Below are positions 1 through 64,000 of a stretch of 64,000 nucleotides of DNA, piece by piece. The translations under genes and the position numbers were made by a program. This DNA comes from Psammoneis japonica (Eukaryota), in assembly GCA_008632985.1 (NCBI GenBank), contig QPGO01000021.1, positions 310,001-374,000 on the forward strand, in the 5' to 3' direction. Below the pieces are notes generated by a model, which saw nothing but the letters and a program-made list of their open reading frames with translations, did no database searches and was not told the DNA's origin. Within the stretch, counting starts at the first letter, position 1. The number at the start of each line of letters is the position of its first letter.

Positions 1-665
1 GCTCGAACAATCGGGAGCACTCCTGGCTGAGGGGAACGCACTTCCCCGCATCTGTCGCGAGGTGCAGATGCTCATGGGAGTCACCTGCGCAGGCTCACGC
101 AAGGTGGTGCACCCCGGGTGCCCGACTACACCGCTGTGGCGCACAAGGTGCTCCACGGACAATTCTCCTTGCTGGCACAGTTGCCACGCCATTTGCTTGG
201 CCAACCAGAGCAGACAACCAATTCCCAGGCGAGCTCGACCAGCGCCAGCAACAGTGGCACCCCTTCCGCGGCTGCCGCCGCTGCGGGACGTCGCGACCCG
301 GGCACGGCCGTTGCGAATCCCAACCCGGTGCGGTCCTGGCTGACGGCCTTTGCACAAGCCGGGATCCGCCTAGCTACGGTCCGACGTTTCGCACCCCGAA
401 CCACGGATTCAAGTGGCACCGCATGTGAAGTGTGCCTTTCCTGTCACCAAAAGGAACGTGCTTCGCCAACTGTGAGCGCAGCAACACGCACCGGAACCTC
501 TCGCCACGAGAGAGGACGGCTGTGAGCGCGTTCGTTCGGGACCACGTGTCCAATCCCCAAGAAGGTGGCGCCCCAGCTCCGGCACCCGCGCCGGCACCGG
601 CGGCCTCCACCTGAGGACGGGGGCCAGTCAGCCCTAAAGCTGGCCTGCAGCCCTCCTCTACCTGC

Positions 666-2560
666 TTGCCAGATCCGCACCAGCAGCATCCACGCAGCAA
701 CGAACTAGGTAAGTTAGCAGAGGACCATGCCAAACTCTTACAAACTTTAGGCTGGAGCCAGTTCGTTGCACACCTGCGCAGGGAGCCGTGTCTGGTCGAG
801 AATGTTCGGCAGCCACCCCACCCAGCTGCCGAGTTACTTTCTAAACTCCGCAACGACGGAGCACCGGTCCAGTTTTCAACGGAAGACTGGTCCCCTCACC
901 GGGTCCGGATGGCGACCGACCGCGGGAGCCATCCGTCCACTCACGAGTGTCTGGGCTTCCTCGAATCGGACATGGTGGACATGATCCAGAAACGACACTG
1001 GACAGTCCTGCCGCACCGCGAAGCCTGCAAGCTCCCCCACCTGCGTGTCTCACCGATGGGCGTGGTGCCGCAACGCGACCGCCGCCCGCGCACCATCGTT
1101 GATTACAGCCATTACGGTCTCAACGACGAGACTGTCAAGCACGCCCCTCCAGAAGCCATGCAATTCGGTCGAGCTCTCGACAGGTTCTTGTGCAACATCT
1201 TCCGTGCAGACCCGAAGCACGGCCCGGCACACATGCTCAAGCTTGACCTTTCCGATGGGTTCTGTCGCGTCGGGCTGCGACCCCAGGACATGCCCAAGCT
1301 CGGGGTGGCCTTCCCAGCAGGCCCAGGGGAGGAACCGCTGACAGCGCTGCCTCTCGTCCTACCCATGGGCTGGACCGAGAGTCCGCCATTCTTTTGTGTG
1401 GGCACCGAGACGGTGATTGACTTGGCGAACAGCCACTCGCCCACAGCTTGGGACCCTCCGGTTCATCCCCTAGAACAGGCAGCGGCCACTCCAGCACCTC
1501 ACGACAACACCTTGCGCATCGACGTGCCGCCGCCTTCCAGTGCAGCTCCGACTAGCCGCGCATCACGCCTTCCTCCTCCCGCCGCTCTCCATCGCAGACC
1601 CCGACGGGGCTCTCAGCCACTGAAACTTCGATGTCTACGTCGATGATGAAACATGCGCCGCACAAGGAACGAAGGCTCGTCTCAACAAGCTACGTCGACG
1701 CCTCTTGCACATCAACGATCAAGTCTTCCGTCCCAACACACCGTCTGACGAGCACTGGCGGCGTGAAACCATCTCCCTCAAGAAACTCCTCAAAGGAGAC
1801 GCGTCGTGGTCGACAGTGAAGGTCATTTTGGGGTGGCTCATAGACACACTAGCCGGGACTGTCGAGTTGCCCCCGCATCATCGACAACGCCTCCTTGACA
1901 TTCTGGCTGACACCATCCCTCGCCGCCACATGTCCAACAAACAATGCTGCAAACTTCTCGACAAAGTCCGCAGCATGTTGTTGGCGGTGTCCGGTGGTGC
2001 GGGCCTTCTCTCCAACCTCCAGCACTCTCTTGCCACCTCCAGTGACTCCCGCACTCGCATTGACCGCCACACGCGCTGCCAGCTCCAAGATTTGCACACC
2101 TTGGCCATGGACATTGTCTCGCGTCCTGCTCGGCTGGCTGAACTTTTCCCTGCTGCCGACGGGCACTTCTGCGGGGCGTGCGACGCAGCCAAACCTGGGT
2201 TTGGCGGCGTCCCATTGCCTGGCCCTCAAGACACTTCCCTCCTGCCAACCTGGCAAGTTCCGCTGCCTCTAGACCTGCAAGCCGCTGTTGTTTTGGACGA
2301 CAACCCTGCAGGCACTGTGACAAACTCCGACCTCGAGCTAGCCGGCCGTTGTCGGCATCGCCGTCGACGTCAGGGAACGCACCGTCCACACGTGCTGCGA
2401 CAACACGCCTGCCATTTCCCGGCGCGGAAAAGGCTCTGTCACAACCGACGGCCCCGGCGCCGACACACTGCGGACGGGGAGCCTACAACAACGGCAGCTC
2501 CGACACGTCTCCCGCTTCCATTACATTCCTGGCCCAGCCAATCTCCTCGCAGACACATGC
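666..2560 (+). pseudogene. RT-RNase H of the YR retrotransposon, frameshifted
   Basis: SPMGVVPQRDRRPRTIVDYS, KLDLSDGF(C)RV, LPMGWTESPPFFC. FDVYVDD (gtctacgtcgatgat, ~1633-1647) lies in a different frame. RNase H motifs GACDAAKPGFGG and TNSDLELAG. Confidence 0.85.
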
Positions 2561-2629
2561 TCCCGCAAATTTTCCACGCCGTCTCACCTTCTTGCTGCGC
2601 TTGCTCGCCTTGCCCCACAGACGAAACCT

Positions 2630-3804
2630 TGGCGAATGCTGCACCTGCCGCCAGACATCGTTTCTTCACCAATCTCCACCTTGCGACGGCAAAAGCCCAC
2701 GAAGCTGTCACTGGCGAGCGCGCCCGTGCCACGGACACCGTCTGGGCCAAGTGTTGGCTGCCTTTCCCATCCGACATCGGAGTCAAAGACCCTCTCCTCA
2801 CCGGTGTCCAAGACAAAATCCCGATGCTCCGAGTCTTTGCCTGTCACCTTGGGGATGGACGCCTCAGCCGCAGCGGTGACCCAATCTCAGCTCCGCACGT
2901 TCGTGACGAAGTCCTTCACATCGCGAAGACGTTCACCGAACTGGGGGCCCCGGACCCGCGGCTAACGCCACACGGCACTGTGGATCCTCGCCTTGCTCGC
3001 CTTTACAGTGCGCACTCCAAAGACGATCCGCCGCCAAACCGCGTCAAGCCTCTTCCAATCCAAATCGTGCACCACGCACAAGCCCTTGTCGATGAATCTT
3101 CCGCCCTCGACAACGCTGTCATCGACATGTCCTGGATCGGCCTTTTCTACCTTCTGCGACCGGGGGAGCATTGCAAGACCAAAGACAATGACCCTTTGGT
3201 TTTGAAAGACATCAAACTGCTCGTCGGACAACGTGCACTAGACCACTTGACCTGCCCCCTGCAACAGCTGTTCCTCGCGACACACAGTGGCATTGCGTTT
3301 GACACTCAAAAGAATCGAGAACGCGGCGAAACGGCAGGTCATGCTAGAAGCTCTCACTCCAAGGCATGCCCGGTCCTCGCCATTGCCCGCCGTGTGCATT
3401 GCCTGCGTTCCAACGGCGCCAACGCTAACACCCCCCTGTGTGCTGTACGCCTCGGCACGCGGTGGGGTCATGTCACGAGCCGTGCCATCACCAAAATGCT
3501 CCAAGTGTCAGCTGCCGCCTTGCCACATTTAGGATTCCTGCCGAAAGATGTCACAGCCCGCAGCCTCCGCGCCGGTGGCGCCATGGCCCTGCTGTGCGCC
3601 AAGGTGGACACCGACATCATCCGTCTCGTCGGCCGCTGGAAATCCGATGCTGTGTTTCGATGTCTTCACGCCCAAGCGTTGCCATTGACAGCAGGACTGT
3701 CTACGAAAATCCTGAACTGCGGAAATTTCACGCTGCTCCCAGGGTCCGATGTCCCTCCCATTGCGCAAAACATCATCAATCAAGCCAACGCACCCGCCAA
3801 TTGA
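2630..3804 (+). pseudogene. Tyrosine recombinase of the YR retrotransposon, catalytic Tyr replaced by Cys
   Basis: FYLLRPGE, RSLRAGGA, GRWKSDAVFR-C-LH. The expected catalytic Y codon is tgt at 3661-3663. Start approximate. Confidence 0.85.
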
Positions 3805-3883
3805 CGCGTCCACGCCTTCACCCACCCTCAGCTCTGCTTCTGACCCATCCCCTTTTTCCTTCTCGGCCCTCCAAGAGTGGCGG

Positions 3884-4306
3884 ATCGGAGGCGGTCTCGG
3901 TTGCTGGTGAGCCCAAAGAGGGCAAGAAACCCTGGCAAAGCGCTGACACCACCAACCACCGCCTCCTGACTGTGGTGGGACGCACCCCCCAGCAGCGTTG
4001 GTGGCGAACAGCCACTTCAGCAGTGCAGGGGGAAGGACAGACGCATCCACCCCCCAACGCACGCAGCCTTGAACGACCTGAATGCCAGCGGCATTCTTTG
4101 CAACTCATCGCCGCCTGCCGAGGCCGCAGCAGTGGTTGTAAACTTTTTGACCCTCCACTCCCGCCCAGCCGCCTCATCGGAGGCGGTCTCGGTTGCTGGC
4201 GAGCCTGAAGAGGGCAAGAAACCCCAGCAAAGCGCTGACACCACCAACCACCGCCTCCCAACTGTGGTGGGACGCACCCCCCAGCAGCGTTGGTGGCGAA
4301 CAGCCA
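3884..4306 (+). repeat. Split direct repeats B1 (3884-4014) and B2 (4176-4306), 131 bp each
   Basis: Direct alignment. Copies differ only at TG/CG, CA/TG, TG/CA and TG/CA dinucleotides. Confidence 0.95.
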
Positions 4307-5224
4307 TTCTCGAATGCTGGTGTGTTTTCTACGGTCTCTGCGTGCGCGAAGCTCGAATTTCGTGCCCGAAGCAACAATCACCGTTCGGGCACGTGAATCG
4401 CGCAATTGTTCAGCAATTCGTAGCATGTACATCTTCTCTTGCATAAAGACATTCCCTTTTTTTTAACCGTTTCCTCCCGAGTGACTACAAATGACTACAT
4501 TTTGTATTTAATTTTTACATTTTACGTATACAAAGCATCTAGTCATTATTCAAAGATATATTTCTTAGATGAACAATTTCGTATTGAAGCATGTCCAAAT
4601 TAAATACGAAACGATGGTGACTATTGTAGGGCGGTAGACACATCAGATGTAGATAAGGGGTCATGCCATTAGTGTCGAACAGTAGCGTTAGGACCTAAAT
4701 GATCCTACGGAATAGCCCATGGCTATGGAAGGCACCTATTTTGACAGAAGTTAAATAGGGGCAAAGTCATCGCTAAAATTGGTCCTCTACGTAGAACTCC
4801 GTATTAGTTTATCTGTCCATCGCCAGTTCGCGCCAACATTTAGGGGAATGAACGAGTAGGCTAGTGTCTGCATCCTAAGTGATCAATCGTCGTAGACGAA
4901 GCAACAATGTCTACTCCACCTGTAGAGCAATAAGAGACAACAACCAAGCACATAACAGCTCGTAGACACAGTCATTGAAGAGACGTACTAATTCAATAGG
5001 AGATTTAGGCGTATATAAAAGCACAAATTTCTTATGTGATTTTATATTTTTATTTCGATTGAATACAAAAAACACGTTCGGGAGGAAACTGTTAAATAAT
5101 TGACCCATAAAATAATATGAAAATGGATGTTATAGTTAATGCAGTCATACGAGTAAGGGGTGGCTGTCGCGCGCAGTTTTCGCGGGCTGTGCGCGTGAGA
5201 TCCGAATCGATTCTGGCGCCGTTG

Positions 5225-6260
5225 TCAGCATGTTGTTAGGTTTTTGTTGTCATCTTGGCGTGGCATCGATGGTCTCTGTGTGCAGCATGTTAGCAATCGT
5301 TCCGTATGAGTGGTCTGGCACGAGTGGGGGTCACTTAGTGTTTGTAAAGGGACAGACCAGCTCCATCCTCCCATTGAGGACGTCTTGAGCTGATCTGGGA
5401 CGAAGGGATGCGTGATCCCCTGAGGCAACGGTGAGTCGCCCGCACCAAAGTGACACTCATTCTCACGTTAATGTAGCTGCATGCCTCTGAGTGTGGCTTT
5501 TGCCATTTCTCAGCTGGTTTTGCAGAGATTCTGCGCAGCGCTGCTTTGGCTTCCTTGCCAAACAGTCCGTCGCATGATGCGACGAAGGGAGTGAAGTGAC
5601 GTCGTTGCTCAAGGCAGGGCTTGAGGTGCTTGCACTTTTCCTCTTGTTCGTGTTGTTCCAGAACTTCTTCCGGTGTCTTGGACAGGTGTGACTTCGCGTC
5701 CGTGTCCGGAGTGTGAACATCCGTGACGGTGTCTGTCCTTTTGTCCCAAAATCCTTTGGATGAAAGATCTCTGCGGTCGCCATCCTTGGACATGTTGGAG
5801 TTTGTGTTGCCTTGGGAGTTGTTGGAGGAGCCTGGGCTTCCTGAGATGCGACCAATGGGGTTAATGAGGGGTTCATCGCGTGCGCAGGAGGGCTTGAAGG
5901 CCGCTCCAGTTGGGCCACCGAGGTCATCACACACATCGTCGTGTCGTGAGATGACTGGGCCGCCCTTTTTGCACTGCAGGGCATGGGCGATGGAGAATTT
6001 GCAGGCGCATCCATCGCAGTGCTCCGGGAGGTTGGGGGAGTGCAGCCACATCGCAGACAAAGCGCGCCACGGAATTCCAGACAAGAGAGTTCTGTGCCGT
6101 TTATGATCGATGGGTGCACCGACAGCCATGCTCCAGTGCTGGTGCCACGCTTGACAGCTCTGGCTTTTAGGTCGGTTAGAGTCCGGAGGATTGTCTTGAG
6201 TTTCTCCTCGTGCGTCTTGGCTTTCCTGTTTCCTTTGTTTAACGATTTTTTGACATTGAG
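5225..6260 (-). mobile_element. 5'-truncated non-LTR retrotransposon (CRE-like, restriction-like endonuclease C-terminus)
   Basis: PSIINGTELS..EFR.AL.LR, CCHC knuckle CDGC-x-HALQC followed by RHD, DL..KGFW..D, E..K..(H)LKPCLEQRRHFTPFV. Frameshift near 6030, TpA-depleted. Confidence 0.8.
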
Positions 6261-6436
6261 GCAAAAATGACAATATACATTGAAACATATTCAGGAATGA
6301 ATATCAGTGAATGATAGTACGAGGAGGAGTCTGTCTGCAATGTGACAGTGTCTTCCACGCTCTGCACGCTCTGCGCTGCGCGCCCAACGCCCAGTCACAC
6401 AAAGCAACAGCTAGAGAGCAGAAGAAGTGATCGACC

Positions 6437-7849
6437 ATGACGGTCAATGACGACAAAGAGCATACCGTCTTGTTGACGTCCACCAACCATGGTCGCCACA
6501 CATTGACGCTGTCGAAAGGCACAACTTTGAAAGAGTTAAGCGAGACGGCTTGCAAGCTTCTTGGTGGATGCAGTGGTGTGGAGCTGAGCACGGGCTTTCC
6601 TCCGCAGAAATTGCCGCCGAATGATGCTTTGCTTGCACGCTCTGTTATCCCTCATCGTTCACGTGTTCAAGTCATATCAATAAAGAATAATAACAGTGTG
6701 CATTCGAGTAAGAAACGAGGTCGCGAGAAAGAGGACACCACTCCTGAAGAATCCGCGTCAAGAAAGAGATCCGAGGATGAGAAATCTCGTGAGCATTCGA
6801 GCGCTTCAGACGAAGGCATTGTAGATTTGACAGGAGACGACAGTGGCGAGGAAAACGATCTTACCAAAGTTGATGAAGCTCTGGCAAGGCGCTTGCAGCA
6901 GGAAGAAAACGAAGCAGCTCTTGGCGTCGTGCGAGATTCAGCACCACGTTGTGAACAAGCTTCTTCTCGAGTCAAATCATCCGCATTGTCTGATTCACGG
7001 GACCCAACTACAGTCACGGACGACTATTGGGTCTGGCAGGACGGCGCCCAACCATATCTCTGTGAACAAGCGATATACGGCAAGTGGCTTATCTTTTACC
7101 CAGAAGCTCTAACTTTCGAAAAGTGGCAAATGATTGCAAAAGCTGTAGCTTCCGGAGAGCTTCACTCGGCAAAGTGCAAGGTGGCAACCAGATTGAGTGC
7201 CATGACCAAAGGAACCAACCTGACTTTTGTCGTTTGCGTCTATTCGACCCAGGAACGCATGGACGAGGTGGGATTGCGACTCATTGAACTGACACGAAGC
7301 AACAGTTTGCACTACAAGACAAATCAAGCGACGGAAGAAGGACACTACTCGTCATCCATGGGTGGTAGTCATGACGGTGTAGCGGCAAGGAGTCTGTATT
7401 GGAACAAGGGACGGCCGGGGTTCACAAAGATTAGTGGGAATAAAATGAAGCCAGCTCAGTCTCGCTCTCTAGCCAACGCTGCGGCACAAGTTGATGCGCC
7501 CTTGAATCATACTTATGACGACCGCGTCGTGACTGTGGTTGGCCTCAAGTACCACAAGGGCGTCGCTCTCTGTAGCTTACAAGAAGGCAAAACCAAGGTG
7601 CGCCTTTGTCGCGAGGCCAACAATGCGTACGACAGCAGCGCGATTCGCATCGAAATCGATGGTAAAAAGCTGGGCTACGTGGAAAATAAAAAAGGAAAAG
7701 AGGCTGACCTCCTGTCACCGTGGTTGGATCATGATTTGGTTTACATTGAGTCAGCTACAATCAAACACATCATGGGAGAATCTACAGTTACAGTGCAGCT
7801 GACGGGACGGGCTTGTAATGAAGCCAAGAGCATGTTGGCGTGTTTATAA
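6437..7849 (+). CDS. Ubiquitin-like domain + SIM/ubiquitin-binding motif + DUF1917 (Bles03/eIF4E-like) + HIRAN domain protein
   Basis: 470-aa intact ORF. LSTGFPPQKL (OTU1/UBX-like UBL), IVDLT, DEALARRLQQEE, GKWLIF...KVAT...VCVYS, VVGLKYH...LCREANNAYDSSAI...KLGYV. Confidence 0.8.
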   Translation: MTVNDDKEHTVLLTSTNHGRHTLTLSKGTTLKELSETACKLLGGCSGVELSTGFPPQKLPPNDALLARSVIPHRSRVQVISIKNNNSVHSSKKRGREKEDTTPEESASRKRSEDEKSREHSSASDEGIVDLTGDDSGEENDLTKVDEALARRLQQEENEAALGVVRDSAPRCEQASSRVKSSALSDSRDPTTVTDDYWVWQDGAQPYLCEQAIYGKWLIFYPEALTFEKWQMIAKAVASGELHSAKCKVATRLSAMTKGTNLTFVVCVYSTQERMDEVGLRLIELTRSNSLHYKTNQATEEGHYSSSMGGSHDGVAARSLYWNKGRPGFTKISGNKMKPAQSRSLANAAAQVDAPLNHTYDDRVVTVVGLKYHKGVALCSLQEGKTKVRLCREANNAYDSSAIRIEIDGKKLGYVENKKGKEADLLSPWLDHDLVYIESATIKHIMGESTVTVQLTGRACNEAKSMLACL

Positions 7850-9043
7850 AAAGTGATGATGCATGCAGTGCAGAAGGTCTTGGAAACTTGCTGTTGGCCA
7901 TACGAACGGTTGATAAAGTAGATATCGAGATATCACGAAGAAACCTGCAAGGTGTTTTTGGACAACTGAAAATGTACTGCTTCAGGCAAGATCACCGGCT
8001 AGAGGCCGTCGCCTACCACACTGCAGTTGCAAGATACCACAGTTGCGTCCTAGACCTACAAACTATCTCACGATGGGTGAAAATTTCAGATAAAAAGCTC
8101 CGTAAGTGATAGGACGGTGTCCCGAATTCCGTTAGAATAGTCTTCAATCCTTACTCTTTTGCACATCCACAGTTTGAAAGCTCGAGAGTTGCGAAGGTCG
8201 AGCGAGACGAATCATCAATCTGCCACCAACATTGCATCATCACACGACTGAGAACTGAGACAATCTTGAATCTTTCACCCAACAACGCGATGCGGAAAAC
8301 AACCAGGACAAATGGCGGTGGCTTATAATGCCTCGTGTCCCACTCTACCGGTATTGATTCATACTGTATTGTGTCGATACAAGTACGAGCAGTTTCAAAC
8401 TCCCCAGTCGTGTGAGAATGCTCTTCGCCACCAACATTACGTCATTCACACGACTGGCGAAATTTTTAGTAGGCAGGATTTGATCTTCTGTCAACAGTTC
8501 GGGCAACCATGTTGAATGTGCTCTGTGCTCGGCTTACATTTGGTTGGCACCTTTTATATGAAGTGAAAATGAAGGATAGAAATGCTGTAGAACAAGCATG
8601 GCGAGGATGCAACAAACGGGGATAATTTCAAGTTCGATGTGGATGTGTGATTTTCAACTCCTCGGGATTCGGGACTGACAAGTTCGCATAGGCCACCATC
8701 ATCGATGCGAAGCCACAACCTTACAAACCATTTCTTGAATAGAGGTACGTTTCTCTTCTTTCTATTTTTCAGTGAATGTTTGCCTCTTCTTTGTCATTTC
8801 CTCTGTCACAACGGGTTGCGACATGTGTGTTCAAAAGTCAAAAGGTGAATGGTGGTGTGACGTGAGATTCGAGCGTTTATTCAATTGACTATTATTGCCA
8901 AACAGAGAGACAAAAATAGATGCATTGATCAGTCGATTTCACGATTGATTCAGACTGTTTTGATATCACACTTTTCTAACTCTGCCTCTGAGCCTTACTG
9001 TACCGCGTACCCAAACAGCATCGACACAAACACACGTTACAGG

Positions 9044-9835
9044 ATGGAGTTTTTCGACCCAATGTACCCGCCTCTGGGCATTGACCCCATTCTCGGAGGC
9101 AAGATTTTGGCTGCCGCTTGGTTGACACAAGGCTTGCTTTTGTCATTGGTTACTGAACAACAGGCCCGCTTTTACGGTTGGCCGCACACAAACAAGTTGG
9201 CAATGTTTCTCCTGGAGATGACAGGCGGCGCGGTTTTAGCGACGGGCGTCGGTGCATGCGCATTGCAGTTTGGAGGCAAGACGGTCCACGAAGCAATCGG
9301 ATGGCTTGGTGTGCCATGGGCCATCATCGTGGTGAAGTGGTACCTAAATGACACCTTCAACAAAGTGGGCTTCAAGCCGCAAAATGCGCTGATGATCACT
9401 GTCACTACCTTGCTGACGATTTACGCAGGATTCTATAGTCCCGAATGGGCCGATCTCGGCTTTGTAATAATGATTGGCTCTTACATTGTCTCTGCTTTAG
9501 GTGGTATCCTAACGCCAGAAGCATTTGGCAGTTATTGGGGCCCACAAGTCAAAACGGACAAGCAGAAATACTTGGTTTGTCACTTCAACTACTTCTTTCT
9601 TGCACAGGAAGTGCAGAGCCTCTGCCTCCTTGCAGGCATTGCCCCGCACAAGGCGAATGCTTATGCTTCTCTTTGTGCCCTCTTCTTCTGTTGGGACGGC
9701 GTGTATGGAAGCAAAGGCATCAAGAAGCATTTGAAACCGTCTCCGGGATACCACTTTTTGCTTCTTTGGTTTACTTTGGTCTGTCCTTTGGTTATTTTTG
9801 GGAAAGACCCTGTCACAGAGGAAGCGATGGAATAG
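9044..9835 (+). CDS. Multi-pass membrane protein of unknown function
   Basis: Intact ORF from MEFFDPMYPP with about 8 hydrophobic segments and an apparent two-fold internal repeat (..FYGWP.. / ..SYWGP..). Normal TpA content. Confidence 0.7.
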   Translation: MEFFDPMYPPLGIDPILGGKILAAAWLTQGLLLSLVTEQQARFYGWPHTNKLAMFLLEMTGGAVLATGVGACALQFGGKTVHEAIGWLGVPWAIIVVKWYLNDTFNKVGFKPQNALMITVTTLLTIYAGFYSPEWADLGFVIMIGSYIVSALGGILTPEAFGSYWGPQVKTDKQKYLVCHFNYFFLAQEVQSLCLLAGIAPHKANAYASLCALFFCWDGVYGSKGIKKHLKPSPGYHFLLLWFTLVCPLVIFGKDPVTEEAME

Positions 9836-10464
9836 GGTGGGAAGAAGCGAGCGTGATACCAAAAAAGATACATACTTTGTTTCCACATATACATGTTTCG
9901 TTTCTAGGATAGAAAGGCTAGAAAGACAGGAAAACGGCCCATCACGGGGACCACTGCAGTGTATCTTCAACGTTCGTTTTGCATTTCATCATAAAGGAAC
10001 GACAGAAGACAGCATCATCTTCATCATATAGTTTACATTCGACGTATTTTTTCGCATTAGAGTAGCATAAAACCGTTTTCTTCGTTTTCTTCCTACAGTG
10101 CTGTATCTATTATTCTGTGAGCACTGATGAGCACCGACAACTTTCAATTTTTCGAATTTTTTGAGAGAAAGAGGGAAAATCTTTTATTAGTTTCCTTCGA
10201 ATCTGTATAAATTTATAATGCCAGATTGAAGCTGTTGCATGCATGGCATCGGCATGCGGCATGGAGACACTGGTTTGAGGTTACTGGTTACTGAAGCGCA
10301 TTCCTCGTTGCTTTCTTTATATTATCTCCGCTCTTGCTGTGTCTTTGCAGTTAGCCAACACGTTCAACCCTGAATACGGAAGTCCTGCACCTGAATCTAT
10401 CTCATTTCTACCGTCCCAAGAGAAGGGGGCTACACTACTGCGTTACAACCGATTCACAGAAAAA

Positions 10465-11483
10465 ATGATGGAGCATGTGTTCACTCCCAGCGTCGTCCAA
10501 ACAGGGCTAACGTTTGTCGCGGTTCACTTGTTGCTGTATGGACTGTTTGCCTATGTGCTGCCAAAAGGTCCCTGGACAGATCTTCCCAGCTTTACAGCTC
10601 ATCAAGTCATTAACTTCCCCGTCATGATTTATCTCACATATACGGGTTCGTCAGAATGGTTTAGCATTAGCAATGAAGATGCCAAAGACTCCATGTACAC
10701 GATATTGGGAATTAATGACGTTGGAGCACATTTAGGAGAATTTGCTCTGGGCATGATGCTGTTTTGGGACATTCCAGTTGGACTCATGACGCCCGTTCTG
10801 TGCGACTCGGTAAAGATTGCACACCACGTGGGTGTCGCGTTTATCGGTGGAGTTGTTTCGGGAGCCTTTACACAGGGACGTCCCGTTGGGAGTTATTATG
10901 CACTCTTTTTCCTTGGAGTCATTGAATTTAGCACTATATTTCTAGGTGAGTTTTTGTGAGTGGTGACGCTTTTGAACACTTCGACCTTCATGAAAGCACT
11001 CCGACGTTGAAGCGCACGGGTCCGTACTACTGGCGGCGGACGGTGTGTCATGCGTCTTTCTGTTTTGGATATTGGCCAACGACGTTTCTCACTCGTTGCG
11101 TTATTCTAGTGCTGGTGGACTTGTTTCATCCACACAACAAGGCATGGTTCAATTTTTTAAAGGACGACAGTGGAGGAAAGGAGTTCAAAAAGGCGTTGCG
11201 ATCGTTCAATGAGGCGGTTCGTGTCACGTTTGCAATCGCCTTTTTGATTGTACGAGCTTCGTACTTTCCCTATGTTCAAGTGACGGGTGCCATTCCAGAC
11301 TTTTATCATGTCGGATCACTGCCAGCAGAAGAGCGAGACAATGTACCTCGTGCCGTCTTGTATGGAGTGTGCACGGCCGCCACGTTGTTTTCCATTTTGC
11401 AACTGTATTGGGGCGTCCTTGTCTTGAAGCAAGTACTCAAGGCACTTGGGATTGGTCCATCGAAAAAGAAAAAGACGGCATAG
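10465..11483 (+). CDS. TLC (TRAM/LAG1/CLN8)-domain membrane protein, 2 exons (10465-10945, 11110-11483)
   Basis: WDIP, HH, GVIEFSTIFL|VLVDLFHP, F..VRASYFP. The GT-AG intron 10946-11109 restores colinearity with the paralogue at 26376. Confidence 0.85.
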
Positions 11484-11799
11484 AACAAATCTGACCAGCA
11501 TTTCGATTGAGAGAATACAAATGCAGATATCATGGACGCCTCTTTTTCCGAGTTGCGCACCTTTACCAATTCCTCACGCTGTACAATAGTCCATTCTTCA
11601 TTTCAAAACAGAAAGGGGTATCTTTCATTAAGAAAACTTCCGAAATTGTGTGACTATAACACTTGCGCCTCTGATGTTATTTCTGATCGTTTTCTTACTA
11701 CAATATGACTAGCTAGCCCAAGCGAATTTGCAAGGACCGAAGAACGATTTTCTTGCTACAATGCCAATGCGACTAGCTAGCCCATGTGAAAGCACAAGG

Positions 11800-13330
11800 A
11801 TCAAAGCTCCAGACCAGAGAGTTGGTGGGGAGAGGATTCTCTCAACGAATGATGTACATGAGCAAGAAGTGTGGTGGGAGACAAGGCCGCGTGGCTTGTG
11901 ATGCCTTTTTGAATGTTGGTATTGATGGCGGGGTGTTTTGTAGCGGATGATGGCTCAGACGGCATTTTGGACGGCACTGCTTCATTTCCATTTGACTTGT
12001 TTATGATGCCAGCAAGCTTGATTGGGTCCATCCAACCATTCCATGGAGTGAACAATGTCGGGGTGCTTCTTTGCCATCAACAGTGTGCAGAATGAGGAGC
12101 CCGGCATTCAATGAGGAGCAGGTGTCACACAAGGCCGGGATGGAGATGGCTTTTGAGTTGCTGGAGTTGTCACCAAATTGGAGGATCACATGCGAGAGTC
12201 CATCATTGACAATGATGAGTGCAGAGCGGAGCTGCTTGTTCACAGCAGAAGTGGCCAGGGATGCTGCTGTGATGGCTTGGGGTTGTTCTTGGGTGCAATG
12301 CTTGCATCTCATCACCATTGTTTGCTGCAGCTTTTTTTTCCTGCTTCTTGTCCAGTGGCACAATCATGACTGCAACTGCTCTTGAACACTCATGTTTTTT
12401 TGCATGATCTTGAAAAGAAACTCTCATTGAATCAATCTTGGAGCTGCCATTGCTGCAGGAAACTTCTTGCCAAAACAATTTTCTAAATGGCCTTGTGCTT
12501 CTGTTTGCCCATCAACTCAGACTTGTTGAATCTCTTGTGGTCATTGTCTCAAAGCTGTTTGACCAAAGCAAAGTCCTCTCAGTGTGCCTTCTGTGTGTGC
12601 AGCACATTGCTGGTGAAAGAACAGGTGTTGCTTTGTCAAAACCCTGGGAAAGCTCTGACTGCAAAACCAGGCTCTTTTTGCCTTCCCAAGATTGGAAGAA
12701 GAAAGTCTTTAAAATTGACTTTGTCCTGAACTTTTCCTGTTGTTTTGTCCTTGGCCCTTTCTCTGTGCCCCACAGCCCTGCTTGTTTGCGGCCACTCTTC
12801 CCAAACCTTGGCAGATTGCCTCTCCAACAAAAAAATGTGTCACAGCACAACATCCTTTTCCCCCAAATCTTCACCAACTTTCCCACTTCAAGACAGGTCT
12901 CTGAGTTGACTCCAATGATGAGTGCTTGCCCCATGTGGCAACAATGCCAAACAAACAAAAACACATTGCCTCTCTTTTGAAAAAGTGCAGCCCCACCCTC
13001 TTTTTGCTTCAAGCTGCAAATCACAGCCATGCTTCTTGTGTGCTTTTGATTTAAAAGGTCAGCACAATGCCGTCTTGGGTTGTTTGCCCTGCCTGTGTTT
13101 CAAGTTGTTCCAAAAATGTGAAATCAGCCATGTGCCTCTGTCAGCTGTGATGGTGCAGTGCACAACAACTTGTGACAACAAGAAAGCTCTCTGGCTCTGA
13201 ATCATCATCTCTCAACAACAGAAGAAAGAAAGAATGGGCAGCCCCTTGACGTTTGTGTCACCTCGATGATCCATTCCTGATTGCCCCCCCCCCCCCCCAC
13301 TGTGTTTGGCTTGCACACCACTGACCGAGC
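11800..13330. other. TpA- and CpG-depleted island, unclassified decayed repeat (possible aspartic-protease-like motif on - strand)
   Basis: Almost no TA or CG. Minus-strand LSHVILQFG...ALCDTCSSLN resembles a retro-type protease motif. C15 tract at 13284-13298. Confidence 0.5.
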
Positions 13331-13644
13331 CTTTTGACGGAGAGATTTTCTACGTTGATTTATCGGCATTGTCCTGCGAATGCATGCAGTGATCGGGCGC
13401 AAGCACCAGACCATGCCGCACAACATTCATTTTGTGAGCATGTGCGGGACATCGGCCAAAATGTGACGGTTGGAATGATAGGAAGGACACACTAATCTAA
13501 CACACTAAAACAAAACACGCTTGGCGCACTAACGGATAGGTAAATTATATGTTCAAGTCCAAATATGTTCATATTGTGTCGATTACCGGCGGTCAAGTCG
13601 CAACGATCACAAATCAGCATTTTTATCCATTTTTTCTTTCTGCA

Positions 13645-15306
13645 ATGATGGATCCTCGTCAGTCATCAGCACTCGAGCGTACGGGATCAAATGATGGTTC
13701 CTCGCCTCATTTCATCGTAGTCGAGGCAAACAGCAGCGGAATACAAATCATTGGAGATTGGGAATGTAGTGATCCCGAAGTGTCGACTAACCAAACCTCG
13801 TCGACCGCCTCTGTACGACTATTGAACAAGTGCGATCAAGATGACACTACAAACGAGGATGATGATGAGAACACAAGTTTATCGTCCGATGATGACTCCG
13901 TAATCATGACGAAAGATCCAGAGACGGGTCAATGGGAGTGCAAGCCTTACAAGTCACAATTACTACAAGCCGAAATATCACAGGCAAATATTGGCAATGG
14001 CAAGGAATCGCACCAGCGCATTGTAGAAAAGCTAACTGAACTGGGCGTGAGCGTCTATGTTGTGCCACATCAAACACTTGGGAACATGTTGGAAAACATT
14101 ACGCATGTAGTTAACATGGTTGCCAAAAAGAACAGTAGCTGTCACGCCAACTGCCAGTCCTGCTTGCTCTACCAAGACCAACAGGGTCGGCTTTACAATT
14201 TGACAGTTGAAGACCATGCTATTGGAATTGCCACTCGTTGGAAAGCTTGTGTTGCTGGCTTTTCTGGATTTCAAGCTATGGTTTGCCTGACGGTACTGAC
14301 CCGCACGTTTTCCTGTGCCAATGATGGTATGTGATACAGTAAAAATATGATGCTGCGACGACGAATAACGTCATCATTCTTATCTATCGGTTTGTACCTT
14401 TCTCTTGCCACCACAGACGAAATCGATGAAAAGATGGACCTGATTATCAGACCAGGAACCGCTCTAGTTCTAGTTCTTGGTCTCGTATTTTCCGAGGAAA
14501 CAAGCTTGTCCTGGATCAATGCTGCCATGTTTGTTCGGGGAGTACCGTCGATTGCAGCCCACTGTCTCGACCAGTTTGTGGAGAATGATTGGGTCCGCAA
14601 GCTCATGATTTTTACCTTGTCGCTTGCCTCCACCTATACAGGAACGACTCAACGCGTTCTCACCATTGTGGGTGTTGGACTTGCATGCGTAGCACTCTTG
14701 GTGAACCTTGGAGCTCGTTCTTGGCACTTTCTCAAGTGGAAGCCCCTGCAGTACAATGGACTTGCTGCGCCGTTTGTTGCCTATGTTGCAGCCATTGGTG
14801 TCGGGCTTATCTTTCCATACATGGGACACCGAGGTATCGAAGTTGGTGGAAAGGCTGCCATTGAAAATGTTGTCAAGACGGCCCTCTTTGTCGGCGTCAT
14901 TTTTCTAGTGAGCGGCCTTGATGAAATTAGAGAGCATCTGGTTGTCGGCTCGACTAAATGTGATCAGAAAAAGGTCAACATTATTGTTGGATCGTGGTGG
15001 ACCGCTACCTTGTTGATGTGTTTGTACTTGACCCGACTGATTCCTCCTGCCATGCAATGGCCACAAGCCGATGGCGAGCTCCTCTTGGAAGAAGATCAAA
15101 CATCACCCGTGGGATTCAAAGTTCCCAATCTCCCTGTATTCCCTCTCAAGCCTTATTTGGCAAAGCAGGGACTATCCTTTTGCACCATTTCTCTAGAAAT
15201 CCTATTTGGTATCGTTGTTGCCGCCGGCATTGGTGGTTTGATTATCTACACAGCCTTTTCGGAAGACAATGACAATTGGTTCGGTACTTTATCAGCCACG
15301 CTGTAA
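13645..15306 (+). CDS. Multi-pass membrane protein, 2 exons (13645-14326, 14417-15306)
   Basis: The intron gtatgt...ccacag joins the two ORFs in frame (ND-G|AC-EID). Acidic N-terminus, many TM segments. Confidence 0.75.
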
Positions 15307-15609
15307 AGTTCAACGAATCTGAAAATCCTACATCCTACACTATGAAGCCGTACCCACATTTAATAGTCTCGGTGTTCAAAACCCTTTGTCACTACATCCA
15401 AGTACCGTCTACCGGCAGTACAGTAAAGATTTCAACAAATTGCAACAGGCATACCGTACCGGGAGGCTTTCATCGCCTCATCGGCAGAGCTTTCTGCTTC
15501 CTAACTCGTGCAGCTTCTGAATCATGCATATATCTCCATCCATAGTCCTTTGTCCTGCCTCTTATAGTACAGTATGGGCCAGACTAGCCCTAATCTTTTA
15601 CATTCTGTG

Positions 15610-18545
15610 ATTGTGTGCGTGCACGCACGGTCCGTCATTGTTCATTCATCCGGGGTGGACTGGAAAGACGCAAAGCCATCAATCAACATTCTGAATAAAA
15701 CACAAAATCAGAAAGAAAGCTTCCTATTCCGGTGATTTCTTACACATTGGTTGTGTGAAAAACTGCTTTTGTGGGGGCGTGCAATCTTGTTTTTGTTCTT
15801 TTTGATGAGGAAGGTGCACCATTCGAGGAAGTGAGTTTTGGGTTGCAAAATGAAGTGTTTCCGCTTTCTCTTCCTCATCATCCATGGAGTCCACGAGAAC
15901 CAGCATACATGGTTAGTGCCGCCAATCCTGCTCCCTCCCGTGCGTGTAGAGGTTTCTTGTCCACCACCACCCGATGATGCGTTGTCTGCCTTCACGGGCA
16001 TTGCAACTTTGTGCGATGAGTCGTTGCCTTCACCGTCTCTGTCCTCCTTCCTTTTCACATCCCTGTCCTTTTGATCTTCGAAATGCACGAGACCTTCCTT
16101 CCTCGAAGAACCTGCTCCACGATGCTCGATTCAAAAAAATCTGTTGGCCATGATGAAAAATGACCACATCTCAAATGAGACATTTTGCTTCCCCCCGGAA
16201 GCGTGGCTTTGCATCAATGCTCCTTTCTCCTTGCCAAACCAATGGAAGTGCCACCTTGCAGAGAGATCAGTCATTGCCACAAGGATCCTGGTGTCTGGGT
16301 TGAAAAAGAAGCACACAAATGCTGCAGAACCACTTGTCTCAGAGACGCGTTCCAGGTCTAGGTGGGACCTCGTACTACTGAACTGTGACATCGACAGTTT
16401 TTTGAATCACGTCGTATGTCGCGCACGTAGATTTCTACGTGATTTTTTCGACATTTTGTGTCATTTTACGGTACACTTATTGAGCGATCCGTCCAACAAC
16501 TTTTGACATTTTTTGTTACAGCGCTATTCTATAATGTCATAAGAATCGCGTAGGGCAGGCGCATTTGCAAAAACGTCGAGTGGTAAGAGGCATAATTGTA
16601 CCACAAACTTGGCCGTTTATTTGATGTTGAAGACAAACATATCCATTGATTAAATTCTCGTACTACGGAGCTCGCACGTAGAATTCTACGGGCCCAATGT
16701 CACACGGAGTCCCACCTGGGGCTGGAACGCGTCCAGAATCTTGGCATGTCGCTTGTTGCCAGATCTCTTCAGTGCAAAGCATGCCCAGCACCATGTGTTT
16801 TCCTGGGTGGTCTCAATGACCTGGTGCCACTGTGAAGCCAACACAACATCAATGGCACCATGGGTCCTGACACCATGTGCTTCCATGTCAATTGACAGCA
16901 AATCATCCAGACCGTTCCCCTCAAAAAGCTTTCCACCTTGCGGAAGAACAGTGTTTTGGGTGTTGTTCTTGAGGTGTGCCATGCACTTCTTGCAATTTGC
17001 GAGGCCATCATCCTCTTTCCCTTGAAGCAATGCATGAGATCAAAGTTGAGAGGAAAGATGTTGCAACCAATTTGGCTTGCAGCTCCACTTCTCACATCCA
17101 GATGAGCCCCATTTCTTTGGACCACACAATTGCAGTTTGGCACCTCTGGATTTGAGATCTGAACATTTGCATTGTCTGATTCTTTTTCAAGATCCACACA
17201 TCATCATGATTCATGGAGCAGGGCTCATGTCTCTGGGGGTGTCAAATCCTGATGAAGACAATGTGGTGGATCAGATGGCGCAGCATGTTTCCACACATGC
17301 AGGGGGCAAGCTCTTTGGACATGACTTGGGAGTTTGCTGTGGATGTGCCAGAGCTGAGCTTGAAGAATTGATTGTGGTTGATGTGTTCTTGTGATGTGGT
17401 GATGACTTTTTCTCCTCTCTTGTTGATGGTCTCTTGACCAGCATGGTGTCTCTGGGCAAGGGGAGTTCCCAGCCTTTTCACACTTCATTGGACAGTTTCT
17501 GTCAATGAGCTGAAGAGTTTCTCACTGTCCACTTGTGGTTTCCTCTTTGCAGAGTGTTTCAGGTGTCTTGCAGCCACATGCCTTTTCATCAACAGGCTGC
17601 TCCAATGGGAATTTTGCACCTGCTGTTGTGCAACACACAGCCACCAATGAGAGCCAATGTGTCACGGCGACGTGTTGCAGCCTTTGAATGTCACAAAGGG
17701 CATGACAAAATAACCTTTTGTCTGCATGCATGCTGCGTTGTGAATTCACAGCGGAGTGGTTCATCGCAACCATCAGGCAGGAGGCCAGGGGTTCGAAACC
17801 CTGAGTGGGAGTTGTCTGCAGCAACGTTGATCACTGTCGAACGCGTGAAACTCTGTGCAGTTCTGTGTGTTCCTTCGCACACACCCACACTGTTCCGTCA
17901 AAACCATGCAGTGTCAGCACACGTTAGCAAAGAGCTGCATGGACGCGCGACACATGGGGAGGAGTGCAACACACAGCCACTGATGAGAGTCAATGTGTCA
18001 CGGCGACGTGTTGCAGCCTTTAAATGTCACAAAGGGCATGACAAAATGACCTTTTGTCTGCATGCATGCTGCAGTTGACTGGTCACTGGCTGCTGGGTGA
18101 ATTGTTCTGCAGAGGATGACATTGAAGGAGGGGGCACACTTGTTCCACTGGTTGAAATTTGGAGCCGCAGCCCAGCACTGATGTCTTTTGAGAGCTTGGA
18201 TGGCTGCTTCTGAGTCAAGGTTGAAACATGGTTCAAGGACTTGCCAGCTCATCTCTGCTGCTTTGGTTGTTGGCAGCTCAAGGCCAAAGAGAAATTTGCT
18301 TGGCAGCAGCCAAGTTGGTTGCAACACAAAACATCATGAATCAACTGAGCAAACATCTCATTGGATGATGGCTGTTGTCCGGCGTGGGCACGAGAGCACA
18401 GCAGCTGTCAATGTCAGTGGGTGTGGCTGCAGTGTTTTCTTGAGAAGACAACATCATCATGGCAGATTCTGCTGGGCCAGCCTGAACAGGTGGCTTTTTA
18501 GATTGGGTGCCTTTGGCAGATCCACTGGGTCAGAGCCTCGAAAGG
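15610..18545. other. Cluster of decayed, TpA-depleted repeat fragments (host site of the copia insertion)
   Basis: Fragmented ORFs lacking Tyr, a 109-bp internal duplication, and a short TA-retaining interval at 16360-16690. Similar decayed sequence resumes at 25350-26100. Confidence 0.55.
17628..18072 (+). repeat. 109-bp direct repeat (17628-17736 and 17964-18072)
   Basis: Direct alignment. Differences CA/TG, TG/TA, TA/TG plus one C/T. Confidence 0.9.
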
Positions 18546-18821
18546 TGACAGAAATTGAAGGCAAATGGCAAGAATTCAAACAACAACTCCTTGCTGCTGT
18601 CTAAATGGCAGATGAGTCTCCGCTCAGAGACCGTCACAGGAGCCGAAGGACGTGTAAGTTGGCACAATCGGGCCACTGTCATCATTCTTGTGAGCCTTGT
18701 GGCTCGAAAGCAAACTACATCGCGCGCGAACGCGCGGAACTAAAGCACACAAAACTGTGCGCGGTAAACTAAACAGCGCGCGATACTTCGCGCGCATCCA
18801 AATCCTGTTCAAATCCTGTCA
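18546..18821 (-). repeat. 3' LTR
   Basis: Matches 25069-25344. Preceded on the - strand by the purine tract aaactggggag (18822-18832). Confidence 0.95.
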
Positions 18822-21800
18822 CTCCCCAGTTTGCTTGAGGAGCCACAGAAACAGATTCGACTTCGGATGGAATGAAGTTCCAGAACATGAGGGGGCGGAG
18901 AAGGTCCCAGATTTGGGAGTAACCCCAATGCTTGCTGAGAATGTCAGCAGGGTTGCGGGAGCCTTCGATGAAGTGGAACTCAAGGCAACCAGAGGCAATT
19001 GCCTCACGCACACGGTGGAACGACAGTGCGGTGTGTCGCTTGTGTAACTTGGAGTGCGGGATGGTGGCACTGTCTACAACCGACTTGTTGTCACCGAACA
19101 TGTAACTAACATTGCGGATCGGGACGCCAAGGCAGCGCAGGGTGATGCGCAGGTCGATAATCTGCTCAACACAATTCCTTGCGGCAACAAATTCAGACCC
19201 GCAGGTTGCAGTCTCCACGGTGGCTTGTTTCTTGGAGAACCAATCAGCCGGGAATTTGTTGAGGAAGTGGAGCATTCCCATGACAGAGCGTCCAGTGAGC
19301 ATGCAATGGTACAAGTTTGCATCGACGTAGTGGGTGGTAGTGACGAACTTGCCAAGGGGCGGTGGAGCGTCCTTCGGGATCATCTCTTCTGCTTCACCAT
19401 ACACGGAATGCATCCATTCATAGGCTGGAGCAGGGAGATCCGAATAGTCGGGCTCTTCCGTGCGAACGCGGAGAGCACCGTGTCGCATCTTGGAGAGGTG
19501 CCCACAGACGCGTTTGGCACGATCCAAGTGGCCTTGACGGGGCGCAGCTCGGAAGCTGGAGAGTGACATGACGGCCGTGGTAATGTCAATTCGACCAAGG
19601 GACACTGCCCATTGGAGTGAACCAACAAGAGACTGGAACTTGTGAATGCCATCGGGTCCCAGCAGTTCGGAAGTGTCCAGTTCGGGGTGGTCACCCTTCT
19701 CTAGAGGTGACAGGGCGTTGGTGGTGGGTTTCTCCCCAAACAGTCGGGCGTAGCTGTCGACCATGCGCTCGATGCACTTGCGCGGAGACAGGCACAAGGT
19801 TCCGTCGGGGTCCCGGGAAAAGTCGCAACCCAGATGGAACTCAATGGGTCCCGTGCCCTTGAGCTTGAACTTGTGCTTTTCCGTGAGAGTGTCGACGAAA
19901 GGTTGAGGGTCCTTCATGGCAATGGCGAGGTCATCCACATAAACGGCAATGTATTCATAGTGGTCGCCGTTCTTGCGCATCCAAATGTCGGGTTCGGCGC
20001 AGCAGGGGAAGAAGCCTTCAGCTCGCAGGCAGTCAGCGAAGCGTTCGTGCCAGCGGAGACCGGAGCTGCGCAGTCCATGCAGTGCCTTGTGGATGACAAG
20101 GATGTGTCCTTCGAGTTTGCCAAATTCGGGTCCAGCTACAATGTAAAGCTTCTCCTTGGTGGTGGCCTCAAGGCAGGCATTGCCAATGTCGGTGGCCCAT
20201 GTCTCCAGCTCGTTGAGTTCGGCCAGGAAAATCATCAGCCGAAGGCCACGAAGGGAGACTACTCCGGAGTAGACACTATCGATAGGTACGTCCGTGAGGT
20301 GCCCGTCGGCTACGAGTCGTGCCTTGTGGCGACCGTCGTGTTTCACGTCGCACACCAGGTGCACTCGGATCTTCTTGTGTCCCGCAGGAGGAGTGGAAGA
20401 CTTGAAGGGCCCGCAGTCATGGAAGACTTCGTATTCGTCGAGTTGGTCCATCTCGAGATTAGTTGCGTCTCCCCACTTGCGGTTGCCGTTGCGTTCGTCT
20501 AGTGACATGGCGTGTTTGCAGTTCCGGGGAACTTCGTATCCGCACTTGTAGCGAGGTGCAGTGCGGAAGGAGCGAAGCTTGGCTTGGTTGGCCATGCGAA
20601 ATAGTTTCTTTTGGCGCCTCGCGATAGTGCGGAACCGCTTCCAGCCATCCGTGTCGAGGAGTCCGTTCTCTCGTGCATAGATGGCACAGGTGACGGGGTC
20701 GTCCTTGGCGATGATGGCAAGAGGCTCGGACGTGATCTCCCCACTTTCCCATTCAAGCATGATGTTGTAGCTTGAGCCTTTCCAGGTTGGGTCGTGAGGC
20801 TTCAGAGGTCCTTCGTGTGACACGATGCGTCGAAATTTCCAAACAGTGGTGTCTTCGTCTTCTTGCTCAATGTGATTCATGATGTCATTGCAGGCAAGGA
20901 CTTCCTCGTATTCGTCATTGTTGACAGAGCAGATGAACTTAGTGAGCTCGGGATTGCCGTTCACTTTCCATTCGTGGTCTTCGACGGCCTTGACGATGCG
21001 AGCTCTGTGGCGTTGTCCGTCCTCTTGTGGCTGCATGAGGAAGGTACGTCCAATGATGTCTTGCAGATCGAAAACTGGCATCTTGGGTGTCCTGATCTCC
21101 CCATCAGGAGAATCGACGGGGTTGTCGTCATGGCGAGATTTGATGATGGGTTCAGGTGGCTCCCCATCAGGAGGATCAAGACGCAGGTTTCGAACAGCAG
21201 GATCGGGGGCAGCGGAGCGAACGTTGGACCGGCAGAGGATCTTTTGAGTCTCGTCAGATAGGATCTTGAAGGTCATCTGGTGGCCGACGTGCTCAGCAAT
21301 GCCAACGAAGCGTCCGCGCAACTCACGGGATTCGGACGGCCAATCGGAGTCATCGAGGTGGAAGTACACTGGTTCCCACCAGTGAAAGCGAAGCAATGGG
21401 CTGATGTCCGGGGTGGATCCAGTGAGAGTCTCGAGGGGCGTGCGCCAGTGGAGACGTGGGGACGCTGTGTGGTTGAGTGTGAAGCACACGTGCATGAGCG
21501 CCAGCAGCCATGTGTGGGCGGGCGAACCAAAACGGTCCATGACAGTGTTCGCCATGCGCTTCACGGTCTGGTGGCGACGCTCGGCAAAGTTTTGGTGTTG
21601 CTGGTGAGGCTCACTTTGCCAGCTGGAGATGAAGAGGGCGCGCAGGATCCCGAGCACTTTGTTGCTGATCTCAACTTGAGCACGGTCGCCAATGAGTTTG
21701 GATGGGGCACCACGTTCACGGATCTGATCCTCGAGTGTGTTGACAAACTCTTTGTCCGTCTTAGTGCCGTAGACGTCAGTGACGGTAGACTCGGTGCCAA

Positions 21801-24129
21801 CAAACAGTTGGGCGCTGGTGCAACCAGAGTCGACGGCCGGGGTGTCGGCACAAACGGTGTCAGTGGCGACAGGCTCGTTGCGGCGGTGCACATTAAGGGC
21901 GGGGTTGGGTGATTTGCAGGCCTTGCGAAGGTGTGTGCCGGCGGGCATGCGGGCGCACTGCGTGGTGCAGTCAAAAGTACGACGGACCGCATCGGCAGGT
22001 AGGAAGCCAAAGCAAGGCCGAAGAGACTCGAAGGGGGGGTCCTTGGGCTGTACAGTGCGCTCCGGAGGTGGAACGTCATCGCCCTGGGGGTCAATCGCAT
22101 GCAGATGACACTCGTAGAACACGTCGTCGTTCGGAATGAGGTGATCATCGAGGGCGGACGCGTGATCGGCAGACAAGGAAGCGGACAAGATGGTCTCGTT
22201 GACAACGACACGGTGGCGGCAGTTGCCGTGTTCGTCAAACAGGTTGGCAGTGGGATCGTCCTGCAGGTCAGAGATCGCGTCGCACCACTGGTCATCGTCA
22301 GTGACAGAGTGATCGAGGACGGAAGGGTCCCATGTGTCATCACCGGTGAGGATGACATGGGGCAGGGTGTCCCATTCGGCGTCAGTGTAAGGTCGCATGG
22401 CAACATGAGGCAGGCCAGCCTTGATGTCAATGGGGATGACATGGCCATCAGGAGTGGCAATACGTTGCAAGCCGTTGGGCACCTTGACAGAGCGATCGTT
22501 GACATCCTGTTTGTGCCATTCGAGCTGGCCGCAGGAATGGATGGTCTTGCCCTTTCCTGTGCATGCGCGCTGATGGAGGATGGCGATGACGGGACCACGC
22601 TGGGTCTCAATGACGGCACCAGCGGTGACAATGGGGATGTCCACCAATTGATGATCGTCAATGCCCTGAACGTCGACTTGGCGAGAGGTGCGTGCGATGA
22701 CGCGGACGTCGTCGCCAGCAATGCCGCCGTTGGCCCCACGATCGACTAGAGTGCCAGTGCGTGTGGAGCGATGAGCAGAGGCAGAGTAAATGACATTGTG
22801 GTTGTCAACGCGGCGGCAAGTGCGGCCGTTGAGTTCTGTGTCATCTGCAGAAGCTGGCGGGGTAGAGGAAGCGGCGGATGGCCCCGGTCGACTGGCATTG
22901 GGGGCTTGGTTAGGAGACAACAGACGTTGCAGATCACCGGGTGGCAGTGGCTTGCGCTTGGTGAGGTGCGCCAGGATGGGATCATCCGAAATGGCGTCCA
23001 CATGTGCAGCGGAGTCACCACAGTCAGCAGGAGTCGTGTTGGACAAGTTGACATCACCGTCACTCCCAAGGTGTTGGTCGTGAAGGTTGGCCGTAACAGA
23101 CTCATGGCAGTTGCTGGCTCGCGGGTTGCGGGGAGGTGGACGAGAGTGCTCAAGGATGATCGCCTTGGAGGAATCGGGCAACGAATCCCAGAGCCGTTGG
23201 TGGTCGGGAGGGAGACGTCTCCATTGGACACCGGTGAGGCTGGGACCACGGGTGCAGGCAGCATTGGCTTGAAGGACGTCAACGTCGCTGTCAATGTCAC
23301 AGAACACATCGTCGGACGGTTCCTCGGAGTGGACGTTGTGTGCGCATGTGGCGCGTCGGGGAGCTCGAGGTGTCGTCTTGGGTTGAAACGTGCTGTCGCA
23401 CTGAGCTGCCGCAGAGAGGAGCAAGCCACAGCATTGATCGCATGTGAGGCTCTTGCCACTCTGCGTACGATGCTGATCAGCTTGGTTCTTGACAGCACGG
23501 AGTTCCTCGACAGGGTGCACGGCATTCTCGAGCATGACGCGCTTCTGTCCTTCAGAGAAGTGGTCGCTGGCGGGGATGAGTGCCTCGCACTTGCGCAACT
23601 GATCTTGCCAATGAAGGATGAACCCGTGGGTCGGACCTTTCCAAGTGCCATCACCAAGACGTGCGGTGGTGAGGTGCGTGAGCAGGGTGGAGGACTCGAC
23701 AGATGCACGGGTGGAGGCAAGCGCGCATTCAGACAAGGAGCGGCAGACGGTCTGTGCGTCAGAGGACCCCACATTTTCGCGAATGAGAGCCTTGCCCTTG
23801 TCGGTGAGAAGGATGCGTTCGAAGACGGCGAACATGCACTTTTGCTGTTCAGCAAAGAGCAGTTTATCTTCGGGGCTGGTCGGTTTGTACGACGAGTCTA
23901 GAATGCACTCGACGTCTTGGGCACGGGCTTGTGCCACAAGTGAGGTGTGCCAAGTGTGCCACTGCTTGTCGGATTTGAGAGCCGTGAAAGCGGTGGGATC
24001 ACGCTTGATGCCTCGCTTGAAGTCTCGCACCGGGTCGCGTGCCTTGGTCGGGTTGGTGACATGTGGAGGTGCAAGGGGTGAGCTGCCGTGCTCGAAACCA
24101 TCGGTTTGTTGCTGACGAGTGAGAACCAT
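18769..24129 (-). CDS. Copia gag-pol polyprotein (open frame, many Tyr->Cys/His substitutions)
   Basis: MVLTRQQ start. PR LVDRGANGG. INT DT...D...AERR. RT HKARLVA, DIGNA(C)L, YVDD. RH DAN...GSEF...GDN...NPAD. Stop lies inside the 3' LTR. Confidence 0.92.
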   Translation of the reverse strand: MVLTRQQQTDGFEHGSSPLAPPHVTNPTKARDPVRDFKRGIKRDPTAFTALKSDKQWHTWHTSLVAQARAQDVECILDSSYKPTSPEDKLLFAEQQKCMFAVFERILLTDKGKALIRENVGSSDAQTVCRSLSECALASTRASVESSTLLTHLTTARLGDGTWKGPTHGFILHWQDQLRKCEALIPASDHFSEGQKRVMLENAVHPVEELRAVKNQADQHRTQSGKSLTCDQCCGLLLSAAAQCDSTFQPKTTPRAPRRATCAHNVHSEEPSDDVFCDIDSDVDVLQANAACTRGPSLTGVQWRRLPPDHQRLWDSLPDSSKAIILEHSRPPPRNPRASNCHESVTANLHDQHLGSDGDVNLSNTTPADCGDSAAHVDAISDDPILAHLTKRKPLPPGDLQRLLSPNQAPNASRPGPSAASSTPPASADDTELNGRTCRRVDNHNVIYSASAHRSTRTGTLVDRGANGGIAGDDVRVIARTSRQVDVQGIDDHQLVDIPIVTAGAVIETQRGPVIAILHQRACTGKGKTIHSCGQLEWHKQDVNDRSVKVPNGLQRIATPDGHVIPIDIKAGLPHVAMRPYTDAEWDTLPHVILTGDDTWDPSVLDHSVTDDDQWCDAISDLQDDPTANLFDEHGNCRHRVVVNETILSASLSADHASALDDHLIPNDDVFYECHLHAIDPQGDDVPPPERTVQPKDPPFESLRPCFGFLPADAVRRTFDCTTQCARMPAGTHLRKACKSPNPALNVHRRNEPVATDTVCADTPAVDSGCTSAQLFVGTESTVTDVYGTKTDKEFVNTLEDQIRERGAPSKLIGDRAQVEISNKVLGILRALFISSWQSEPHQQHQNFAERRHQTVKRMANTVMDRFGSPAHTWLLALMHVCFTLNHTASPRLHWRTPLETLTGSTPDISPLLRFHWWEPVYFHLDDSDWPSESRELRGRFVGIAEHVGHQMTFKILSDETQKILCRSNVRSAAPDPAVRNLRLDPPDGEPPEPIIKSRHDDNPVDSPDGEIRTPKMPVFDLQDIIGRTFLMQPQEDGQRHRARIVKAVEDHEWKVNGNPELTKFICSVNNDEYEEVLACNDIMNHIEQEDEDTTVWKFRRIVSHEGPLKPHDPTWKGSSYNIMLEWESGEITSEPLAIIAKDDPVTCAIYARENGLLDTDGWKRFRTIARRQKKLFRMANQAKLRSFRTAPRYKCGYEVPRNCKHAMSLDERNGNRKWGDATNLEMDQLDEYEVFHDCGPFKSSTPPAGHKKIRVHLVCDVKHDGRHKARLVADGHLTDVPIDSVYSGVVSLRGLRLMIFLAELNELETWATDIGNACLEATTKEKLYIVAGPEFGKLEGHILVIHKALHGLRSSGLRWHERFADCLRAEGFFPCCAEPDIWMRKNGDHYEYIAVYVDDLAIAMKDPQPFVDTLTEKHKFKLKGTGPIEFHLGCDFSRDPDGTLCLSPRKCIERMVDSYARLFGEKPTTNALSPLEKGDHPELDTSELLGPDGIHKFQSLVGSLQWAVSLGRIDITTAVMSLSSFRAAPRQGHLDRAKRVCGHLSKMRHGALRVRTEEPDYSDLPAPAYEWMHSVYGEAEEMIPKDAPPPLGKFVTTTHYVDANLYHCMLTGRSVMGMLHFLNKFPADWFSKKQATVETATCGSEFVAARNCVEQIIDLRITLRCLGVPIRNVSYMFGDNKSVVDSATIPHSKLHKRHTALSFHRVREAIASGCLEFHFIEGSRNPADILSKHWGYSQIWDLLRPLMFWNFIPSEVESVSVAPQANWGVTGFEQDLDAREVSRAV

Positions 24130-25053
24130 GGCAGACAAAAGTGGTGTCAGGACAATCAATTCTGGTTGGGAAGCGAAGGCAGACTCGAAACTTGGGTGAG
24201 AACAGACTTGACTTGAAACAGACTTGACTTGAAATCTTGAACTGTCTTAAAATCAGAAGTCGCCGGGCTTTGTCATCCCGTTCGTTGTCAAGTGCTAAAC
24301 TTCCCATCCGGTCCGTAGAGTTGTGCCGGCACGTCCGAACCCGCAGCTGGCGGCACTTTGGGTTGCTTGCGAGCGGAGCAGCGGGTTGTAAACCCCTGCA
24401 GGCAAGCTGACCAGAGGTGGACAAGACCCCCGAACCGTTCTTATTTTATGTCGGTTGGATTTCCCGATCAGGCTGGCCAGTTGACGCAGGCGTCAGGCGC
24501 TGTGGACGAACGAACAAACGCGGGAAAGCATTCTCGCCCCAACGCAGGCTGCAATCACGGCTGCTTGCTCTCACAGTCGTCCTCGTGGACCTGGCAGAAC
24601 TGTAGAGCACCAGCAGTCCGGGGTAGATCAGGTGCAATGGACTCGGTGTGCTTGCAGAGTGGCAGCAAAACCGCAGTCCGAAGAGTGGGTACAGGTTCTT
24701 GGCCGTGAAGATGTGCACACACACACATGTCTTCAGCAACGAAGATCCTTGAATGTGCAGGGTTCTTGACCGTCAACCGATGAACAGGTATGTCAAGGGA
24801 TGAGGATCAAGGATAGACTTGGACATGACCGTTGAATGCATGTCTTCAGCGATCAAAGGCAGCACAATCAAACCAGATGTCCAGCGGTAAGGAGACTTGA
24901 CAGTGACGTTAACTTCCTGCCGATGCCCTGGCATTGGATGCGCGTAGACTTGCCGATGTATGTAGAACACATACGGAGGTCCACGTAGAATTGAAATAGC
25001 GTCGTTGGTAAATCAACGACGACGATGGCGGTTGCTCAATGGGTTGACAATGA

Positions 25054-25068
25054 GCAAGACTGTTAATC
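25054..25068 (-). promoter_or_regulatory. Putative primer-binding site complementary to a tRNA-Asn(GUU) anticodon arm
   Basis: The plus strand reads gCAAGA-CTGTTAA-TC and abuts the 5' LTR. No TGG-type PBS is present. Confidence 0.55.
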
Positions 25069-25344
25069 TGACAGAAAATGAAGGCAAATGGCAAGAATTC
25101 AAACAATGACTCCTTACTGCTGTCTAAATAGCAGATGAGTCTCCGCTCAGAGACCGTTGCAGGAGCCGAGGGACGTGTGAGTCGGCACAATCGGGCTGCT
25201 GTCATCATTCTTGTGAGCCTTGTGGCTCGAAAGCAAACTACATCGCGCGCGAACGCGCGGAACTAAAGCACACAAAACTGTGCGCGGTAAACTAAACAGC
25301 GCGCGACACTTCGCGCGCATCCAAATCCTGTTCAAATCCTGTCA
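25069..25344 (-). repeat. 5' LTR
   Basis: Matches 18546-18821, with 13 nt differences at 10 sites. Confidence 0.95.
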
Positions 25345-26375
25345 AAAGGTGGCTGTCTGGCAGGCTCCACTGGGGGGCAGCAAGGGGAGGCTTTTCAGAT
25401 TTGAGAACCTTTGGTTGTCCATGTTGTCCCCATGCAGGAAGGCTGATTGAGTGGTGGTGCCCACACCAGGTCATTCCATGAGGGTGTGACTCTTTGGAAG
25501 TGGTTGGGGTGCTCTCATGTGGGAGCAGAGAGCGCCCAGTCCATCTTGGGGAGAGCTGCTGTCTTGGTGGCTGGCTGTGCTGGATGTTGCGCCACCTTGG
25601 AGTGCAAGTGTCTTGTTGCATTTGCTTTAAATGGGGAGTGACACTTGCCAAGCATCTTGTTGATTTCTTCATGTTGTTTGATGTCAGGCAGGTCTCTGCA
25701 CTGCTGTCCAAACACTCCCTGCTCGGCAGGTCACTGTCTGGTGTGGTGTTTTTGGCGAGAGGGCGGAGATGTTTGGAGCTCAGAAAAATCTGTGCACATT
25801 GTTGTTGATGCATTGACAGAAGTTGGGTGAGGTGGAACTTGACCTCTCATTGCTTTGCTCTTCTTGATTTCCATGGGGTGGGGGGCTTGCTTTCATTTGG
25901 GCATCTTTTGAGGTTGAGATGGAACGGGGAGATTCTTTTCAGGAGGTGGGTGAGGTCGCCCACCACTTGTTTGTGTTGGACCAGCACTGCCGAGCAAGAA
26001 TGACCGTGCATCCCACCTGTGTCACAGCGTCGTCAACAGCATCCAACGTTGTTGAGAGAATGACAGCTCACTTCGGGGTGCAAAATCGAATTCACCGAAG
26101 AAATGACGGACAACAAAGCCTGGTTCCGTCTGTCACTTGTCCGACAACCGCTCTGACGGACGACTCCTCACAGCACAGGCGGCAGATCGCCCACACCGTA
26201 TCGTACGTGCGTGCTGCTGAATGCGATGATCGATGATGATTCTTCTCCTTGCTTCCTGCACGCAACAAACGCCAACAACATCGAAAGTAACGCACAGCAA
26301 ATCATCGTTCTGTGCTCTCTGCCAAGACAGCCTGCTGCTCTGCCTTTCGCAAACATAAACTGAAGAAGAACGAGC

Positions 26376-27224
26376 ATGTTTTCTACAGCCTTTACTCCGA
26401 CTATGGTCTATACCGGTGTTTCTTGTTTGATATCGCAGTTGGTTTTCCTCGTGCTGTTTGCCTACGTGCTACCCAAAGGCCCATGGACCGAGTTGCCGAG
26501 CTTTACAGCCCATACTGTTGTCTGCTTTCCGTTTATGATTTATCTCACATACCAGGGTATGACGGGGTGGTTTGGTGAACTCGAACACGGGGGCGATGCT
26601 GTCAGTCACATTTTGGACGTAAACGATCGAGGCGTACACATTGGGCAAGTTGTACTCGGAATGATGCTGTTTTGGGATATTCCAACCGGTCTCTGCACTC
26701 CGGCGCTCCGCGACCCATTAATGGTCGTCCATCACTTCGGCATGGCCTTCATTGCAGGAGTTGTTGTTGGAGTATTTTCAGACGGACAACCTGTTGGGAG
26801 TTACTATTCATTGTTCTTTCTTGGTGTCATTGAAGTAAGCTCAATATTCCTTACTGTCGTAGATATTTTCCATCCAAAGAATAAAGGCTGGAATGAATTT
26901 TTGAAAGGAGAAACTCGTTTCAAACAGTTTCTACGATCGGCAAACGAAGTTGCAAGGATTGGATTTGCCATTACGTTTCTGGCCACGCGTGCCATTTATT
27001 TTCCTTATGTTCAAGTGACGGGTAGTTTACCAGACTTTTATCACGTTGCATCGTTACCAGCAGAAGAACGACAAAATGTACCCAGTGGCATTCTATACGG
27101 AGTTTGCTTTATTGCGACTCTCTTTGCAGCGCTTCAGATGTATTGGGGTTTCCTGGTGGCGCGCCAAGTTGTCAAGGCACTGGGCATTGGCGCTTCATCA
27201 GACAAGAAAAGCAAGAACTCATAG
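26376..27224 (+). CDS. TLC-domain membrane protein, intronless paralogue of 10465-11483
   Basis: 282-aa ORF. FAYVLPKGPWTELPSFTAH, MMLFWDIP, GSYYSLFFLGVIE are shared with the paralogue. Confidence 0.9.
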   Translation: MFSTAFTPTMVYTGVSCLISQLVFLVLFAYVLPKGPWTELPSFTAHTVVCFPFMIYLTYQGMTGWFGELEHGGDAVSHILDVNDRGVHIGQVVLGMMLFWDIPTGLCTPALRDPLMVVHHFGMAFIAGVVVGVFSDGQPVGSYYSLFFLGVIEVSSIFLTVVDIFHPKNKGWNEFLKGETRFKQFLRSANEVARIGFAITFLATRAIYFPYVQVTGSLPDFYHVASLPAEERQNVPSGILYGVCFIATLFAALQMYWGFLVARQVVKALGIGASSDKKSKNS

Positions 27225-27953
27225 CAAAGCACTCAAACACAATTTGTAAAATGGACATGGCGTTCATAGGTCGAGCAGCGGATGCTAAACTAAGCGGTTC
27301 GTGTAATTGTTGCTGGAGTCAAGCACAACTCCAAGGAAACGAATTCCATAACAAATTGCGCTATCGCTCTGAAGCGAAACATTGTTCCCATGGTGTTGCC
27401 TCTCTAGAAAGATGAAACCTACTGGTAGTCCACGCTAGAGTCCTACTATCAGACCAGAAGGGCTCAAAAGGCTACAGCACTCAAGAAAAAATGAGATATA
27501 AGAGTCCAGAGTCTGTCGTGGGCGCGAACCGCCAACCATACCGTTTCCATTGCTGACGTTGCGTTGGCGGCAAATGGCGGGAAAATACTAGTGCTTGTCC
27601 GTTGAAATCCGTCTTTTCCGTTGGAATCACGCAAAGCGCTTATATTTACTTCAAGAATGGAAATAGTCTTATTGCTGTATTTACCTTCTGTGTGATACAA
27701 AATCTCAAGTTTTCAAATTTTTTATAAAAGGACTTAAAAATCGAATAAATATATATACATTTTTAGCCTAAAGCATCGAATATGTTTATTCAAGCGATGT
27801 TTTCTGAATTATTTTTTTAGCGCGGGAATGCGTGCTGAGGCTTTGGTCTTTGGTGCAAAAATCATCACACACAGTGGCCACAGTAGGCTTTTTGGGTGAA
27901 GAATGTTGATAAGGAAGCCCATGATGCCATTTTGCCCGTTAAGCCAAAGCAAA

Positions 27954-29897
27954 ATGGCGTCACGGATCTTGGTACTTTTGTTGTGTGGAGCTACATGTAG
28001 TCGTTTTGCAGCGTCGTCTTTGATTGAGCGCGAAATGTCACACAATGCTTTTCAGGAGCGAGAGTCGATTGTCATAAAAACTCAACTGGGCAGTGTATAT
28101 GAAATTGATGAATCGAAGTTGGAACCCTTTGTTCGCATGTTTGATCCCAATCGGTATCAAGTGTCAGGCCTGCAAGTTCAAAACAAGAAAACGAAAGAGA
28201 TTTCGCCGGTAACGGTGTTTCGAACAGAAGTTGGAGGTGCTTTGTATCAGGTTCATTTGAGTGACAATGGTAGCATCCGTCTACTTGAAGTACACCAGAA
28301 AGGAGAACCTATAAAGTACATTGCTCGCCAAGAAACGAAACGCTCCTCTGTCTACAGGGAGTACACTTCCAGTGACGTTTCACGATCATTCAGGAATGTG
28401 ATTGAAGACGTTGCGTTCCCACCCCTTCAAGAGGACCTTAGTAGCAACCGAACTTTGCTTGAACAAAATCTGCGTGGTCGTCGGAGTCCGTCTGGCAATG
28501 CTAAAGCACCACCACGACGTCGAAGGCTAGATGACGACTGCGCAGATTTGATGTTACTTCATTTGGCGATTGCCTATGACGAAGAGTTTTGTGAAATGCA
28601 CGGATCCAGGAGAAGGGCGCAAATACGAGTTAGAGATATTTTTGCGGGTGTAGCCCTCGCATACGAAAAATACATGTGTGTCCAGCTCGTCCTGTCGGAC
28701 ATCATCGAGCCTCGTACCTGTGATACATCTGAATCAACATTTCTCGATACTGACATTGTCAATCGCACAAATGCCTGTAAAGATGACAATTCGGGCAAGA
28801 AGTCAACACTGTTGGGCTTTGCAAGGCAAATGACACGTGAGCGAGCTAGTATGGGACTGGAAGATTACGTGACTGTCCACTTTTTCTCTGGATTCCCTTA
28901 CAAAGGTATTGCTGAAGTTGGATGCACTTACAGTGGGACGTTCTGTAAGCCAGCGTGGAGTTATGGGATATCGTACATGAGTTTCAGTCCAAATGACATT
29001 GCTCTGCAGGTAATGATTGCTTCACACGAGCTGGGCCACACGCTGAATATCTCGCATTTGGAAGGAATCAATAGTCGCCAGGATCAGTTCATCATGTCAA
29101 GTTATGTAAATAGCGGCGCTGACGGGTTTAGCCAAGTTTCAGTCGACAAATTGTACAACTTCTTGGAAACCGTGTCTTGTCATGATGTTGTCCCTGCAAA
29201 ACGAGCTATAACGGCTACTGTGATTCGCGGCAACGATGTCTATTTTTTCTTTACCGAGGAGAATATCGCATTGTACACCAAATATGATTGGGGAAACCGA
29301 GAGGTGTACTCGGGCTACCCACGACGGGTGGGATGGGATTGGGGCCGCAGCTGGCCCAGTTCAAACTGGTGGCCGACCGGTGGCTTTTTCAAGGGTGACT
29401 ATGCATTTTTGTTGAAAAGCAACAGAGACCCAAGGGGAGGATCAAGAGGGGTTTCTGAATACATCATATACAACTGGAACGAGGAAGATGTCTCGTCGAA
29501 TGTGCCTTACAAGATGGATTTTACTGGGCTACCGAATGATCTTCTTTTCGATGCCTCTGTTACTATCGAAAGTGATTTATTTCTCTTTTCTGGTGAATAC
29601 TACTACAAATATAGTCTGGAAAAAGACAGGGCCTACGCTGCCTTTCCAAGGAAGGTGGCTACAGATTGGCCAAATTGGCCAGATAATTTCCGTGTCACTG
29701 CGGGATTTGTCGAACCCTCTGGAAGGTACGCATACTTTTTTGGCTTTGAATCGGACGACAGCAGAGAAAGCGACAGGGCCACTCAATGGGGAGGAACACC
29801 TGTTTACATAAAGTATGACGGGAAACGAGGTGTCGTTCTGGGTGGCTACCCTAGATCGATCAAAAGCCATGGGAATTGGGACGGAATTCTGGACTAG
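27954..29897 (+). CDS. Secreted metzincin (M12B/reprolysin-like) metallopeptidase with C-terminal hemopexin-like repeats
   Basis: Signal peptide MASRILVLLLCG, basic RRRR prodomain cleavage site, HELGHTLNISH zinc motif, Met-turn FIMS, GYPR/AFPRK...WP repeats. Confidence 0.85.
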   Translation: MASRILVLLLCGATCSRFAASSLIEREMSHNAFQERESIVIKTQLGSVYEIDESKLEPFVRMFDPNRYQVSGLQVQNKKTKEISPVTVFRTEVGGALYQVHLSDNGSIRLLEVHQKGEPIKYIARQETKRSSVYREYTSSDVSRSFRNVIEDVAFPPLQEDLSSNRTLLEQNLRGRRSPSGNAKAPPRRRRLDDDCADLMLLHLAIAYDEEFCEMHGSRRRAQIRVRDIFAGVALAYEKYMCVQLVLSDIIEPRTCDTSESTFLDTDIVNRTNACKDDNSGKKSTLLGFARQMTRERASMGLEDYVTVHFFSGFPYKGIAEVGCTYSGTFCKPAWSYGISYMSFSPNDIALQVMIASHELGHTLNISHLEGINSRQDQFIMSSYVNSGADGFSQVSVDKLYNFLETVSCHDVVPAKRAITATVIRGNDVYFFFTEENIALYTKYDWGNREVYSGYPRRVGWDWGRSWPSSNWWPTGGFFKGDYAFLLKSNRDPRGGSRGVSEYIIYNWNEEDVSSNVPYKMDFTGLPNDLLFDASVTIESDLFLFSGEYYYKYSLEKDRAYAAFPRKVATDWPNWPDNFRVTAGFVEPSGRYAYFFGFESDDSRESDRATQWGGTPVYIKYDGKRGVVLGGYPRSIKSHGNWDGILD

Positions 29898-31684
29898 CTA
29901 TCTCTAGAGAACAAACTAGACGCATATCTCAAGATTTAGAACTTTGCGATGGGACGGAAGTATCATGGGTCACCGGAACATCTTTCTTGGAACGCAAAAA
30001 TTCTAAATGGCTGTTGACCCTTCCAGACTCATTTCAGCACACCACGCTACATAGAGAGGCAATCAAATCCAGGATCAACGACTGCGTGTACCGGTTAGAT
30101 TCGTTTCTTGACCAGCAGCCGCACTGTACTGTACAGTATTACCTGTATTTACTCCAGAGGACGTACCAAATTTTTCTTGGCGCCAGAACCACTTCAAAAA
30201 TTGTCCGTTGAATGGTGGCATTCCCTTTTTAGTGAATGAATATTATTATGTAATTTAAAATAATTCTAAAAGTTCAATGTTACATAAATATACATTTTGT
30301 CATACGAGAGTTACTACGTCCAGAAGGTACCGTCGTATCAGACACATGAGATCGATCGAGCGCGTTGCGCATCGCATGCCGCATCCCTCCCGCCCACGTC
30401 CGTCGCCCGTCGCCATCATGAGCCATGAGAGCCGAGAGCGCTGAATGCTGAAAGGCTAACCAGTGAATCGCATCATAGAAGCCGCACCAAACAAGCATCA
30501 TGACAGATGACAGGCGAGTTGCACGGAAGAAGCAATGCCTCGTGGACAGCAGCGAAGTGTGTTTGCATCCAGGTGCATTGACGCCGCTTTTCATCGCACC
30601 TTTCTTGCTTGGGCTCGAATTGTCCAACTTCTGCACCTAAGAACATTTGCATTGCTGTGTTTGCCAGCCCAGGAATGGTGCTGCTGGCCCGACTCTCCCT
30701 TCCAGACTCACATTCAACAGTGGATTCCTTCCTCAGCCACAGCTCCTTTGCTGAAGAGCTGATCACGCAGAGTGTGAGTGCCTGTCGCTGCACATGCTCG
30801 GCATGTTGTGTTCAACGAAGCCAATGCCATTTGGTTTGCAGCATGGCAAGTGCAGCTTGCATCATGATGATGAACGGGAAGCATGGCAGGAGGCTTTTTG
30901 TTGAGCCCCATTCTGCATTCGGTGCTGCTGGTTGAGGTTGACGCCCTCTGACTGCGTTTTTTGATGGGCTGCAAATCAACAAAGCTCGCTGTAGAAGGGA
31001 TCTAACCATCTGCATCATCAGCTGATGTCATCTTTTTTGAAGCAGTTTAAGAGTGATGCACAACATTCATTTGCCGGTGTGACTTGTTGGGGCAAGAAGT
31101 TGCAGGTCCCTTTCTTCCTTTCCAGCCGCACTTGCAAAAAAGTCTTTCACAGCTGTCCAAGTGACCGGGATGCAGAAGATTCAATGGGGGATCAGCACAA
31201 TGAATGTGATCATCATAGAGTTTGAGCATGGAAGATGTCATCATTGTCAGAGCTTTGCCCTCTGGGGCCCCACTGGTTTCTTTTTTCAGAACAAGACCGT
31301 TCAGGAGTGCGGGAGACGCAAGTGCTGATGGACGAGTCATTGCATTGGAAATCTTTGTGGGTGAGGCCTTTGGTCCCTGCAGCCCAACTCTGCAAAAGCA
31401 GTGCTGTGGAGATGCGTGCAAAACATGGCTGGACACAAAAATTTCACAATGCCCGTGAACAAAGTCCGCGTCGTGAAAACCTGAGAACGGCACTTCTTCC
31501 GCGATCCACAGCGGCACCAGAACAGATCCACACCCACACAATTGCTTCAACACATCCCTCCAGAAGCTTGAGTGATCCATTTGGTCTCACTCTGCTTTTG
31601 CAGAAGATTCGAGATTGTAAGAGTGAAATCAACAAGAACCAACAAGATCGGATGTCACTGCTGCGGCTCAAATCCACAACACCA

Positions 31685-34600
31685 ATGAATCACTCATGCG
31701 GGTCAAAGGGAGGCAAAGGTCATCATGGAGGGAGTTTTCCAGGGCAGGGTGGCAGTCCTGGCATCTGTCACCAGTGGCAAGATAAAGGCTTCTGTTGCTT
31801 TGGAAAGAGCTGCAAGTTCCAACATGTTGGTCCTTCTGGTGGCGGTGGTGGCAGAGGTCCCCAACGTTCATCATGACGTGTGGATGAGATCAATTGGTCA
31901 AAACAAGACATGACTCAATTTGTTGAGCATCTTTTGATTGTGCCCATCCACAAGCTTGATCAAGAGCTCATTGCATCTTCATCACTGTGGTGCCACTGCT
32001 GGCAGGAACAAAAGCTTTTGGATGCCAAAACTTGGCGTGCGATGATTGAAGTCTTGGCCAAGACACCAGGGTCATCTTCCATTGATCTGCCCCAGATCAA
32101 TTCATGTGAAGCAGCAATTTTGGCATTCTTGAGTGAGAATTCAGATGGCAATTCAACCATCCTGACCTCTGCAAAGACAACCTTAAAAATGCAGCATCTC
32201 ACCTTCTGCTGTTCAAGTGGGACTGCTTGCACAAACAAGTGGTTGAAGGCCTCTCAAAAATCATTGAGTCAGCAGAAGGAAAGCTGCAAAAAAGAGACAA
32301 AGAGCATTGGAATGTGGGCTTGCACATTGTGGAAGTGCTTGAAGATTTAGAGAAACCGTGGCATGTCAAAGTCAAGGAGCTTCCAAACTCTGACTTGAAA
32401 CAGCCCACCCGGGCACTCTCACTCCACAATTGGCCGTCTGCTGACATAAAATGGCTGTCAAATCCTGCATTCTTTGCTCCATTGTGCTGTCCAAAGATGC
32501 AGGTGGGTGGTGAGGGGGTGCATGATTCTCCGGAGCACTGCAATGACATTTTCTGATGGACACGCGGCTCTGGCTCCCCCCCATTGTTGCTCTCATGGAC
32601 AAAATGGAGGATGCAACAATGCTCTCTGTCCAATTTCAAATGCATTGAGTGCTCCAGCCATCAAGCATTGCAAGTGCCACAGCCAAGGATGTTCAAACCC
32701 CGTTGAATTCACATGCCGCATTCCATCTCACAATGCTCTTTGTGGCCACTGTGCAAGACAGTCAGTCTCTTGACACCTGCAGGGCCCTGGACAGAGTGCA
32801 TCCACTCATGTGTGCAACTGCAAGGTCAAGCATGTTGACTCCAGTGGCATTGGTTGCTCAAGAGATTTCAAGTCAAGAAACCCACCTCTGACCATCCATT
32901 GGAAAACTGGAAAAAGGCTGTTGCCACCGAGTCTTGTTGGGATGGTCCTGGTGTGAGCCAGCGGAAACACTCTGAATGAGAACAACAACATGTTGTGGGG
33001 TGAAGTCATGTGTCATGGGCACAATCACAATGAGGGCCGGTGTTGCAAGAATGGAGAGGTTGCCGTTGACATGGGCTCGATTTTGCCGATTGAGCCCAAC
33101 ATTTTTGAAGACCATTCGAACATTGTTGTCATTGAGTCACAAGATCCTGTCAATGTTTTGAGATGTTGTTTTGCTTGCAGTTGTCTCACATTTTGTTTCT
33201 TGCAGATTGATTGTGTGACTTTCATTCCTGAGTGGATTCCCATGTTGAAGGTGCTGGAGTCTCAGCGCAAAGTGCACTCACCTTTCAACAATGGTTGGCA
33301 CCTGAACCTTTGCCAAGAACACCCCGTGGTTGCAAGCTCATGCATTGATGATTTGTCACCTGAAGCGCTGTGTGTTTGGGGCCAATGAAACATCAATCGT
33401 GAATGAAATGATTGAAGAAAGCTTGTTGGAACCCATCCGTGAGATCCGTTTAGATGCAGAGCTTCAAAAGACACTCACCTCCAAGCTTCTTGAGCTGGTG
33501 GCAGAGACAACTCTGGACAAGAAGCAGTTTGTCAGTTTTGTGGACTCGCTGCAGAATCCAGCACACTCAACACAGGGCCCGCGGGCAATTCCAAATGGTT
33601 TGAATGAACCCATGTTTGATTCTGTTGCTCACATTGACACCTGATTTTTGCGTCACAGGCCTGGCACAGGAAAGAGCCATCTTGGCGTTGTGTTGGTCCG
33701 GGCGCTGCTCACAACACGCGAACTTTGGATGACGAAGGGTCGTTTGGTTGGTTTGCTTCCAATGTTGGTTCTGTCCTGCAAGAACCAGGCAATTGACAAT
33801 TTTCTGGTTGATCTTGTAAAGGCAGAGCCTGTCAAGCTAGCCTGCAGCAAGCTCATCCGAATCTTGGCAGCCAATCAAAGGACCCACGGTTGGCGCAGCA
33901 CTCTGAAAGAAACACCTGCCAATCTGATGCTGAAGTCAAAAAAAAGCTTTCAATGGACCAGAGTTTGATTTGACTGCAAGATTCCATCAAAGCAAATCCA
34001 CATGGTGATGTCACATCATTTCTGGCCTGTCAGCTGCCAATGTTCTCTAATGATGATGAGAAGGCAAGGGGCAACACCAGAAACAAGGCCACCCAGTTCC
34101 TCATGGAGTGCACAGTTCTTCGGCACCTTCTTCTTGCTCTTTATTCTGCTGGGCAAGTCGAGCCAAATGACAGCCAAGTGCACTGTCCAGCAGACATTGC
34201 TTCAACTCTGTCTTTCATGGAAAGAGACAAAGATTGCCGGGCTTCTGGGAAGGTGTTGCATCTGGTTTCATCAGCATCCAGTGGATCAAAGTTCGTCACA
34301 TCCCTCTTCAACAAAGAACACCACCAGATTGGAGATCGCTGGGGTGACATTCCAATGATGTGACTCAACGGAAAGGAACCTCTCCCTCACTTTGTTTTCA
34401 CACAGGCAATGGCAACAGTGATTCGTGTGGTGGGCTTGCTGTCTTGCATGAAGTTCTGCTTTGTGATGAACGCAGATGCTTTTTTGAAAACAGCTCGATT
34501 GGCTGCTGTGTTGATCCCTGCAAAGAAAACGGCAACCACTGCTCTGAGCACTGTTGCCAGATTGCTTGTTGCCGTGTGTCTAAAATTGGCAGATTGCACA

Positions 34601-37600
34601 ATTGCTGTCAAATGCATGCATGTAAAAAGTGCATTGAACTCAACATCCCAGTGAAACCTGGGCTTGACAAACCTCCTGGGAATGTTTGCGAGTCACACCC
34701 TCTCTGCACCTGTCCATCCTGTCTGGGATGTTGCACCCCAAATGCCATTTGTTGCACCAATCACCATCAAATGAAATGCAGGCCATCATGAAGAAAGGAA
34801 GGCCATGCTGTGGAGAGCCTTTGTCTGTTTGCAAGCCTTTTTGTCATGATCATTTGCACATGGCTTGCATCATGCAGTTTGACACCAAAAGCTTTTAGTC
34901 TGTTGACAGTGATTCTTCTCTTGACGATGATGATGACGCAAGAGCTGCATCATTGAATGTTGAAAGACCCAAGTGTGTGGCTACAACAACAAAGGGCCAT
35001 CCTTGCAAAGGGCTTCCAATGTCTGGCTCCAAACACTGTCATGATCATTCCCCACAACTTGCCACAGGTGTCAAAGGAGTGCCGGAAGAGGCAGTGGCAG
35101 CATCCTGCAAAGACAGTGAACTTCCACCACCTGTGGCATTGCACAAAACAGGACTTGACATCAATGAACATGGAGAACTTTGTCATTCTAACAACCCTGA
35201 TCATGCAGAGATTTCTTCTTTTGTGCCTTCTGAAAGCAGCCATTCTGCACTTGAAAAGAGGCCCAACCAAAGGGCCTCATGGGCGAGGTCAATGATTTCG
35301 ATGTGGAGTGCAAAGAAGCTGATGACCTTCAGCCCTTGCGTGATGTGTTTGAGGTGCAAAGTGCATCCAAAGATGACAATGAAGTCTCAGAAGAAGTGTC
35401 AAGTGGCGCCACAAGCTTTCATTCCACGTTGCAAGACCTTGTCTCTTCTGATCTGAATGAATGGACATGGGACATGTTGCTGGAAGAGCGATGGCACGCT
35501 TGTCACAATCCAATGGATGATCTCCATGCCCACATGAATTGTGCTGCCATCCGAGTGAAAGGTTCCTTGGTGATTGCTTGCAATGATCTGGCTCAAGTGA
35601 CAATCCATGCCAAATCTCATGTGTGCGAGAACAAATCAGTTGCAGGTGGGATGATGGTTGGTGCCATCTCCCATCTTGATTCGACACAGGCAACAAGACC
35701 ATTTGCTGTTGTTGTCGAAGAGGCCAGTGAGGTGCTTGAACCACTTCTTTTTTCATGTCTGTTTGAGTTCACTCTCAAGCTTGAGATGATTGGTGACCAC
35801 TGACAACCACACCCATCTGTCATGAGTCATTTTGACTGCAAGCTCTGCAACAGGATTGACGTCTCAATGTTTCAACATTCAATTGAAGCTCCTGTTGGAC
35901 ATGGCATTCCTTCTGCCATTTTGTCTGTCCAGTGGCAAATGTGAAGAAACATTTGCAATCTCATGCAAGACTTTTGTGCCAATGTTGTCGAGATTGAAGA
36001 CCAAGAAGCATGTGGCCTGCAGGTCATTGGCGCCAAAAGTTCCTCCACGAAAGGTTTGGTTGTCAGTCAGTCATCAACTCAGGGAAGGGTGTGCACATCA
36101 ATGAAATTTCATTGAGCATTGAATTGTCATGTGGCTTGCTCAACTTTTGCATCTGCTTGTGAGCAGGAGGGTTCCCGGCATTGCCCCTCATGTTTTTGTT
36201 TGGACGCATGGCAGCATGCAGAAACAGGCCCACACCAGGGTTTTGCGCATCAACAATTTGGAAGCCATGATGGTTTGTTCTCTGGCAGCCTGTCCAGTTG
36301 CTTGCTGCAGAGATCTGAGGTCTGGCATTGCCACTCTGACTCCCCACAAAGGACAAGAGAAAAGCTGTTCAAAGATTCATCATTTGCTCCAGCACGTCTT
36401 CTCTCAAGAGACCCCCAAACCATGGACATCTGTCATGTGAGTGTGGTTGACCACTTCCAAGGAGACAAGGAGGACATCATCATTTGCAGCCTCATTGTTG
36501 ACGAGAACTCCAAGACTGGTTTCTTCAAGCTGGTCAATCGAACAGTGGTTCTCCTCAGTCACTCGCCCTTGGTCTGCACATTGTTGGCGACAGTGGCTTT
36601 CTTGGAAGCGTGAGCATTCCAAAGCATTGGGAGGCCACATTGAAGCTTCTTGAAGGAAGTGGGAGTGATGATTCAGATCAAAAAGATGTCAGATCAAGCA
36701 ACATCTGCACCGGTCCGAGAACAGGGGACAAGCTTCCTCTCTGCCACCCCGTCCACCGGCTCGTCACCAAGACTGCAGATTCTCCCGCATTGCTTGAAGG
36801 TGATTTCTGCAATCACCTCTTCCATGTGGCCACCCATGCTTGCTTGGATGCCACTGGCCAAAGTCAACTCACAAACAAAGCTGCGCTGCAAATCTTGACT
36901 CTCCCTGTCTTCGTCATCACAGCAAAATTAACTGCCATGAGGCATTCGAGCATTCTGTCGGAGCCCTGCTGAGTGCAGACTACACACGCATTCTTGCTTT
37001 TTACAGATGCCCTGGACAGGTTGATGTGGGCCTCCAGTGTGGCCACATTGCTCACTTGGAATGCTGGAAAGAAAAGGAAATCAACAAAGGGGCTTGATCC
37101 CCACCAGTTTGCAACCTGGCTTCTCTGACCCCATTTGTCTTTGTTTCTTGTGGACACATTCCTCAGGAGTCAGATGCAAGGAACTCAAAGCACACACAGA
37201 AAATCCACCATTGTTCAGTGCAAAAATGAAGGGGTTCACGAAGCATCTTGTGGGCACAAACATCAAATGCAGCACTGGGAAATCAATGAGCACACAAATG
37301 GTGCCAAGATCTTTGACTGCCATGAAAAGGTTTTGATGATTCTTCCTCATTGTGGTCACAGACACAATGTCATTTGTGGGGTTGCACAGTCCCTCTCTCA
37401 ATGGGAAGGTGGAAGCTGCAGCCAAATGGGGAAAATCTACAAGGGTGAGACCTGTGGCATCTGAGACCACATTTGCAACAAGAGAGCTAAGATCGTCCAA
37501 AAGTGCGGTCACCACATCGAACTTCCATGCAACAAAGCTTTCGCGTGGATGCCCCATCTAAAGCCGTGTCAGACTCCGGTGCAAAAGCTGCGCCCAGCTT

Positions 37601-40600
37601 GTGGGCATCGTTGCATGCTGCCCTGCTGCAATGCATCAACAGTGACAGCCAGCCACAAGCTCACCCACTGCTGTGACTGAGTGCAAAGAAGGAAATGTGC
37701 CCAAACCACCTTCCGCAGATTTCCCACTCCCCAAATGCAACAAAACGGCAGCACTTCTCTGCAAGTGTGGCCACAAAACAAAAGTCAGCTGCTCAGATGC
37801 TCACTTGCCTCATGCTGGCTGCAAAGAAAGTGTCACAGCAGTCTCTCCCCTTTGCGGTCATCAGGTGGAAGTCAGTTGTGGTGGAGTTGATGAGTTTTGA
37901 AAAGAAATTTGGCCAAGGCTAACTTTTTCTGCCATTGTTTTGGAGTGCACCATTCACCAAAGCACAACACCTCTGCGTGATCTGAAAGGGTTGGAACCCA
38001 GGATGAAGTTGACTTTTCAAAGCTGTGAGAGACAAACAAAAACCACCATGCACTGTGGCCACAAAAAGACCATTCCTTGCCATGAATTTTTTGATTGGCT
38101 CCTCCGTGGTTGGGATTTGTCGGACTCAAAGCAAAGCTGTGACGAAATTGTGATGCCACGTCTCAGATGCCATGGCCATGAAACTGAGATGACGTGTTCA
38201 GAGGAGCAGAAAGTCAAAACAGGAACATCAATCCCGCAATGTCAAAAGGAAGTTCCACAAAAGTGCTGGAATTTTTTGAAGTGTCAACAGACTCTGCAAG
38301 CAGGGTGCAGCTTTGATGGCGAGGCTGTGTGTAGCGCCAATGCCTCATGGACTTGTCCATGCGGACATCAATTCAGCACTGAGCAATGCATGGAAGGCAC
38401 TCTGCTGGACTGCCCCAGATGCTCCTCCCCGCAGCTCTGGATGCAGCACTTTGGGCTCCTAAAGATGTCGACTGCTCTGAGCCATCAAAATTCATCAAAT
38501 TGCTGCCAGAAGGTTCTGTCAAAAAACTGAAGGACAATCCAAAGCCGCTGTCTCAGTGCAAGATGTTTGACTCCTGTGTTGTGGATGAGTGGCAGAGACC
38601 TCTGTTCTTGCTTCAGCAAGCAGTGTGCTTCCATCATCTTCAGAAAAAAACCTGCAAGCCAAAAGCTTTGACCCAAACAGATTTGCAAAAGCTGCTTCAT
38701 GCAAGTGTGTCTAGAAACTCAGGGTTCTTGTGCTGTGTGACACAGCCTTGCTCATCAGATTTTGCTGTCGCCTCTCACCTGAGTGCCTGTTGCAGAGGAG
38801 AACCTGAAACGACTTGCCAATGCAGTGAAAACTGGAGACATCACGTTGTCAGCGGGCTTGGTTTCTGCAGCAAGAACCCATTCCACTCAATCTGGACTCC
38901 CTTCCCAAAAAAAGAGAGGCGCAATGCTTGAATCTCTGCTCAGTGACAATTGCAGTTCAGTGCTTTGTCGAGAAAGAAACTTCACTGACTCAATCATTTG
39001 GGATCCTTTCCCCGCACTTGACCTCTTCCGGGTGAGACTCTCCCACAATCAACTTCTTCTGGCTGCCAACAACATGTGCGACATGTTCGAATCTCTGCAA
39101 CTGCAGCCATGATCAACTGCATTCCAGGCTCCACCTGAAGGCATTGTGATGGACCTTGCAACCTGCCACCCCGACACGGACAACAGCAATGGTCACAAAG
39201 ATGACAACAAAACTGAAGAAAAGGAAAAAATGACAGACCTCATGCTCACTGATGCTGTGCTGGAGGGTTTGAGGGTTGATCTAGACTGGCCGGGTGGAAT
39301 CCACTCACATGGGACATTGAGTTCAAATGTGAGCAAGACCTGGAGGAAAAGATGCAATTCCCAAACAAAGATGCAGCTCTGTTCAAGGCAATGTCTTTGT
39401 TGAAGAAGCTGATCACAAACACCAAAGGGGCAGCTTTGTCATTGTTGCACCTGCTGATGTCTTTGGAGATGTTGAGCCACGATCCCAACCAGGCAATGAG
39501 CCACCTTGCTGCTTTTGTGCAAGCTTCCAAAACTTGTGGATCAGGCCACAAAATCCATCTGTGGAGCCTGATTGTTGCTGCTTGCCTGGAACCCTCAAAC
39601 AAGAAGAAACTGCTGTTGACCTTTTCATCTGCATTTCCCATGCAAAAACACCTCTCACAAGAAAGTGAGCTTGACAGATTGCATGGAGGACACTCCAACA
39701 CACTGGACACTTCAAAGCCTGCAAGCTGGCAGGAAGAATCCTTGAAGAGTCAATGGCGGGACTTGCAAGAGCAACATCCCAGAGAAGCCAAATCAGAAGC
39801 AATGGACGAACTTCTTGCCCATGTGGGATTGAGAAAAATAAAAGAAGAGGCACTCTGCCTTTGGAGTTCAGCACTGCAACTTAAGAAAATGGATCCAGAG
39901 GCCCGGAAAGAGAACCGACAGTCAGCAAACTGCATCTTTGCCAGAAACCCAGGAACAGGTGAGCTTGGACACCACATCTGGACTTGGCGTTGAAGGCAAA
40001 ACATCTGTCACATGCCTTTTTGCAAAAATGCTTTGTGACTCTGGGGTTTGCAAGAAGAGCACAATCGAAAAGCCAACAGCGCAAGAAACAAAAGACGGGG
40101 GAATGGATGAATTCTGCAAGTTGGCAGCCAAGGCCCAAGATGGTGTTGTTTTCATTGATGAAGTGTGTGATCTTGATCCAGTTGGGGATTTCAAAGGAAG
40201 GCCAATTGCAAACGAGCTCCTCACCTTGTGCAAAAACAGACATGATGAAATCTCATCCATTCTTGCCGGGTGCAAAGATGATTTCGAGAAGAAGTTCTTC
40301 GCCTGCAACAATGGCTTGAGAAGTAGATTCTGTTTTTGCATCTTTGAAGATTTTGATGAAGATGAGTTGCACACCATCTGGGCTGATCTCCGTGTCCAAA
40401 AATGATGGGATGAAGTTGAAGGGGTGTCAATGGTTGCGGCAAAATGCTGGTCAAGAAAGCCAGTCAAAAGGCTTTGGAAACGCACGTGATGTGAGAAAGT
40501 GCCTGAAGAGGCAATGCAGTCAGCAATGGGTGACTGGGCAATGATTTCAACATGGCCAACATGAAAATTGAGATCCAGCACGTTGTTGGTCAGGATCCTT

Positions 40601-42290
40601 GACTTTCCAATGAGAAACTCCAGAGAGTTCACAGAGAGATTGACAAAAAAATTGGATGGGGCCGTGTCAAGAAATTGTGGGAGAACTTGTCAACTTGTGC
40701 GGCATCAACTGTGAATGAGAGCTGCAAGGGAAACTGCCTCTTGACATTTTTCTCAATCGAGTGTTTGTCGGTGACCTGGGTGAGTGAATCTTGACATCGT
40801 CCCCACACGCACTCTTTGTGAACTCACATTGACTGAGTGCCCTCCTTGATGAAGGCACCGGCAAAACCACCTGCGGCAAGCTGTGCTGATGGCTGTTAAA
40901 GGAGCTTGGATTTACAAGCAACGGCGCAGTTGTGTCAAAGGCAGTGAGTGATTTTGCAGGAAGCGCAGTCGGAGAGTCTCAAACAAAAACCACAAATGTC
41001 CTTGAAAGTGCCGGTGGCAAAGTGTTGGTCATTGACAAAGCCCATGTCCTTGATGATGGTCTGCATGGAAAACAAGTTCTCAACACTTTGATTGAGAAAG
41101 TTCAAGGAGGTCCGTCAGATGACATTGCTGCTGCTCTCCTCTTGGGCTGTGAGGAGCAGATGCTGGCATCAACTTGAAACCAAAATTCTGGACTTGCACA
41201 GCATTTTCTGAAAATTCGCGCTTTCTGCTTTGACAACTGCAACAACAATGAGCTGCTCCAAATTGTCAGCTTGAATTTGAAGACAAACAATGTCAAGGCC
41301 AGCATTGAGTTTAATGAAAAGGCCCTGGAGACTTTCTTCATCAGCAGAGATGCCAAGCAAATTTTGGAAATGCCGGTGCTGCTGAGCTCATTGCAAAGGG
41401 AGTGACATTAAAAGCAACAAAATGCCTTGGTGCTTCATTGGGCACTCCAACGCTGGAGGACATGGACATTGATGATCTTGGTGTTGCTTGATCCAAGAAG
41501 GATGACAATCCTCTCAAGCAGCTGGACAGCCTTTTCTGGATGGAGAAGGTGAAGGAACAGCTGGACAACATGAAGAAGACTTGGGCAGTTTTGAAGAGTG
41601 GTGGCAACGACCAGCCGTCATTGGGGCACTTTGTGTTTGCAGGGTCACCAGGTGCTGCGTTCAATTGTCAACACAAAAAATGCACATGGTTTCTTGATGG
41701 CCACAGCTGGTCATTGTGTTTTTCACCTTTGGTTTGAATCAACAAGGCACGGGTGAGACAACAGTCTCACAAACCATTGCACAAGTGCTGTTTGGATTGG
41801 GGCTTCTCAAGATTGTCGAATCATTGGGACATGAAATGATGGGAGATTTTGTGAGCCAGACCAAGACAAAGGTGAACGAACAAGCTCTGAGAGCAAGGCC
41901 AAGGGTGGCATTCTTTTCATCCATGAAGCACATGACCTGGGAACTGGCCCTCATGGAAAGGAGGCATGTGACACCAAGGAGCTTCAACAAGCCAAGCAGC
42001 TGGAGAGAGAATGACTCAAAGAATTGAAACGGCAAGAGGAAGCGCGCCAACGGCTCTTGGTTGAACAGGCAGCGAAAGAGGCCGAAACGTGAAAGCACTG
42101 CAAAGAAGAGCTGGAATGCATTCAGAGAGAGTTGGAATGCAAAGAGCAAAAACATGCCATCTGCCATGCAGAAGAAGCAGAGTGCAAGAGGAGGCACCTG
42201 GAAGATGAGCGACGAAAGCGAGCGGAAGAAGAGTGACTTGAACGTGAGCAAAAGACTCGCAGAAGAATGGAAATGATGCAATGACTCCAG
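31685..42290 (+). pseudogene. Giant ZNFX1/UPF1-like SF1 helicase with CCCH and NF-X1-type zinc fingers plus three CbbX/SpoVK-like AAA domains, heavily decayed
   Basis: CHQWQDKGFCCFGKSCKFQH. QGP|PGTGKS, VVEEASEVLE, IGDH, VVDHFQGDKEDIII, NRTVVLLS. Many CGH repeats. NPGTG|KT + FIDE, G|TGKTT + VIDKA, SPG|TGETT. Many stops and frameshifts, TA and CG depleted. Confidence 0.8.
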
Positions 42291-42854
42291 ACGATTTGAC
42301 CTTGTCCCATGGGATTCTCTTGGTGTGGACATGGTCAAAGATGGAGATGCGGCGGCAGGTCCCACTTTCATCAGTGACAGTGAACTCAAACAACGACTCG
42401 CTTGCGATTTGTGAGACAGAGGTGCAAACTCGATCGGCACTCATGTTTCATTCGGTCGTTGACATTTGACGTTAACCACACCAGTTGTGCATGGCAGTAC
42501 ATGGTGGTGAAATCGTTTGCTGTCTTTAATTTCAAATTACAACCTGTGCCGCAACATCGCATCTGAAGTCGAAGTTGGCGGGGGGCACGGGCGGGCAGAC
42601 GGCAAGTTGGATGTCTGTCTATCTGTCGCAAGCAGATATATAGATTTATTCGTTTCTGATAATCTGTTTTACAGCATTGCGGCCGTTGAGAAAAGTCGAT
42701 TGAATCAGTCGACTCAATCCTCACCCAACCATTCGCGCGAGCAAATCACGCAAGAAAAACGAAAGCAGCAAACACACACAACCGGCACCACCGGACGTCG
42801 TCGCAATCGTGTCATTTGCAGGGCTTTCAACGATAAAAGCCAACACAACACATC

Positions 42855-43766
42855 ATGGTAAGGACGATTATACAAACGAGAAATGTACTGTTGATTACGA
42901 CTTGTGGTTTCTTCGTTCTTTATGGAAGTTACAACCGCCATATCTCGTGGTTGGTCATCGCACCTGCTTCTGCGTAGAAATTGTACTGCGCTCTACGTAA
43001 AACTCATCCGTTCTGGTATGTTTTGGGCTCAATTTTCTGATTCTTATGTTAGGCTGACATTCAGTATTGGGAAGACACGTTACGCGATGAGATTGACGAG
43101 ATTCATAGCTTACTTGACGAGGCTGCGGATGCCCAGGGCGCAGAACGTTCGTCTCTGATTTCTCAGGCCGAAAAGAACATCCGCAAGGCGCAGGGAACGA
43201 AGCGTTCCTTCAAAATGGAGGCTCGTTTGGTGAGCGATCCCAATCAACGAAAAAAATTCGAGAGTCGATTGAAGAAGCTGGATGAAGAATTAAAGGCGGC
43301 AGTAACCGACATGCGAGCCATGCGTTCGGAGAGTCAACGCGGAGAACTGTTTGTCGGAGCCGCGTCGGGTGCTGCGGCTGATAACGGTGAGATGGATGAT
43401 GTGAAAAAGGGAGACGTCATGTTGAACGAAGCAAAGGCCTTGCAAGATAAGACACAACAATCTCTAGACAATACCAAACGGCTTGTGGCAGAGTCAAAGG
43501 AAGTGGGTGTATCGACGTTGGAAGAATTGGAACGACAACGGCAGACGATTGAAAGGGTTGATGCTGAAGTGGATCGGATCGAAGACAATTTGCAACGTGC
43601 GGACAAACTTATTAAGCATTTTGGGAAGCGCATGGCTTCTGATAAGTTTATCCAATGCTTTGCTGTGATTAATGTCTTGCTCTTGGTGGGAGTGATTCTC
43701 TATGCCATCTTTGGAAACGGATCGCTATCCGGCAACGGTGGATCACCAGCAAACCCACTAGGCTGA
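42855..43766 (+). CDS. Qb-SNARE (VTI1/NPSN-like), 2 exons (42855-42857, 43053-43766)
   Basis: ATG|gtaagg...gttag intron then in-frame ADIQYWEDTL...; helical N-terminus, SNARE motif (TLEELERQRQTI), C-terminal TM helix. Confidence 0.85.
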
Positions 43767-43850
43767 GTCAAACGAGAGAAAAAGTGCTGTACATTGTGCT
43801 ATTCTTCAAATGATTACGTCGTATCTGTAGCAACATGCTTTGTATCAGAA

Positions 43851-45482
43851 TTACCGTTTCTTTCCTTTCTTCTTTTTGCCGCTGCTCTTTTTCTTTCTGG
43901 ATGGGGACCCAGATTTCTTCTTTTCGTCCAGTACCAACGCGGACAGTCCCGAAACACATTCTTCCAGTTCCAACCATGACGCCGACAGCTTTTCCTTTGG
44001 GGCACCCTTTTCGTGGGTGCTGCTGTGAGCTGTAGACATGAGCGCCTCGTGAACATTGTCCACAAAGGCGGTTTTAGACTTGGTGGTCTTGGCAAACAGA
44101 CAGTCACCAAAGTCGTTTGCTTTGCAAAAGACAACAATGTTAATATCCGCATCGTCATCATCATGTTGGTCGTTTGACTTGTCGTCTTGTACCCGCCGTG
44201 ATAGCGTGACATGCTCAAACACGGCTTGAACTCGTGTCAAAACCTCGTCAAACAAGTCCCTATTGCGCGCCGACACATTAATGGCCAAGAGGCCATCTTG
44301 TGGATCCAACAAGGACTTGAGTGTGTGAAGATAGGATTCCTCGACAAAGGCACCCGGTGGACAGGACATGCCTGCCGATCTGTCTTTAGAGTCCACATCC
44401 ACAACTATAAAACTTTGGCTCCCAGGAGGAATATAAATCTTGTCTTTGTTTTGCTCGTCTGTTAACGGCGTTGACGCATCGGCTTCTTGTGATCCTTGTG
44501 GAGGAGTTGGCTGTACATCCAAACCATTTCCTATTCGAACGACTGTCCCGTCCTGGTCTGCTGTAAAGCCAAAGTATTGTTCTGCAACCGTCACTATGGA
44601 TTCATCCACTTCCACAATGGTGAGTTGCACACAGGGCAAGAGTTGCTGCAAAAAATTAACCAGTCCAGCACCACCCAGCCCAATAACAAGACCCGACTGG
44701 TGTTTGTCACTTGTCGTTAAGGCGGGCGAGAAGGCTAGAATCCCAGCCACCATGTCCTTGTGGTAGGCAAAAGCCACAAAAGTCTTGTCTACGGTTACCT
44801 TCTTTTTGCCCTCGTGAACTTTCACCACGACTTCGGACTGAATCACAAAGGGATTATCCATAAAGTAAAGTCGTCGAACGTGTTGAGTGTTTTCTGCTAC
44901 AACCTGTTCAATAAGGTATTTTCCCGACAATTTAGTTTCACCCTCAGCCAAGACATGTCGAGAGCCAATACCGTTCAACGCGACAAAAGGAATCAGTGTG
45001 TTTGTTCGAGTCATGTACATTGACTTCATGGATGGCGTAAGAAAAGTTGCTCCTTGATTTAAAATTTGAGCGACATTGGCCAGTTCTTGTCGAATCTGTT
45101 CTTCTTGTTCAAAGACATGAGGCGGACGTCCCAGCGCTACCGCGATGAGTCGAATGCAGTGCGCGCTCGAGGCAATCGATTCCAAGCCATGACGAGTGGA
45201 AAAAATGTATTCAGTCTCTCGTCCTGCTGGTATAATAAAGACTGCTGTAATAAAATCGACTCTTGGTCCCGTTGGCATTCGATCCAGTACAGTTAGTCTG
45301 TAACGAAAGTTTTGTTTGGTTCTTGGTTCATCACTTTCGACATGCAAATGAAAAATGTCAAATCTGGACGTGTCAAAGACTTTGAAATCATGCACTCGAA
45401 TCGGAGGTTCCACATTCAATTCAATAGTTGCATCGTTCGTAGTACTGTCTTGATTTTTCTTTTCTGACGCCCTGCTTGTCAT
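43851..45482 (-). CDS. METTL13 (eEF1A N-terminal methyltransferase)-like protein, linker plus spermidine-synthase-like MTase domain
   Basis: FIIPAGRETEYIFST..GL, RRLYF...IQSE, VIGLGGAGL, VEVDE, VDVDSKD...MSCPP..F. Confidence 0.8.
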   Translation of the reverse strand: MTSRASEKKNQDSTTNDATIELNVEPPIRVHDFKVFDTSRFDIFHLHVESDEPRTKQNFRYRLTVLDRMPTGPRVDFITAVFIIPAGRETEYIFSTRHGLESIASSAHCIRLIAVALGRPPHVFEQEEQIRQELANVAQILNQGATFLTPSMKSMYMTRTNTLIPFVALNGIGSRHVLAEGETKLSGKYLIEQVVAENTQHVRRLYFMDNPFVIQSEVVVKVHEGKKKVTVDKTFVAFAYHKDMVAGILAFSPALTTSDKHQSGLVIGLGGAGLVNFLQQLLPCVQLTIVEVDESIVTVAEQYFGFTADQDGTVVRIGNGLDVQPTPPQGSQEADASTPLTDEQNKDKIYIPPGSQSFIVVDVDSKDRSAGMSCPPGAFVEESYLHTLKSLLDPQDGLLAINVSARNRDLFDEVLTRVQAVFEHVTLSRRVQDDKSNDQHDDDDADINIVVFCKANDFGDCLFAKTTKSKTAFVDNVHEALMSTAHSSTHEKGAPKEKLSASWLELEECVSGLSALVLDEKKKSGSPSRKKKSSGKKKKGKKR

Positions 45483-45629
45483 GGTCAATGCCCATAACTT
45501 TCTCTTGCCCTCTCTGCTCTTTGTTACCGTACTGATTTCGTTGGCTCGCCATTGGCTCGCTGCGTTCTGGGTTCTGGTTCGTTGCAGATGTCAAATCAGT
45601 AGTAGACTCGTGTGCTTCTGTGCGCGCCC

Positions 45630-45758
45630 TGAGAGCTCTCTCTACTGCCGGTGCTAGCTAGAGAGTAGAGGCCTCTCTACTCTAGAGAGCCACTAGAGAG
45701 TAGCCATTGCCATCTCTCTACTCTCTACTAGCAGTAGAGCTAGCTACTTCTAGTAGCT

Positions 45759-45792
<34 letters not shown>

Positions 45793-45943
45793 CAGCAGAA
45801 CAGAGCAGCCAGTCTCTCTCTCCAGTGCCAGAGCAGAGAGAGCCATGCTCCAGCCAGCTGGCGGCAGCTCCACTCCAGCCAGAGCATGCATCGCATGTGC
45901 TGAGAACAGCCTCTCCACTCTCTAGCCACTGGGAGAGCAGCTC

Positions 45944-45980
<37 letters not shown>
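45630..45980. repeat. Low-complexity AG/CT region with two (GA)n microsatellites
   Basis: (GA)n at about 45762-45790 and 45949-45977, embedded in ctctctac/gagagtag/ctag-rich text. Confidence 0.85.
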
Positions 45981-46079
45981 CTAATCTGAATCGTCGGTGC
46001 AGAGCAAAGTGGCCACCGCAGTTCGAAGAGGGGTGGCAGCGCATTGACTTGACGACGAAAAGGACAAGCATTAGCTTGC

Positions 46080-48400
46080 ACTTTGCGCCACCTAAACAAC
46101 GGAGAAAATGCTGCTAAGAAATGCTGTTTTTATTCCGGTTGAACCATTTTTCTTCTGTTCTTCGGAAACTGCATCAGCAGCAGGCATGACTCGGACGACG
46201 CTCGTCCGTGTTGTGCAATCTCTGGACCAACAGTCCAACCATTGTCTCGGATCTTGTGGGAGATTGTGACTCTCAAACCCCCCACTTCATGCTGCCAATG
46301 TTCATTGACCAAGTTCCAAACAAAGTGTTTGCAGTTTCGATGCAAACAGTTGCAGTCTCGTCCATGGTGGTTGCTCCTCTCCACGAACGCCCAATGGTTG
46401 ATGGCACCAATGCAGGCATTGCAACAGCGGTGAACACCGCACCACAGCTCGTGACCCCATGAATCACTGCAATGATGATTGGGTGAACCATCTGGCATGT
46501 GACATCCAGCTGCACTGCTTGGGCCATGCTCCAACATGTGTGCAGTGCCACTGCTCAGTGAGAGAACAATGAAAGAGTGAGTGTTTGAATGGAAATTGCA
46601 GCCGGGCCACAAACAATCCACCATGCTCCTGTTGTGCACACGATGACCAACACCACTTTCTTGTGCCAATTCATTTTGTCTTTGCTTGCTGTTGTTGATG
46701 CAGAATGCTGTTTGACTGAGTCTCTGGCTCTGGATTTGTTGTGGGTTGTTGGTGCAAAAAAATTGGTCGCGAGTTGCGATTTCAATTCGTGCTTCGCTTT
46801 TTTGACACACGCATTCCGTCAGTCGTGATGCATGAACTTTGGTTGTGTCCACACACAAGGTTGTCACATGCACACAAATTGGACATTCATCTGCACAGTG
46901 GCAGGCAAACTTGACTTCACCCATCACACTGGCAAACCAACCATGGGCAATTTGTCTTCCACAGAAATGCCAAAGCGGCATCCCGTCCATGCAATGAATG
47001 CTGCTGCAAAACTCATCTAATGGCGACCCCGTCTGGCACCAGAAACACTCCAGATTGAAGTGGCAGATGAATCTCCTTCCAGCACTGATTGAAGAAATCA
47101 GGCCGAGCAAACAGACAGGTGATTTCACTTGCTGGCTTTTGTTCATGATGCACTTTCATTCTCAGTTCCATGCCCCCCGTCAATGGCAGCACAAATGTCG
47201 CACATTCCAGTGCTGCAGCAAAAGTGAGTTGGCTCATTTGCTCCACTTGGCGCCATTTGGAGGAAAGCCACACACTGGAGCAAATGATGAAAAACACATG
47301 CTTTGGTTGCATGAGCCAAAACAAAACATTGCTGAAAAGGTGCCTCATGAGGTGTGCAAGAACTGTCATGATGGTTTGATGCTGGTGGATGGAAAGCCAC
47401 ATTTTTCAGCAGCTGGCAAAATTAGTTTGGAAATCATCCTGGACAATTTCTTCTGCTGCTGGACCCAGACTCCAAGCCAAGCAATGAGAGGATGCTGCTG
47501 TGGGCTGGGTGACTCATGGGGGTCATCTCATGTCTCATGGAGGCAGGCTGGTGAGGAACAGATGAGAGGCCAAGGATGGAGGGCAGATGGGTGCAATTAG
47601 ATCCCAAACATGACCAGTCCACACATCATTTCCTCAGCAGTCAGCATCAGAGGAGGGGTTGCAACTGTGGTCCACTGCAGCAACAGGGTCGGGCTGTCAT
47701 GTCTCACACTGCAAAATTTCTCACCACATGCTCAACCTGGCTGCTTGGACACACAGTGCTGGCTGGGTGTCCTCTTTTTGGTCCAGGCTGCATTGCTGCA
47801 GACCTTCAGACTTGCATGTCTGGGTTCCCACCCAGCCATCACTTCTGCAGTGCAATGGTGCAACTGCTGTTGCACATTGCACGCCTCAGACATCTCGTGC
47901 TGTGGGCCGACTCTGCTGTTGCACATCATCAAGGTGCTGACCTGCCAAGGTGGTGTTCTGGAATCCCAAGGGATTTTCTCCAAGGTGTGTCACACACATG
48001 GGTGGGAAGTTGCATTTTGCCACTGATTGCTGATGTTGGCTGAAAAGTTGGGTGGGAGCTTTGGGTGTGTGACCCAACGAGAGTTTCAGTGCGCAGGCAT
48101 TGTCGCGGGGATGTCAATCCTGCTGGAGCAGGTGCAACTTTGGCTCCAGAAAGCTTGATGACACCAGTGAAAAAACAGCTGCACTTCAAAGCTGGAGATG
48201 AGGTGAGTGGGTGCATGATCCACAGAGGGGCACAAGGGAAGCTGCAGCGGGAGAAAGAGCACTGGGGCACATGACCTGTTTTGCAGTGTTGGTGAATGTC
48301 TGTGCACATGTGACCCCCTGTGTTGGCAGGGCTGAAAAGGGAAAACCGATGCTCACAACTCTCTCTTGCCTCTATGCCTCCTCCACTGTTGCCCATTGCC
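46080..48400. other. TpA/CpG-depleted island, unclassified decayed element
   Basis: Near-absence of TA and many Tyr-free pseudo-ORFs. No diagnostic motif recognised. Confidence 0.5.
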
Positions 48401-48429
48401 AGTGTGAGGCTGATGGTTGTAGGTTACAG

Positions 48430-48656
48430 TGGTTGGCGGCAGAAGTCAAATCAGCAGTAGCCTCGTGTGCTTTCAACAATGATGACGTGGCACGCACTCC
48501 TCGCGCGCGCAGACGCAGAAGTTTGAAGCGGTTTGCGGTTTCCAGATTGACAATGATCATTTGATGTTGATTGTGTTGTTGATAGGCCGCAAGTACTCTG
48601 TTACGGCAAGATCATTCTTCTAGCCTCAGTCCTCAGTCATTGTGCACACTGTCGAG
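48430..48656 (+). repeat. About 230-250 bp dispersed duplication, copy 1
   Basis: Shares tggttggcggcagaagtcaaatcagcagtagcctcgtgtgct...ctagcctcagt..cattgtgc with 54216-54469. Confidence 0.85.
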
Positions 48657-50276
48657 TTTAAACGCGACGTAACAGCAACAGTTGCAGTTCACAGCGGCGT
48701 CAACGACACTTCAACAGCAAGAAGAAAGAACGGGACAACAATGTTGATGTGAGCCTATCTCGTTCAGTGTCGATTCCAACAGCGCAAGAAGTGGAAACAA
48801 ATTGTGAAGATTGTAACCTTGCTGAAAAAGAAAGAGCACAAAAACAACTAAAGAAGGCACCGCTGCATGAGGACTGTTCGGCGCCACTCTCGTTTCTTGA
48901 AGACGCTCTCGCAAGGCCGCACAGTCGGACAGTTCCTTTTATCTGACGGATGTCGGGGAAGTCTTTGGATTGGTGAAGGAGGCATGCGCCCGTCAGCATC
49001 ACGAGGATGTCATGCAGAAGGCAAAAGACGTTTTGCACTCAGACACCGAGAATGAGAAGCAGCTGTTCTTGTGGTCTTGGAAAATCGACCTTTGTGGCAT
49101 GTGGTCTTGTGCGTCTTAGGGGTCGTTTTGGAAAAGGAAAAATGCTTCTCTGTCGTGCCAAAAAGGATTCCAAGAACCAACTCAAGGAGCACATGACGAC
49201 CACTGCTGGTCCAATCATCATGGATGGTTGCTCGCTACCGCTCAATCTTGAGAATTGTAACGCCACTATTCTCATGGCTGCGTTGTCAAGTCTGTACATC
49301 AAGAATATTGAAGATGCTGTGATTATCGGTCGTCGCAGATGCTACACGATTCCAGCTCTCACAGAGGAAGAAGGAAGAAGCATTCGGAACCGGCTTTGCC
49401 ATTGGGGTCGACCAAGAGATTGTGATAGCAAACCAATTGCTTATGGGTAGTATTGATCGTTATCTATTCCAACCAGATATTGCCATGAAACAAGTTAAGC
49501 ATACCGTGAGCCAGGTTGACGCTTTCTCCATCACAAAGATGGTGTCAATGCAAATATCAAACAAGCGCACCAGTCTATTTTTTGGTGTACGCACTTGTTC
49601 TTTGCAAAGTGAAGATTGTGTACGGCGAAGGATATGAAGACATCTCCCGATTCGAGCTCGTATCCCGCTATGCCGAGCGCCTGGTTGCCAATCAAACTTG
49701 CCGTGGAATCTGCAGCGGCGTTGAAAGCCGCGAGGCAAAGTTTGGCCCATTGTCTGACGCAGAAGGGTATACTGGAGCTCTCTTCGAGGAGGTCGAGGAG
49801 TATGCCATTCGAACTTTACAGGTTGATGGTTCCTTTACCATGCGAAACCTGCGTAACAATACAAGCTCTCCACACGGCCAACCACAACAAACTTCCCAAT
49901 GCAGCTACGCTCTTCAAACGACAATTAGTCCTCGGTCTTAACTTTTCCCGCGGTTCTTCTGATAATGATCTATGATGTTCTGCCACTTCCGACACCAAGA
50001 CGGTCAAAGGCACGAAATTCAATTTTGCTGTGGTATTTATCCGTATCCGGCTCGTCTACCGTCATGAGCCGTAGACCGCCACAAATTATCACAGACGCTC
50101 GCCATGGCACTCGGCCACGAAAATGTGAGCTCGCAATTTGGACCATGCCACCTTTGCGCAAGAACTCGCATTTCAGAGACTTGAAATATCAGGTGAATGT
50201 AACAGCATTTAAGTTTACAAGGTACATACCGGTACTAAATTTGATCCGTCGTTTGTAACATGGATACCTCCAAAAC

Positions 50277-51374
50277 CTAATGGCGATGCATCTCGGCACG
50301 AATTTCATCCTGAGGGAGATCCTTGTCGTAGATGCGAACCGTGTCCATGTATCCTCTAAGGAAGTGCCTATCTGATGCCCGGGTCTCTCCTAATTCGGAG
50401 CCTACGTTAAAGGGCGCCTCATTTTTACAATAGTCTCCGGGGCTTGTGATGTCCCCCTCTACGTCCAACTCTCCGTTGATATAAACCTTCATTGTATTTT
50501 GGTCATTGGTTACAGCAACGTGGGTCCACGTCTCAGTTGGAATTGGGTTGATACCTTTCAACTGGAAATTGTCGTTCTTGGTGCAGCCACCAAATTTGCC
50601 CCCCGCCCTGAGTGTATGATATTGCTTGTGAATGCCGAACCAAAGAGCTCCGGTTTTCTGGATAAGAGCATAATTATTGTCATCGGCTCTGGAATTATCA
50701 GAGTACCGAACCCATGCCATGAAGGTGTACTTCTTCATGTTCAAATCTTTCGACTCTGGGATTATCATGTGATCATCCCTTCCATCAAGGGAGGCGCCAT
50801 ATCTCGAGTAGCCTAAACTGGTGTAATAAATCCTACCTCTCCCTGCTGTCGAGCCATCCCATCCGTTCATTCCTGAGTCTTTGTAGAGGGTGCTTGAACT
50901 GTCGAAGCGGTATTCGAGCAGTGGTCCATCGCACGGCTTGAGGCCCGGGACACTGATGGACTTAGAGAACTCCACGCGGTTCTTACCAACATAGAGGGGA
51001 ATGTCTTCCGGCGACTTGACGGTCAAACATCCACTCCCGTCGCTCTTGATAAGGAAATTGAATCCATCCTTCTTCTTCCTCGGAACATTGATGATGAAGT
51101 CCTTGTTCAACTCAATCCCATCGGCCTTCTTGCCGATCGCAATGTCGGATGTATCCGCCACTAGGCTGGCATTGACTGCCACAGGCTGTCTCCCACCAGC
51201 CGCTTCCAAGTACCACTGATCGGAAAAACACTTCCGCCACAGGAAAACAGCCCTGTCCTTCCGCTTGTTGTATGATGGTTCACCACACGTCGGCACTTCG
51301 TTCGCGACAGCGCGCTCAGCTCCAATCCAAAGCAGAGTGGAAAGAACTAGGAGGCAACTGCGAATCGTTTTCAT
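50277..51374 (-). CDS. Secreted LamG-like/concanavalin-A-like jelly-roll protein
   Basis: Signal peptide. YTFMAWV, WTHVAVT...MKVYING, GYMDTVRIYDKDL. Confidence 0.85.
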   Translation of the reverse strand: MKTIRSCLLVLSTLLWIGAERAVANEVPTCGEPSYNKRKDRAVFLWRKCFSDQWYLEAAGGRQPVAVNASLVADTSDIAIGKKADGIELNKDFIINVPRKKKDGFNFLIKSDGSGCLTVKSPEDIPLYVGKNRVEFSKSISVPGLKPCDGPLLEYRFDSSSTLYKDSGMNGWDGSTAGRGRIYYTSLGYSRYGASLDGRDDHMIIPESKDLNMKKYTFMAWVRYSDNSRADDNNYALIQKTGALWFGIHKQYHTLRAGGKFGGCTKNDNFQLKGINPIPTETWTHVAVTNDQNTMKVYINGELDVEGDITSPGDYCKNEAPFNVGSELGETRASDRHFLRGYMDTVRIYDKDLPQDEIRAEMHRH

Positions 51375-51899
51375 CTTGTCTCGTGCGTTTCACGCTTTGA
51401 ATTTTATGAGAGAGTTTTGAAACCAAGCTGAGAACGATTTTTGTAGAACATTGCTAAAGTTCTACAATTTGGTTTCATATCTGGGGACTTGCCAGCGGTG
51501 CTACACTTGTGTCTTGTGTTCTGTTTTTCTACATAACGAGTGCAGGTAAAGCTGGAAAACCATGCTTGACTAATGCCACTGTATTTATCATGTTCTTTGG
51601 CTGTGAGTGCAGTGTGCAAGAAAACATGCCGCTTTGCGTGATCAGTGTCTTCTTCGCAGTTCGCGGTTCGTTTCGCAGCAGTTCGCGGTTCGATATCATT
51701 TATCGTTTCTCTTTTCCCTGCAGTTCGCTGTTCGTTATTTACAGTATTTCGCAGCAGTTTCAGTTCGCGGTTTATTTCGTATTCGTGATCGTGACGTCCA
51801 GCGAGTTTTTGCTTGCTTGTTACTTGCGCTAACGTGCGATGACCGATGACCCATCACCTCGATCGTGTAATTCGACGAGTCGAAGTAATGACCCGCCCT

Positions 51900-54100
51900 C
51901 CAACCGCTCCAAGGGTCAGTCTCACCTCCCAAACAACATCAACGCGCTGCACACATTCTTTTGAAGAGCAACCAAGAGCAACAGCCACAGCAGATGGTTT
52001 TAATGTGCTGTCATCACAGCAAAGGGCACCATCTGCTGCTCTTGTTGCTGAGTCTCATTTTTGCAAAAAGCAACAAGCTGCCTGCGCAACATGAGCAGTG
52101 CTCAGCAGCAGCTGGCAGCAGGCAGGGAGCAGCCCAACAGAGCTCACCTGGACCCAGCGATGTGCCACCACCTCAGGCACCACTGCCTGAGCCCACGGTG
52201 CAAGTGAACCCCCGCCACCTCTGCAAGCAGCCACCCCACACTGCCAGAGCCGCTGGTTGCAGCGCTGGGAGGGGCTTGGGCAGTCTGGCATTTCTCTGCT
52301 TGCTGCTGGAGGAGCACCAGCAAAGACAGCACCCTCAGTCATGAGAAGTTGTCAAGGTTGTCACACCACAGTAGCACAAAGGATCTGCACAACAAGGATT
52401 GCATCATCAAGCCAACATGCAGGATTTCATGGCACCGGCTCAAGAGCAGCTGGGGCATGGCCCAGGGGTGCAGCAAGGGCAAGAGGTGGCAACGTTGAGC
52501 CATGACTTGCCAATGGCCATAACTGTGCACTGCTGCGCCCAAAATGCAGCACAGACAAAGGCCAGGTGCAGGTGTTGCATGCACCAGGTGCCCCCCCCCC
52601 CCCCCCCCACCTGCTGCCTGGCTGTGCCTGGCTGTGCCTGTCACGCACAAAGTCAGCAGCCACAGCCAACGTGTTTGTGGGTGGAGATTTTGCCTTCCAC
52701 CCCAACTGCCAGCATCCACCAGATGAAACCCAAAGATGCCTGGATTGTCCCTGCCCTCCAGCTTTGAGCCACCCACCTGCCCAGCGTGCGCATCATGCCC
52801 TCTGTGGCTGCTTTGCACTGTGGGTGGAGCCAGAAAGCCCTGCCACCCCAGCTTGAGCTTGGGAATGTGCCTTGTTGCATTTACTGGCAAAGCTGTTTCA
52901 GTCCATTGCGGCAGCTTTTGAGCATCTCTGCTCTGGTTTCCTTGCTCTCTTTTGCTCTTTTGAAAAACAGCGAAAAGCTGAAAGCCAGCAACAGCTGCAG
53001 CTGGTGGCTTTGATGCTGCCCCACCCATTCCATCCTCTGGCCTTGCCACTCCTGCTTCTTGGGAGCACACTTGGCTGGCAGCCAGCTCTGTCAGCAAAGT
53101 GTTGCCAAATGGCAATCCGACTTCATTGCGACTGGGTTTTGGCTCTGCCCCAAGCAATCGACCATTTTGCAGTCGACACCACAGTGTGTGGCTTTCTTGA
53201 TGCATGCCCTGTTTCAGCCCATGGCATCTGTTGCTGTTGGCTTGATCTGACACTTGCAGAGCAATGGGCCAGCACAATCTTCCCATTGCTTGAAAGGACA
53301 TCTGTGGCACCAATCTAAGAGGGTGGAGTGCATGACCCCCTGATGCAAAGATGGGTGCTGCCCTCGCTGTCTCATGATGCTCATTTGCATGTGGACAAAA
53401 AAAACTTTTGAGCATGGCTTTTGCCACTCACCTGCCAACAGCACCAGCATCATGTGCAGCATGGCCTTGGCCTTTGGCCTCATTGCCAAGCACAATCCAC
53501 CGCTGCTGCAAAAGGAGAGCGAAATGAGCACAGATTTGCACTTGTGTGCACCTGCCACTCTGATGTCCACCACCATGTCTGCTGTTCTCCCCTGCCAGCA
53601 AGTGCAGAAGACCCCTTTGCATCATGTTGTTCATTCTGCTGATGCACCAGGTGAGTTTGCAAACAAAACAAAGAGCCGAACGGCCCCTCTTCACTCAGCT
53701 GCCACTGAGGGGATTCCAGCACTTGAGAGGAGGAGGACAATCACCAGGTTTGTTGTTTTCTTGTTAAAGAGCACTCAGTCAGTGCCCTGGCTGGCTCCAA
53801 CTTCCATGGTTCAGCCAAGAATGGCTGCTGTGCAGTTTGGTCTTGGGAATGGGGGGCGGGGCAGCAGAAGCAAGGTTTTTTGCAGTGCCGTCCTTTCTTG
53901 CACCACGCTCTTCCTTCATGCCACAACTGTCAACTGTGTGTTTCTCAATCTTCTCACAGCAAGAATCAGGGCACACCCACCTTTCAACTTGTGAGGTCTC
54001 GGAAACGCGCACATGACACCATGAGGAGGTCGTCTCTTCTGGAAGCAGTGGCGGATTGCTGGTGGTTCTGATCAAAGGACACTCAACATTTAAAATTTAG
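51900..54100. other. TpA/CpG-depleted island, unclassified decayed element
   Basis: Near-absence of TA and CG, C18 tract at 52591-52608, preceded by cagttcgcggtt repeats. Confidence 0.5.
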
Positions 54101-54215
54101 ATCAATGTGTGTGTAAAAAGGATGAACTTTGGCAACAGAATTTCAAAAGATGATGCGGCGGCAGCACGCGTTGATTGTTGCTGGTTTGGGGGTTATTGCT
54201 GATGGCATAATTACA

Positions 54216-54469
54216 TGGTTGGCGGCAGAAGTCAAATCAGCAGTAGCCTCGTGTGCTCTCAGTAATGATGACGTGGCACGCATAGGCACGCGTTTCTCGC
54301 CGCGCGCAGAAGCAGAAGTTCGGAGCGAGCTCAGAGCTGGCAGATACACGTACACGTAGCGTGACAATGATCGTTGATGTTTTGATGGGCCACAAGTAGC
54401 TCTGTTGCCGAAAGAGCATTCTTATCTTCTAGCTAGCCTCAGTTCTCAGCCATTGTGCGGATTGTCGAA
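54216..54469 (+). repeat. About 230-250 bp dispersed duplication, copy 2 (directly upstream of the 54493 gene)
   Basis: Aligns to 48430-48656. Confidence 0.85.
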
Positions 54470-54492
54470 TTCATCCTTGTCCATTTTCTGTC

Positions 54493-55461
54493 ATGGGAAG
54501 TTCCAGAAGCAAGCGCAAAGCTGATGATCATCCTCTGCCATCATCCGTGCAGCCTCGAAACAAGAAGCAAGAGCTGGACGACTGCAGCAGCTCGCAGAAA
54601 TCGCAGCTCGACCCACTGCTCTACAATGCTCTCAGCATTACGTTGCAGCAGCAGACCGTGCTGCACTGGCGCGACGCAATGGCTCTTGGTGGTGCCTGTA
54701 AGGAAACTTACAAAATGTGGAAGGATCAACATGAAGAAGCGTACATGTCACCGCTATTGAAGCTGTTGGAAAGCATGTTGGGAACCCAAGAAGATGGCGA
54801 AGACGACGACTACGACTATGACTCGCTTCGTACTGATTTACACAAGGACTACGAATCTTTCTCTACAGCAAATAAGTGCAAAGAAATGGTCCTTCTATTA
54901 CAGCGCTATGTCAGGAATATGCACAAGTATTGTTTGGTGGATCTCTCCAATCCGACCGCGAAAAACAGCAAATGTGACCCGACCGAGTGGTCAATGGGTT
55001 TTAGATTCGAGATGGAGACAATATTTCTGCATGAGCATCCCCGTCGCTCGACTTTGGCGTTGCAAATTGCCATCTTTGGTTACGCCTTGAGCGCACTGGA
55101 AGAAGGAGGCCACTACTATTTCAACGACGTCTTTCGTGGTGTCGCCCACAGTTTCCTCGGTGGTGGAACCGGCTATGATTGCACCATTTGCCATTCTCTA
55201 TCCTTGATGTTTCCTTTTCGTGACGAGGACTTGGTAACGTTCTTGCGTAAATTGTACCCCAGTGCCAATGAGTTGGGTCTTCTTGGTCCTTTGGTAAACA
55301 AAGTTGTTTTGGCTGCGCCGTTCTTCAAGTGGGTTCCTCCCTGCGATGGCGACAATGATGGGGCCTGGTTCGACCTACCTTTAGAAACAATGAATGAAGC
55401 CATTATACATGAATACGGAATGCAGCAATACTTGGCTCCTCATTGCGGAATTGACTACTAG
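54493..55461 (+). CDS. Hypothetical protein (basic N-terminus, possible NLS)
   Basis: 322-aa intact ORF with normal composition and Tyr content. Confidence 0.7.
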   Translation: MGSSRSKRKADDHPLPSSVQPRNKKQELDDCSSSQKSQLDPLLYNALSITLQQQTVLHWRDAMALGGACKETYKMWKDQHEEAYMSPLLKLLESMLGTQEDGEDDDYDYDSLRTDLHKDYESFSTANKCKEMVLLLQRYVRNMHKYCLVDLSNPTAKNSKCDPTEWSMGFRFEMETIFLHEHPRRSTLALQIAIFGYALSALEEGGHYYFNDVFRGVAHSFLGGGTGYDCTICHSLSLMFPFRDEDLVTFLRKLYPSANELGLLGPLVNKVVLAAPFFKWVPPCDGDNDGAWFDLPLETMNEAIIHEYGMQQYLAPHCGIDY

Positions 55462-56921
55462 TGTGAAGGCTTTGTTACTTCTTATATACCTTTGTGCCCA
55501 CGAGCCGCCACAAGCATTGGATTTTTGTGGCTGGTCTGCACTCACTGCTCAAGTGGGATATAGTGATTGCCATGGAAACTCAAACAAGCGGCCTGACATC
55601 ACGCTCGTAACGGTATCCAATTTGATTCAAGCGCAGACGGATGGTAAGAAGTAACGAGATTATTCTAGTATGATCTATTGAATCATTGACTTGATCTCTG
55701 CGCGTTGAAACGGTGCTTTCTCTATGCTTTGCCCTTCGTATATCTCGGATGACTTTCGACAGTAGAATCTCTCTGGCTCTATTCTAGATTTGAGGGCATT
55801 GCAATTCTGAAAGTCTTAGAGAATCGTCCACAGTTGCGAGGAAATGGACCCACCAGTAGATTTTACGTCTATCGGATGTCACGTTCGCGGTTCAGCTGTT
55901 TTGCTCTTGTTGTTTGTGGTGGCGGATTGTGAGTTGTGACGAAAGTGGTGGTGGATTTGGTTGAAAGGACAAGACTGAAAGTGAATTTTTGAGAAGGACA
56001 CTCTATTTACCGTACACCGTACACCGGTATGGAGTGGCGCTATTTTCCAAAAGTGCGGTGCGCAGTACTCGTCTACATACGGACAAATAGTACCAGACTC
56101 TACGCACCGAACACAACAAGATTTCACTCATTACGACAACAGCACGGGAAGTCTATCATGTCGGGTATATCGACGTTATTGCGCTTCTTGCGTATAAAAA
56201 ATACATAAATCCACTAATATTACGCATGCGAATTGGATGGGATACAGGATCTTGCAAATCTGGTGAAAAAATCGTCCCCCCGTGCTTCACCGTGTTAAAA
56301 CCCCGTGCTAATCCTCCATAATGAATGAAAATCCAACTTTTCGTCAAAATCTGTTGTCGCGTGCTCACTTCAGTGCTTCATCAATGCGATCGACCGAGAA
56401 AACACAAAATACACCCCAAAAAAAGTGAAAAACAACAGTCCCACCGCGGCCAAAACCTCTACGTGATTTCAGTACCAAGTTGTACGTGCCAAAAACCCTT
56501 CGTCACCAATGGCTCAACCAGCTCCCAAAACAACTCGATCATTGTCATTTGACATTGACATCTCATTTCTTATCATGTCAGTTGTTGTCTCGGTGCATCA
56601 ATGCTCCCAGTCCAAATAAACATCTCTACGAATTTTGTAGTGCATTTTTACGTACGCACACTTTGTGCAGATTGGGCGTGCGCACCGCATTTTTGAAAGT
56701 GCGCCACTCCATTGACATTGTTCAAGGAAGCTGGATAAAAAAGAAAAAAGGATGAACTTGGCGCGCGGATCGCAAAGTTTCAAAACATCGTGCTTGCTGT
56801 CAGCGACCAGCGACCTCACATCATTGAACATGCTGCAGGGCCCATTGTGCCCACCTGGTGGCCCTGCATCCCAGATCATGGAATGGAGCTTGGAGCTTGG
56901 TGACAGCACTACGAATGCGCC

Positions 56922-57940
56922 ATGAGTCTCCTCATAAATCAAAGGCTCCTTCCTTGGAGAGCTTTGCCTCATTCGTTGTGGCACATGACTCATCCCAGGC
57001 GAACCCTCGTTCGCTCCTCATTGTTGCACAATCGCACTCACCAGACAACAGCGTTGGCACGGCGAAATGTCAAAGCCTGCGAGACACCTGAAGATGCAAC
57101 ACTCGTCAATGCTCCCCTCATCAGAGGCCGTGATGATGATGCGCTTTCTCGCTTTCCAAATTTGAAAAGTCCCGGTGGAGTCCTTCGTGGACTCGATCAT
57201 GCTGGAACCCTGACGTTTGCGCTCACGGGAAGCGTCACGGCTGCTCAGTCGGGGCTCGATGTGTTTGGATGCTCCATGGTGGGAATGGTGACTGCCGTTG
57301 GTGGTGGAACCATACGAGACGCCATCTTTTTATGCAAACGACCGTTTTGGACGAGCGAGATGGAATGCATGTGGATGTCAGTGCTGGCAGGGTTCTTGAC
57401 TTTCTTTGCGTGGCCGCGAGTGTTGGACAAAAAGTTGGAGCGACAACAAACGAGATTGCAAACGAACGGAGAATCAGCCTCAACAGCGGAAACATCTTTC
57501 GTGAAAAAGGATCCAGAAGGAAACAACTCTGTTGTTCCTTGTTGTGACGAGCTGGACGCGGCACTTGACACGTTTGATGCAATTGGGCTTTCCGCATTTG
57601 CCATTGTGGCGCCCAAAACGGAGTTCGTGCAGGCATGCCAATCATTGTGTCTTCCATTTGTGGCATGGCTGCTTCCACATTTGGAGGCATGTTGTGGGAT
57701 GTGTTGTGTGGAAGACCGGTCCGAATCATCCATTCCAATGCCGAAACCTGTGCACCAGTTGCCTTTGCAGGAGCCGTGACTTGTTTAATCGCAAAACGGA
57801 TTCGCGCTTCGCCGGGGGCCAGGATTGGCGCAGCATTGGCGGTTTGCATGGGGGGTCATTTCACAGCAATCAAACATGATGTAAGGCTTCATGCTTGGGA
57901 CACAAGGAACGATGGCCTCGGAGTCGCAGTAAGAAAATGA
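56922..57940 (+). pseudogene. TRIC/UPF0126 (YadS-like) membrane transporter, frameshifted
   Basis: LDHAGTLTFALTG, TAVGGGTIRD, FDAIGLSAFAIV|GAQNG, STFGGMLWDVL. One G is missing near 57608. No Tyr in the annotated frames. Confidence 0.8.
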
Positions 57941-58424
57941 CGCCACAACGCTGCGAATGACTGCACTGGACGCTGAGGATGACGAAAGCACAAGCTAAGC
58001 TGCTCGCTGTGGCACTCTTAGATGATTCAATCTGTGCTGTAATCTAAAGTTGGGGTGTGGTTGCACTTGATGTCGCACTTCTGCTGTGCTTGAATTGTGG
58101 ACCAATCACCAGTTAAGTCTTCTTGACTGTTTTCTACAAGATGGAGCAAGTTGTCCAGCAAGCACTGTTGAAATAAAGTGGACCAACTTGTGAGCCATGT
58201 GAAAGTTACATGGATCGTCTGCTGGGATCGAGAACAACTGGTGCAACAGACTGCATCATTTGCAACTGTGAGAAGGCTAGAGAGATCTACAGTCTCCAGA
58301 CAGTCCTTGAATCGATGCATCTCAAGAATGCACTTCAGGAACCATTCGCTGCAGATTGTGTCATAATGTGTGGATGGTTGCTTCGCTGTCACACATGGCC
58401 ACAAGCCAAGCATCAAAGAACAAG

Positions 58425-59514
58425 CTAAAAAAAGAGTCCCTCGTCCCCCATCAAACATGAACACATGAGTTGATTGGTGTCAATGCATTTCATGCAGCAG
58501 ACATTCTCACAAAAGTCACACGCCCTGCAACGAGCAACGCAGTCATTGGTTTTGCAACAAAAGTCATGGCACCCATTGCAGAAGATTCCATCAGCACAGT
58601 TGTCACATTCTGAAAACAAGCAGGAAGAGCATGTCAAGATCTCCATGGAGTCTGGACAAGAACACCGATCTTGGCAGCATTGCAACATGCAAACATCGCA
58701 AATGTGCTTCTCGGGGCAACCATTGCCCACACCACAACAGGCGAGTTTCTTGCATTTCTCGCAGCAAGACAAACTCATCACCCAATGCAGGTGGTCTTTG
58801 GGTGTCGCATGCGCAATGACGCAATCGCAATGCCCACAGCGGGTTTGCTGCAGAACACCTTGGATCTCCAAGGCTTCATGAAACTTGTGATAAAATCGTG
58901 AGATGCCAACATCAAAGTTCCGATGAAATTTGGATGGGAAACGCCTTTGTTTCCGGATCTTGACAAGTGACAGTCCTGGTGAGCCGTCTTGGAGCTCCTC
59001 CGTTGGTGCAATCGGTGGCATGGATGAGAGCAACGGTGAAACGTGTTGGATGTCCAACTCGACAGGACCACATGGCCAAACTGTGTCCTTTTCATTAGGG
59101 AATCCCGACTCGTTCTCAAAGACAAGTCTTGGATCAATCTCTCGCAGCATGCAAGAGCCACAAAGAGGCTCCAATCTGCACCCACGAATGCGGGTGCAGC
59201 CGCTGAGCTTGAGAATGCGACAGCGTTCAAGAGCCTGGCTCTCACAGAAAAGTGCTTTGAGTTGACTGTCTGTGATTCTAGATGCAACAGATGTGCCCAA
59301 CGCACCAAATTCAATCGCACTCCAAAGCCAGGGATGCTCCTCCCTCACACACTTGCTTTTTCAATTGACTGTTGCGTGCACCGATGCAAACAAGCGATGC
59401 GAGATCCAAGCATCCCAGAATTTCGCCAACAGCACTAGATGGCAAATGGAGAGGCGGAATGATTGGCCCTTCAGCAATGCGCCAATGCTTGGCGGCGCTT
59501 CTGGTCTCTGGCAT
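58425..59514 (-). pseudogene. F-box-like/LRR-like Cys-rich protein, copy 1 (frameshift near 59345)
   Basis: Paralogue of 62013-63113 with the same MPETRSAAKH start. LPSSAVGEILGCLD. More TA->TG/CA changes than copy 2. Confidence 0.75.
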
Positions 59515-59749
59515 TGTCCTTGTTTGCTTTTCTTTTCTCTTCCATTTCGCTGTGATGTTGATGCGGTTCAATGTGTGAGCGTGCCGAAACAGCCCGTCGG
59601 AGGCGGCAGTGCTGAAACGTGTGGAATTCTAAAGGATCTTTCGAATCTCGAGCTCGAACTCCTGCCGTCAAAAAAAAAAAAGAACAAAAACGGCATCAAA
59701 AGAAATGCATGCAGAAAAAGCTCCTGTGTTCACAAGCCATGTGCAGGGG

Positions 59750-61820
59750 TCATGAGTCCCGAAAAACAGGGTTTGGGCCGATTTCTGGTGCAAAACTCAC
59801 GTAGAAAATTCGCGTAGAACATCTTGTTCATCGTGCTTTTCCCATGCTTTGTGAAAAACAGGCCACGACCTCAAGGAATCGATTTCAGTCACAACGGTTG
59901 ACACTTTGCGCACTTGCTTTTTGATGACAAACACGACGATGTCCACCGTTCAGCAAAATTCCATCATTGGAAAATGTTTGCCGTGGTGATGCCGTGGTCA
60001 AGTGTTGATCGAATTTCTGAAAATGGAATTTTGAAGTGTTCATGCACAGAATCATGTTGCTTGTGCAACAGTCATCATGCAAAGTGTCAATGGTTTCAGG
60101 GGAAAACGATTCCTTGAGGTGTCGGTGGAGCAGAGAAGCACGGTAGAAGCACGAGAAAAAAATCGGCCCAAACTTGCCCAAACCCTAATTTTTGTAATTT
60201 TTTCTACGTAAAATTTCTACGTGATTTTTGCAACAGTGCACATGGCTCATTGCCAGCCCAGCCATGCCATGGGGTTGGCCGCGCACACTGACCAGTGGGT
60301 GCTCCAGGAAATTTGGCCATGTTGAGTCATTGCATCCTGGCAGAGGCTTTCACATGTGGGGCCTTGGCCCAAGAAGAGGCCTTGCAAGTGTGCTGGGGCT
60401 GCACGCTTGTTCAGTGTTCAGCGGCCAGAGCAGCTGTGCTCTTTTGCAAATGACATGCCCAGAACCACTTGTGCAAAGATGGAGTCAAGTTGCGTTCCAG
60501 CAGGGTGACATTTTCACCCCATGTGCCCATCTTTCAAGAAAGCAAAATTGAGTGCTGCCTTTCTTGTCCAGCCCTTCTTGTGTTTGATCTGTCATTGTGT
60601 CATGTGTGCCACCAACCAAAGTGGCTGTGCCCAGCTGGCAAAAGAAAAAGGCAAGTCCCTGGAAAAGGGAGTGGGAAAGGCAGCAAGCCACCAAGGAGAA
60701 ATGCAGTTTCGTGCACAGGCAGCATGCACCGCACTTTTAAAAACTTCTTGCAAGCTGCCCACTGCTTGACGATTTGTCTGAATGGCAAAGGTGGCAGCCA
60801 GCGGTGGCTGGTGGCCTGATTGATCAAGCCACCATCTTTGAAGTTGGTGGTCAAACCCGTCTCCCAATGTTGTGAGCAAAATTGTTGCTTGCTGCACTGT
60901 GGGCAACTCACTGGGGCCGTTGACAAGATGCAGCAGCCCTTGTTGGGCCAGCTAGAGGCCACTTGGTCAGCGGCGCCATTTGTGTGTGACATTTTGCATT
61001 GTGCCAAGGTGCATGCTGGATTGTCCAAAGCGGTCAAGTTGGGAAAGTTGCAAAACTTGTTCCAGACTTGGGTGTCCACACACTCAAAAAAAGCCCACCA
61101 TTTCAAATCGTGTGCCACAAGACAAGAGATTGATGATTTTTCAATGAGCAATTTGTGGCCGCACTCATGTGCAAATAAAGACTGCGGGGCATTTTTTGAG
61201 CAGTGGGTGATTGGTGTGTGAAGGAATCTTAAAGAAAGAGTCCTGACTCCCCGGTGTTCCACGCTCTCATCCAAGAAGGTCTCGCTGAACGTGGGTGTGT
61301 GCCGCGTTGTTAAACTGCATTTGTGGACCGCTTTGCAGTGACATTTGTCCCACTTGCACACACCTGAGGGCGATTGAATCATCGCTCATGGCACCAAAAC
61401 AAGCACAAAAATCATGCGGGGAGTTCCAAACTTGGCACACCCCAACAAATGGCAAAACCATTGTTTCCAAATGCCCAAACGACAATCTAAAAGTGCAAAA
61501 GAACAACACAAGGGGTTCGAATCATACAACCCCACTGCAACACTGTGGCACACTTAAATTCACACTGCAGCGTCATCAGCGAAAGCACAAGCCCAAGCTT
61601 CTCACTGTGGCGCTCTTGGATGAATCATTTGTGCGGTGATCTGCAGTTGCACGTGACATCGCACTTGTGCCTCTGCATGAATTGTGAACCAACAACCCGT
61701 TCCATTGTCCTCTTTGTGTCTGCTTTCTGGAGAATGCTGGATGCAGCAAGGAGTCTAGCTGACAATGTTGACAAAAAGGGGGCCACTTGTGAGCAATGTG
61801 AAAGTCAGATGGTGCGTCTG
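59750..61820. other. TpA-depleted decayed element between the duplicated F-box-like genes
   Basis: TA-poor and fragmented. Its left part carries inverted motif pairs (59767-59820 vs 60161-60223). Confidence 0.45.
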
Positions 61821-62012
61821 CCAACATCAAGAACAAGAGTTACAAAAGACTGCATTTGCCACTGTGAGATGGCTCTAGAGAGAGTTCCGCCGGTGCAGTC
61901 TCTGCTCTGGATGGTCGTGAATCGATGCAACTCCAGAGTGCAGTTCAGGAACTAATCGCTTCACATTTTGCCCAGTGCAGATGGATGCTGTGCTGTGTCT
62001 GCAAGCCAAGCA

Positions 62013-63113
62013 TCAAAGAGCAAACTGCCAATGGTGTCCCTCACCCTCCATCACTCCAAAACACGTGTTTCTACGGGGATCCAGAGTGCACTTCCTGCAG
62101 CAGGCACACTTGCAAGAGTCGCACGCGCTGCATCCAGCAGAGCAGTCATTGGTTGCACAACAAAAACCACCGCACCCAACACAAATGACTCCATCAAAAC
62201 AGCTTTGACATTGTGACAACGAGCAGGACGAGCACAGGAAGATCACAGTGGAGTCTTGACAAGAATTCCGATCTTGGCAACATTGCAGCATGCAGACATC
62301 GCAAATGCCCTTCTGAGGGCAACCATCACTCATGCCGCAGCAGGTGAGTTTCTTGCATTTCTCACAGTGAGACAAACTCATCACCCAATGCAGATCATCT
62401 TCGGGTGTCGCATGCGCAATGGCGCATTCGCAATGCCCACAGCGGGTTTGCTGAACATCGGCCTGGGTTTTGAGAGCTCCATGAAACTTGCGATAAAATT
62501 GTGAGATACGGAAGTCAAAATTCCGATAAAAATCGGTTGAATAAGACCGTTGTTTCCGAATCTTGACAAGCGAGAGTCCCAGTGAACCGTCCTGCAGATC
62601 GTTCGTTGGTGTAATCGGTGGCATGGACGAGAGCAACGGCAAAACGTATTGGACATCCAACTCGACAGGACCACATGGCCAAACTGTGTCCTTTTCATAA
62701 GGGAATCCCGATTCGTTTTCAAAGACAAGTCTTAGATCAATCTCCCGTAGCATACACGAGCCGCGAAGAGGCTCCAATCCGTACCCACGTATGCGGGTGC
62801 AGCCGTTGAGCTTGAGAATGCGACAGCGTTCAAGAGCTTGACTTTTGCAGAACAACGCTTCAAGTTGACAGTCTGAGATGCTTGACGCAACAGACATGCC
62901 TACCGTACCAAAATCAATGGTACTCCAAAGCCAGGGATGTTCCTCAAAAACTTGCTTTTTCAATTGACTGTTGCATGCTCCGACGCAAACTAGCGATGCG
63001 AGATCCAAGCATTCCAAAATTTCGCCAACAGCACTCGACGGCAAATGGAGAGGCGGAATGATTGGCCCTTCAGCAATGCGCCGATGCTTGGCGGCGCTTC
63101 TGGTCTCTGGCAT
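62013..63113 (-). CDS. F-box-like/LRR-like Cys-rich protein, copy 2 (3' part TpA-eroded, true stop uncertain)
   Basis: LPSSAVGEILECLD...LWSTIDF, ILKLNGCTRIRGYGLEPLRGS, CxxC-rich C-terminus. Confidence 0.7.
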   Translation of the reverse strand: MPETRSAAKHRRIAEGPIIPPLHLPSSAVGEILECLDLASLVCVGACNSQLKKQVFEEHPWLWSTIDFGTVGMSVASSISDCQLEALFCKSQALERCRILKLNGCTRIRGYGLEPLRGSCMLREIDLRLVFENESGFPYEKDTVWPCGPVELDVQYVLPLLSSMPPITPTNDLQDGSLGLSLVKIRKQRSYSTDFYRNFDFRISQFYRKFHGALKTQADVQQTRCGHCECAIAHATPEDDLHWVMSLSHCEKCKKLTCCGMSDGCPQKGICDVCMLQCCQDRNSCQDSTVIFLCSSCSLSQCQSCFDGVICVGCGGFCCATNDCSAGCSACDSCKCACCRKCTLDPRRNTCFGVMEGEGHHWQFAL

Positions 63114-63416
63114 TGTCCTTTCTTGCTTCTCTGTTCTCTTTTACCGCTGTGATGTGATGTGTGCTTCTATGAGAGCTGAGAGCGGCGCGCCGAAAAAGCA
63201 CGTCGGAGGGAGGGATCGCGAGCGGCAGTGCTGAAACGTGTAGAATTATACAGGATCTTCTGATACCGCGAGCTCCTCTGTAAAGTTGAACATTCGAGCT
63301 CGAACTCCTGCCATCAAAAAAATCAAAAGAAAAAAGAACAAAAATGGTGTCAACCCGCGTTGTGTTAAAGCTCCTGTATTCATTGCTACTAGAGAGAGCC
63401 CAGCCATTTGTACAGA

Positions 63417-64000
63417 ATGTCGGGTTCTATACGACTAGATATCAATAGCCCCCGGTTCTGTGGAAGGGAAAAGGAGTTGAAGACACTCCAAGAAGCTTTT
63501 CAGCGGGTCGCTCCATCTGGAGAATCCATTGAACCCAAGCCTTCCAACGTATTCATCCAGGGTACTTCTGGATGTGGCAAGTCGACTCTGATTCAACGAT
63601 TTGCAGAAAACATAAATCAACATGGTGTCATTTACTGTCATGGAAAATTCGAGCAGGGTCAAGCGGCTACTGAACCGTTTTCGGGTATTGAGGGAGCGTT
63701 AATCCTGCTTGCACAGAAATTGAAAACAAAGAATACATGGAAAGAACAGCTTACGGAAGAATTGGAACAGCAAGTTCTACTTATTGAGACAGCTTTTCCG
63801 AGACTTAAAGGCCAGTTTGTAATGGATCGGAATGTTGTTGCGGCAACCGATGTCTCGTTTAGTAGCAAAGAAAATCAGTGGAGCTTTGATCGGCTGAAAT
63901 TCGCCATACGGTCCTTGCTGAGAGCAGTTTCCAAGAAATATACACTTGTTGTCTTTTTCGACGATTTGCAGTGGGCTGGAGATGAGTCATTGATGATCAT
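63417..64000 (+). CDS. STAND-type AAA ATPase (AAA_16/COG3899-like), runs off the window
   Basis: My translation is open from ATG 63417 to the end: FCGREKEL, Walker A GTSGCGKS, GKFEQ..EPFS, Walker B VVFFDDLQWA. Confidence 0.85.
   Translation, partial: MSGSIRLDINSPRFCGREKELKTLQEAFQRVAPSGESIEPKPSNVFIQGTSGCGKSTLIQRFAENINQHGVIYCHGKFEQGQAATEPFSGIEGALILLAQKLKTKNTWKEQLTEELEQQVLLIETAFPRLKGQFVMDRNVVAATDVSFSSKENQWSFDRLKFAIRSLLRAVSKKYTLVVFFDDLQWAGDESLMI

Follow-up and report, generated by a model that had tools for sequence, protein, structure and literature searches.

Background

Hypermutation at TpA dinucleotides has very recently been described in the chlorarachniophyte Bigelowiella natans, in which mutation accumulation disclosed the same signature as the one considered here (Mettrop et al., bioRxiv 10.64898/2026.01.13.699255, 2026). 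In the accessible part of that preprint, 230 of the 231 de novo changes in hypermutable regions are A>G or T>C and are stated to lie on TpA, and the TpA-depleted coding sequences are enriched for RT and DDE domains. Its authors propose ADAT2/TadA chemistry as a candidate, with amphioxus ADAT2 cited as precedent. According to the available text of PMC10354150, the amphioxus enzyme, BjADAT2, prefers 5'-GAA for adenine, and hairpin or single-stranded DNA as substrate.

Here we analyse a window of 64,000 nucleotides from the diatom Psammoneis japonica (contig QPGO01000021.1, positions 310,001 to 374,000, forward strand). A preliminary description of this window had proposed a repeat-directed conversion of TpA to TpG or CpA, of a kind without description in diatoms. 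Our literature search likewise found no report of TpA hypermutation in diatoms, but the same signature is now in print for B. natans. Support for TA hypermutation in the window comes from a sequence footprint, not from de novo events. Named homologues of the window's proteins belong to Chaetoceros, Skeletonema, Mediolabrus, Ditylum, Fragilaria and Epithemia, and the best Atlas cluster is most frequent in Bacillariophyta; we read the window as nuclear DNA of a diatom.

Results

TA-depleted blocks and their background

About 39 kb of the 64-kb window consists of sharp-edged blocks with TA observed/expected ratios (o/e) of 0.05-0.26, against 0.42-1.05 in adjoining genes and spacers (Table 1). The blocks were called from the TA count in a 400-bp sliding window, which returned a list nearly identical to that of the preliminary description; its statement that the intervening genes are normal is likewise borne out by all 11 TA-normal ORFs (TA o/e 0.42-0.73). 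Taken together, the heavy zones contain 109 TA over 25.1 kb, compared with 1015 over 23.1 kb of background. TA is 10-fold down, with CA and TG up. The strand-pooled mass balance of the heavy zones, per kb, is -39.6 for TA, -28.9 for CG and +31.6 for each of TG and CA. This depletion is real and far past chance expectation: the block at 30401-42600 would hold about 536 TA at background density instead of 44 (Poisson p 1e-167).

Table 1. Features of the 64-kb window and their dinucleotide o/e ratios
Feature	Position	Strand	TA o/e	CG o/e	TG/CA o/e	Remarks
Block	1-4400	+	0.17-0.26	0.87-1.09		GC 0.59-0.65; CG not depleted; retroelement-like
ORFs	615-1643 and 1624-3801	+				GC-rich retroelement-like sequence
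Block	5401-6200	-	0.16	not depleted		ORF region 5338-6303
Block	11801-13400		0.08	0.25	1.65	
Stretch	15801-26300		0.05-0.52, patchy	mixed		spans copia insertion
Older depleted sequence	15801-18545					left of copia, TA/CG-depleted
Segment of the same	16701-18700		0.05	0.31		
Copia-type LTR retrotransposon	18546-25344	-				LTRs 18546-18821 and 25069-25344; RVT_2 E 1.4e-24
Older depleted sequence	25345-26300					resumes right of copia
Segment	25201-26300		0.13	0.65		
Block	30401-42600	+	0.05	0.35	1.67	44 TA
Block	46001-48500		0.07	0.34	1.82	
Block	51901-54200		0.08	0.23	1.80	
Domain	56701-62600		0.07-0.16	mixed		
Gly_transporter pseudogene, host-type	56904-57776	+				in depleted domain 56701-62500
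Cys-rich paralogue a	57983-59655					wholly within depleted domain
Paralogue b	61580-63275					left part alone depleted

The deepest TA-depleted blocks are also CG-poor (CG o/e 0.23-0.37, TG/CA o/e 1.65-1.82), a feature absent from the preliminary description. The GC-rich blocks, namely 1-4.4 kb, the copia interior and 56.7-58 kb, lose TA only, at a CG o/e of 0.87-1.09, and TA loss is thus separable from CpG decay. A slower, separate decay of CpG to TpG or CpA overlies the older blocks.

TA positions resolve the block borders to about 100 bp: the left border of the block at 11801-13400 falls between TA 11778 and TA 11855, and that of the block at 30401-42600 between 30336 and 30457, with its right border at about 42473-42620. 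The patchy stretch at 15801-26300 encloses a TA-normal island at approximately 16.36-16.69 kb, and a segment pair of 71% identity (48424-48658 and 54211-54471) lies at the right edges of the blocks at 46001-48500 and 51901-54200.

Four depleted blocks have no content that Pfam or relative searches recognise. The block at 11801-13400 gave zero Pfam matches, and the ORF at 52342-53427, in the block at 51901-54200, yielded no usable match in an Atlas search. The 341-residue product of the ORF at 46133-47155 contains no Tyr, 29 Cys and 27 His, and has just three unnamed relatives, all lacking Pfam families. A Pfam search assigned no family to the 322-residue product of the ORF at 5338-6303 (minus strand), which has 3 Tyr, 14 Cys and 16 His. 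The ORF at 1624-3801 has 119 homologues, some with RVT_1, the named ones being from the diatoms Fragilaria and Epithemia; Tyr makes up 0.41% of its residues, the median for the homologues being 1.89%, and only one of five Tyr-majority columns is kept, the lost ones now being two His, one Arg and one Phe.

A young copia element partly hypermutated at TA

The copia element is flanked by a perfect 5-bp target duplication, AAAGG, at 18541-18545 and 25345-25349. Its LTRs are 95.3% identical, and 10 of their 13 mismatches over 274 positions lie at seven TA-derived sites. This corresponds to 10 changes in 24 TA site-copies as opposed to about 2 in 480 elsewhere, an indirect estimate that puts the per-site rate at TA some 100-fold above that of other changes. 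With about 1% LTR divergence outside TA the element is young, yet about 60% of its conserved TA sites are gone. It is partly, not fully, hypermutated at TA.

The interior has a TA o/e of 0.27 and a CG o/e of 0.93, whereas the 79 related loci range from 0.41 to 1.02 in TA o/e (median 0.72). At the protein level Tyr makes up 1.37%, the lowest among 121 family members, the others having 3.0-5.0%. Elsewhere in the family neither feature is seen: each of the 79 related loci reaches a TA o/e of 0.41 or more, and Tyr is normal in all 120 related proteins. Only 16 of 39 conserved Tyr columns are kept, compared with 667 of 730 other conserved columns (Fisher p 7e-14), and among the 23 lost, 13 are now Cys and 6 His. 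All seven peptide strings that had been offered as examples of such replacements were located. Four of them (DIGNACLE, KALHGL, TATCGSE and TLRCLG) carry the odd residue in a column with Tyr in 60 of 60 homologues; VCDVKH is ambiguous, since its column has Phe in 43 of 60 and Tyr in 17 of 60. The remaining two, DGFCRV and DAKSHL, are present in the window, the latter in the ORF at 5338-6303.

Polarisation at codon-aligned sites, using relatives of no more than 49-64% nucleotide identity, gives a one-way pattern. Against each of 38 relatives, 50-152 sites have TA in the relative and TG or CA in the window, and 3-16 the opposite; for the closest relative the counts are 109 and 3. No CG loss of comparable one-way kind is seen against these 38 relatives. 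Of the 53 sites that 60% or more of the relatives have as TA, the window keeps 19 as TA; it has TG at 15, CA at 13 and other dinucleotides at 6, so that TG or CA accounts for 28 of the 34 changed sites; other ancestral dinucleotides are 61-95% kept. By 5' neighbour, A>G occurs at 25 of 86 sites after T, 11 of 120 after C, 6 of 115 after A and 4 of 191 after G, that is, at 2-9% of sites outside TpA. The frequencies at ApA and TpA disfavour the WA->WG errors of a Pol-eta-like polymerase, one of the candidates named earlier, as does the AA/TT o/e, which shows no drop in the TA-poor kilobases. The earlier judgement that neither RIP nor 5mC decay can explain the loss of TA holds; in copia, C>T is absent at CpA (0/120) and at CpG (0/78).

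Host-type sequences in depleted DNA

The attribution of depletion to transposon-derived segments proved too narrow. The Gly_transporter pseudogene, whose alignment fails past about residue 235, keeps none of four conserved Tyr (two are Cys, one His and one Phe) and has I>V three times. Between the two Cys-rich paralogues, TA is shared at 2 sites; at 15 sites a has TG or CA and b has TA, at 6 the opposite holds, and at 18 one has TG and the other CA. Hence TA was lost separately in the two copies.

The saturated 12.2-kb block at 30401-42600 gives weak matches to AAA_11, AAA_12 and AAA, and its PDB matches are ZNFX1 (9q9z, E 0.002) and CbbX (3zuh, E 3e-5). By these similarities the block contains degraded pieces of a ZNFX1-like SF1 helicase, whose Cys repeats are of NFX1 type, and of one or more CbbX-like AAA+ ATPases. 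Three CbbX Tyr positions correspond to His, His and Cys, and the six-frame stop words are 670 TGA, 41 TAA and 27 TAG.

Direction, strands and sequence context

The change runs from TA to TG or CA, an A:T->G:C transition on either strand, and it has approached saturation, with Tyr codons turned into Cys or His codons and TAA and TAG stops removed. It occurred in place, in the chromosome once the sequences had been inserted or duplicated, because the LTRs differ mainly at TA-derived sites and the paralogues lost TA independently. Both strands are affected, and no strand runs were found in any of six zones (runs-test z -1.6 to +0.6). The earlier claim of a DNA-level process, acting on both strands and confined to regions, is therefore upheld by Tyr columns, LTRs, paralogues, relatives and spacers alike.

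YTAR predominates among the surviving TA, in keeping with a 5'-TAY target. Across the 10 strand-symmetric NTAN classes, zone and background counts range from 0/77 for ATAT (lowest) to 20/35 for TTAA (highest). With host sequence as proxy ancestor, an additive per-strand 3'-neighbour model fits these counts with a deviance of 7.0 (df 6, p 0.32); its exponents are 0.32 for A, 0.82 for G, 1.77 for C and 2.43 for T; a single-rate model was rejected (likelihood ratio 110, df 3). In copia, TA became CA at 10 of 27 R-TA sites and 3 of 26 Y-TA sites (p 0.054). The pyrimidine preference has no echo in the 25 polarised LTR and paralogue sites, where the mutated A is followed by C in 10, G in 8, A in 5 and T in 2, and a TAT loss of -11.8 per kb is unmatched by the TGT gain of +4.2 per kb.

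Discussion

Proposed adenine deamination in silenced chromatin and its rivals

We consider it probable, at roughly 0.7, that an enzyme deaminates adenine in 5'-TA-3' of silenced chromatin, as in B. natans, so that silent stretches become hypermutated at TpA. The targets would be discrete, putatively transcriptionally inert stretches: an LTR retrotransposon, another retroelement, dead host-gene copies and old unidentifiable sequence. They would be selected by chromatin or silencing state, not by sequence repetition. On either strand, the candidate enzyme would turn the adenine of 5'-TA-3' into hypoxanthine, preferring a pyrimidine 3' of the adenine in the order T > C > G > A. TA would thereby become TG or CA, onward to near saturation, with a slower CpG decay superimposed in older blocks. 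A Pfam scan of ORFs of the window found no deaminase domain.

As TA is palindromic, T->C on one strand is indistinguishable from A->G on the other, and the damaged base may instead be a thymine in 5'-(R)TA that is modified in silent chromatin and mispairs with G. This is a minority reading; the modification might, for example, be an oxidation to 5-hydroxymethyl- or 5-formyl-uracil by a TET/JBP-type enzyme. With R-T-A taken as the motif, the Tyr, paralogue, context and relative data fit it equally well. In its favour, T in TpA is a preferred site of base J and of the 5-hydroxymethyluracil of dinoflagellates, and 5-formyluracil promotes A:T->G:C mutation. However, the present data give no evidence that diatoms modify thymine in this way or have an enzyme that does so, and the B. 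natans authors, in the accessible text, favour adenine deamination, likewise without proof (10.64898/2026.01.13.699255).

The trigger might also be sequence repetition, as in fungal RIP and in the preliminary description, with duplicates recognised through their homology before their TA is mutated; we give this the same low standing as a thymine lesion. Transposable elements are by nature multi-copy, the depleted domain includes one duplicated gene pair, and strongly mutated copies would cease to look repeated. However, the domain at 56.7-62.5 kb ignores the duplication borders: unique DNA between the paralogues is depleted too, and within paralogue b TA density returns to normal between 62072 and 62494, the copy being spared from about 62.5 kb. 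Self-comparison of the window in purine/pyrimidine (RY) code revealed no hidden repeats, and contigs of the 12.2-kb block have a k-mer depth of about 88, the same as the single-copy flanking gene. For B. natans, the accessible text reports just one copy of the NCLDV target (10.64898/2026.01.13.699255). The host pseudogene and the helicase and AAA remnants are affected as well.

A lack of any targeting is improbable, be it a genome-wide bias from TA to TG or CA or a lesion repaired just in open, transcribed chromatin. It has in its favour that the depleted blocks are the non-genic, seemingly functionless parts, genes being under selection. Nevertheless, 16 of 16 non-coding spacers beside TA-normal ORFs have a TA o/e of 0.51-1.05, third-codon and cross-codon TA is abundant in the host ORFs, the borders are sharp to within about 100 bp, and even the young copia has lost most of its conserved TA sites.

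The idea that the composition predates insertion, in TA-poor families or through ADAR- or APOBEC-like editing of RNA or cDNA in retrotransposition, is largely refuted: sharp borders do match element ends and retroelements do pass through RNA and single-stranded cDNA, but related copia loci and proteins are normal, the LTR and paralogue pairs differ at TA sites, the strands are about equal (TG 15, CA 13) and non-retro sequences are affected. Just as improbable is a sequencing or assembly artefact in which a modified base at heterochromatic TA is systematically miscalled; although the reads (run X1) come from one sample, possibly the assembly's own source, with a library type not on record, their contigs (k-mer depth 58-94) differ from the assembly at 1-4 letters over 26-40.4 kb, which speaks against random read error, single-path contigs of up to 8.6 kb reproduce the sequence at the k-mer depth of flanking genes where a strand-specific miscall at a palindrome should yield two competing paths, losses are fixed differently between LTRs and between paralogues, and allelic differences in the depleted zone are ordinary CpG transitions (14 of the 40 listed sites).

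Returning to adenine deamination in silenced chromatin, a tentative extension is that one ancient enzyme of genome defence, perhaps SAR-wide, is common to diatoms and chlorarachniophytes and edits adenine in 5'-TAY, whichever strand bears it, in silenced chromosomal DNA that is double-stranded. If so, it would be a natural chromatin-guided adenine editor of double-stranded DNA, without a described counterpart, and a functional mirror image of RIP whose reach extends past invaders to all silenced DNA, dead host genes among it.

Comparison with known systems

Like the process seen here, fungal RIP is a premeiotic or chromosomal transition hypermutation of DNA that disables mobile and duplicated DNA, leaving a dinucleotide skew and riddled ORFs. 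RIP, however, changes C to T mainly at CpA and creates TpA, whereas the diatom process destroys TpA and gains G:C; the homology dependence that defines RIP finds no support in the domain borders or the RY self-comparison. Decay of 5mC at CpG likewise yields surplus TG/CA, and the older diatom blocks bear its mark, with allelic differences there mostly between CG and TG/CA, but it cannot remove TA.

APOBEC3, on cDNA, and ADAR, on dsRNA, also hypermutate mobile or foreign nucleic acid, with ADAR favouring U on the 5' side of its target A. Their substrates are single-stranded cDNA or RNA, with one-strand signatures set at insertion. In contrast, the diatom footprint covers both strands of resident chromosomal DNA, non-retro sequence included, with a proposed 3' preference for a pyrimidine rather than G. 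The ADAT2/TadA-type deaminases, such as BjADAT2 and the engineered adenine base editors, convert A to I on DNA, read as A->G; the adenine preference of BjADAT2 as given in the available text (PMC10354150) is not for TA.

The closest likeness is to B. natans, as far as its preprint is accessible. Both have exclusive TpA->TpG/CpA transitions on both strands of discrete regions that spare host genes, a possible single-copy target, and TpA-poor, CpA- and TpG-rich tracts with RT- or DDE-bearing sequences and many unannotatable ORFs. They differ in lineage, B. natans belonging to Rhizaria and diatoms to Stramenopila, and in the evidence, with live events there and a footprint alone here. The B. natans target is integrated viral DNA, whereas the diatom targets are copia, an RT-related element, a host-type pseudogene and helicase/AAA remnants, no viral insert being recognised in the window. 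Depletion is far deeper in the diatom (TA o/e 0.05 against a Rho of 0.45 in the B. natans NCLDV region), and CpG decay is superimposed, unlike in B. natans. A TAY preference is proposed for the diatom, while the B. natans main text uses none of the words 'trinucleotide', 'flanking' or 'context'. The diatom footprint is a further case of this very recently described kind of TpA hypermutation.

Extent and borders of the TA depletion

Over the whole 64-kb window the TA dinucleotide has an observed/expected ratio (o/e) of 0.33 and TG/CA one of 1.42. A 400-bp sliding count locates the loss in low-TA blocks that sum to approximately 38.8 kb, recovering the list of blocks in the preliminary description with edges that agree within a few hundred bases. 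The largest block, of 12.2 kb, retains 44 TAs (o/e 0.05), whereas a TA frequency like that of the window's TA-normal parts would give ~536 (Poisson p 1e-167). Pooled counts give 109 TAs in 25.1 kb of heavy zones, i.e. strongly TA-depleted stretches, versus 1015 in 23.1 kb of background. The loss is restricted to particular regions: all 11 TA-normal ORFs have a TA o/e of 0.42-0.73, and the ratio is 0.51-1.05 in every one of the 16 adjoining non-coding spacers, indicating that neutral DNA adjoining genes is not depleted. The borders are abrupt. Near position 30336 TAs occur every 5-40 bp before the border and then one per 100-350 bp, with comparably sharp steps at 11778/11855, 51886/52001 and 42473-42620. 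Within the depleted 15.8-18.5 kb there is a TA-normal island of ~330 bp, its TAs 5-40 bp apart, which may have been inserted later or be protected in some way.

Decay of 5-methylcytosine is present in the window, yet it is separable from the loss of TA. The deepest blocks are also CG-poor (CG o/e 0.23-0.37, TG/CA 1.65-1.82), whereas the GC-rich blocks (1-4.4 kb, the interior of the copia-type retrotransposon and 56.7-58 kb) have lost TA alone, with a CG o/e of 0.87-1.09. The strand-pooled difference between heavy zones and background amounts, per kb, to -39.6 for TA, -28.9 for CG and +31.6 each for TG and CA; the gain of TG/CA is thus explained by the TA and CG losses combined. One spacer displays the opposite pattern (TA o/e 1.05, CG o/e 0.27) and contains simple repeats at 45753-45801.

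Features of the window discussed in the text
Feature	Position	Strand	Description
Copia-type element	18546-25344	minus	276-bp LTRs, RVT_2, perfect 5-bp target duplication AAAGG
1-4.4 kb element	ORF 1624-3801		retroelement; diatom relatives, some with RVT_1
12.2 kb block	30401-42600		remnants like ZNFX1 (PDB 9q9z, E 0.002) and CbbX (3zuh, E 3e-5)
Gly_transporter-family ORF	56904-57776		relatives in Chaetoceros, Skeletonema, Mediolabrus, Ditylum
Paralogues a (Cys-rich) / b	57983-59655 / 61580-63275		82% identical
TLC-domain paralogues	10279-11480 / 26364-27221		67-70% DNA identity, both TA-normal
Host ORF	6431-7846		Bles03-like region and HIRAN domain
ORF in depleted block	46133-47155		3 unnamed relatives only, no Pfam family
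ORF in depleted block	52342-53427		no usable Atlas match
Shared segment	48424-48658 / 54211-54471		71% identical; right edges of blocks 46.0-48.5 and 51.9-54.2 kb
Local duplication in depleted block	3884-4014 / 4176-4306		131 bp, 94.7% identical
Local duplication in depleted block	17628-17740 / 17964-18077		114 bp, 94.7% identical
TA-normal island	16360-16690
Spacer of opposite pattern	45591-46000

Direction of change in the copia element

The copia element has a reading frame of 1825 aa and more than 1500 relatives of ~1900 aa. We aligned its protein with 60 of 76 full-length relatives and defined Tyr columns as those with Tyr in at least 80%. Only 16 of the 39 conserved Tyr columns are kept, the others reading Cys (13), His (6), Phe (2), Arg (1) and Trp (1), as against 667 of 730 kept among the other conserved columns (Fisher p 7e-14). 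Its Tyr share of 1.37% is the lowest among 121 proteins, the remainder of which have 3.0-5.0%. Four of the five copia peptides in which conserved Tyr had been said to read Cys or His indeed fall on columns that are Tyr in 60/60 homologues; the fifth, VCDVKH, falls on a column where 43 homologues have Phe and 17 have Tyr.

At the DNA level the comparison set comprised 79 related copia loci fetched from metagenomes, which have a TA o/e of 0.41-1.02 (median 0.72) versus 0.27 in the window copy. In codon-threaded alignments with 38 relatives, a TA of the relative corresponds to TG/CA in the window at 50-152 sites, and the converse holds at 3-16. For the closest relative (L001) these numbers are 109 and 3, and the corresponding ones for CG are 99 and 74. 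Where at least 60% of relatives share a TA (53 positions), the window copy reads TA 19, TG 15, CA 13 and something else 6 times; the retention of dinucleotides other than TA is 61-95%. Since the relatives are TA-normal and Tyr-bearing and the loss runs one way, the family consensus is TA-normal and the window copy has been driven from TA to TG/CA. The preliminary description had named a consensus already lacking TA and carrying Cys/His as the alternative, and this is not what the family displays.

With strands pooled, A>G changes in the copia element number 25/86 after T, 11/120 after C, 6/115 after A and 4/191 after G. Error-prone repair of the Pol-eta type, one of the agents proposed earlier, leaves a WA signature, and fails because ApA is unaffected. 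C>T changes at CpG number 0/78, so CpG decay has left this copy untouched. Among the metagenomic relatives, several (L053, L079, L003, L060 and L040) have a low CG o/e of 0.10-0.25 and a normal TA o/e of 0.41-0.57; in other hosts the copia family undergoes CpG decay without the TA signature.

Change in place and on both strands

The two LTRs of an element are identical when inserted. Those of the copia element now have 13 differences over 274 aligned positions, of which 10 lie at seven TA-derived sites (three CA/TG double differences and four of TA versus TG or CA), one at a CG and two elsewhere. With five TAs still shared, this makes 10 changes in 24 TA site-copies versus ~2 in 480 others, a rate ratio that is, on these small numbers, ~100-fold. 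Likewise, paralogues a and b have only 2 TAs in common: 15 sites are TG/CA in a and TA in b, 6 are the converse, and at 18 TG stands opposite CA. Both copies have thus lost TA independently after the duplication, and the changes arose in place.

TG and CA are randomly interleaved in all six heavy zones (runs-test z from -1.6 to +0.6), without strand-coordinated runs of either. The strands were therefore struck independently and not in long single-strand tracts. Editing of a single strand of RNA or cDNA is contradicted by the strand symmetry, the LTR differences and the presence of non-retroelement targets.

Sequence context of the surviving TAs

The TAs that survive in heavy zones are distributed non-randomly across the strand-symmetric NTAN classes.

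TA counts by strand-symmetric tetranucleotide class
Class	Heavy zones	Background
ATAT	0	77
ATAC/GTAT	3	145
ATAG/CTAT	3	110
GTAC	3	84
ATAA/TTAT	13	153
GTAA/TTAC	13	138
CTAC/GTAG	16	145
CTAG	8	51
CTAA/TTAG	30	77
TTAA	20	35

A model in which the loss rate of the adenine on each strand depends on its 3' neighbour, with host sequence as a proxy for the unknown ancestors, fits these counts (deviance 7.0, df 6, p 0.32). Its exponents are 0.32 for A, 0.82 for G, 1.77 for C and 2.43 for T, and the counts reject a single loss rate for all contexts (likelihood ratio 110, df 3). The target would accordingly read 5'-TAY, or 5'-RTA if the damaged base were thymine. In the unsaturated copia element TA became CA at 10/27 R-TA versus 3/26 Y-TA sites (p 0.054), which lends the model weak support. 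The order T > C > G > A is absent at the 25 polarised LTR/paralogue sites (C 10, G 8, A 5, T 2), which may be enriched for slow contexts. As for the products, TAC to TGC agrees, and the loss of TAT is without a matching gain of TGT. A preference for a 3' pyrimidine is probable. The data show the footprint, its direction, its origin in place and its confinement to certain regions; which chemistry is at work (deamination of adenine or damage to thymine), through what enzyme and by what targeting signal, is inferred.

Targets of the process

The depleted regions had been described as derived from transposable elements or, in part, duplicated; descent from transposable elements holds for the copia element and for the 1-4.4 kb element related to reverse transcriptases, but a host-type pseudogene and helicase/AAA remnants are depleted too. 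In the 1-4.4 kb element Tyr makes up 0.41% versus a homologue median of 1.89%, and its Tyr columns, which at 5 are too few for a strong test, comprise 1 kept, 2 His, 1 Arg and 1 Phe. The Gly_transporter-family ORF retains none of 4 conserved Tyr (2 Cys, 1 His, 1 Phe) and has I>V three times; its alignment to relatives fails beyond about residue 235, and we read it as a pseudogene. In the CbbX-like remnant three CbbX Tyr positions are aligned with His, His and Cys, and six-frame read-through of the 12.2 kb block, with X at stops, yielded only sub-threshold Pfam matches, to AAA_12 and AAA. Four further depleted blocks have no content recognisable by Pfam, Atlas or relatives. The two depleted blocks that share a 71%-identical segment at their right edges may belong to a single element family, with interiors diverged past recognition.

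In six frames the 12.2 kb block contains 670 TGA, 41 TAA and 27 TAG, versus 145, 84 and 80 in a normal stretch, and this loss of TAA and TAG generates long overlapping ORFs in several frames of depleted blocks. Such ORFs seem protein-like to a gene caller, and are recognised neither by family nor by Atlas. One host ORF carries a HIRAN domain, a binding module for DNA 3' ends, and has no evident tie to the mutation process.

The proposal that the process is repeat-directed is not supported. The depleted domain at 56.7-62.5 kb includes the unique DNA between the paralogues and ends within paralogue b, between 62072 and 62494, off the duplication borders. Contig depth over the 12.2 kb block is that of its single-copy neighbour, and a purine/pyrimidine-coded self-comparison within the window gave only the seven pairs found by blastn, with no hidden repeats. 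The TA-normal TLC-domain pair indicates that old duplicates within gene territory are not depleted. The term "repeat-directed" should no longer appear in the title, unless data from the whole genome bring it back.

Reads and haplotypes

Contigs from the sequencing run X1 (k-mer depth 58-94) match 26.0-31.9 kb with 4 letters off and 31.8-40.4 kb with 1 off, although the assembly may itself derive from X1, a run with no recorded library type, and the agreement is therefore not independent proof. A second X1 contig over 40505-43099 differs at 32 of 2598 bases (1.2%) and appears to represent the second haplotype of a diploid. Of the allelic differences, 40 of 93 being listed, 14 are CG versus TG/CA and 3 involve TA, a spectrum as expected for a methylated region with TA exhausted; three TA sites are too few for current activity to be read from them. 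Contigs from a second run, X2, cover only 26.3-29.9 and 43.1-45.5 kb, leaving 30.0-42.7 kb uncovered, and support no conclusion on expression. Contigs of both runs omit 315 bases (26684-27000) within the TLC-domain ORF at 26364-27221; the omitted piece ends AC..AT and could be an intron of an unusual kind or reflect a deletion allele.

Implications and comparison with known systems

Loss of TAA and TAG creates spurious long ORFs in six frames that gene callers possibly accept, while Tyr to Cys/His substitutions skew homology searches, and insertion ages from LTR divergence will come out far too high if TA sites are left unmasked. A natural adenine deaminase working on double-stranded DNA, if that is what the agent proves to be, would be of interest for base editing. 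Diatoms are among the dominant ocean phytoplankton and are genetically tractable, so that knock-outs and reporter arrays in them could locate the enzyme.

The features that define fungal RIP, the creation of TA and a dependence on homology, both fail in the window. Amphioxus ADAT2 prefers 5'-GAA on DNA (PMC10354150) and is thus a precedent unlike the TA context found here. The matching description is a 2026 preprint on the chlorarachniophyte Bigelowiella natans, in whose mutation-accumulation lines the rate of change in two integrated viral regions exceeds that of the remaining genome ~1000-fold; of the 231 changes in these regions, 230 are A>G or T>C, and these fall, according to its authors, on TpA (10.64898/2026.01.13.699255). 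TpA-poor coding sequences of that alga are enriched in RT and DDE domains, and as the agent the authors suggest an adenine deaminase resembling ADAT2; the words "diatom", "trinucleotide", "flanking" and "context" are absent from the main text of the preprint (10.64898/2026.01.13.699255). Full-text literature searches found no diatom or stramenopile report of TpA hypermutation; the preliminary description likewise knew of none in diatoms, but the same signature is described in B. natans. That alga is so far the sole documented case of TpA-specific hypermutation, and a saturated diatom footprint would take the process beyond this one species. The window is a diatom case of a type of system first described only this year, and it adds as constraints on the mechanism saturation, 100-bp borders, change in place with the strands struck independently, a probable preference for a 3' pyrimidine, independence from CpG decay, and the inclusion of dead, silenced copies of host genes.

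Follow-up and report, generated by a model that had tools for sequence, protein, structure and literature searches.

The closest described counterpart of the mutation process analysed here is known from the rhizarian Bigelowiella natans, in which Mettrop et al. reported de novo hypermutation of TpA to TpG or CpA within two integrated viral regions, the inserts being NCLDV and virophage DNA (bioRxiv 10.64898/2026.01.13.699255). The de novo rate is ~1000-fold above background and varies among lines, an ADAT/A-deaminase was proposed, not demonstrated, and transposons were implicated by composition alone; from the preprint text, the words 'diatom', 'LTR', 'trinucleotide' and 'context' are all absent (bioRxiv 10.64898/2026.01.13.699255). 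Fungal RIP likewise is directed to repeats, introduces dinucleotide-specific transitions on both strands and disables elements, but it converts C:G to T:A at CpA and thereby gains TpA, whereas the process described below removes TpA and leaves few stops (PMC2621366). Among adenine editors, bacterial TadA edits a UACG motif, while a purine at position +1 is favoured in A-to-I editing of fungi and animals (PMC10027721). Finally, DNMT5 of Phaeodactylum tricornutum methylates transposons at CG (PMC9998398). A literature search, which covered subscription papers thinly, returned no report on TpA depletion or hypermutation of transposons, or on inflated LTR dating, in diatoms. APOBEC3 enzymes convert C to U on one strand of the cDNA before integration.

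Here, we analysed a stretch of 64,000 nucleotides of the diatom Psammoneis japonica (subsequently designated the window), together with related elements from the same genome. The diatom process is real and extends the recently described hypermutation of B. natans. As there, TpA changes to TpG or CpA on either strand, foreign or silent DNA alone is affected, and CpA and TpG are enriched. The differences are that LTR retrotransposons of a stramenopile are hit rather than single-copy viral regions of a rhizarian, and that divergence is relative here whereas it was measured de novo there; copy-level polarity, preference for TAY, spared promoter ends and old repeats near saturation go beyond the text of the B. 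natans account. The data thus represent copy-level evidence for a rhizarian-type TpA mutator acting on ordinary transposons in a diatom. As overall explanation we favour, with a probability of roughly 0.6, a host TpA mutator that acts on integrated silent DNA and is targeted by domain.

The window carries a Copia element on the minus strand (positions 18546-25344), which exhibits Ty1/Copia hallmarks, namely direct LTRs with TG...CA termini, a 5-bp TSD on each side and an RVT_2-type reverse transcriptase in the gag-pol frame. According to self-comparison of the window, the LTRs are direct repeats of 276 bp that align without gaps at 95.3% identity. RVT_2 (PF07727; residues 1287-1497, E 1.4e-24) was the sole Pfam match in the gag-pol frame and lies in its C-terminal third, as expected for Copia; the integrase model was unmatched. 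Despite a deletion of ~306 bp, the gag frame is open. TA counts in consecutive 500-bp segments of the left flank (17001-18500) are 0, 2 and 2.

Table. Features of the Copia element and its flanks; positions refer to the window.
Feature	Position	Strand	Basis
TSD AAAGG, left	18541..18545		sequence
3' LTR; 9/11 hot TA sites mutated	18546..18821	-	self-comparison, family alignment
Purine-rich tract adjoining 3' LTR, polypurine-tract-like	18822..18832	-	sequence; function putative
Single gag-pol frame, 1825 codons stop to stop	18769..24246	-	ORF + Pfam
Deletion junction, ~306 bp of gag 5' region absent versus full-length copies	24086..24088	-	family comparison
Leader beside 5' LTR; TA sites mostly mutated in window copy	24750..25068	-	family comparison
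5' LTR; 9/11 hot TA sites mutated in window copy	25069..25344	-	self-comparison, family alignment
TSD AAAGG, right	25345..25349		sequence
Left flank: older, nearly TA-free, CG-poor	17001..18540		composition
Right flank: TA erased, with rho TA of 0.06 across 25345-26245	25350..26000		composition

The two LTRs differ at 13 nucleotides, representing 10 events. Our recount reproduced exactly the tally of the preliminary description of this DNA, namely four events of TA versus TG or CA (TA/TG at LTR sites 47, 61 and 110; TA/CA at site 239), three CA/TG events (sites 39, 90 and 129), one CG/TG event (site 115) and two others, which are a transition at site 102 and a transversion at site 10. Ten of the 13 differing bases fall in the 32 positions of 16 TA sites defined from the family, for which the hypergeometric p of 2e-8 is only indicative because these sites derive from the alleles of the family itself and because a CA/TG pair contributes two non-independent bases.

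To place this pair within its family, the genome was searched with the 3' LTR of the window, and the 40 best of 944 candidates were fetched. Including the window, 30 stretches possessed two full LTRs; 25 pairs with an exact 5-bp TSD were counted and five were dropped. These 25 Copia pairs yielded 266 events (TA/CA 88, TA/TG 59, CA/TG 63, CG class 36, other 20), so that the TA class (TA/CA, TA/TG and CA/TG) comprises 210. For Gypsy elements, 20 of 150 reverse transcriptase matches were sampled, of which three were repeat-less, six lacked a TSD or were not LTR pairs and 11 were counted, giving 207 events (TA class 155, CG class 33, other 19). The excess of TA changes seen in the window pair thus recurs in other LTR pairs of both groups. 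The window's diverged paralogous repeats (67-78% identity) showed an ordinary mutation spectrum.

TA/CA and TA/TG pairs are unpolarised by themselves, and they could also be read as classical RIP (CA/TG to TA) or as CpG decay viewed in the wrong direction. CpG decay is indeed real in the family: CpG is hypermutable ~7-fold, with 0.037 differences per base versus 0.005 elsewhere in the 25 Copia pairs. The earlier statement that many CG sites remain intact therefore holds for the window pair, which has 21 CG steps in common, but not at family level. DNMT5-type CG methylation is a plausible source of this parallel decay and a candidate targeting mark, but it explains CG to TG or CA alone and not the loss of TA (PMC9998398). 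Several observations set the polarity. The ancestral TA that had been proposed for the three CA/TG sites of the window is borne out by the TA allele, which is present at sites 39, 90 and 129 in 11, 11 and 24 of 50 LTRs, respectively; CG occurs there in none of the 50, nor at any other hot site. In the internal region of 27 Copia copies, TA and CG never occur in one column, and the 179 columns with both CA and TG contain in addition TA in 78 cases, CG in 62 and neither in 39.

Conserved tyrosines provided a further reading of the direction. As reference we used 85 of 120 homologous polyproteins, namely those of at least 1700 aa. Tyr is conserved in 38 columns, for which the residues of the window copy are Y16, C12, H6, R1, F2 and W1; 35 columns were scored, the three others being fixed as non-Tyr in all copies, and 19 of these 35 are Cys, His or Arg in the window copy. 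Every copy that could be scored at 30 or more of the 35 columns has lost at least 15 tyrosines, whereas the reverse change is found in no copy, none having Tyr at the 7 columns of conserved Cys or the 27 of conserved His. There are 0-2 in-frame stops per copy and none in 22 of 27 copies. Since CG is absent from hot sites and Tyr changes to Cys or His and not back, the direction is TA to TG or CA, opposite to that of RIP. The repeats are TA-poor and not TA-rich, and neither the C:G to T:A direction nor the homology trigger of RIP is found in these elements, leaving RIP or misread CpG decay refuted. As conserved tyrosines are lost without new stops, the copies seem intact and are probably dead; open reading frames overstate the number of live elements.

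Both LTRs of an element are copied from one template and are identical at integration. Therefore, edits made in the RNA would appear in both. At the 11 hot TA sites of the LTR, however, 88 of 275 comparisons within pairs show the same state, which corresponds to the level of shuffled pairs (91.7+-9.0), while other variable LTR columns are inherited, with 81 within-pair differences versus 142+-6 after shuffling. Concordance at random level at hot sites together with inheritance elsewhere indicates that copies are born mostly TA and that their LTRs change independently, in agreement with the earlier exclusion of RNA editing as source of the LTR differences. Of the hallmarks of A-to-I editing of RNA, neither edits common to both LTRs nor restriction to the sense strand was observed. 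After matching the 3' context, both strands are hit equally (p 0.11 and 0.87). Of the changes seen in the 3' LTR alone, 46 are CA and 28 are TG, and a single-strand polarity in element orientation, as for APOBEC, is absent. The process thus shares with APOBEC3 a deaminase-like hypermutation of LTR elements that may leave the LTRs unequal, but it differs in being A:T to G:C, on both strands and age-related.

The age relation is apparent from 27 internal regions, where those with a higher TA load have also lost more CpG (rho 0.66, p 0.0002) and carry more singleton changes of other kinds (rho 0.40, p 0.04). Very young Gypsy pairs (L084, L090 and L094) retain 15-21 TA per LTR that are common to both LTRs. 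Within this one window, TA depletion is limited to repeats (0.05-0.29) and genes are spared: rho TA is 0.42-0.69 in four ORFs/genes, 0.29 in the element and 0.05 in old repeat DNA, and the older flanking DNA (0.05-0.12) is more fully erased than the element. At internal sites that are saturated, CA/TG states were inherited weakly at best (rho 0.10, p 0.054, with non-independent pairs). Independence of the LTRs, both strands and a load tracking CpG loss indicate a change in DNA that is mostly post-insertion, and the process very probably has chromosomal DNA as its substrate and not DNA still awaiting integration. This supports the post-integration origin claimed in the preliminary description, although the LTR pair invoked for it leaves editing of cDNA as a source by itself, strand symmetry and the correlation with age being required in addition.

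Mutation is distributed unevenly. Hot-site load per LTR is bimodal and overdispersed (variance 12.7 versus 2.4 for a binomial), and across all pairs, unselected, the 5' LTR is less changed than the 3' LTR (6.0 versus 9.0 of 11; Wilcoxon p 0.008). In nine of the 25 Copia copies, no more than 2 of the 11 hot sites are changed in the 5' LTR, against 6-11 in its partner 3' LTR; nine in 25 represents no genome-wide frequency because ranking by likeness to the window 3' LTR favours young, TA-retaining LTRs. Private changes in these nine elements, a group defined post hoc, number 2/92 in the 5' LTR versus 74/90 in the 3' LTR. In about 300 bp of leader beside the spared 5' LTRs, nearly all TA sites are kept as well (a shorter stretch in L053). 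No Copia 3' LTR falls under the same cut-off, the lowest being that of L054 with 3/11, which lies beside TA-rich DNA. The window copy is mutated at both ends.

Low load in the 5' LTR and leader with high load in the 3' LTR is the gradient known from APOBEC3G-type cDNA editing. Editing of cDNA before integration, with the 5' LTR and leader spared owing to a brief single-stranded time, would account for it, and hot sites are mutated even in copies that are otherwise little changed. Editing of the minus strand is unidirectional, however, which disagrees with the CA and TG changes private to the 3' LTR. Likewise, load increases with the age proxies, the very young Gypsy pairs retain their shared TA sites, older flanks are more fully erased than the element, and the 3' LTR can be the spared end beside TA-normal DNA (L054, L085 and L086). 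As main source, cDNA editing is therefore largely refuted and highly improbable.

A second alternative for the pristine 5' ends in particular is gene conversion, recombination with fresh cDNA or mosaic assembly. The family is indeed mosaic at non-TA markers, five of the 30 two-LTR stretches lack a matching 5-bp TSD, and LTR site 10, a family polymorphism, differs within 2 of 25 pairs including that of the window. Such exchange can move TA-specific diversity but is unable to create it. All counted pairs have exact TSDs, and 7 of 9 changed (non-TA) states of spared 5' LTRs are also present in the partner 3' LTR, as if inherited from one donor. On the 5' LTR side of the window element, short-read contigs matching at 100% lie over 19 of the 30 bins between 24600 and 25800. 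The 5' LTR is among the covered parts, as is its junction, which is spanned by one 55-base contig (25320-25374, depth 45); positions 25379-25800 had no contig cover in the one run examined. As this run may represent the source sample, it tests for assembly error and gives no independent support. We consider conversion or misassembly a very remote explanation.

What distinguishes spared from mutated ends is more probably their chromosomal setting. That an identical partner LTR can be spared speaks against triggering by homology. Of the nine spared 5' LTRs, eight adjoin TA-erased flanks (0-2 TA in 219-1000 bp) and one (L055) TA-rich DNA; among six one-sided Gypsy pairs the spared end is the 5' LTR in four and the 3' LTR in two, and five of the six adjoin TA-normal flanks. 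A promoter end and adjacent gene-like DNA can both shield, and homology is not deciding; the spared 5' domain probably corresponds to open or active promoter chromatin. LTR load did not correlate with the TA count of the neighbouring 230 bp of flank (pooled rho 0.22, p 0.13). Between elements, CpG loss is lower in spared domains (4/359 versus 28/637, p 0.004), but within elements spared 5' LTRs (4/188) do not differ from their mutated 3' LTRs (5/189), and a link between sparing and low methylation is therefore not claimed. Nor do we claim one with element length (9/19 long and 0/6 internally deleted elements spared, p 0.057).

The sequence context of the changes was determined from 129 sites on both strands. 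The hazard of a TA change varies with the base that follows, being 1.15 for C, 1.24 for T, 0.54 for G and 0.42 for A (p 2e-8), i.e. TAY is preferred, and TAAA is resistant with ~1% changed, which explains four retained LTR sites (57, 196, 220 and 225). Among singletons outside TA, A>G (82/50,442) is ~2x as frequent as non-CpG C>T (41/52,344), with CA > GA > AA (0.0022, 0.0014 and 0.0012) and no WA preference; part of the CA>CG singletons may represent a second mutation of what had been TA sites. The motif appears closer to the UACG motif of bacterial TadA than to a WA polymerase signature, which we regard as a lead only. With TadA, ADAT2-3 and ADAR the process shares U/T 5' of the edited A, and UACG resembles TAY; those enzymes act on RNA, however, so that edits would reach both LTRs, and a +1 purine is disfavoured in the diatom (PMC10027721). 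Passages of three base-editor papers (PMC9399415, PMC11369719 and 10.1101/2024.11.18.621003) lend no support to a context preference, and one of them states no obvious context preference for its ABEs in rice (PMC11369719).

Our best guess for the chemistry, held with some preference, is that a TadA/ADAT-type enzyme deaminates adenine to inosine. The same chromosomal, domain-targeted process could also rest on another chemistry, for example a thymine that has been modified or oxidised, or error-prone repair in which a polymerase inserts G across from T at TpA where DNA is methylated or silent. Because TA>CA reads as TA>TG on the opposite strand, T-to-C fits equally and the sequence is indifferent between the two. 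Moreover, TA load tracks CpG loss, the genome has 27 matches to the C5-methyltransferase profile (PF00145), and no special deaminase was found. A processive deaminase might give strand-coordinated runs; no such clusters were seen in LTRs (same-strand neighbours 172 versus 163+-8, p 0.15), which counts against deamination. A polymerase-eta-like WA signature, on the other hand, predicts raised AA>AG and transversions, whereas A>G is least frequent at AA and there are few transversions, and CpG loss does not distinguish spared LTRs from mutated ones within an element. We consider these other chemistries unlikely, though they deserve more weight than any other alternative.

A profile search of the genome for candidate enzymes gave nine matches to PF00383. 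By motif reading, the deaminases are ADAT2-like (L076), organellar TadA-like, dCMP deaminase, RibD-like and guanine-deaminase-like, all of them expected ones; an ADAT2-like gene is expected in any eukaryote. A_deamin (PF02137) has four matches at two loci, one being a gene with homologues across diatoms. Endonuclease V (PF04493), the inosine-repair enzyme, is present, and an MPG-type glycosylase (PF02245) had no match in this incomplete genome. Nothing diagnostic of a TA mutator was found among the deaminase, repair or methyltransferase matches.

According to the preferred explanation, a host process would mutate TpA to TpG or CpA (A:T to G:C) in inserted silent DNA after integration. New copies would start with TA and be targeted on either strand, site by site, with hot sites (TA followed by a pyrimidine) quickly converted and TAAA hardly. 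Targeting would follow the local domain independently of sequence or homology, the mutator being steered to silent chromatin and kept out of open domains. Whether this is a defence or a by-product appears evenly balanced. It is a tentative and rather speculative idea that diatoms and chlorarachniophytes share a nuclear DNA adenine-editing defence, in which a TadA/ADAT-type deaminase with TAY motif, targeted to silent chromatin and excluded from promoters, strips tyrosines with frames kept open. If true, a genomic adenine base editor would exist in nature, and RIP would have an adenine-side counterpart across the SAR lineage. Motif and spared domain are directly testable.

The process has consequences for dating. 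Raw LTR divergence in the 25 Copia pairs is 4.77%, dropping to 1.08% without the 32 TA positions and to 0.50% at the 200 positions that are neither TA nor CG; CG positions differ by 3.7% and TA positions, which are saturated, by 33%. For the window pair, the values are 13/276 raw and 3/244 without TA positions. Divergence is thus inflated 4.4- to 9.5-fold relative to the non-TA value, as anticipated in the preliminary description. However, an LTR pair is no uniform recorder of mutation: since load per LTR is overdispersed, divergence mirrors position as much as age, beyond the inflation. LTR differences and singleton changes of the internal region were uncorrelated (rho -0.05, n=19), the latter being a clock that consists of few counts. 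LTR-divergence ages in such genomes will be several-fold too old, partly reflecting position and not time. The window also encodes a host SNARE, whose named homologues with a legible organism are from diatoms.

Combined loss of TA and CG dinucleotides was evident in the window outside the Copia element. The blocks 32001-42000, 46001-48000 and 52001-54000 exhibit TA/AT ratios of 0.04-0.08 and CG/GC ratios of 0.12-0.29 and represent the end state of this combined loss. In two sets of short tandem duplicates, located at 3884-4306 and 17628-18077, CA/TG and TA/TG differences together account for three of the four difference events in each case. The target site duplications (TSDs) of the Copia family were inspected as well, and none of the 25 counted LTR pairs carries a TA therein (0/25), consistent with most copies having inserted into already erased DNA.

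Full-length copies of the Copia family comprise ~7.1 kb. Compared to these, the window copy lacks ~306 bp in the gag 5' region (junction at 24086-24088), but its reading frame is still open despite this deletion. Six further loci (L037, L040, L041, L050, L051 and L057) are internally deleted derivatives of 3.5-4.1 kb, which possess the LTRs of the family and exact TSDs, while their internal region matches the leader side only. Both ends are heavily mutated in all six.

Among the Gypsy copies, TA loss was patchy. Both ends of L083, L089 and L097 are erased, yet a TA-rich patch of ~1.5 kb persists inside. L094 and L098 kept TA in their ends and flanks, whereas the interior is TA-erased; the terminal repeats of L094 (166 bp) are identical to each other.

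LTR site 10 (18555 / 25078) is a T/A polymorphism of the Copia family. The partner LTRs are unequal at this site in 2 of the 25 pairs, one of them being the window pair, and such a within-pair difference may reflect template switching, conversion or recurrent change.

The deaminase search yielded two genes with an A_deamin domain (L101/L102 and L100). For the A_deamin gene on contig C79, ADAR catalytic domains were matched among solved structures, and homologues are present across diatoms. At a further locus, L075, the long C-terminal part of the frame looks like a putative 2-oxoglutarate oxygenase. On a few contigs of the same genome (C297, C301, C10 and C28), several C5-methyltransferase matches that contain internal stops are grouped together, possibly representing mobile or decayed copies.

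Coordinates of features in the fetched loci
Feature	Location	Element type
Guanine-deaminase-like domain plus long C-terminal part, single 491-codon frame	L075, 313-1785 (-)	
TA-rich internal patch	L083, L089 and L097, about 5000-6500 in each	Gypsy

Follow-up and report, generated by a model that had tools for sequence, protein, structure and literature searches.

Over some 12 kb of the Psammoneis japonica genome, the dinucleotide TA has nearly vanished. What removed it, and does the responsible agent read the bases that flank its target? The segment lies within a window of 64,000 nucleotides (contig QPGO01000021.1, positions 310,001 to 374,000), which is the whole stretch of DNA that was analysed and to which all coordinates below refer.

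30597..42470, no strand: TA- and CG-depleted island, the focal finding (HMM segment 30597-42026; TA-free gap 41409-42473; site list)

The window also holds a retrotransposon and further islands.

18546..25344, minus strand: young Copia-type LTR retrotransposon (RVT_2; LTRs 18546-18821 and 25069-25344; open frame 18769-24246)
11974..13326, no strand: TA/CG-depleted island (HMM)
15743..18602, no strand: TA-depleted islands (15743-16341 and 16732-18602; HMM)
25318..26026, no strand: TA/CG-depleted island (HMM)
46209..48419, no strand: island with a repeat, a TA-normal copy of which lies on contig C97
51896..54000, no strand: island with alleles just ~81% identical
58047..62402, no strand: islands 58047-59548 (TA-poor, CG largely kept) and 60222-62402

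Two of these other islands are matched without difference by contigs from a public run, possibly of the source sample. A TA-free Copia-like record outside the assembly (L144) hints that the process is not limited to one genome.

Observed/expected ratios in the focal island are 0.05 for TA, 0.32 for CG, 1.75 for TG and 1.61 for CA. The initial annotation had tallied by eye about three dozen remaining TA sites in ~12 kb, mostly YTAR with a minority of RTAR and YTAY and no RTAY, and a direct count of 30600-42400 bears this out: 38 sites remain, comprising 22 YTAR (CTAA 9, TTAA 7, CTAG 3, TTAG 3), 10 RTAR, 6 YTAY and 0 RTAY. Same-genome non-island DNA, in which YTAR is the rarest NTAN class, predicts 70.8, 104.3, 108.1 and 115.0 sites, respectively, for this length. 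The class distribution differs from that background (chi-square 47.2, 3 df, P = 3e-10), under which the chance of finding 0 RTAY among 38 is 2e-6. In a genome sample of 594 kb (246 kb island), 802 TA sites survive compared to ~8,300 expected. Survival had been predicted to be non-uniform once ancestral tetramer frequencies are taken into account, and with background composition as the reference, uniform NTAN survival is indeed rejected in this sample (deviance 947 on 9 df); the deviance is still 798 when islands are defined through CG loss alone. The further claim that YTAR is vulnerable on neither strand proved wrong. About 70% of these sites are lost as well, with 22 of ~71 left in the focal island and 447 of 1,476 in the 594-kb sample.

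Could such a hierarchy arise in the absence of differential loss, through ancestral composition, new TA sites from C>T at CAR, selection or assembly error? Gain at CAR would yield an identical class ranking, and the composition test uses the background as a proxy for the true ancestor. Against this stand the rarity of YTAR in the background, the large excess of RTAY over YTAR in TA-normal Copia relatives, and the direct survival of ancestral sites in pairs of TA-rich and TA-poor paralogs, which reproduces the hierarchy (25/83 YTAR, 18/182 mixed and 0/48 RTAY sites retained). The match between the public-run contigs and two other islands likewise speaks against assembly error. We consider an explanation of this kind highly improbable. 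As for TA gain at CAR, it is unsupported, both in the paralog pairs and in the Copia copies, where YTAR makes up just 3 of the 14 new TA sites.

The paralog pairs also define the target. A>G changes are found at 198 of 308 TA sites, compared to 12/569 at AA, 20/560 at CA and 5/483 at GA, the least-affected context; thus the rate outside TA is 1-4%, and the selectivity for a 5' T is 18- to 60-fold. Transversions account for only 10 of the 308 TA sites, such that ~95% of TA changes are transitions, and the RIP-type change, C>T at CA, is seen at 3 of 518 sites. In Copia, both strands are affected equally, with no strand term. These data show that the target is TA and that the products are TG or CA.

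One way to generate this spectrum would be error-prone patch repair in heterochromatin by a Y-family polymerase resembling Pol eta, which would misinsert G at the T of TA, the kind of error known from the second phase of antibody hypermutation. The hotspots of Pol eta rank TA above AA, with both raised by a 3' T (bioRxiv 10.1101/2021.08.03.453264), and this likeness extends to the 3' T effect seen here; the genome has five Y-family polymerase loci, and TA changes are clumped per copy with slight strand concordance (see below). Yet AA, a hotspot for that enzyme, is nearly untouched here, the changes at TA are overwhelmingly transitions, and TA loss is uncoupled from CpG deamination, the expected trigger; stretches exist which are TA-poor but CG-normal. 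On balance, we find a polymerase of this type quite unlikely to be the cause.

Since TA is palindromic, survivor counts cannot separate a 5'-TAY target, as proposed in the initial annotation, from a 5'-RTA target, and strand-resolved polarisation is needed. In the paralog pairs, mixed-context sites read in the YTAY orientation became TG 108 times and CA 42 times. With a single vote per ancestral site, the ratio is 59:23 (P = 9e-5), while CG sites, taken as a control, show no asymmetry (38:44; votes 22:21). The RTA model (purine at -2) fits survival equally well but is rejected on these outcomes: the log-likelihood of the +1 model lies 23 units above that of the -2 model. Relative +1 rates are 1 for A, 3.3 for C, 1.2 for G and 3.2 for T, and the -2 factors are A 1, C 0.55, G 0.63 and T 0.61. 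For Copia, we polarised mutations using the window's element and 26 further genomic copies (27 total). The TAY strand is ahead in 62 of 72 decided columns (62:10), and the TAY:TAR rate ratio is 3.0 (1.7-5.6) within the frame, compared to 1.9 (1.4-2.7) in non-frame columns; -2 values are A 0.39, C 0.39, G 0.23 and T 0.34. Alleles favour TAY 23:8. The one class lacking a bias in the paralog pairs is ATAG/CTAT (12:12).

Copia singletons had seemed to point the other way (RT[A]R 9/25, YT[A]Y 4/21; 12 of 15 mixed-context changes on the TAR strand). This contradiction is spurious because fast sites were dropped by requiring that the window copy keep TA and that at least 80% of copies agree; when every column is used that has TA in four or more copies (151-154 columns), the result reverses and TAY is favoured. 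Event counts for Copia (533:233) come from a tree of poor resolution and do not serve as a test here; codon-position counts are likewise set aside.

These data show that A before C or T is mutated about 2-3.3-fold faster than A before A or G. Because +1 C or T raises the rate, RTAY vanishes first and YTAR last. The direction of the initial proposal therefore stands, although the survivor pattern on which it was based fits 5'-RTA equally well, and TAY is a graded 2-3.3-fold preference inside an obligatory TA target rather than a TAY-only target. The finer ranking is less regular. TAT is mutated at 0.7-1.3 times the rate of TAC, and the orders of TAA versus TAG and of TAC versus TAT vary between data sets. 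TACG is among the most-affected contexts (0.65 in Copia, compared to 0.61 for TACT; 17/23 in pairs). An A at +2 appears protective in survival (TAAA 0.38 versus 0.13-0.16), an effect inseparable from that of T at -3 (13:9).

The context-dependent rate model suggested in the initial annotation accounts for most of the survivor pattern. A genome-wide +1 model, for which the focal island makes up 5% of the fitting set, predicts 22.4/7.1/7.4/1.6 survivors in the island (YTAR/RTAR/YTAY/RTAY), compared to the observed 22/10/6/0; a deviance of 21.8 on 6 df remains. Product tetramers in pooled islands number 17,052:12,145 (10,641:8,916 expected), and in the focal island alone the deviation is not significant (752:588, P = 0.21 relative to the 1.19 ratio of the background). 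Most of the focal island is almost the same in the haplotig, which hence contributes only one TA change there.

What was the island before it decayed? Translation in three frames, tblastn and Pfam recover the remains of a protein-coding gene.

31226..42368, plus strand: large decayed, frameshifted gene (three-frame translation, tblastn, Pfam), left broken as found
31763..31825, plus strand: weak CCCH zinc-finger remnant (PF00642, E = 0.028, under the curated cut-off)
33660..33884, plus strand: helicase (AAA_11) remnant with a Walker A motif (PF13086, E = 0.0013, under the curated cut-off)
36416..36559, plus strand: helicase (AAA_12) remnant (PF13087, E = 1e-4, under the curated cut-off)
39931..41933, plus strand: 13 conserved-Tyr positions (three or more homologs, of which 70% or more have Tyr)

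The gene comprises a CCCH finger, pieces of a superfamily-1 helicase, a Cys-rich region and several AAA ATPase domains. It has diatom homologs, and homologs P0001-P0007 align by tblastn over 37952-42368. A homolog search with the middle part of the island found none, and Rfam gave no match, the only repeats being short tandem ones. In the assembly, the gene matches only the window, the haplotig and one paralog of 32-38% identity. The focal island is thus a decayed, single-copy helicase/multi-AAA gene. It appears to retain introns, judging from alignment gaps near 39960, 40780 and 41650 together with GT motifs. Not one of the 13 conserved-Tyr positions still encodes Tyr: 9 are TGY (Cys), 3 are CAY (His) and 1 is TTC. 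Where the codon is preceded by a pyrimidine, TGY outnumbers CAY 6 to 1, favouring TAY. TA>TG/CA changes cannot create a stop codon from a sense codon, and such a process explains dead genes that are poor in tyrosine and free of stops.

When did the changes occur? The two LTRs of the same Copia copy differ in 182 of 296 TA-column comparisons, indicating change after insertion, and 40 times one LTR carries TG where the other carries CA. TA changes per copy range from 1 to 53 (chi-square 353 on 26 df, versus 43.5 for CG). This burden correlates neither with CG loss (rho 0.30, P = 0.13) nor with other private changes (rho 0.00), and it is not predicted by the state of the flanks (rho 0.33, P = 0.10, 26 copies). 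Strand coordination is absent in paralog pairs (158/325 versus 166 expected) and alleles (22/40 versus 20.3), with weak concordance in Copia (0.545 versus 0.51, P about 0.04); repeated rounds could blur it. Among 308 strand-sites, mutation is unrelated to stem length (rho -0.02, P = 0.79); for 17-mer energy there is a slight trend (rho -0.11, P = 0.053). We conclude that mutation is post-insertion, on chromosomal DNA, episodic and not tied to CpG decay.

These properties bear on two other explanations. In the first, TpA in silent chromatin would carry a covalent modification or lesion (such as oxidised T or methylated A) that miscodes or is deaminated, giving T>C or A>G, and the +1 pyrimidine preference would reflect a purine 5' of T (RTA>RCA on the other strand) set by the writer enzyme. 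A mark would account for a dinucleotide specificity that is strict on both strands, as with CpG methylation, for the near-absence of strand coordination and of a hairpin effect, and for the co-location of TA loss with CpG-decayed islands; the genome contains 27 matches to the cytosine-methyltransferase family. But TA sites are lost well above the rate of CpG decay (24% of 2,483 versus 4.5% of 13,353 Copia copy-sites), in bursts and with a burden independent of that of CG, and we know of no TpA-directed writer enzyme. We regard a mark as unlikely.

The second explanation invokes an ADAR-fold deaminase acting on the DNA strand of RNA:DNA hybrids, or on RNA that is subsequently reverse transcribed. 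ADARs favour a 5' U, as one preprint states (bioRxiv 10.64898/2026.01.13.699255), and the genome has two A_deamin genes, of which the second has homologs across the diatoms. However, the paired LTRs that differ, 40 times as TG versus CA, exclude RNA-first editing for most changes; both strands are equally affected; the island gene apparently retains introns; and an RNA-binding domain is seen neither in the A_deamin open frames nor in the Pfam listing of their homologs. Moreover, ADARs prefer a 3' G, opposite to the pattern here. We give this explanation little credence.

Our best guess, to which we assign a probability of roughly 0.5, is that silent or expendable chromosomal DNA is mutated in bursts at TpA by a DNA adenine deaminase; an enzymatic deaminase is the single most likely cause. 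The mutator would act on silenced or expendable DNA, on either strand and after that DNA is in place. A zinc deaminase of the TadA/ADAT2 fold, whose motifs are HxE and PCxxC, or of the ADAR/ADAT1 fold, recruited to silent chromatin, may convert adenine to hypoxanthine, which would be fixed as G upon replication. A change on either strand would leave TG or CA, so that the site is a target no more. Damage to A or to its partner T fits the data. CpG loss in the islands would be a separate, slower process, probably decay of methylated C. Candidates in the assembly include a TadA-like gene (contig C38), an ADAT2-like gene (contig C26) and the two A_deamin genes (contigs C40 and C79); all can be housekeeping genes, and their presence does not link them to the mutations.

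A literature search covering few subscription papers returned nothing on TpA loss in diatoms or on the flanks of TpA loss, and TpA hypermutation has so far been measured in one alga, in one preprint (bioRxiv 10.64898/2026.01.13.699255). The fingerprint obtained here consists of an obligatory TA, +1 C/T at 2-3x A/G, sparing of AA, little strand coordination, per-copy bursts and independence from CpG decay. It can be used to screen candidate enzymes and can be compared with de novo mutations in Bigelowiella natans for a shared mechanism. Should a DNA adenine deaminase prove to be the agent, it would represent a natural genome editor of a type that until now has come mainly from directed evolution, and at the same time a genome defence of eukaryotes working opposite to RIP.

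How does the process compare with known systems? RIP of ascomycetes changes C to T in duplicated DNA and creates TpA. It resembles the present pattern in producing domain-wide, context-specific transitions in transposons on both strands, but here TpA is destroyed, C>T at CA is rare and the assembly contains no close paralog of the focal gene. Processive deaminases of the APOBEC/ADAR type, moving along single-stranded DNA, would be expected to leave strand-coordinated clusters, unlike the near-random strand pattern described above. Amphioxus BjADAT2, in its report (PMC10354150) the single natural ADAT2 tested on DNA, is a natural eukaryotic DNA-A deaminase with a hairpin preference and the contexts GAA for A and TCG for C; an ADAT2-like gene is found in this assembly too, but GA is the least-affected context here.

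The initial annotation had seen a TadA-like, enzymatic specificity in the flanks. The enzymatic part holds as the likeliest cause, whereas assignment to the TadA family does not. Natural TadA, the bacterial editor of tRNA-Arg2 and of mRNA, needs TACG within YTACGAA in an RNA stem-loop, and +1 C>T abolishes editing (PMC12255301). Both act on A after T to give G, and TACG is a top context here as well. However, the substrate here is DNA, TAT is affected about as much as TAC, TAR is also hit, and there is no -2 pyrimidine effect and no clear hairpin effect, so that the enzyme differs from natural TadA in known specificity. Nor is the flank context diagnostic of TadA, because Pol eta also prefers TA with a 3' T. 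Evolved TadA editors work best with a 5' T, with editing raised by a 3' C and lowered by a 3' A (PMC8989541). They share the rank order seen here, but their 5' T preference, 25-52% (PMC8989541), is far weaker than ours.

The closest known system is TpA hypermutation in B. natans, which affects integrated viral DNA (Mettrop et al., bioRxiv 10.64898/2026.01.13.699255). De novo A>G mutation occurs there only at TpA and in a subset of lines, with roughly 230 such mutations and a rate some 1,000-fold over background, and its authors propose a deaminase. In both cases, A:T>G:C change is confined to TpA, yields TG and CA, falls in local domains and is non-constitutive (a subset of lines there, a subset of copies here). 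The domains here are sharp islands and transposons, yet the focal one is a single-copy gene with diatom homologs. The systems differ in that P. japonica belongs to another supergroup, that the affected DNA includes LTR retrotransposons and other repeats as well as a single-copy host-type gene, and that TA loss is near saturation with CpG decay alongside. The running text of the preprint mentions neither flanking context nor diatoms, and a +1 pyrimidine bias is not described in it. It is a tentative conjecture, and one that may well be wrong, that one genome-defence enzyme is common to diatoms and chlorarachniophytes. It would deaminate adenine directly in chromosomal DNA, with T-[A]-Y preferred over T-[A]-R, and act burst-wise against whole copies of transposons and against genes that are silent, as nature's equivalent of the laboratory adenine base editors, but far stricter for 5' T and able to act without long single-stranded runs.

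The window (G000:C23:310001-374000, from a eukaryotic assembly of 91 Mb) encodes proteins whose named homologs are from diatoms. In nine islands TA and most CG are missing and TG and CA abound; ordinary genes with normal TA content lie between them (window positions):

6431-7849, HIRAN domain
26364-27224, TLC domain
27900-29897, M12 metallopeptidase
50277-51389, laminin-G/ConA-like lectin

At 56900-57800 and 58047-59750, TA has been lost but CG kept, and likewise at loci L023, L044, L045, L047 and L053. An open frame at 56904-57779 carries a glycine-transporter-family domain; the matching stretch of the other haplotype (contig C594) has kept its TA (28 vs 5 in the window).

The focal island (30600-42400), judged by its sequence, is a long gene in decay. 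Its CCCH, AAA_11 and AAA_12 remnants are weak (all three below the Pfam cut-off), seven homologs match its multi-AAA region (37952-42368), and the gene may resemble ZNFX1-type helicases. Among the best candidates in the assembly, matches come only from the window, C594 and one paralog (32-38%). None of 13 conserved tyrosines is left (9 are now TGY, 3 CAY and 1 TTC) and, relative to the homologs, conserved codons that began with A now begin with G at both positions preceded by T (2/2) and at 1/63 elsewhere. Over 33129-40835 the haplotypes are 99.7% identical, differing mainly by small gaps, and neighbouring DNA differs by 6-19%. Recent conversion or loss of heterozygosity could have produced this tract, as could the assembly itself.

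The initial annotation described a hierarchy among surviving TA sites, with no RTAY (R, purine; Y, pyrimidine), and counting bears this out. The island retains 38 TA (22 YTAR, 10 RTAR, 6 YTAY and 0 RTAY), against background-DNA expectations of 70.8, 104.3, 108.1 and 115.0, respectively (P = 3e-10). A larger, non-random sample covered 594 kb (394 kb in one stretch of C23 plus 200 kb picked for island-related repeats), and in its 246 kb of island 802 TA survive. Mixed sites (RTAR, YTAY) number 340 of 4,425 expected and RTAY 15 of 2,396; YTAR, claimed to be vulnerable on neither strand, has in fact lost ∼70% of its sites (447 of 1,476 kept). The proposed NTAN count against background shows that survival is not uniform (deviance 947 on 9 df; 798 with a CG-only island definition), and an artefact behind the hierarchy is very improbable. 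A four-rate model (TAA 0.28, TAG 0.96, TAC 1.9, TAT 2.44) leaves a residual deviance of 21.8 on 6 df. TTAA is the most resistant context in these islands (56% kept), and TATA stands at 0 vs 683 expected.

The proposed target was A in 5'-TAY. TA being palindromic, the base 3' of A (+1) pairs with the base 5' of T on the other strand, and hence TAY and RTA targets predict identical survival. Only products at mixed sites tell them apart, YTAY becoming YTGY under TAY and YCAY under RTA. We compared paralogs in pairs, a TA-rich copy against a TA-poor one (154 of 2,534 alignments; 313 target and 182 ancestral sites, 86 from one source locus). Mixed sites read TG at 108, CA at 42, TA at 18 and other at 14; votes per ancestral site were 59:23 for TG with 3 ties (P = 9e-5), and 38:44 for the CG control. 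Log-likelihoods were -289.5 (uniform), -283.3 (-2 model), -260.2 (+1 model) and -257.4 (both), with +1 rates of 1 for A, 3.28 for C, 1.18 for G and 3.15 for T. The ATAG/CTAT class by itself showed no bias in these pairs (12:12).

For the Copia LTR retrotransposon (18546-25344, minus strand), we aligned the window copy with the best 26 others (27 of 528 candidates scored). Of 151 columns, 72 were decided, 62 of them to the TAY strand, and the TAY:TAR rate ratio was 2.98 (1.71-5.63) for columns within the reading frame and 1.88 (1.38-2.69) for the rest, with a strand term no different from 1. An earlier Copia singleton analysis pointed against TAY and was set aside as biased. Window and haplotig alleles gave 23:8 for TAY. 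Island tyrosines gave TGY:CAY ratios of 6:1 after pyrimidine and 3:2 after purine; the product-tetramer test within the focal island alone was not significant (P = 0.21). Combined, these tests show that TAY is favoured over TAR ∼2-3.3-fold. The direction of the proposed target is thus upheld by pairs, Copia, alleles and island tyrosines, but its proof from survivors is not, as RTA fits them equally. A at +2 or T at -3 may be further protective.

In the TA-rich/TA-poor pairs, A>G affected 198/308 TA, 12/569 AA, 20/560 CA and 5/483 GA; as pairs were chosen for TA loss, the TA figure is inflated, but the purity (10 transversions) is not. Error-prone synthesis is an unlikely cause: Pol eta favours TA and 3' T, as seen here, but is described in the same preprint as also attacking AA (bioRxiv 10.1101/2021.08.03.453264), which is seldom changed in our pairs.

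Paired Copia LTRs differ at 182/296 TA comparisons, 40 as TG vs CA, indicating that mutation acts after insertion. Overall, 24% of TA and 4.5% of CG copy-sites are changed. TA changes range from 1 to 53 per copy (chi-square 353 on 26 df, vs 43.5 for CG), and hence Copia TA mutation is episodic, with some changes maybe common by descent. Across the 27 copies, TA burden tracked neither CG loss nor the remaining private changes. Strand coordination was absent from paralog pairs and alleles and slight in Copia, and no clear hairpin effect was seen. At an island edge (45705-45938), five successive TA>CA changes on one haplotype are possibly a single-strand burst, not significant across all allelic sites.

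The Copia frame (18769-24246, minus strand) is open over 1,825 codons, with 1.4% tyrosine, where relatives have 3.6-4.8%; of 28 conserved tyrosines, 10 are now Cys (TGY) or His. Because TA>TG/CA makes no stops, damaged elements can seem intact. Ten of 11 metagenome relatives are TA-normal (o/e 0.65-0.92), and in them RTAY greatly outnumbers YTAR. The exception, L144 (JAAUXU010128967.1, 1,372 bases; TA 0.01, CG 0.11), has lost 11/11 conserved tyrosines (9 TGY, 1 CAC, 1 GAC). Among 40 of 66 candidates scored, no close match to it was found in the assembly (long matches, 65-74%). This one short record hints at TA stripping beyond this genome.

TpA-only A>G hypermutation has been measured in Bigelowiella natans (bioRxiv 10.64898/2026.01.13.699255); the available preprint text mentions neither flanks nor diatoms; flank data may be present in its mutation table. 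Literature searches returned no report of a diatom TpA case or +1 bias. The TAY-biased TpA signature is real and well supported, and exemplifies a kind of process barely known so far.

These comparisons establish the target, product, strand symmetry, +1 bias, post-insertion timing and bursts. From them we infer the chemistry and enzyme of the TA>TG/CA change: a DNA adenine deaminase would be responsible, with a probability of about 0.5. A TpA mark or lesion is a rather doubtful alternative. Island CpG loss we read as decay of methylated C; DNMT5 is reported to methylate diatom transposons (PMC9998398). The assembly has TadA-like, ADAT2-like and two A_deamin genes, Y-family polymerases at five loci and numerous cytosine-methyltransferase matches, all of them no more than candidates for a role in the process. 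Methyltransferase-family matches cluster on contigs C297, C301 and C10, several with stops, which suggests mobile or decaying copies. An ADAR-fold or RNA route is improbable; the two A_deamin genes (ADAR/ADAT1-fold) are:

G000:C79:344558-345390 (L136), with single-domain homologs in many diatoms
G000:C40:112674-113392 (L135)

As to the favoured deaminase, the TadA-like specificity suggested initially is not supported where natural TadA is concerned: that enzyme needs TACG within a YTACGAA stem-loop and its editing is abolished by +1 C>T (PMC12255301), a sequence restriction that the mutations here do not show. Amphioxus ADAT2 deaminates DNA yet prefers GAA (PMC10354150), whereas GA changed here at 5/483. 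Evolved TadA editors share the rank order seen here, but their 5' T bias is far weaker (PMC8989541).
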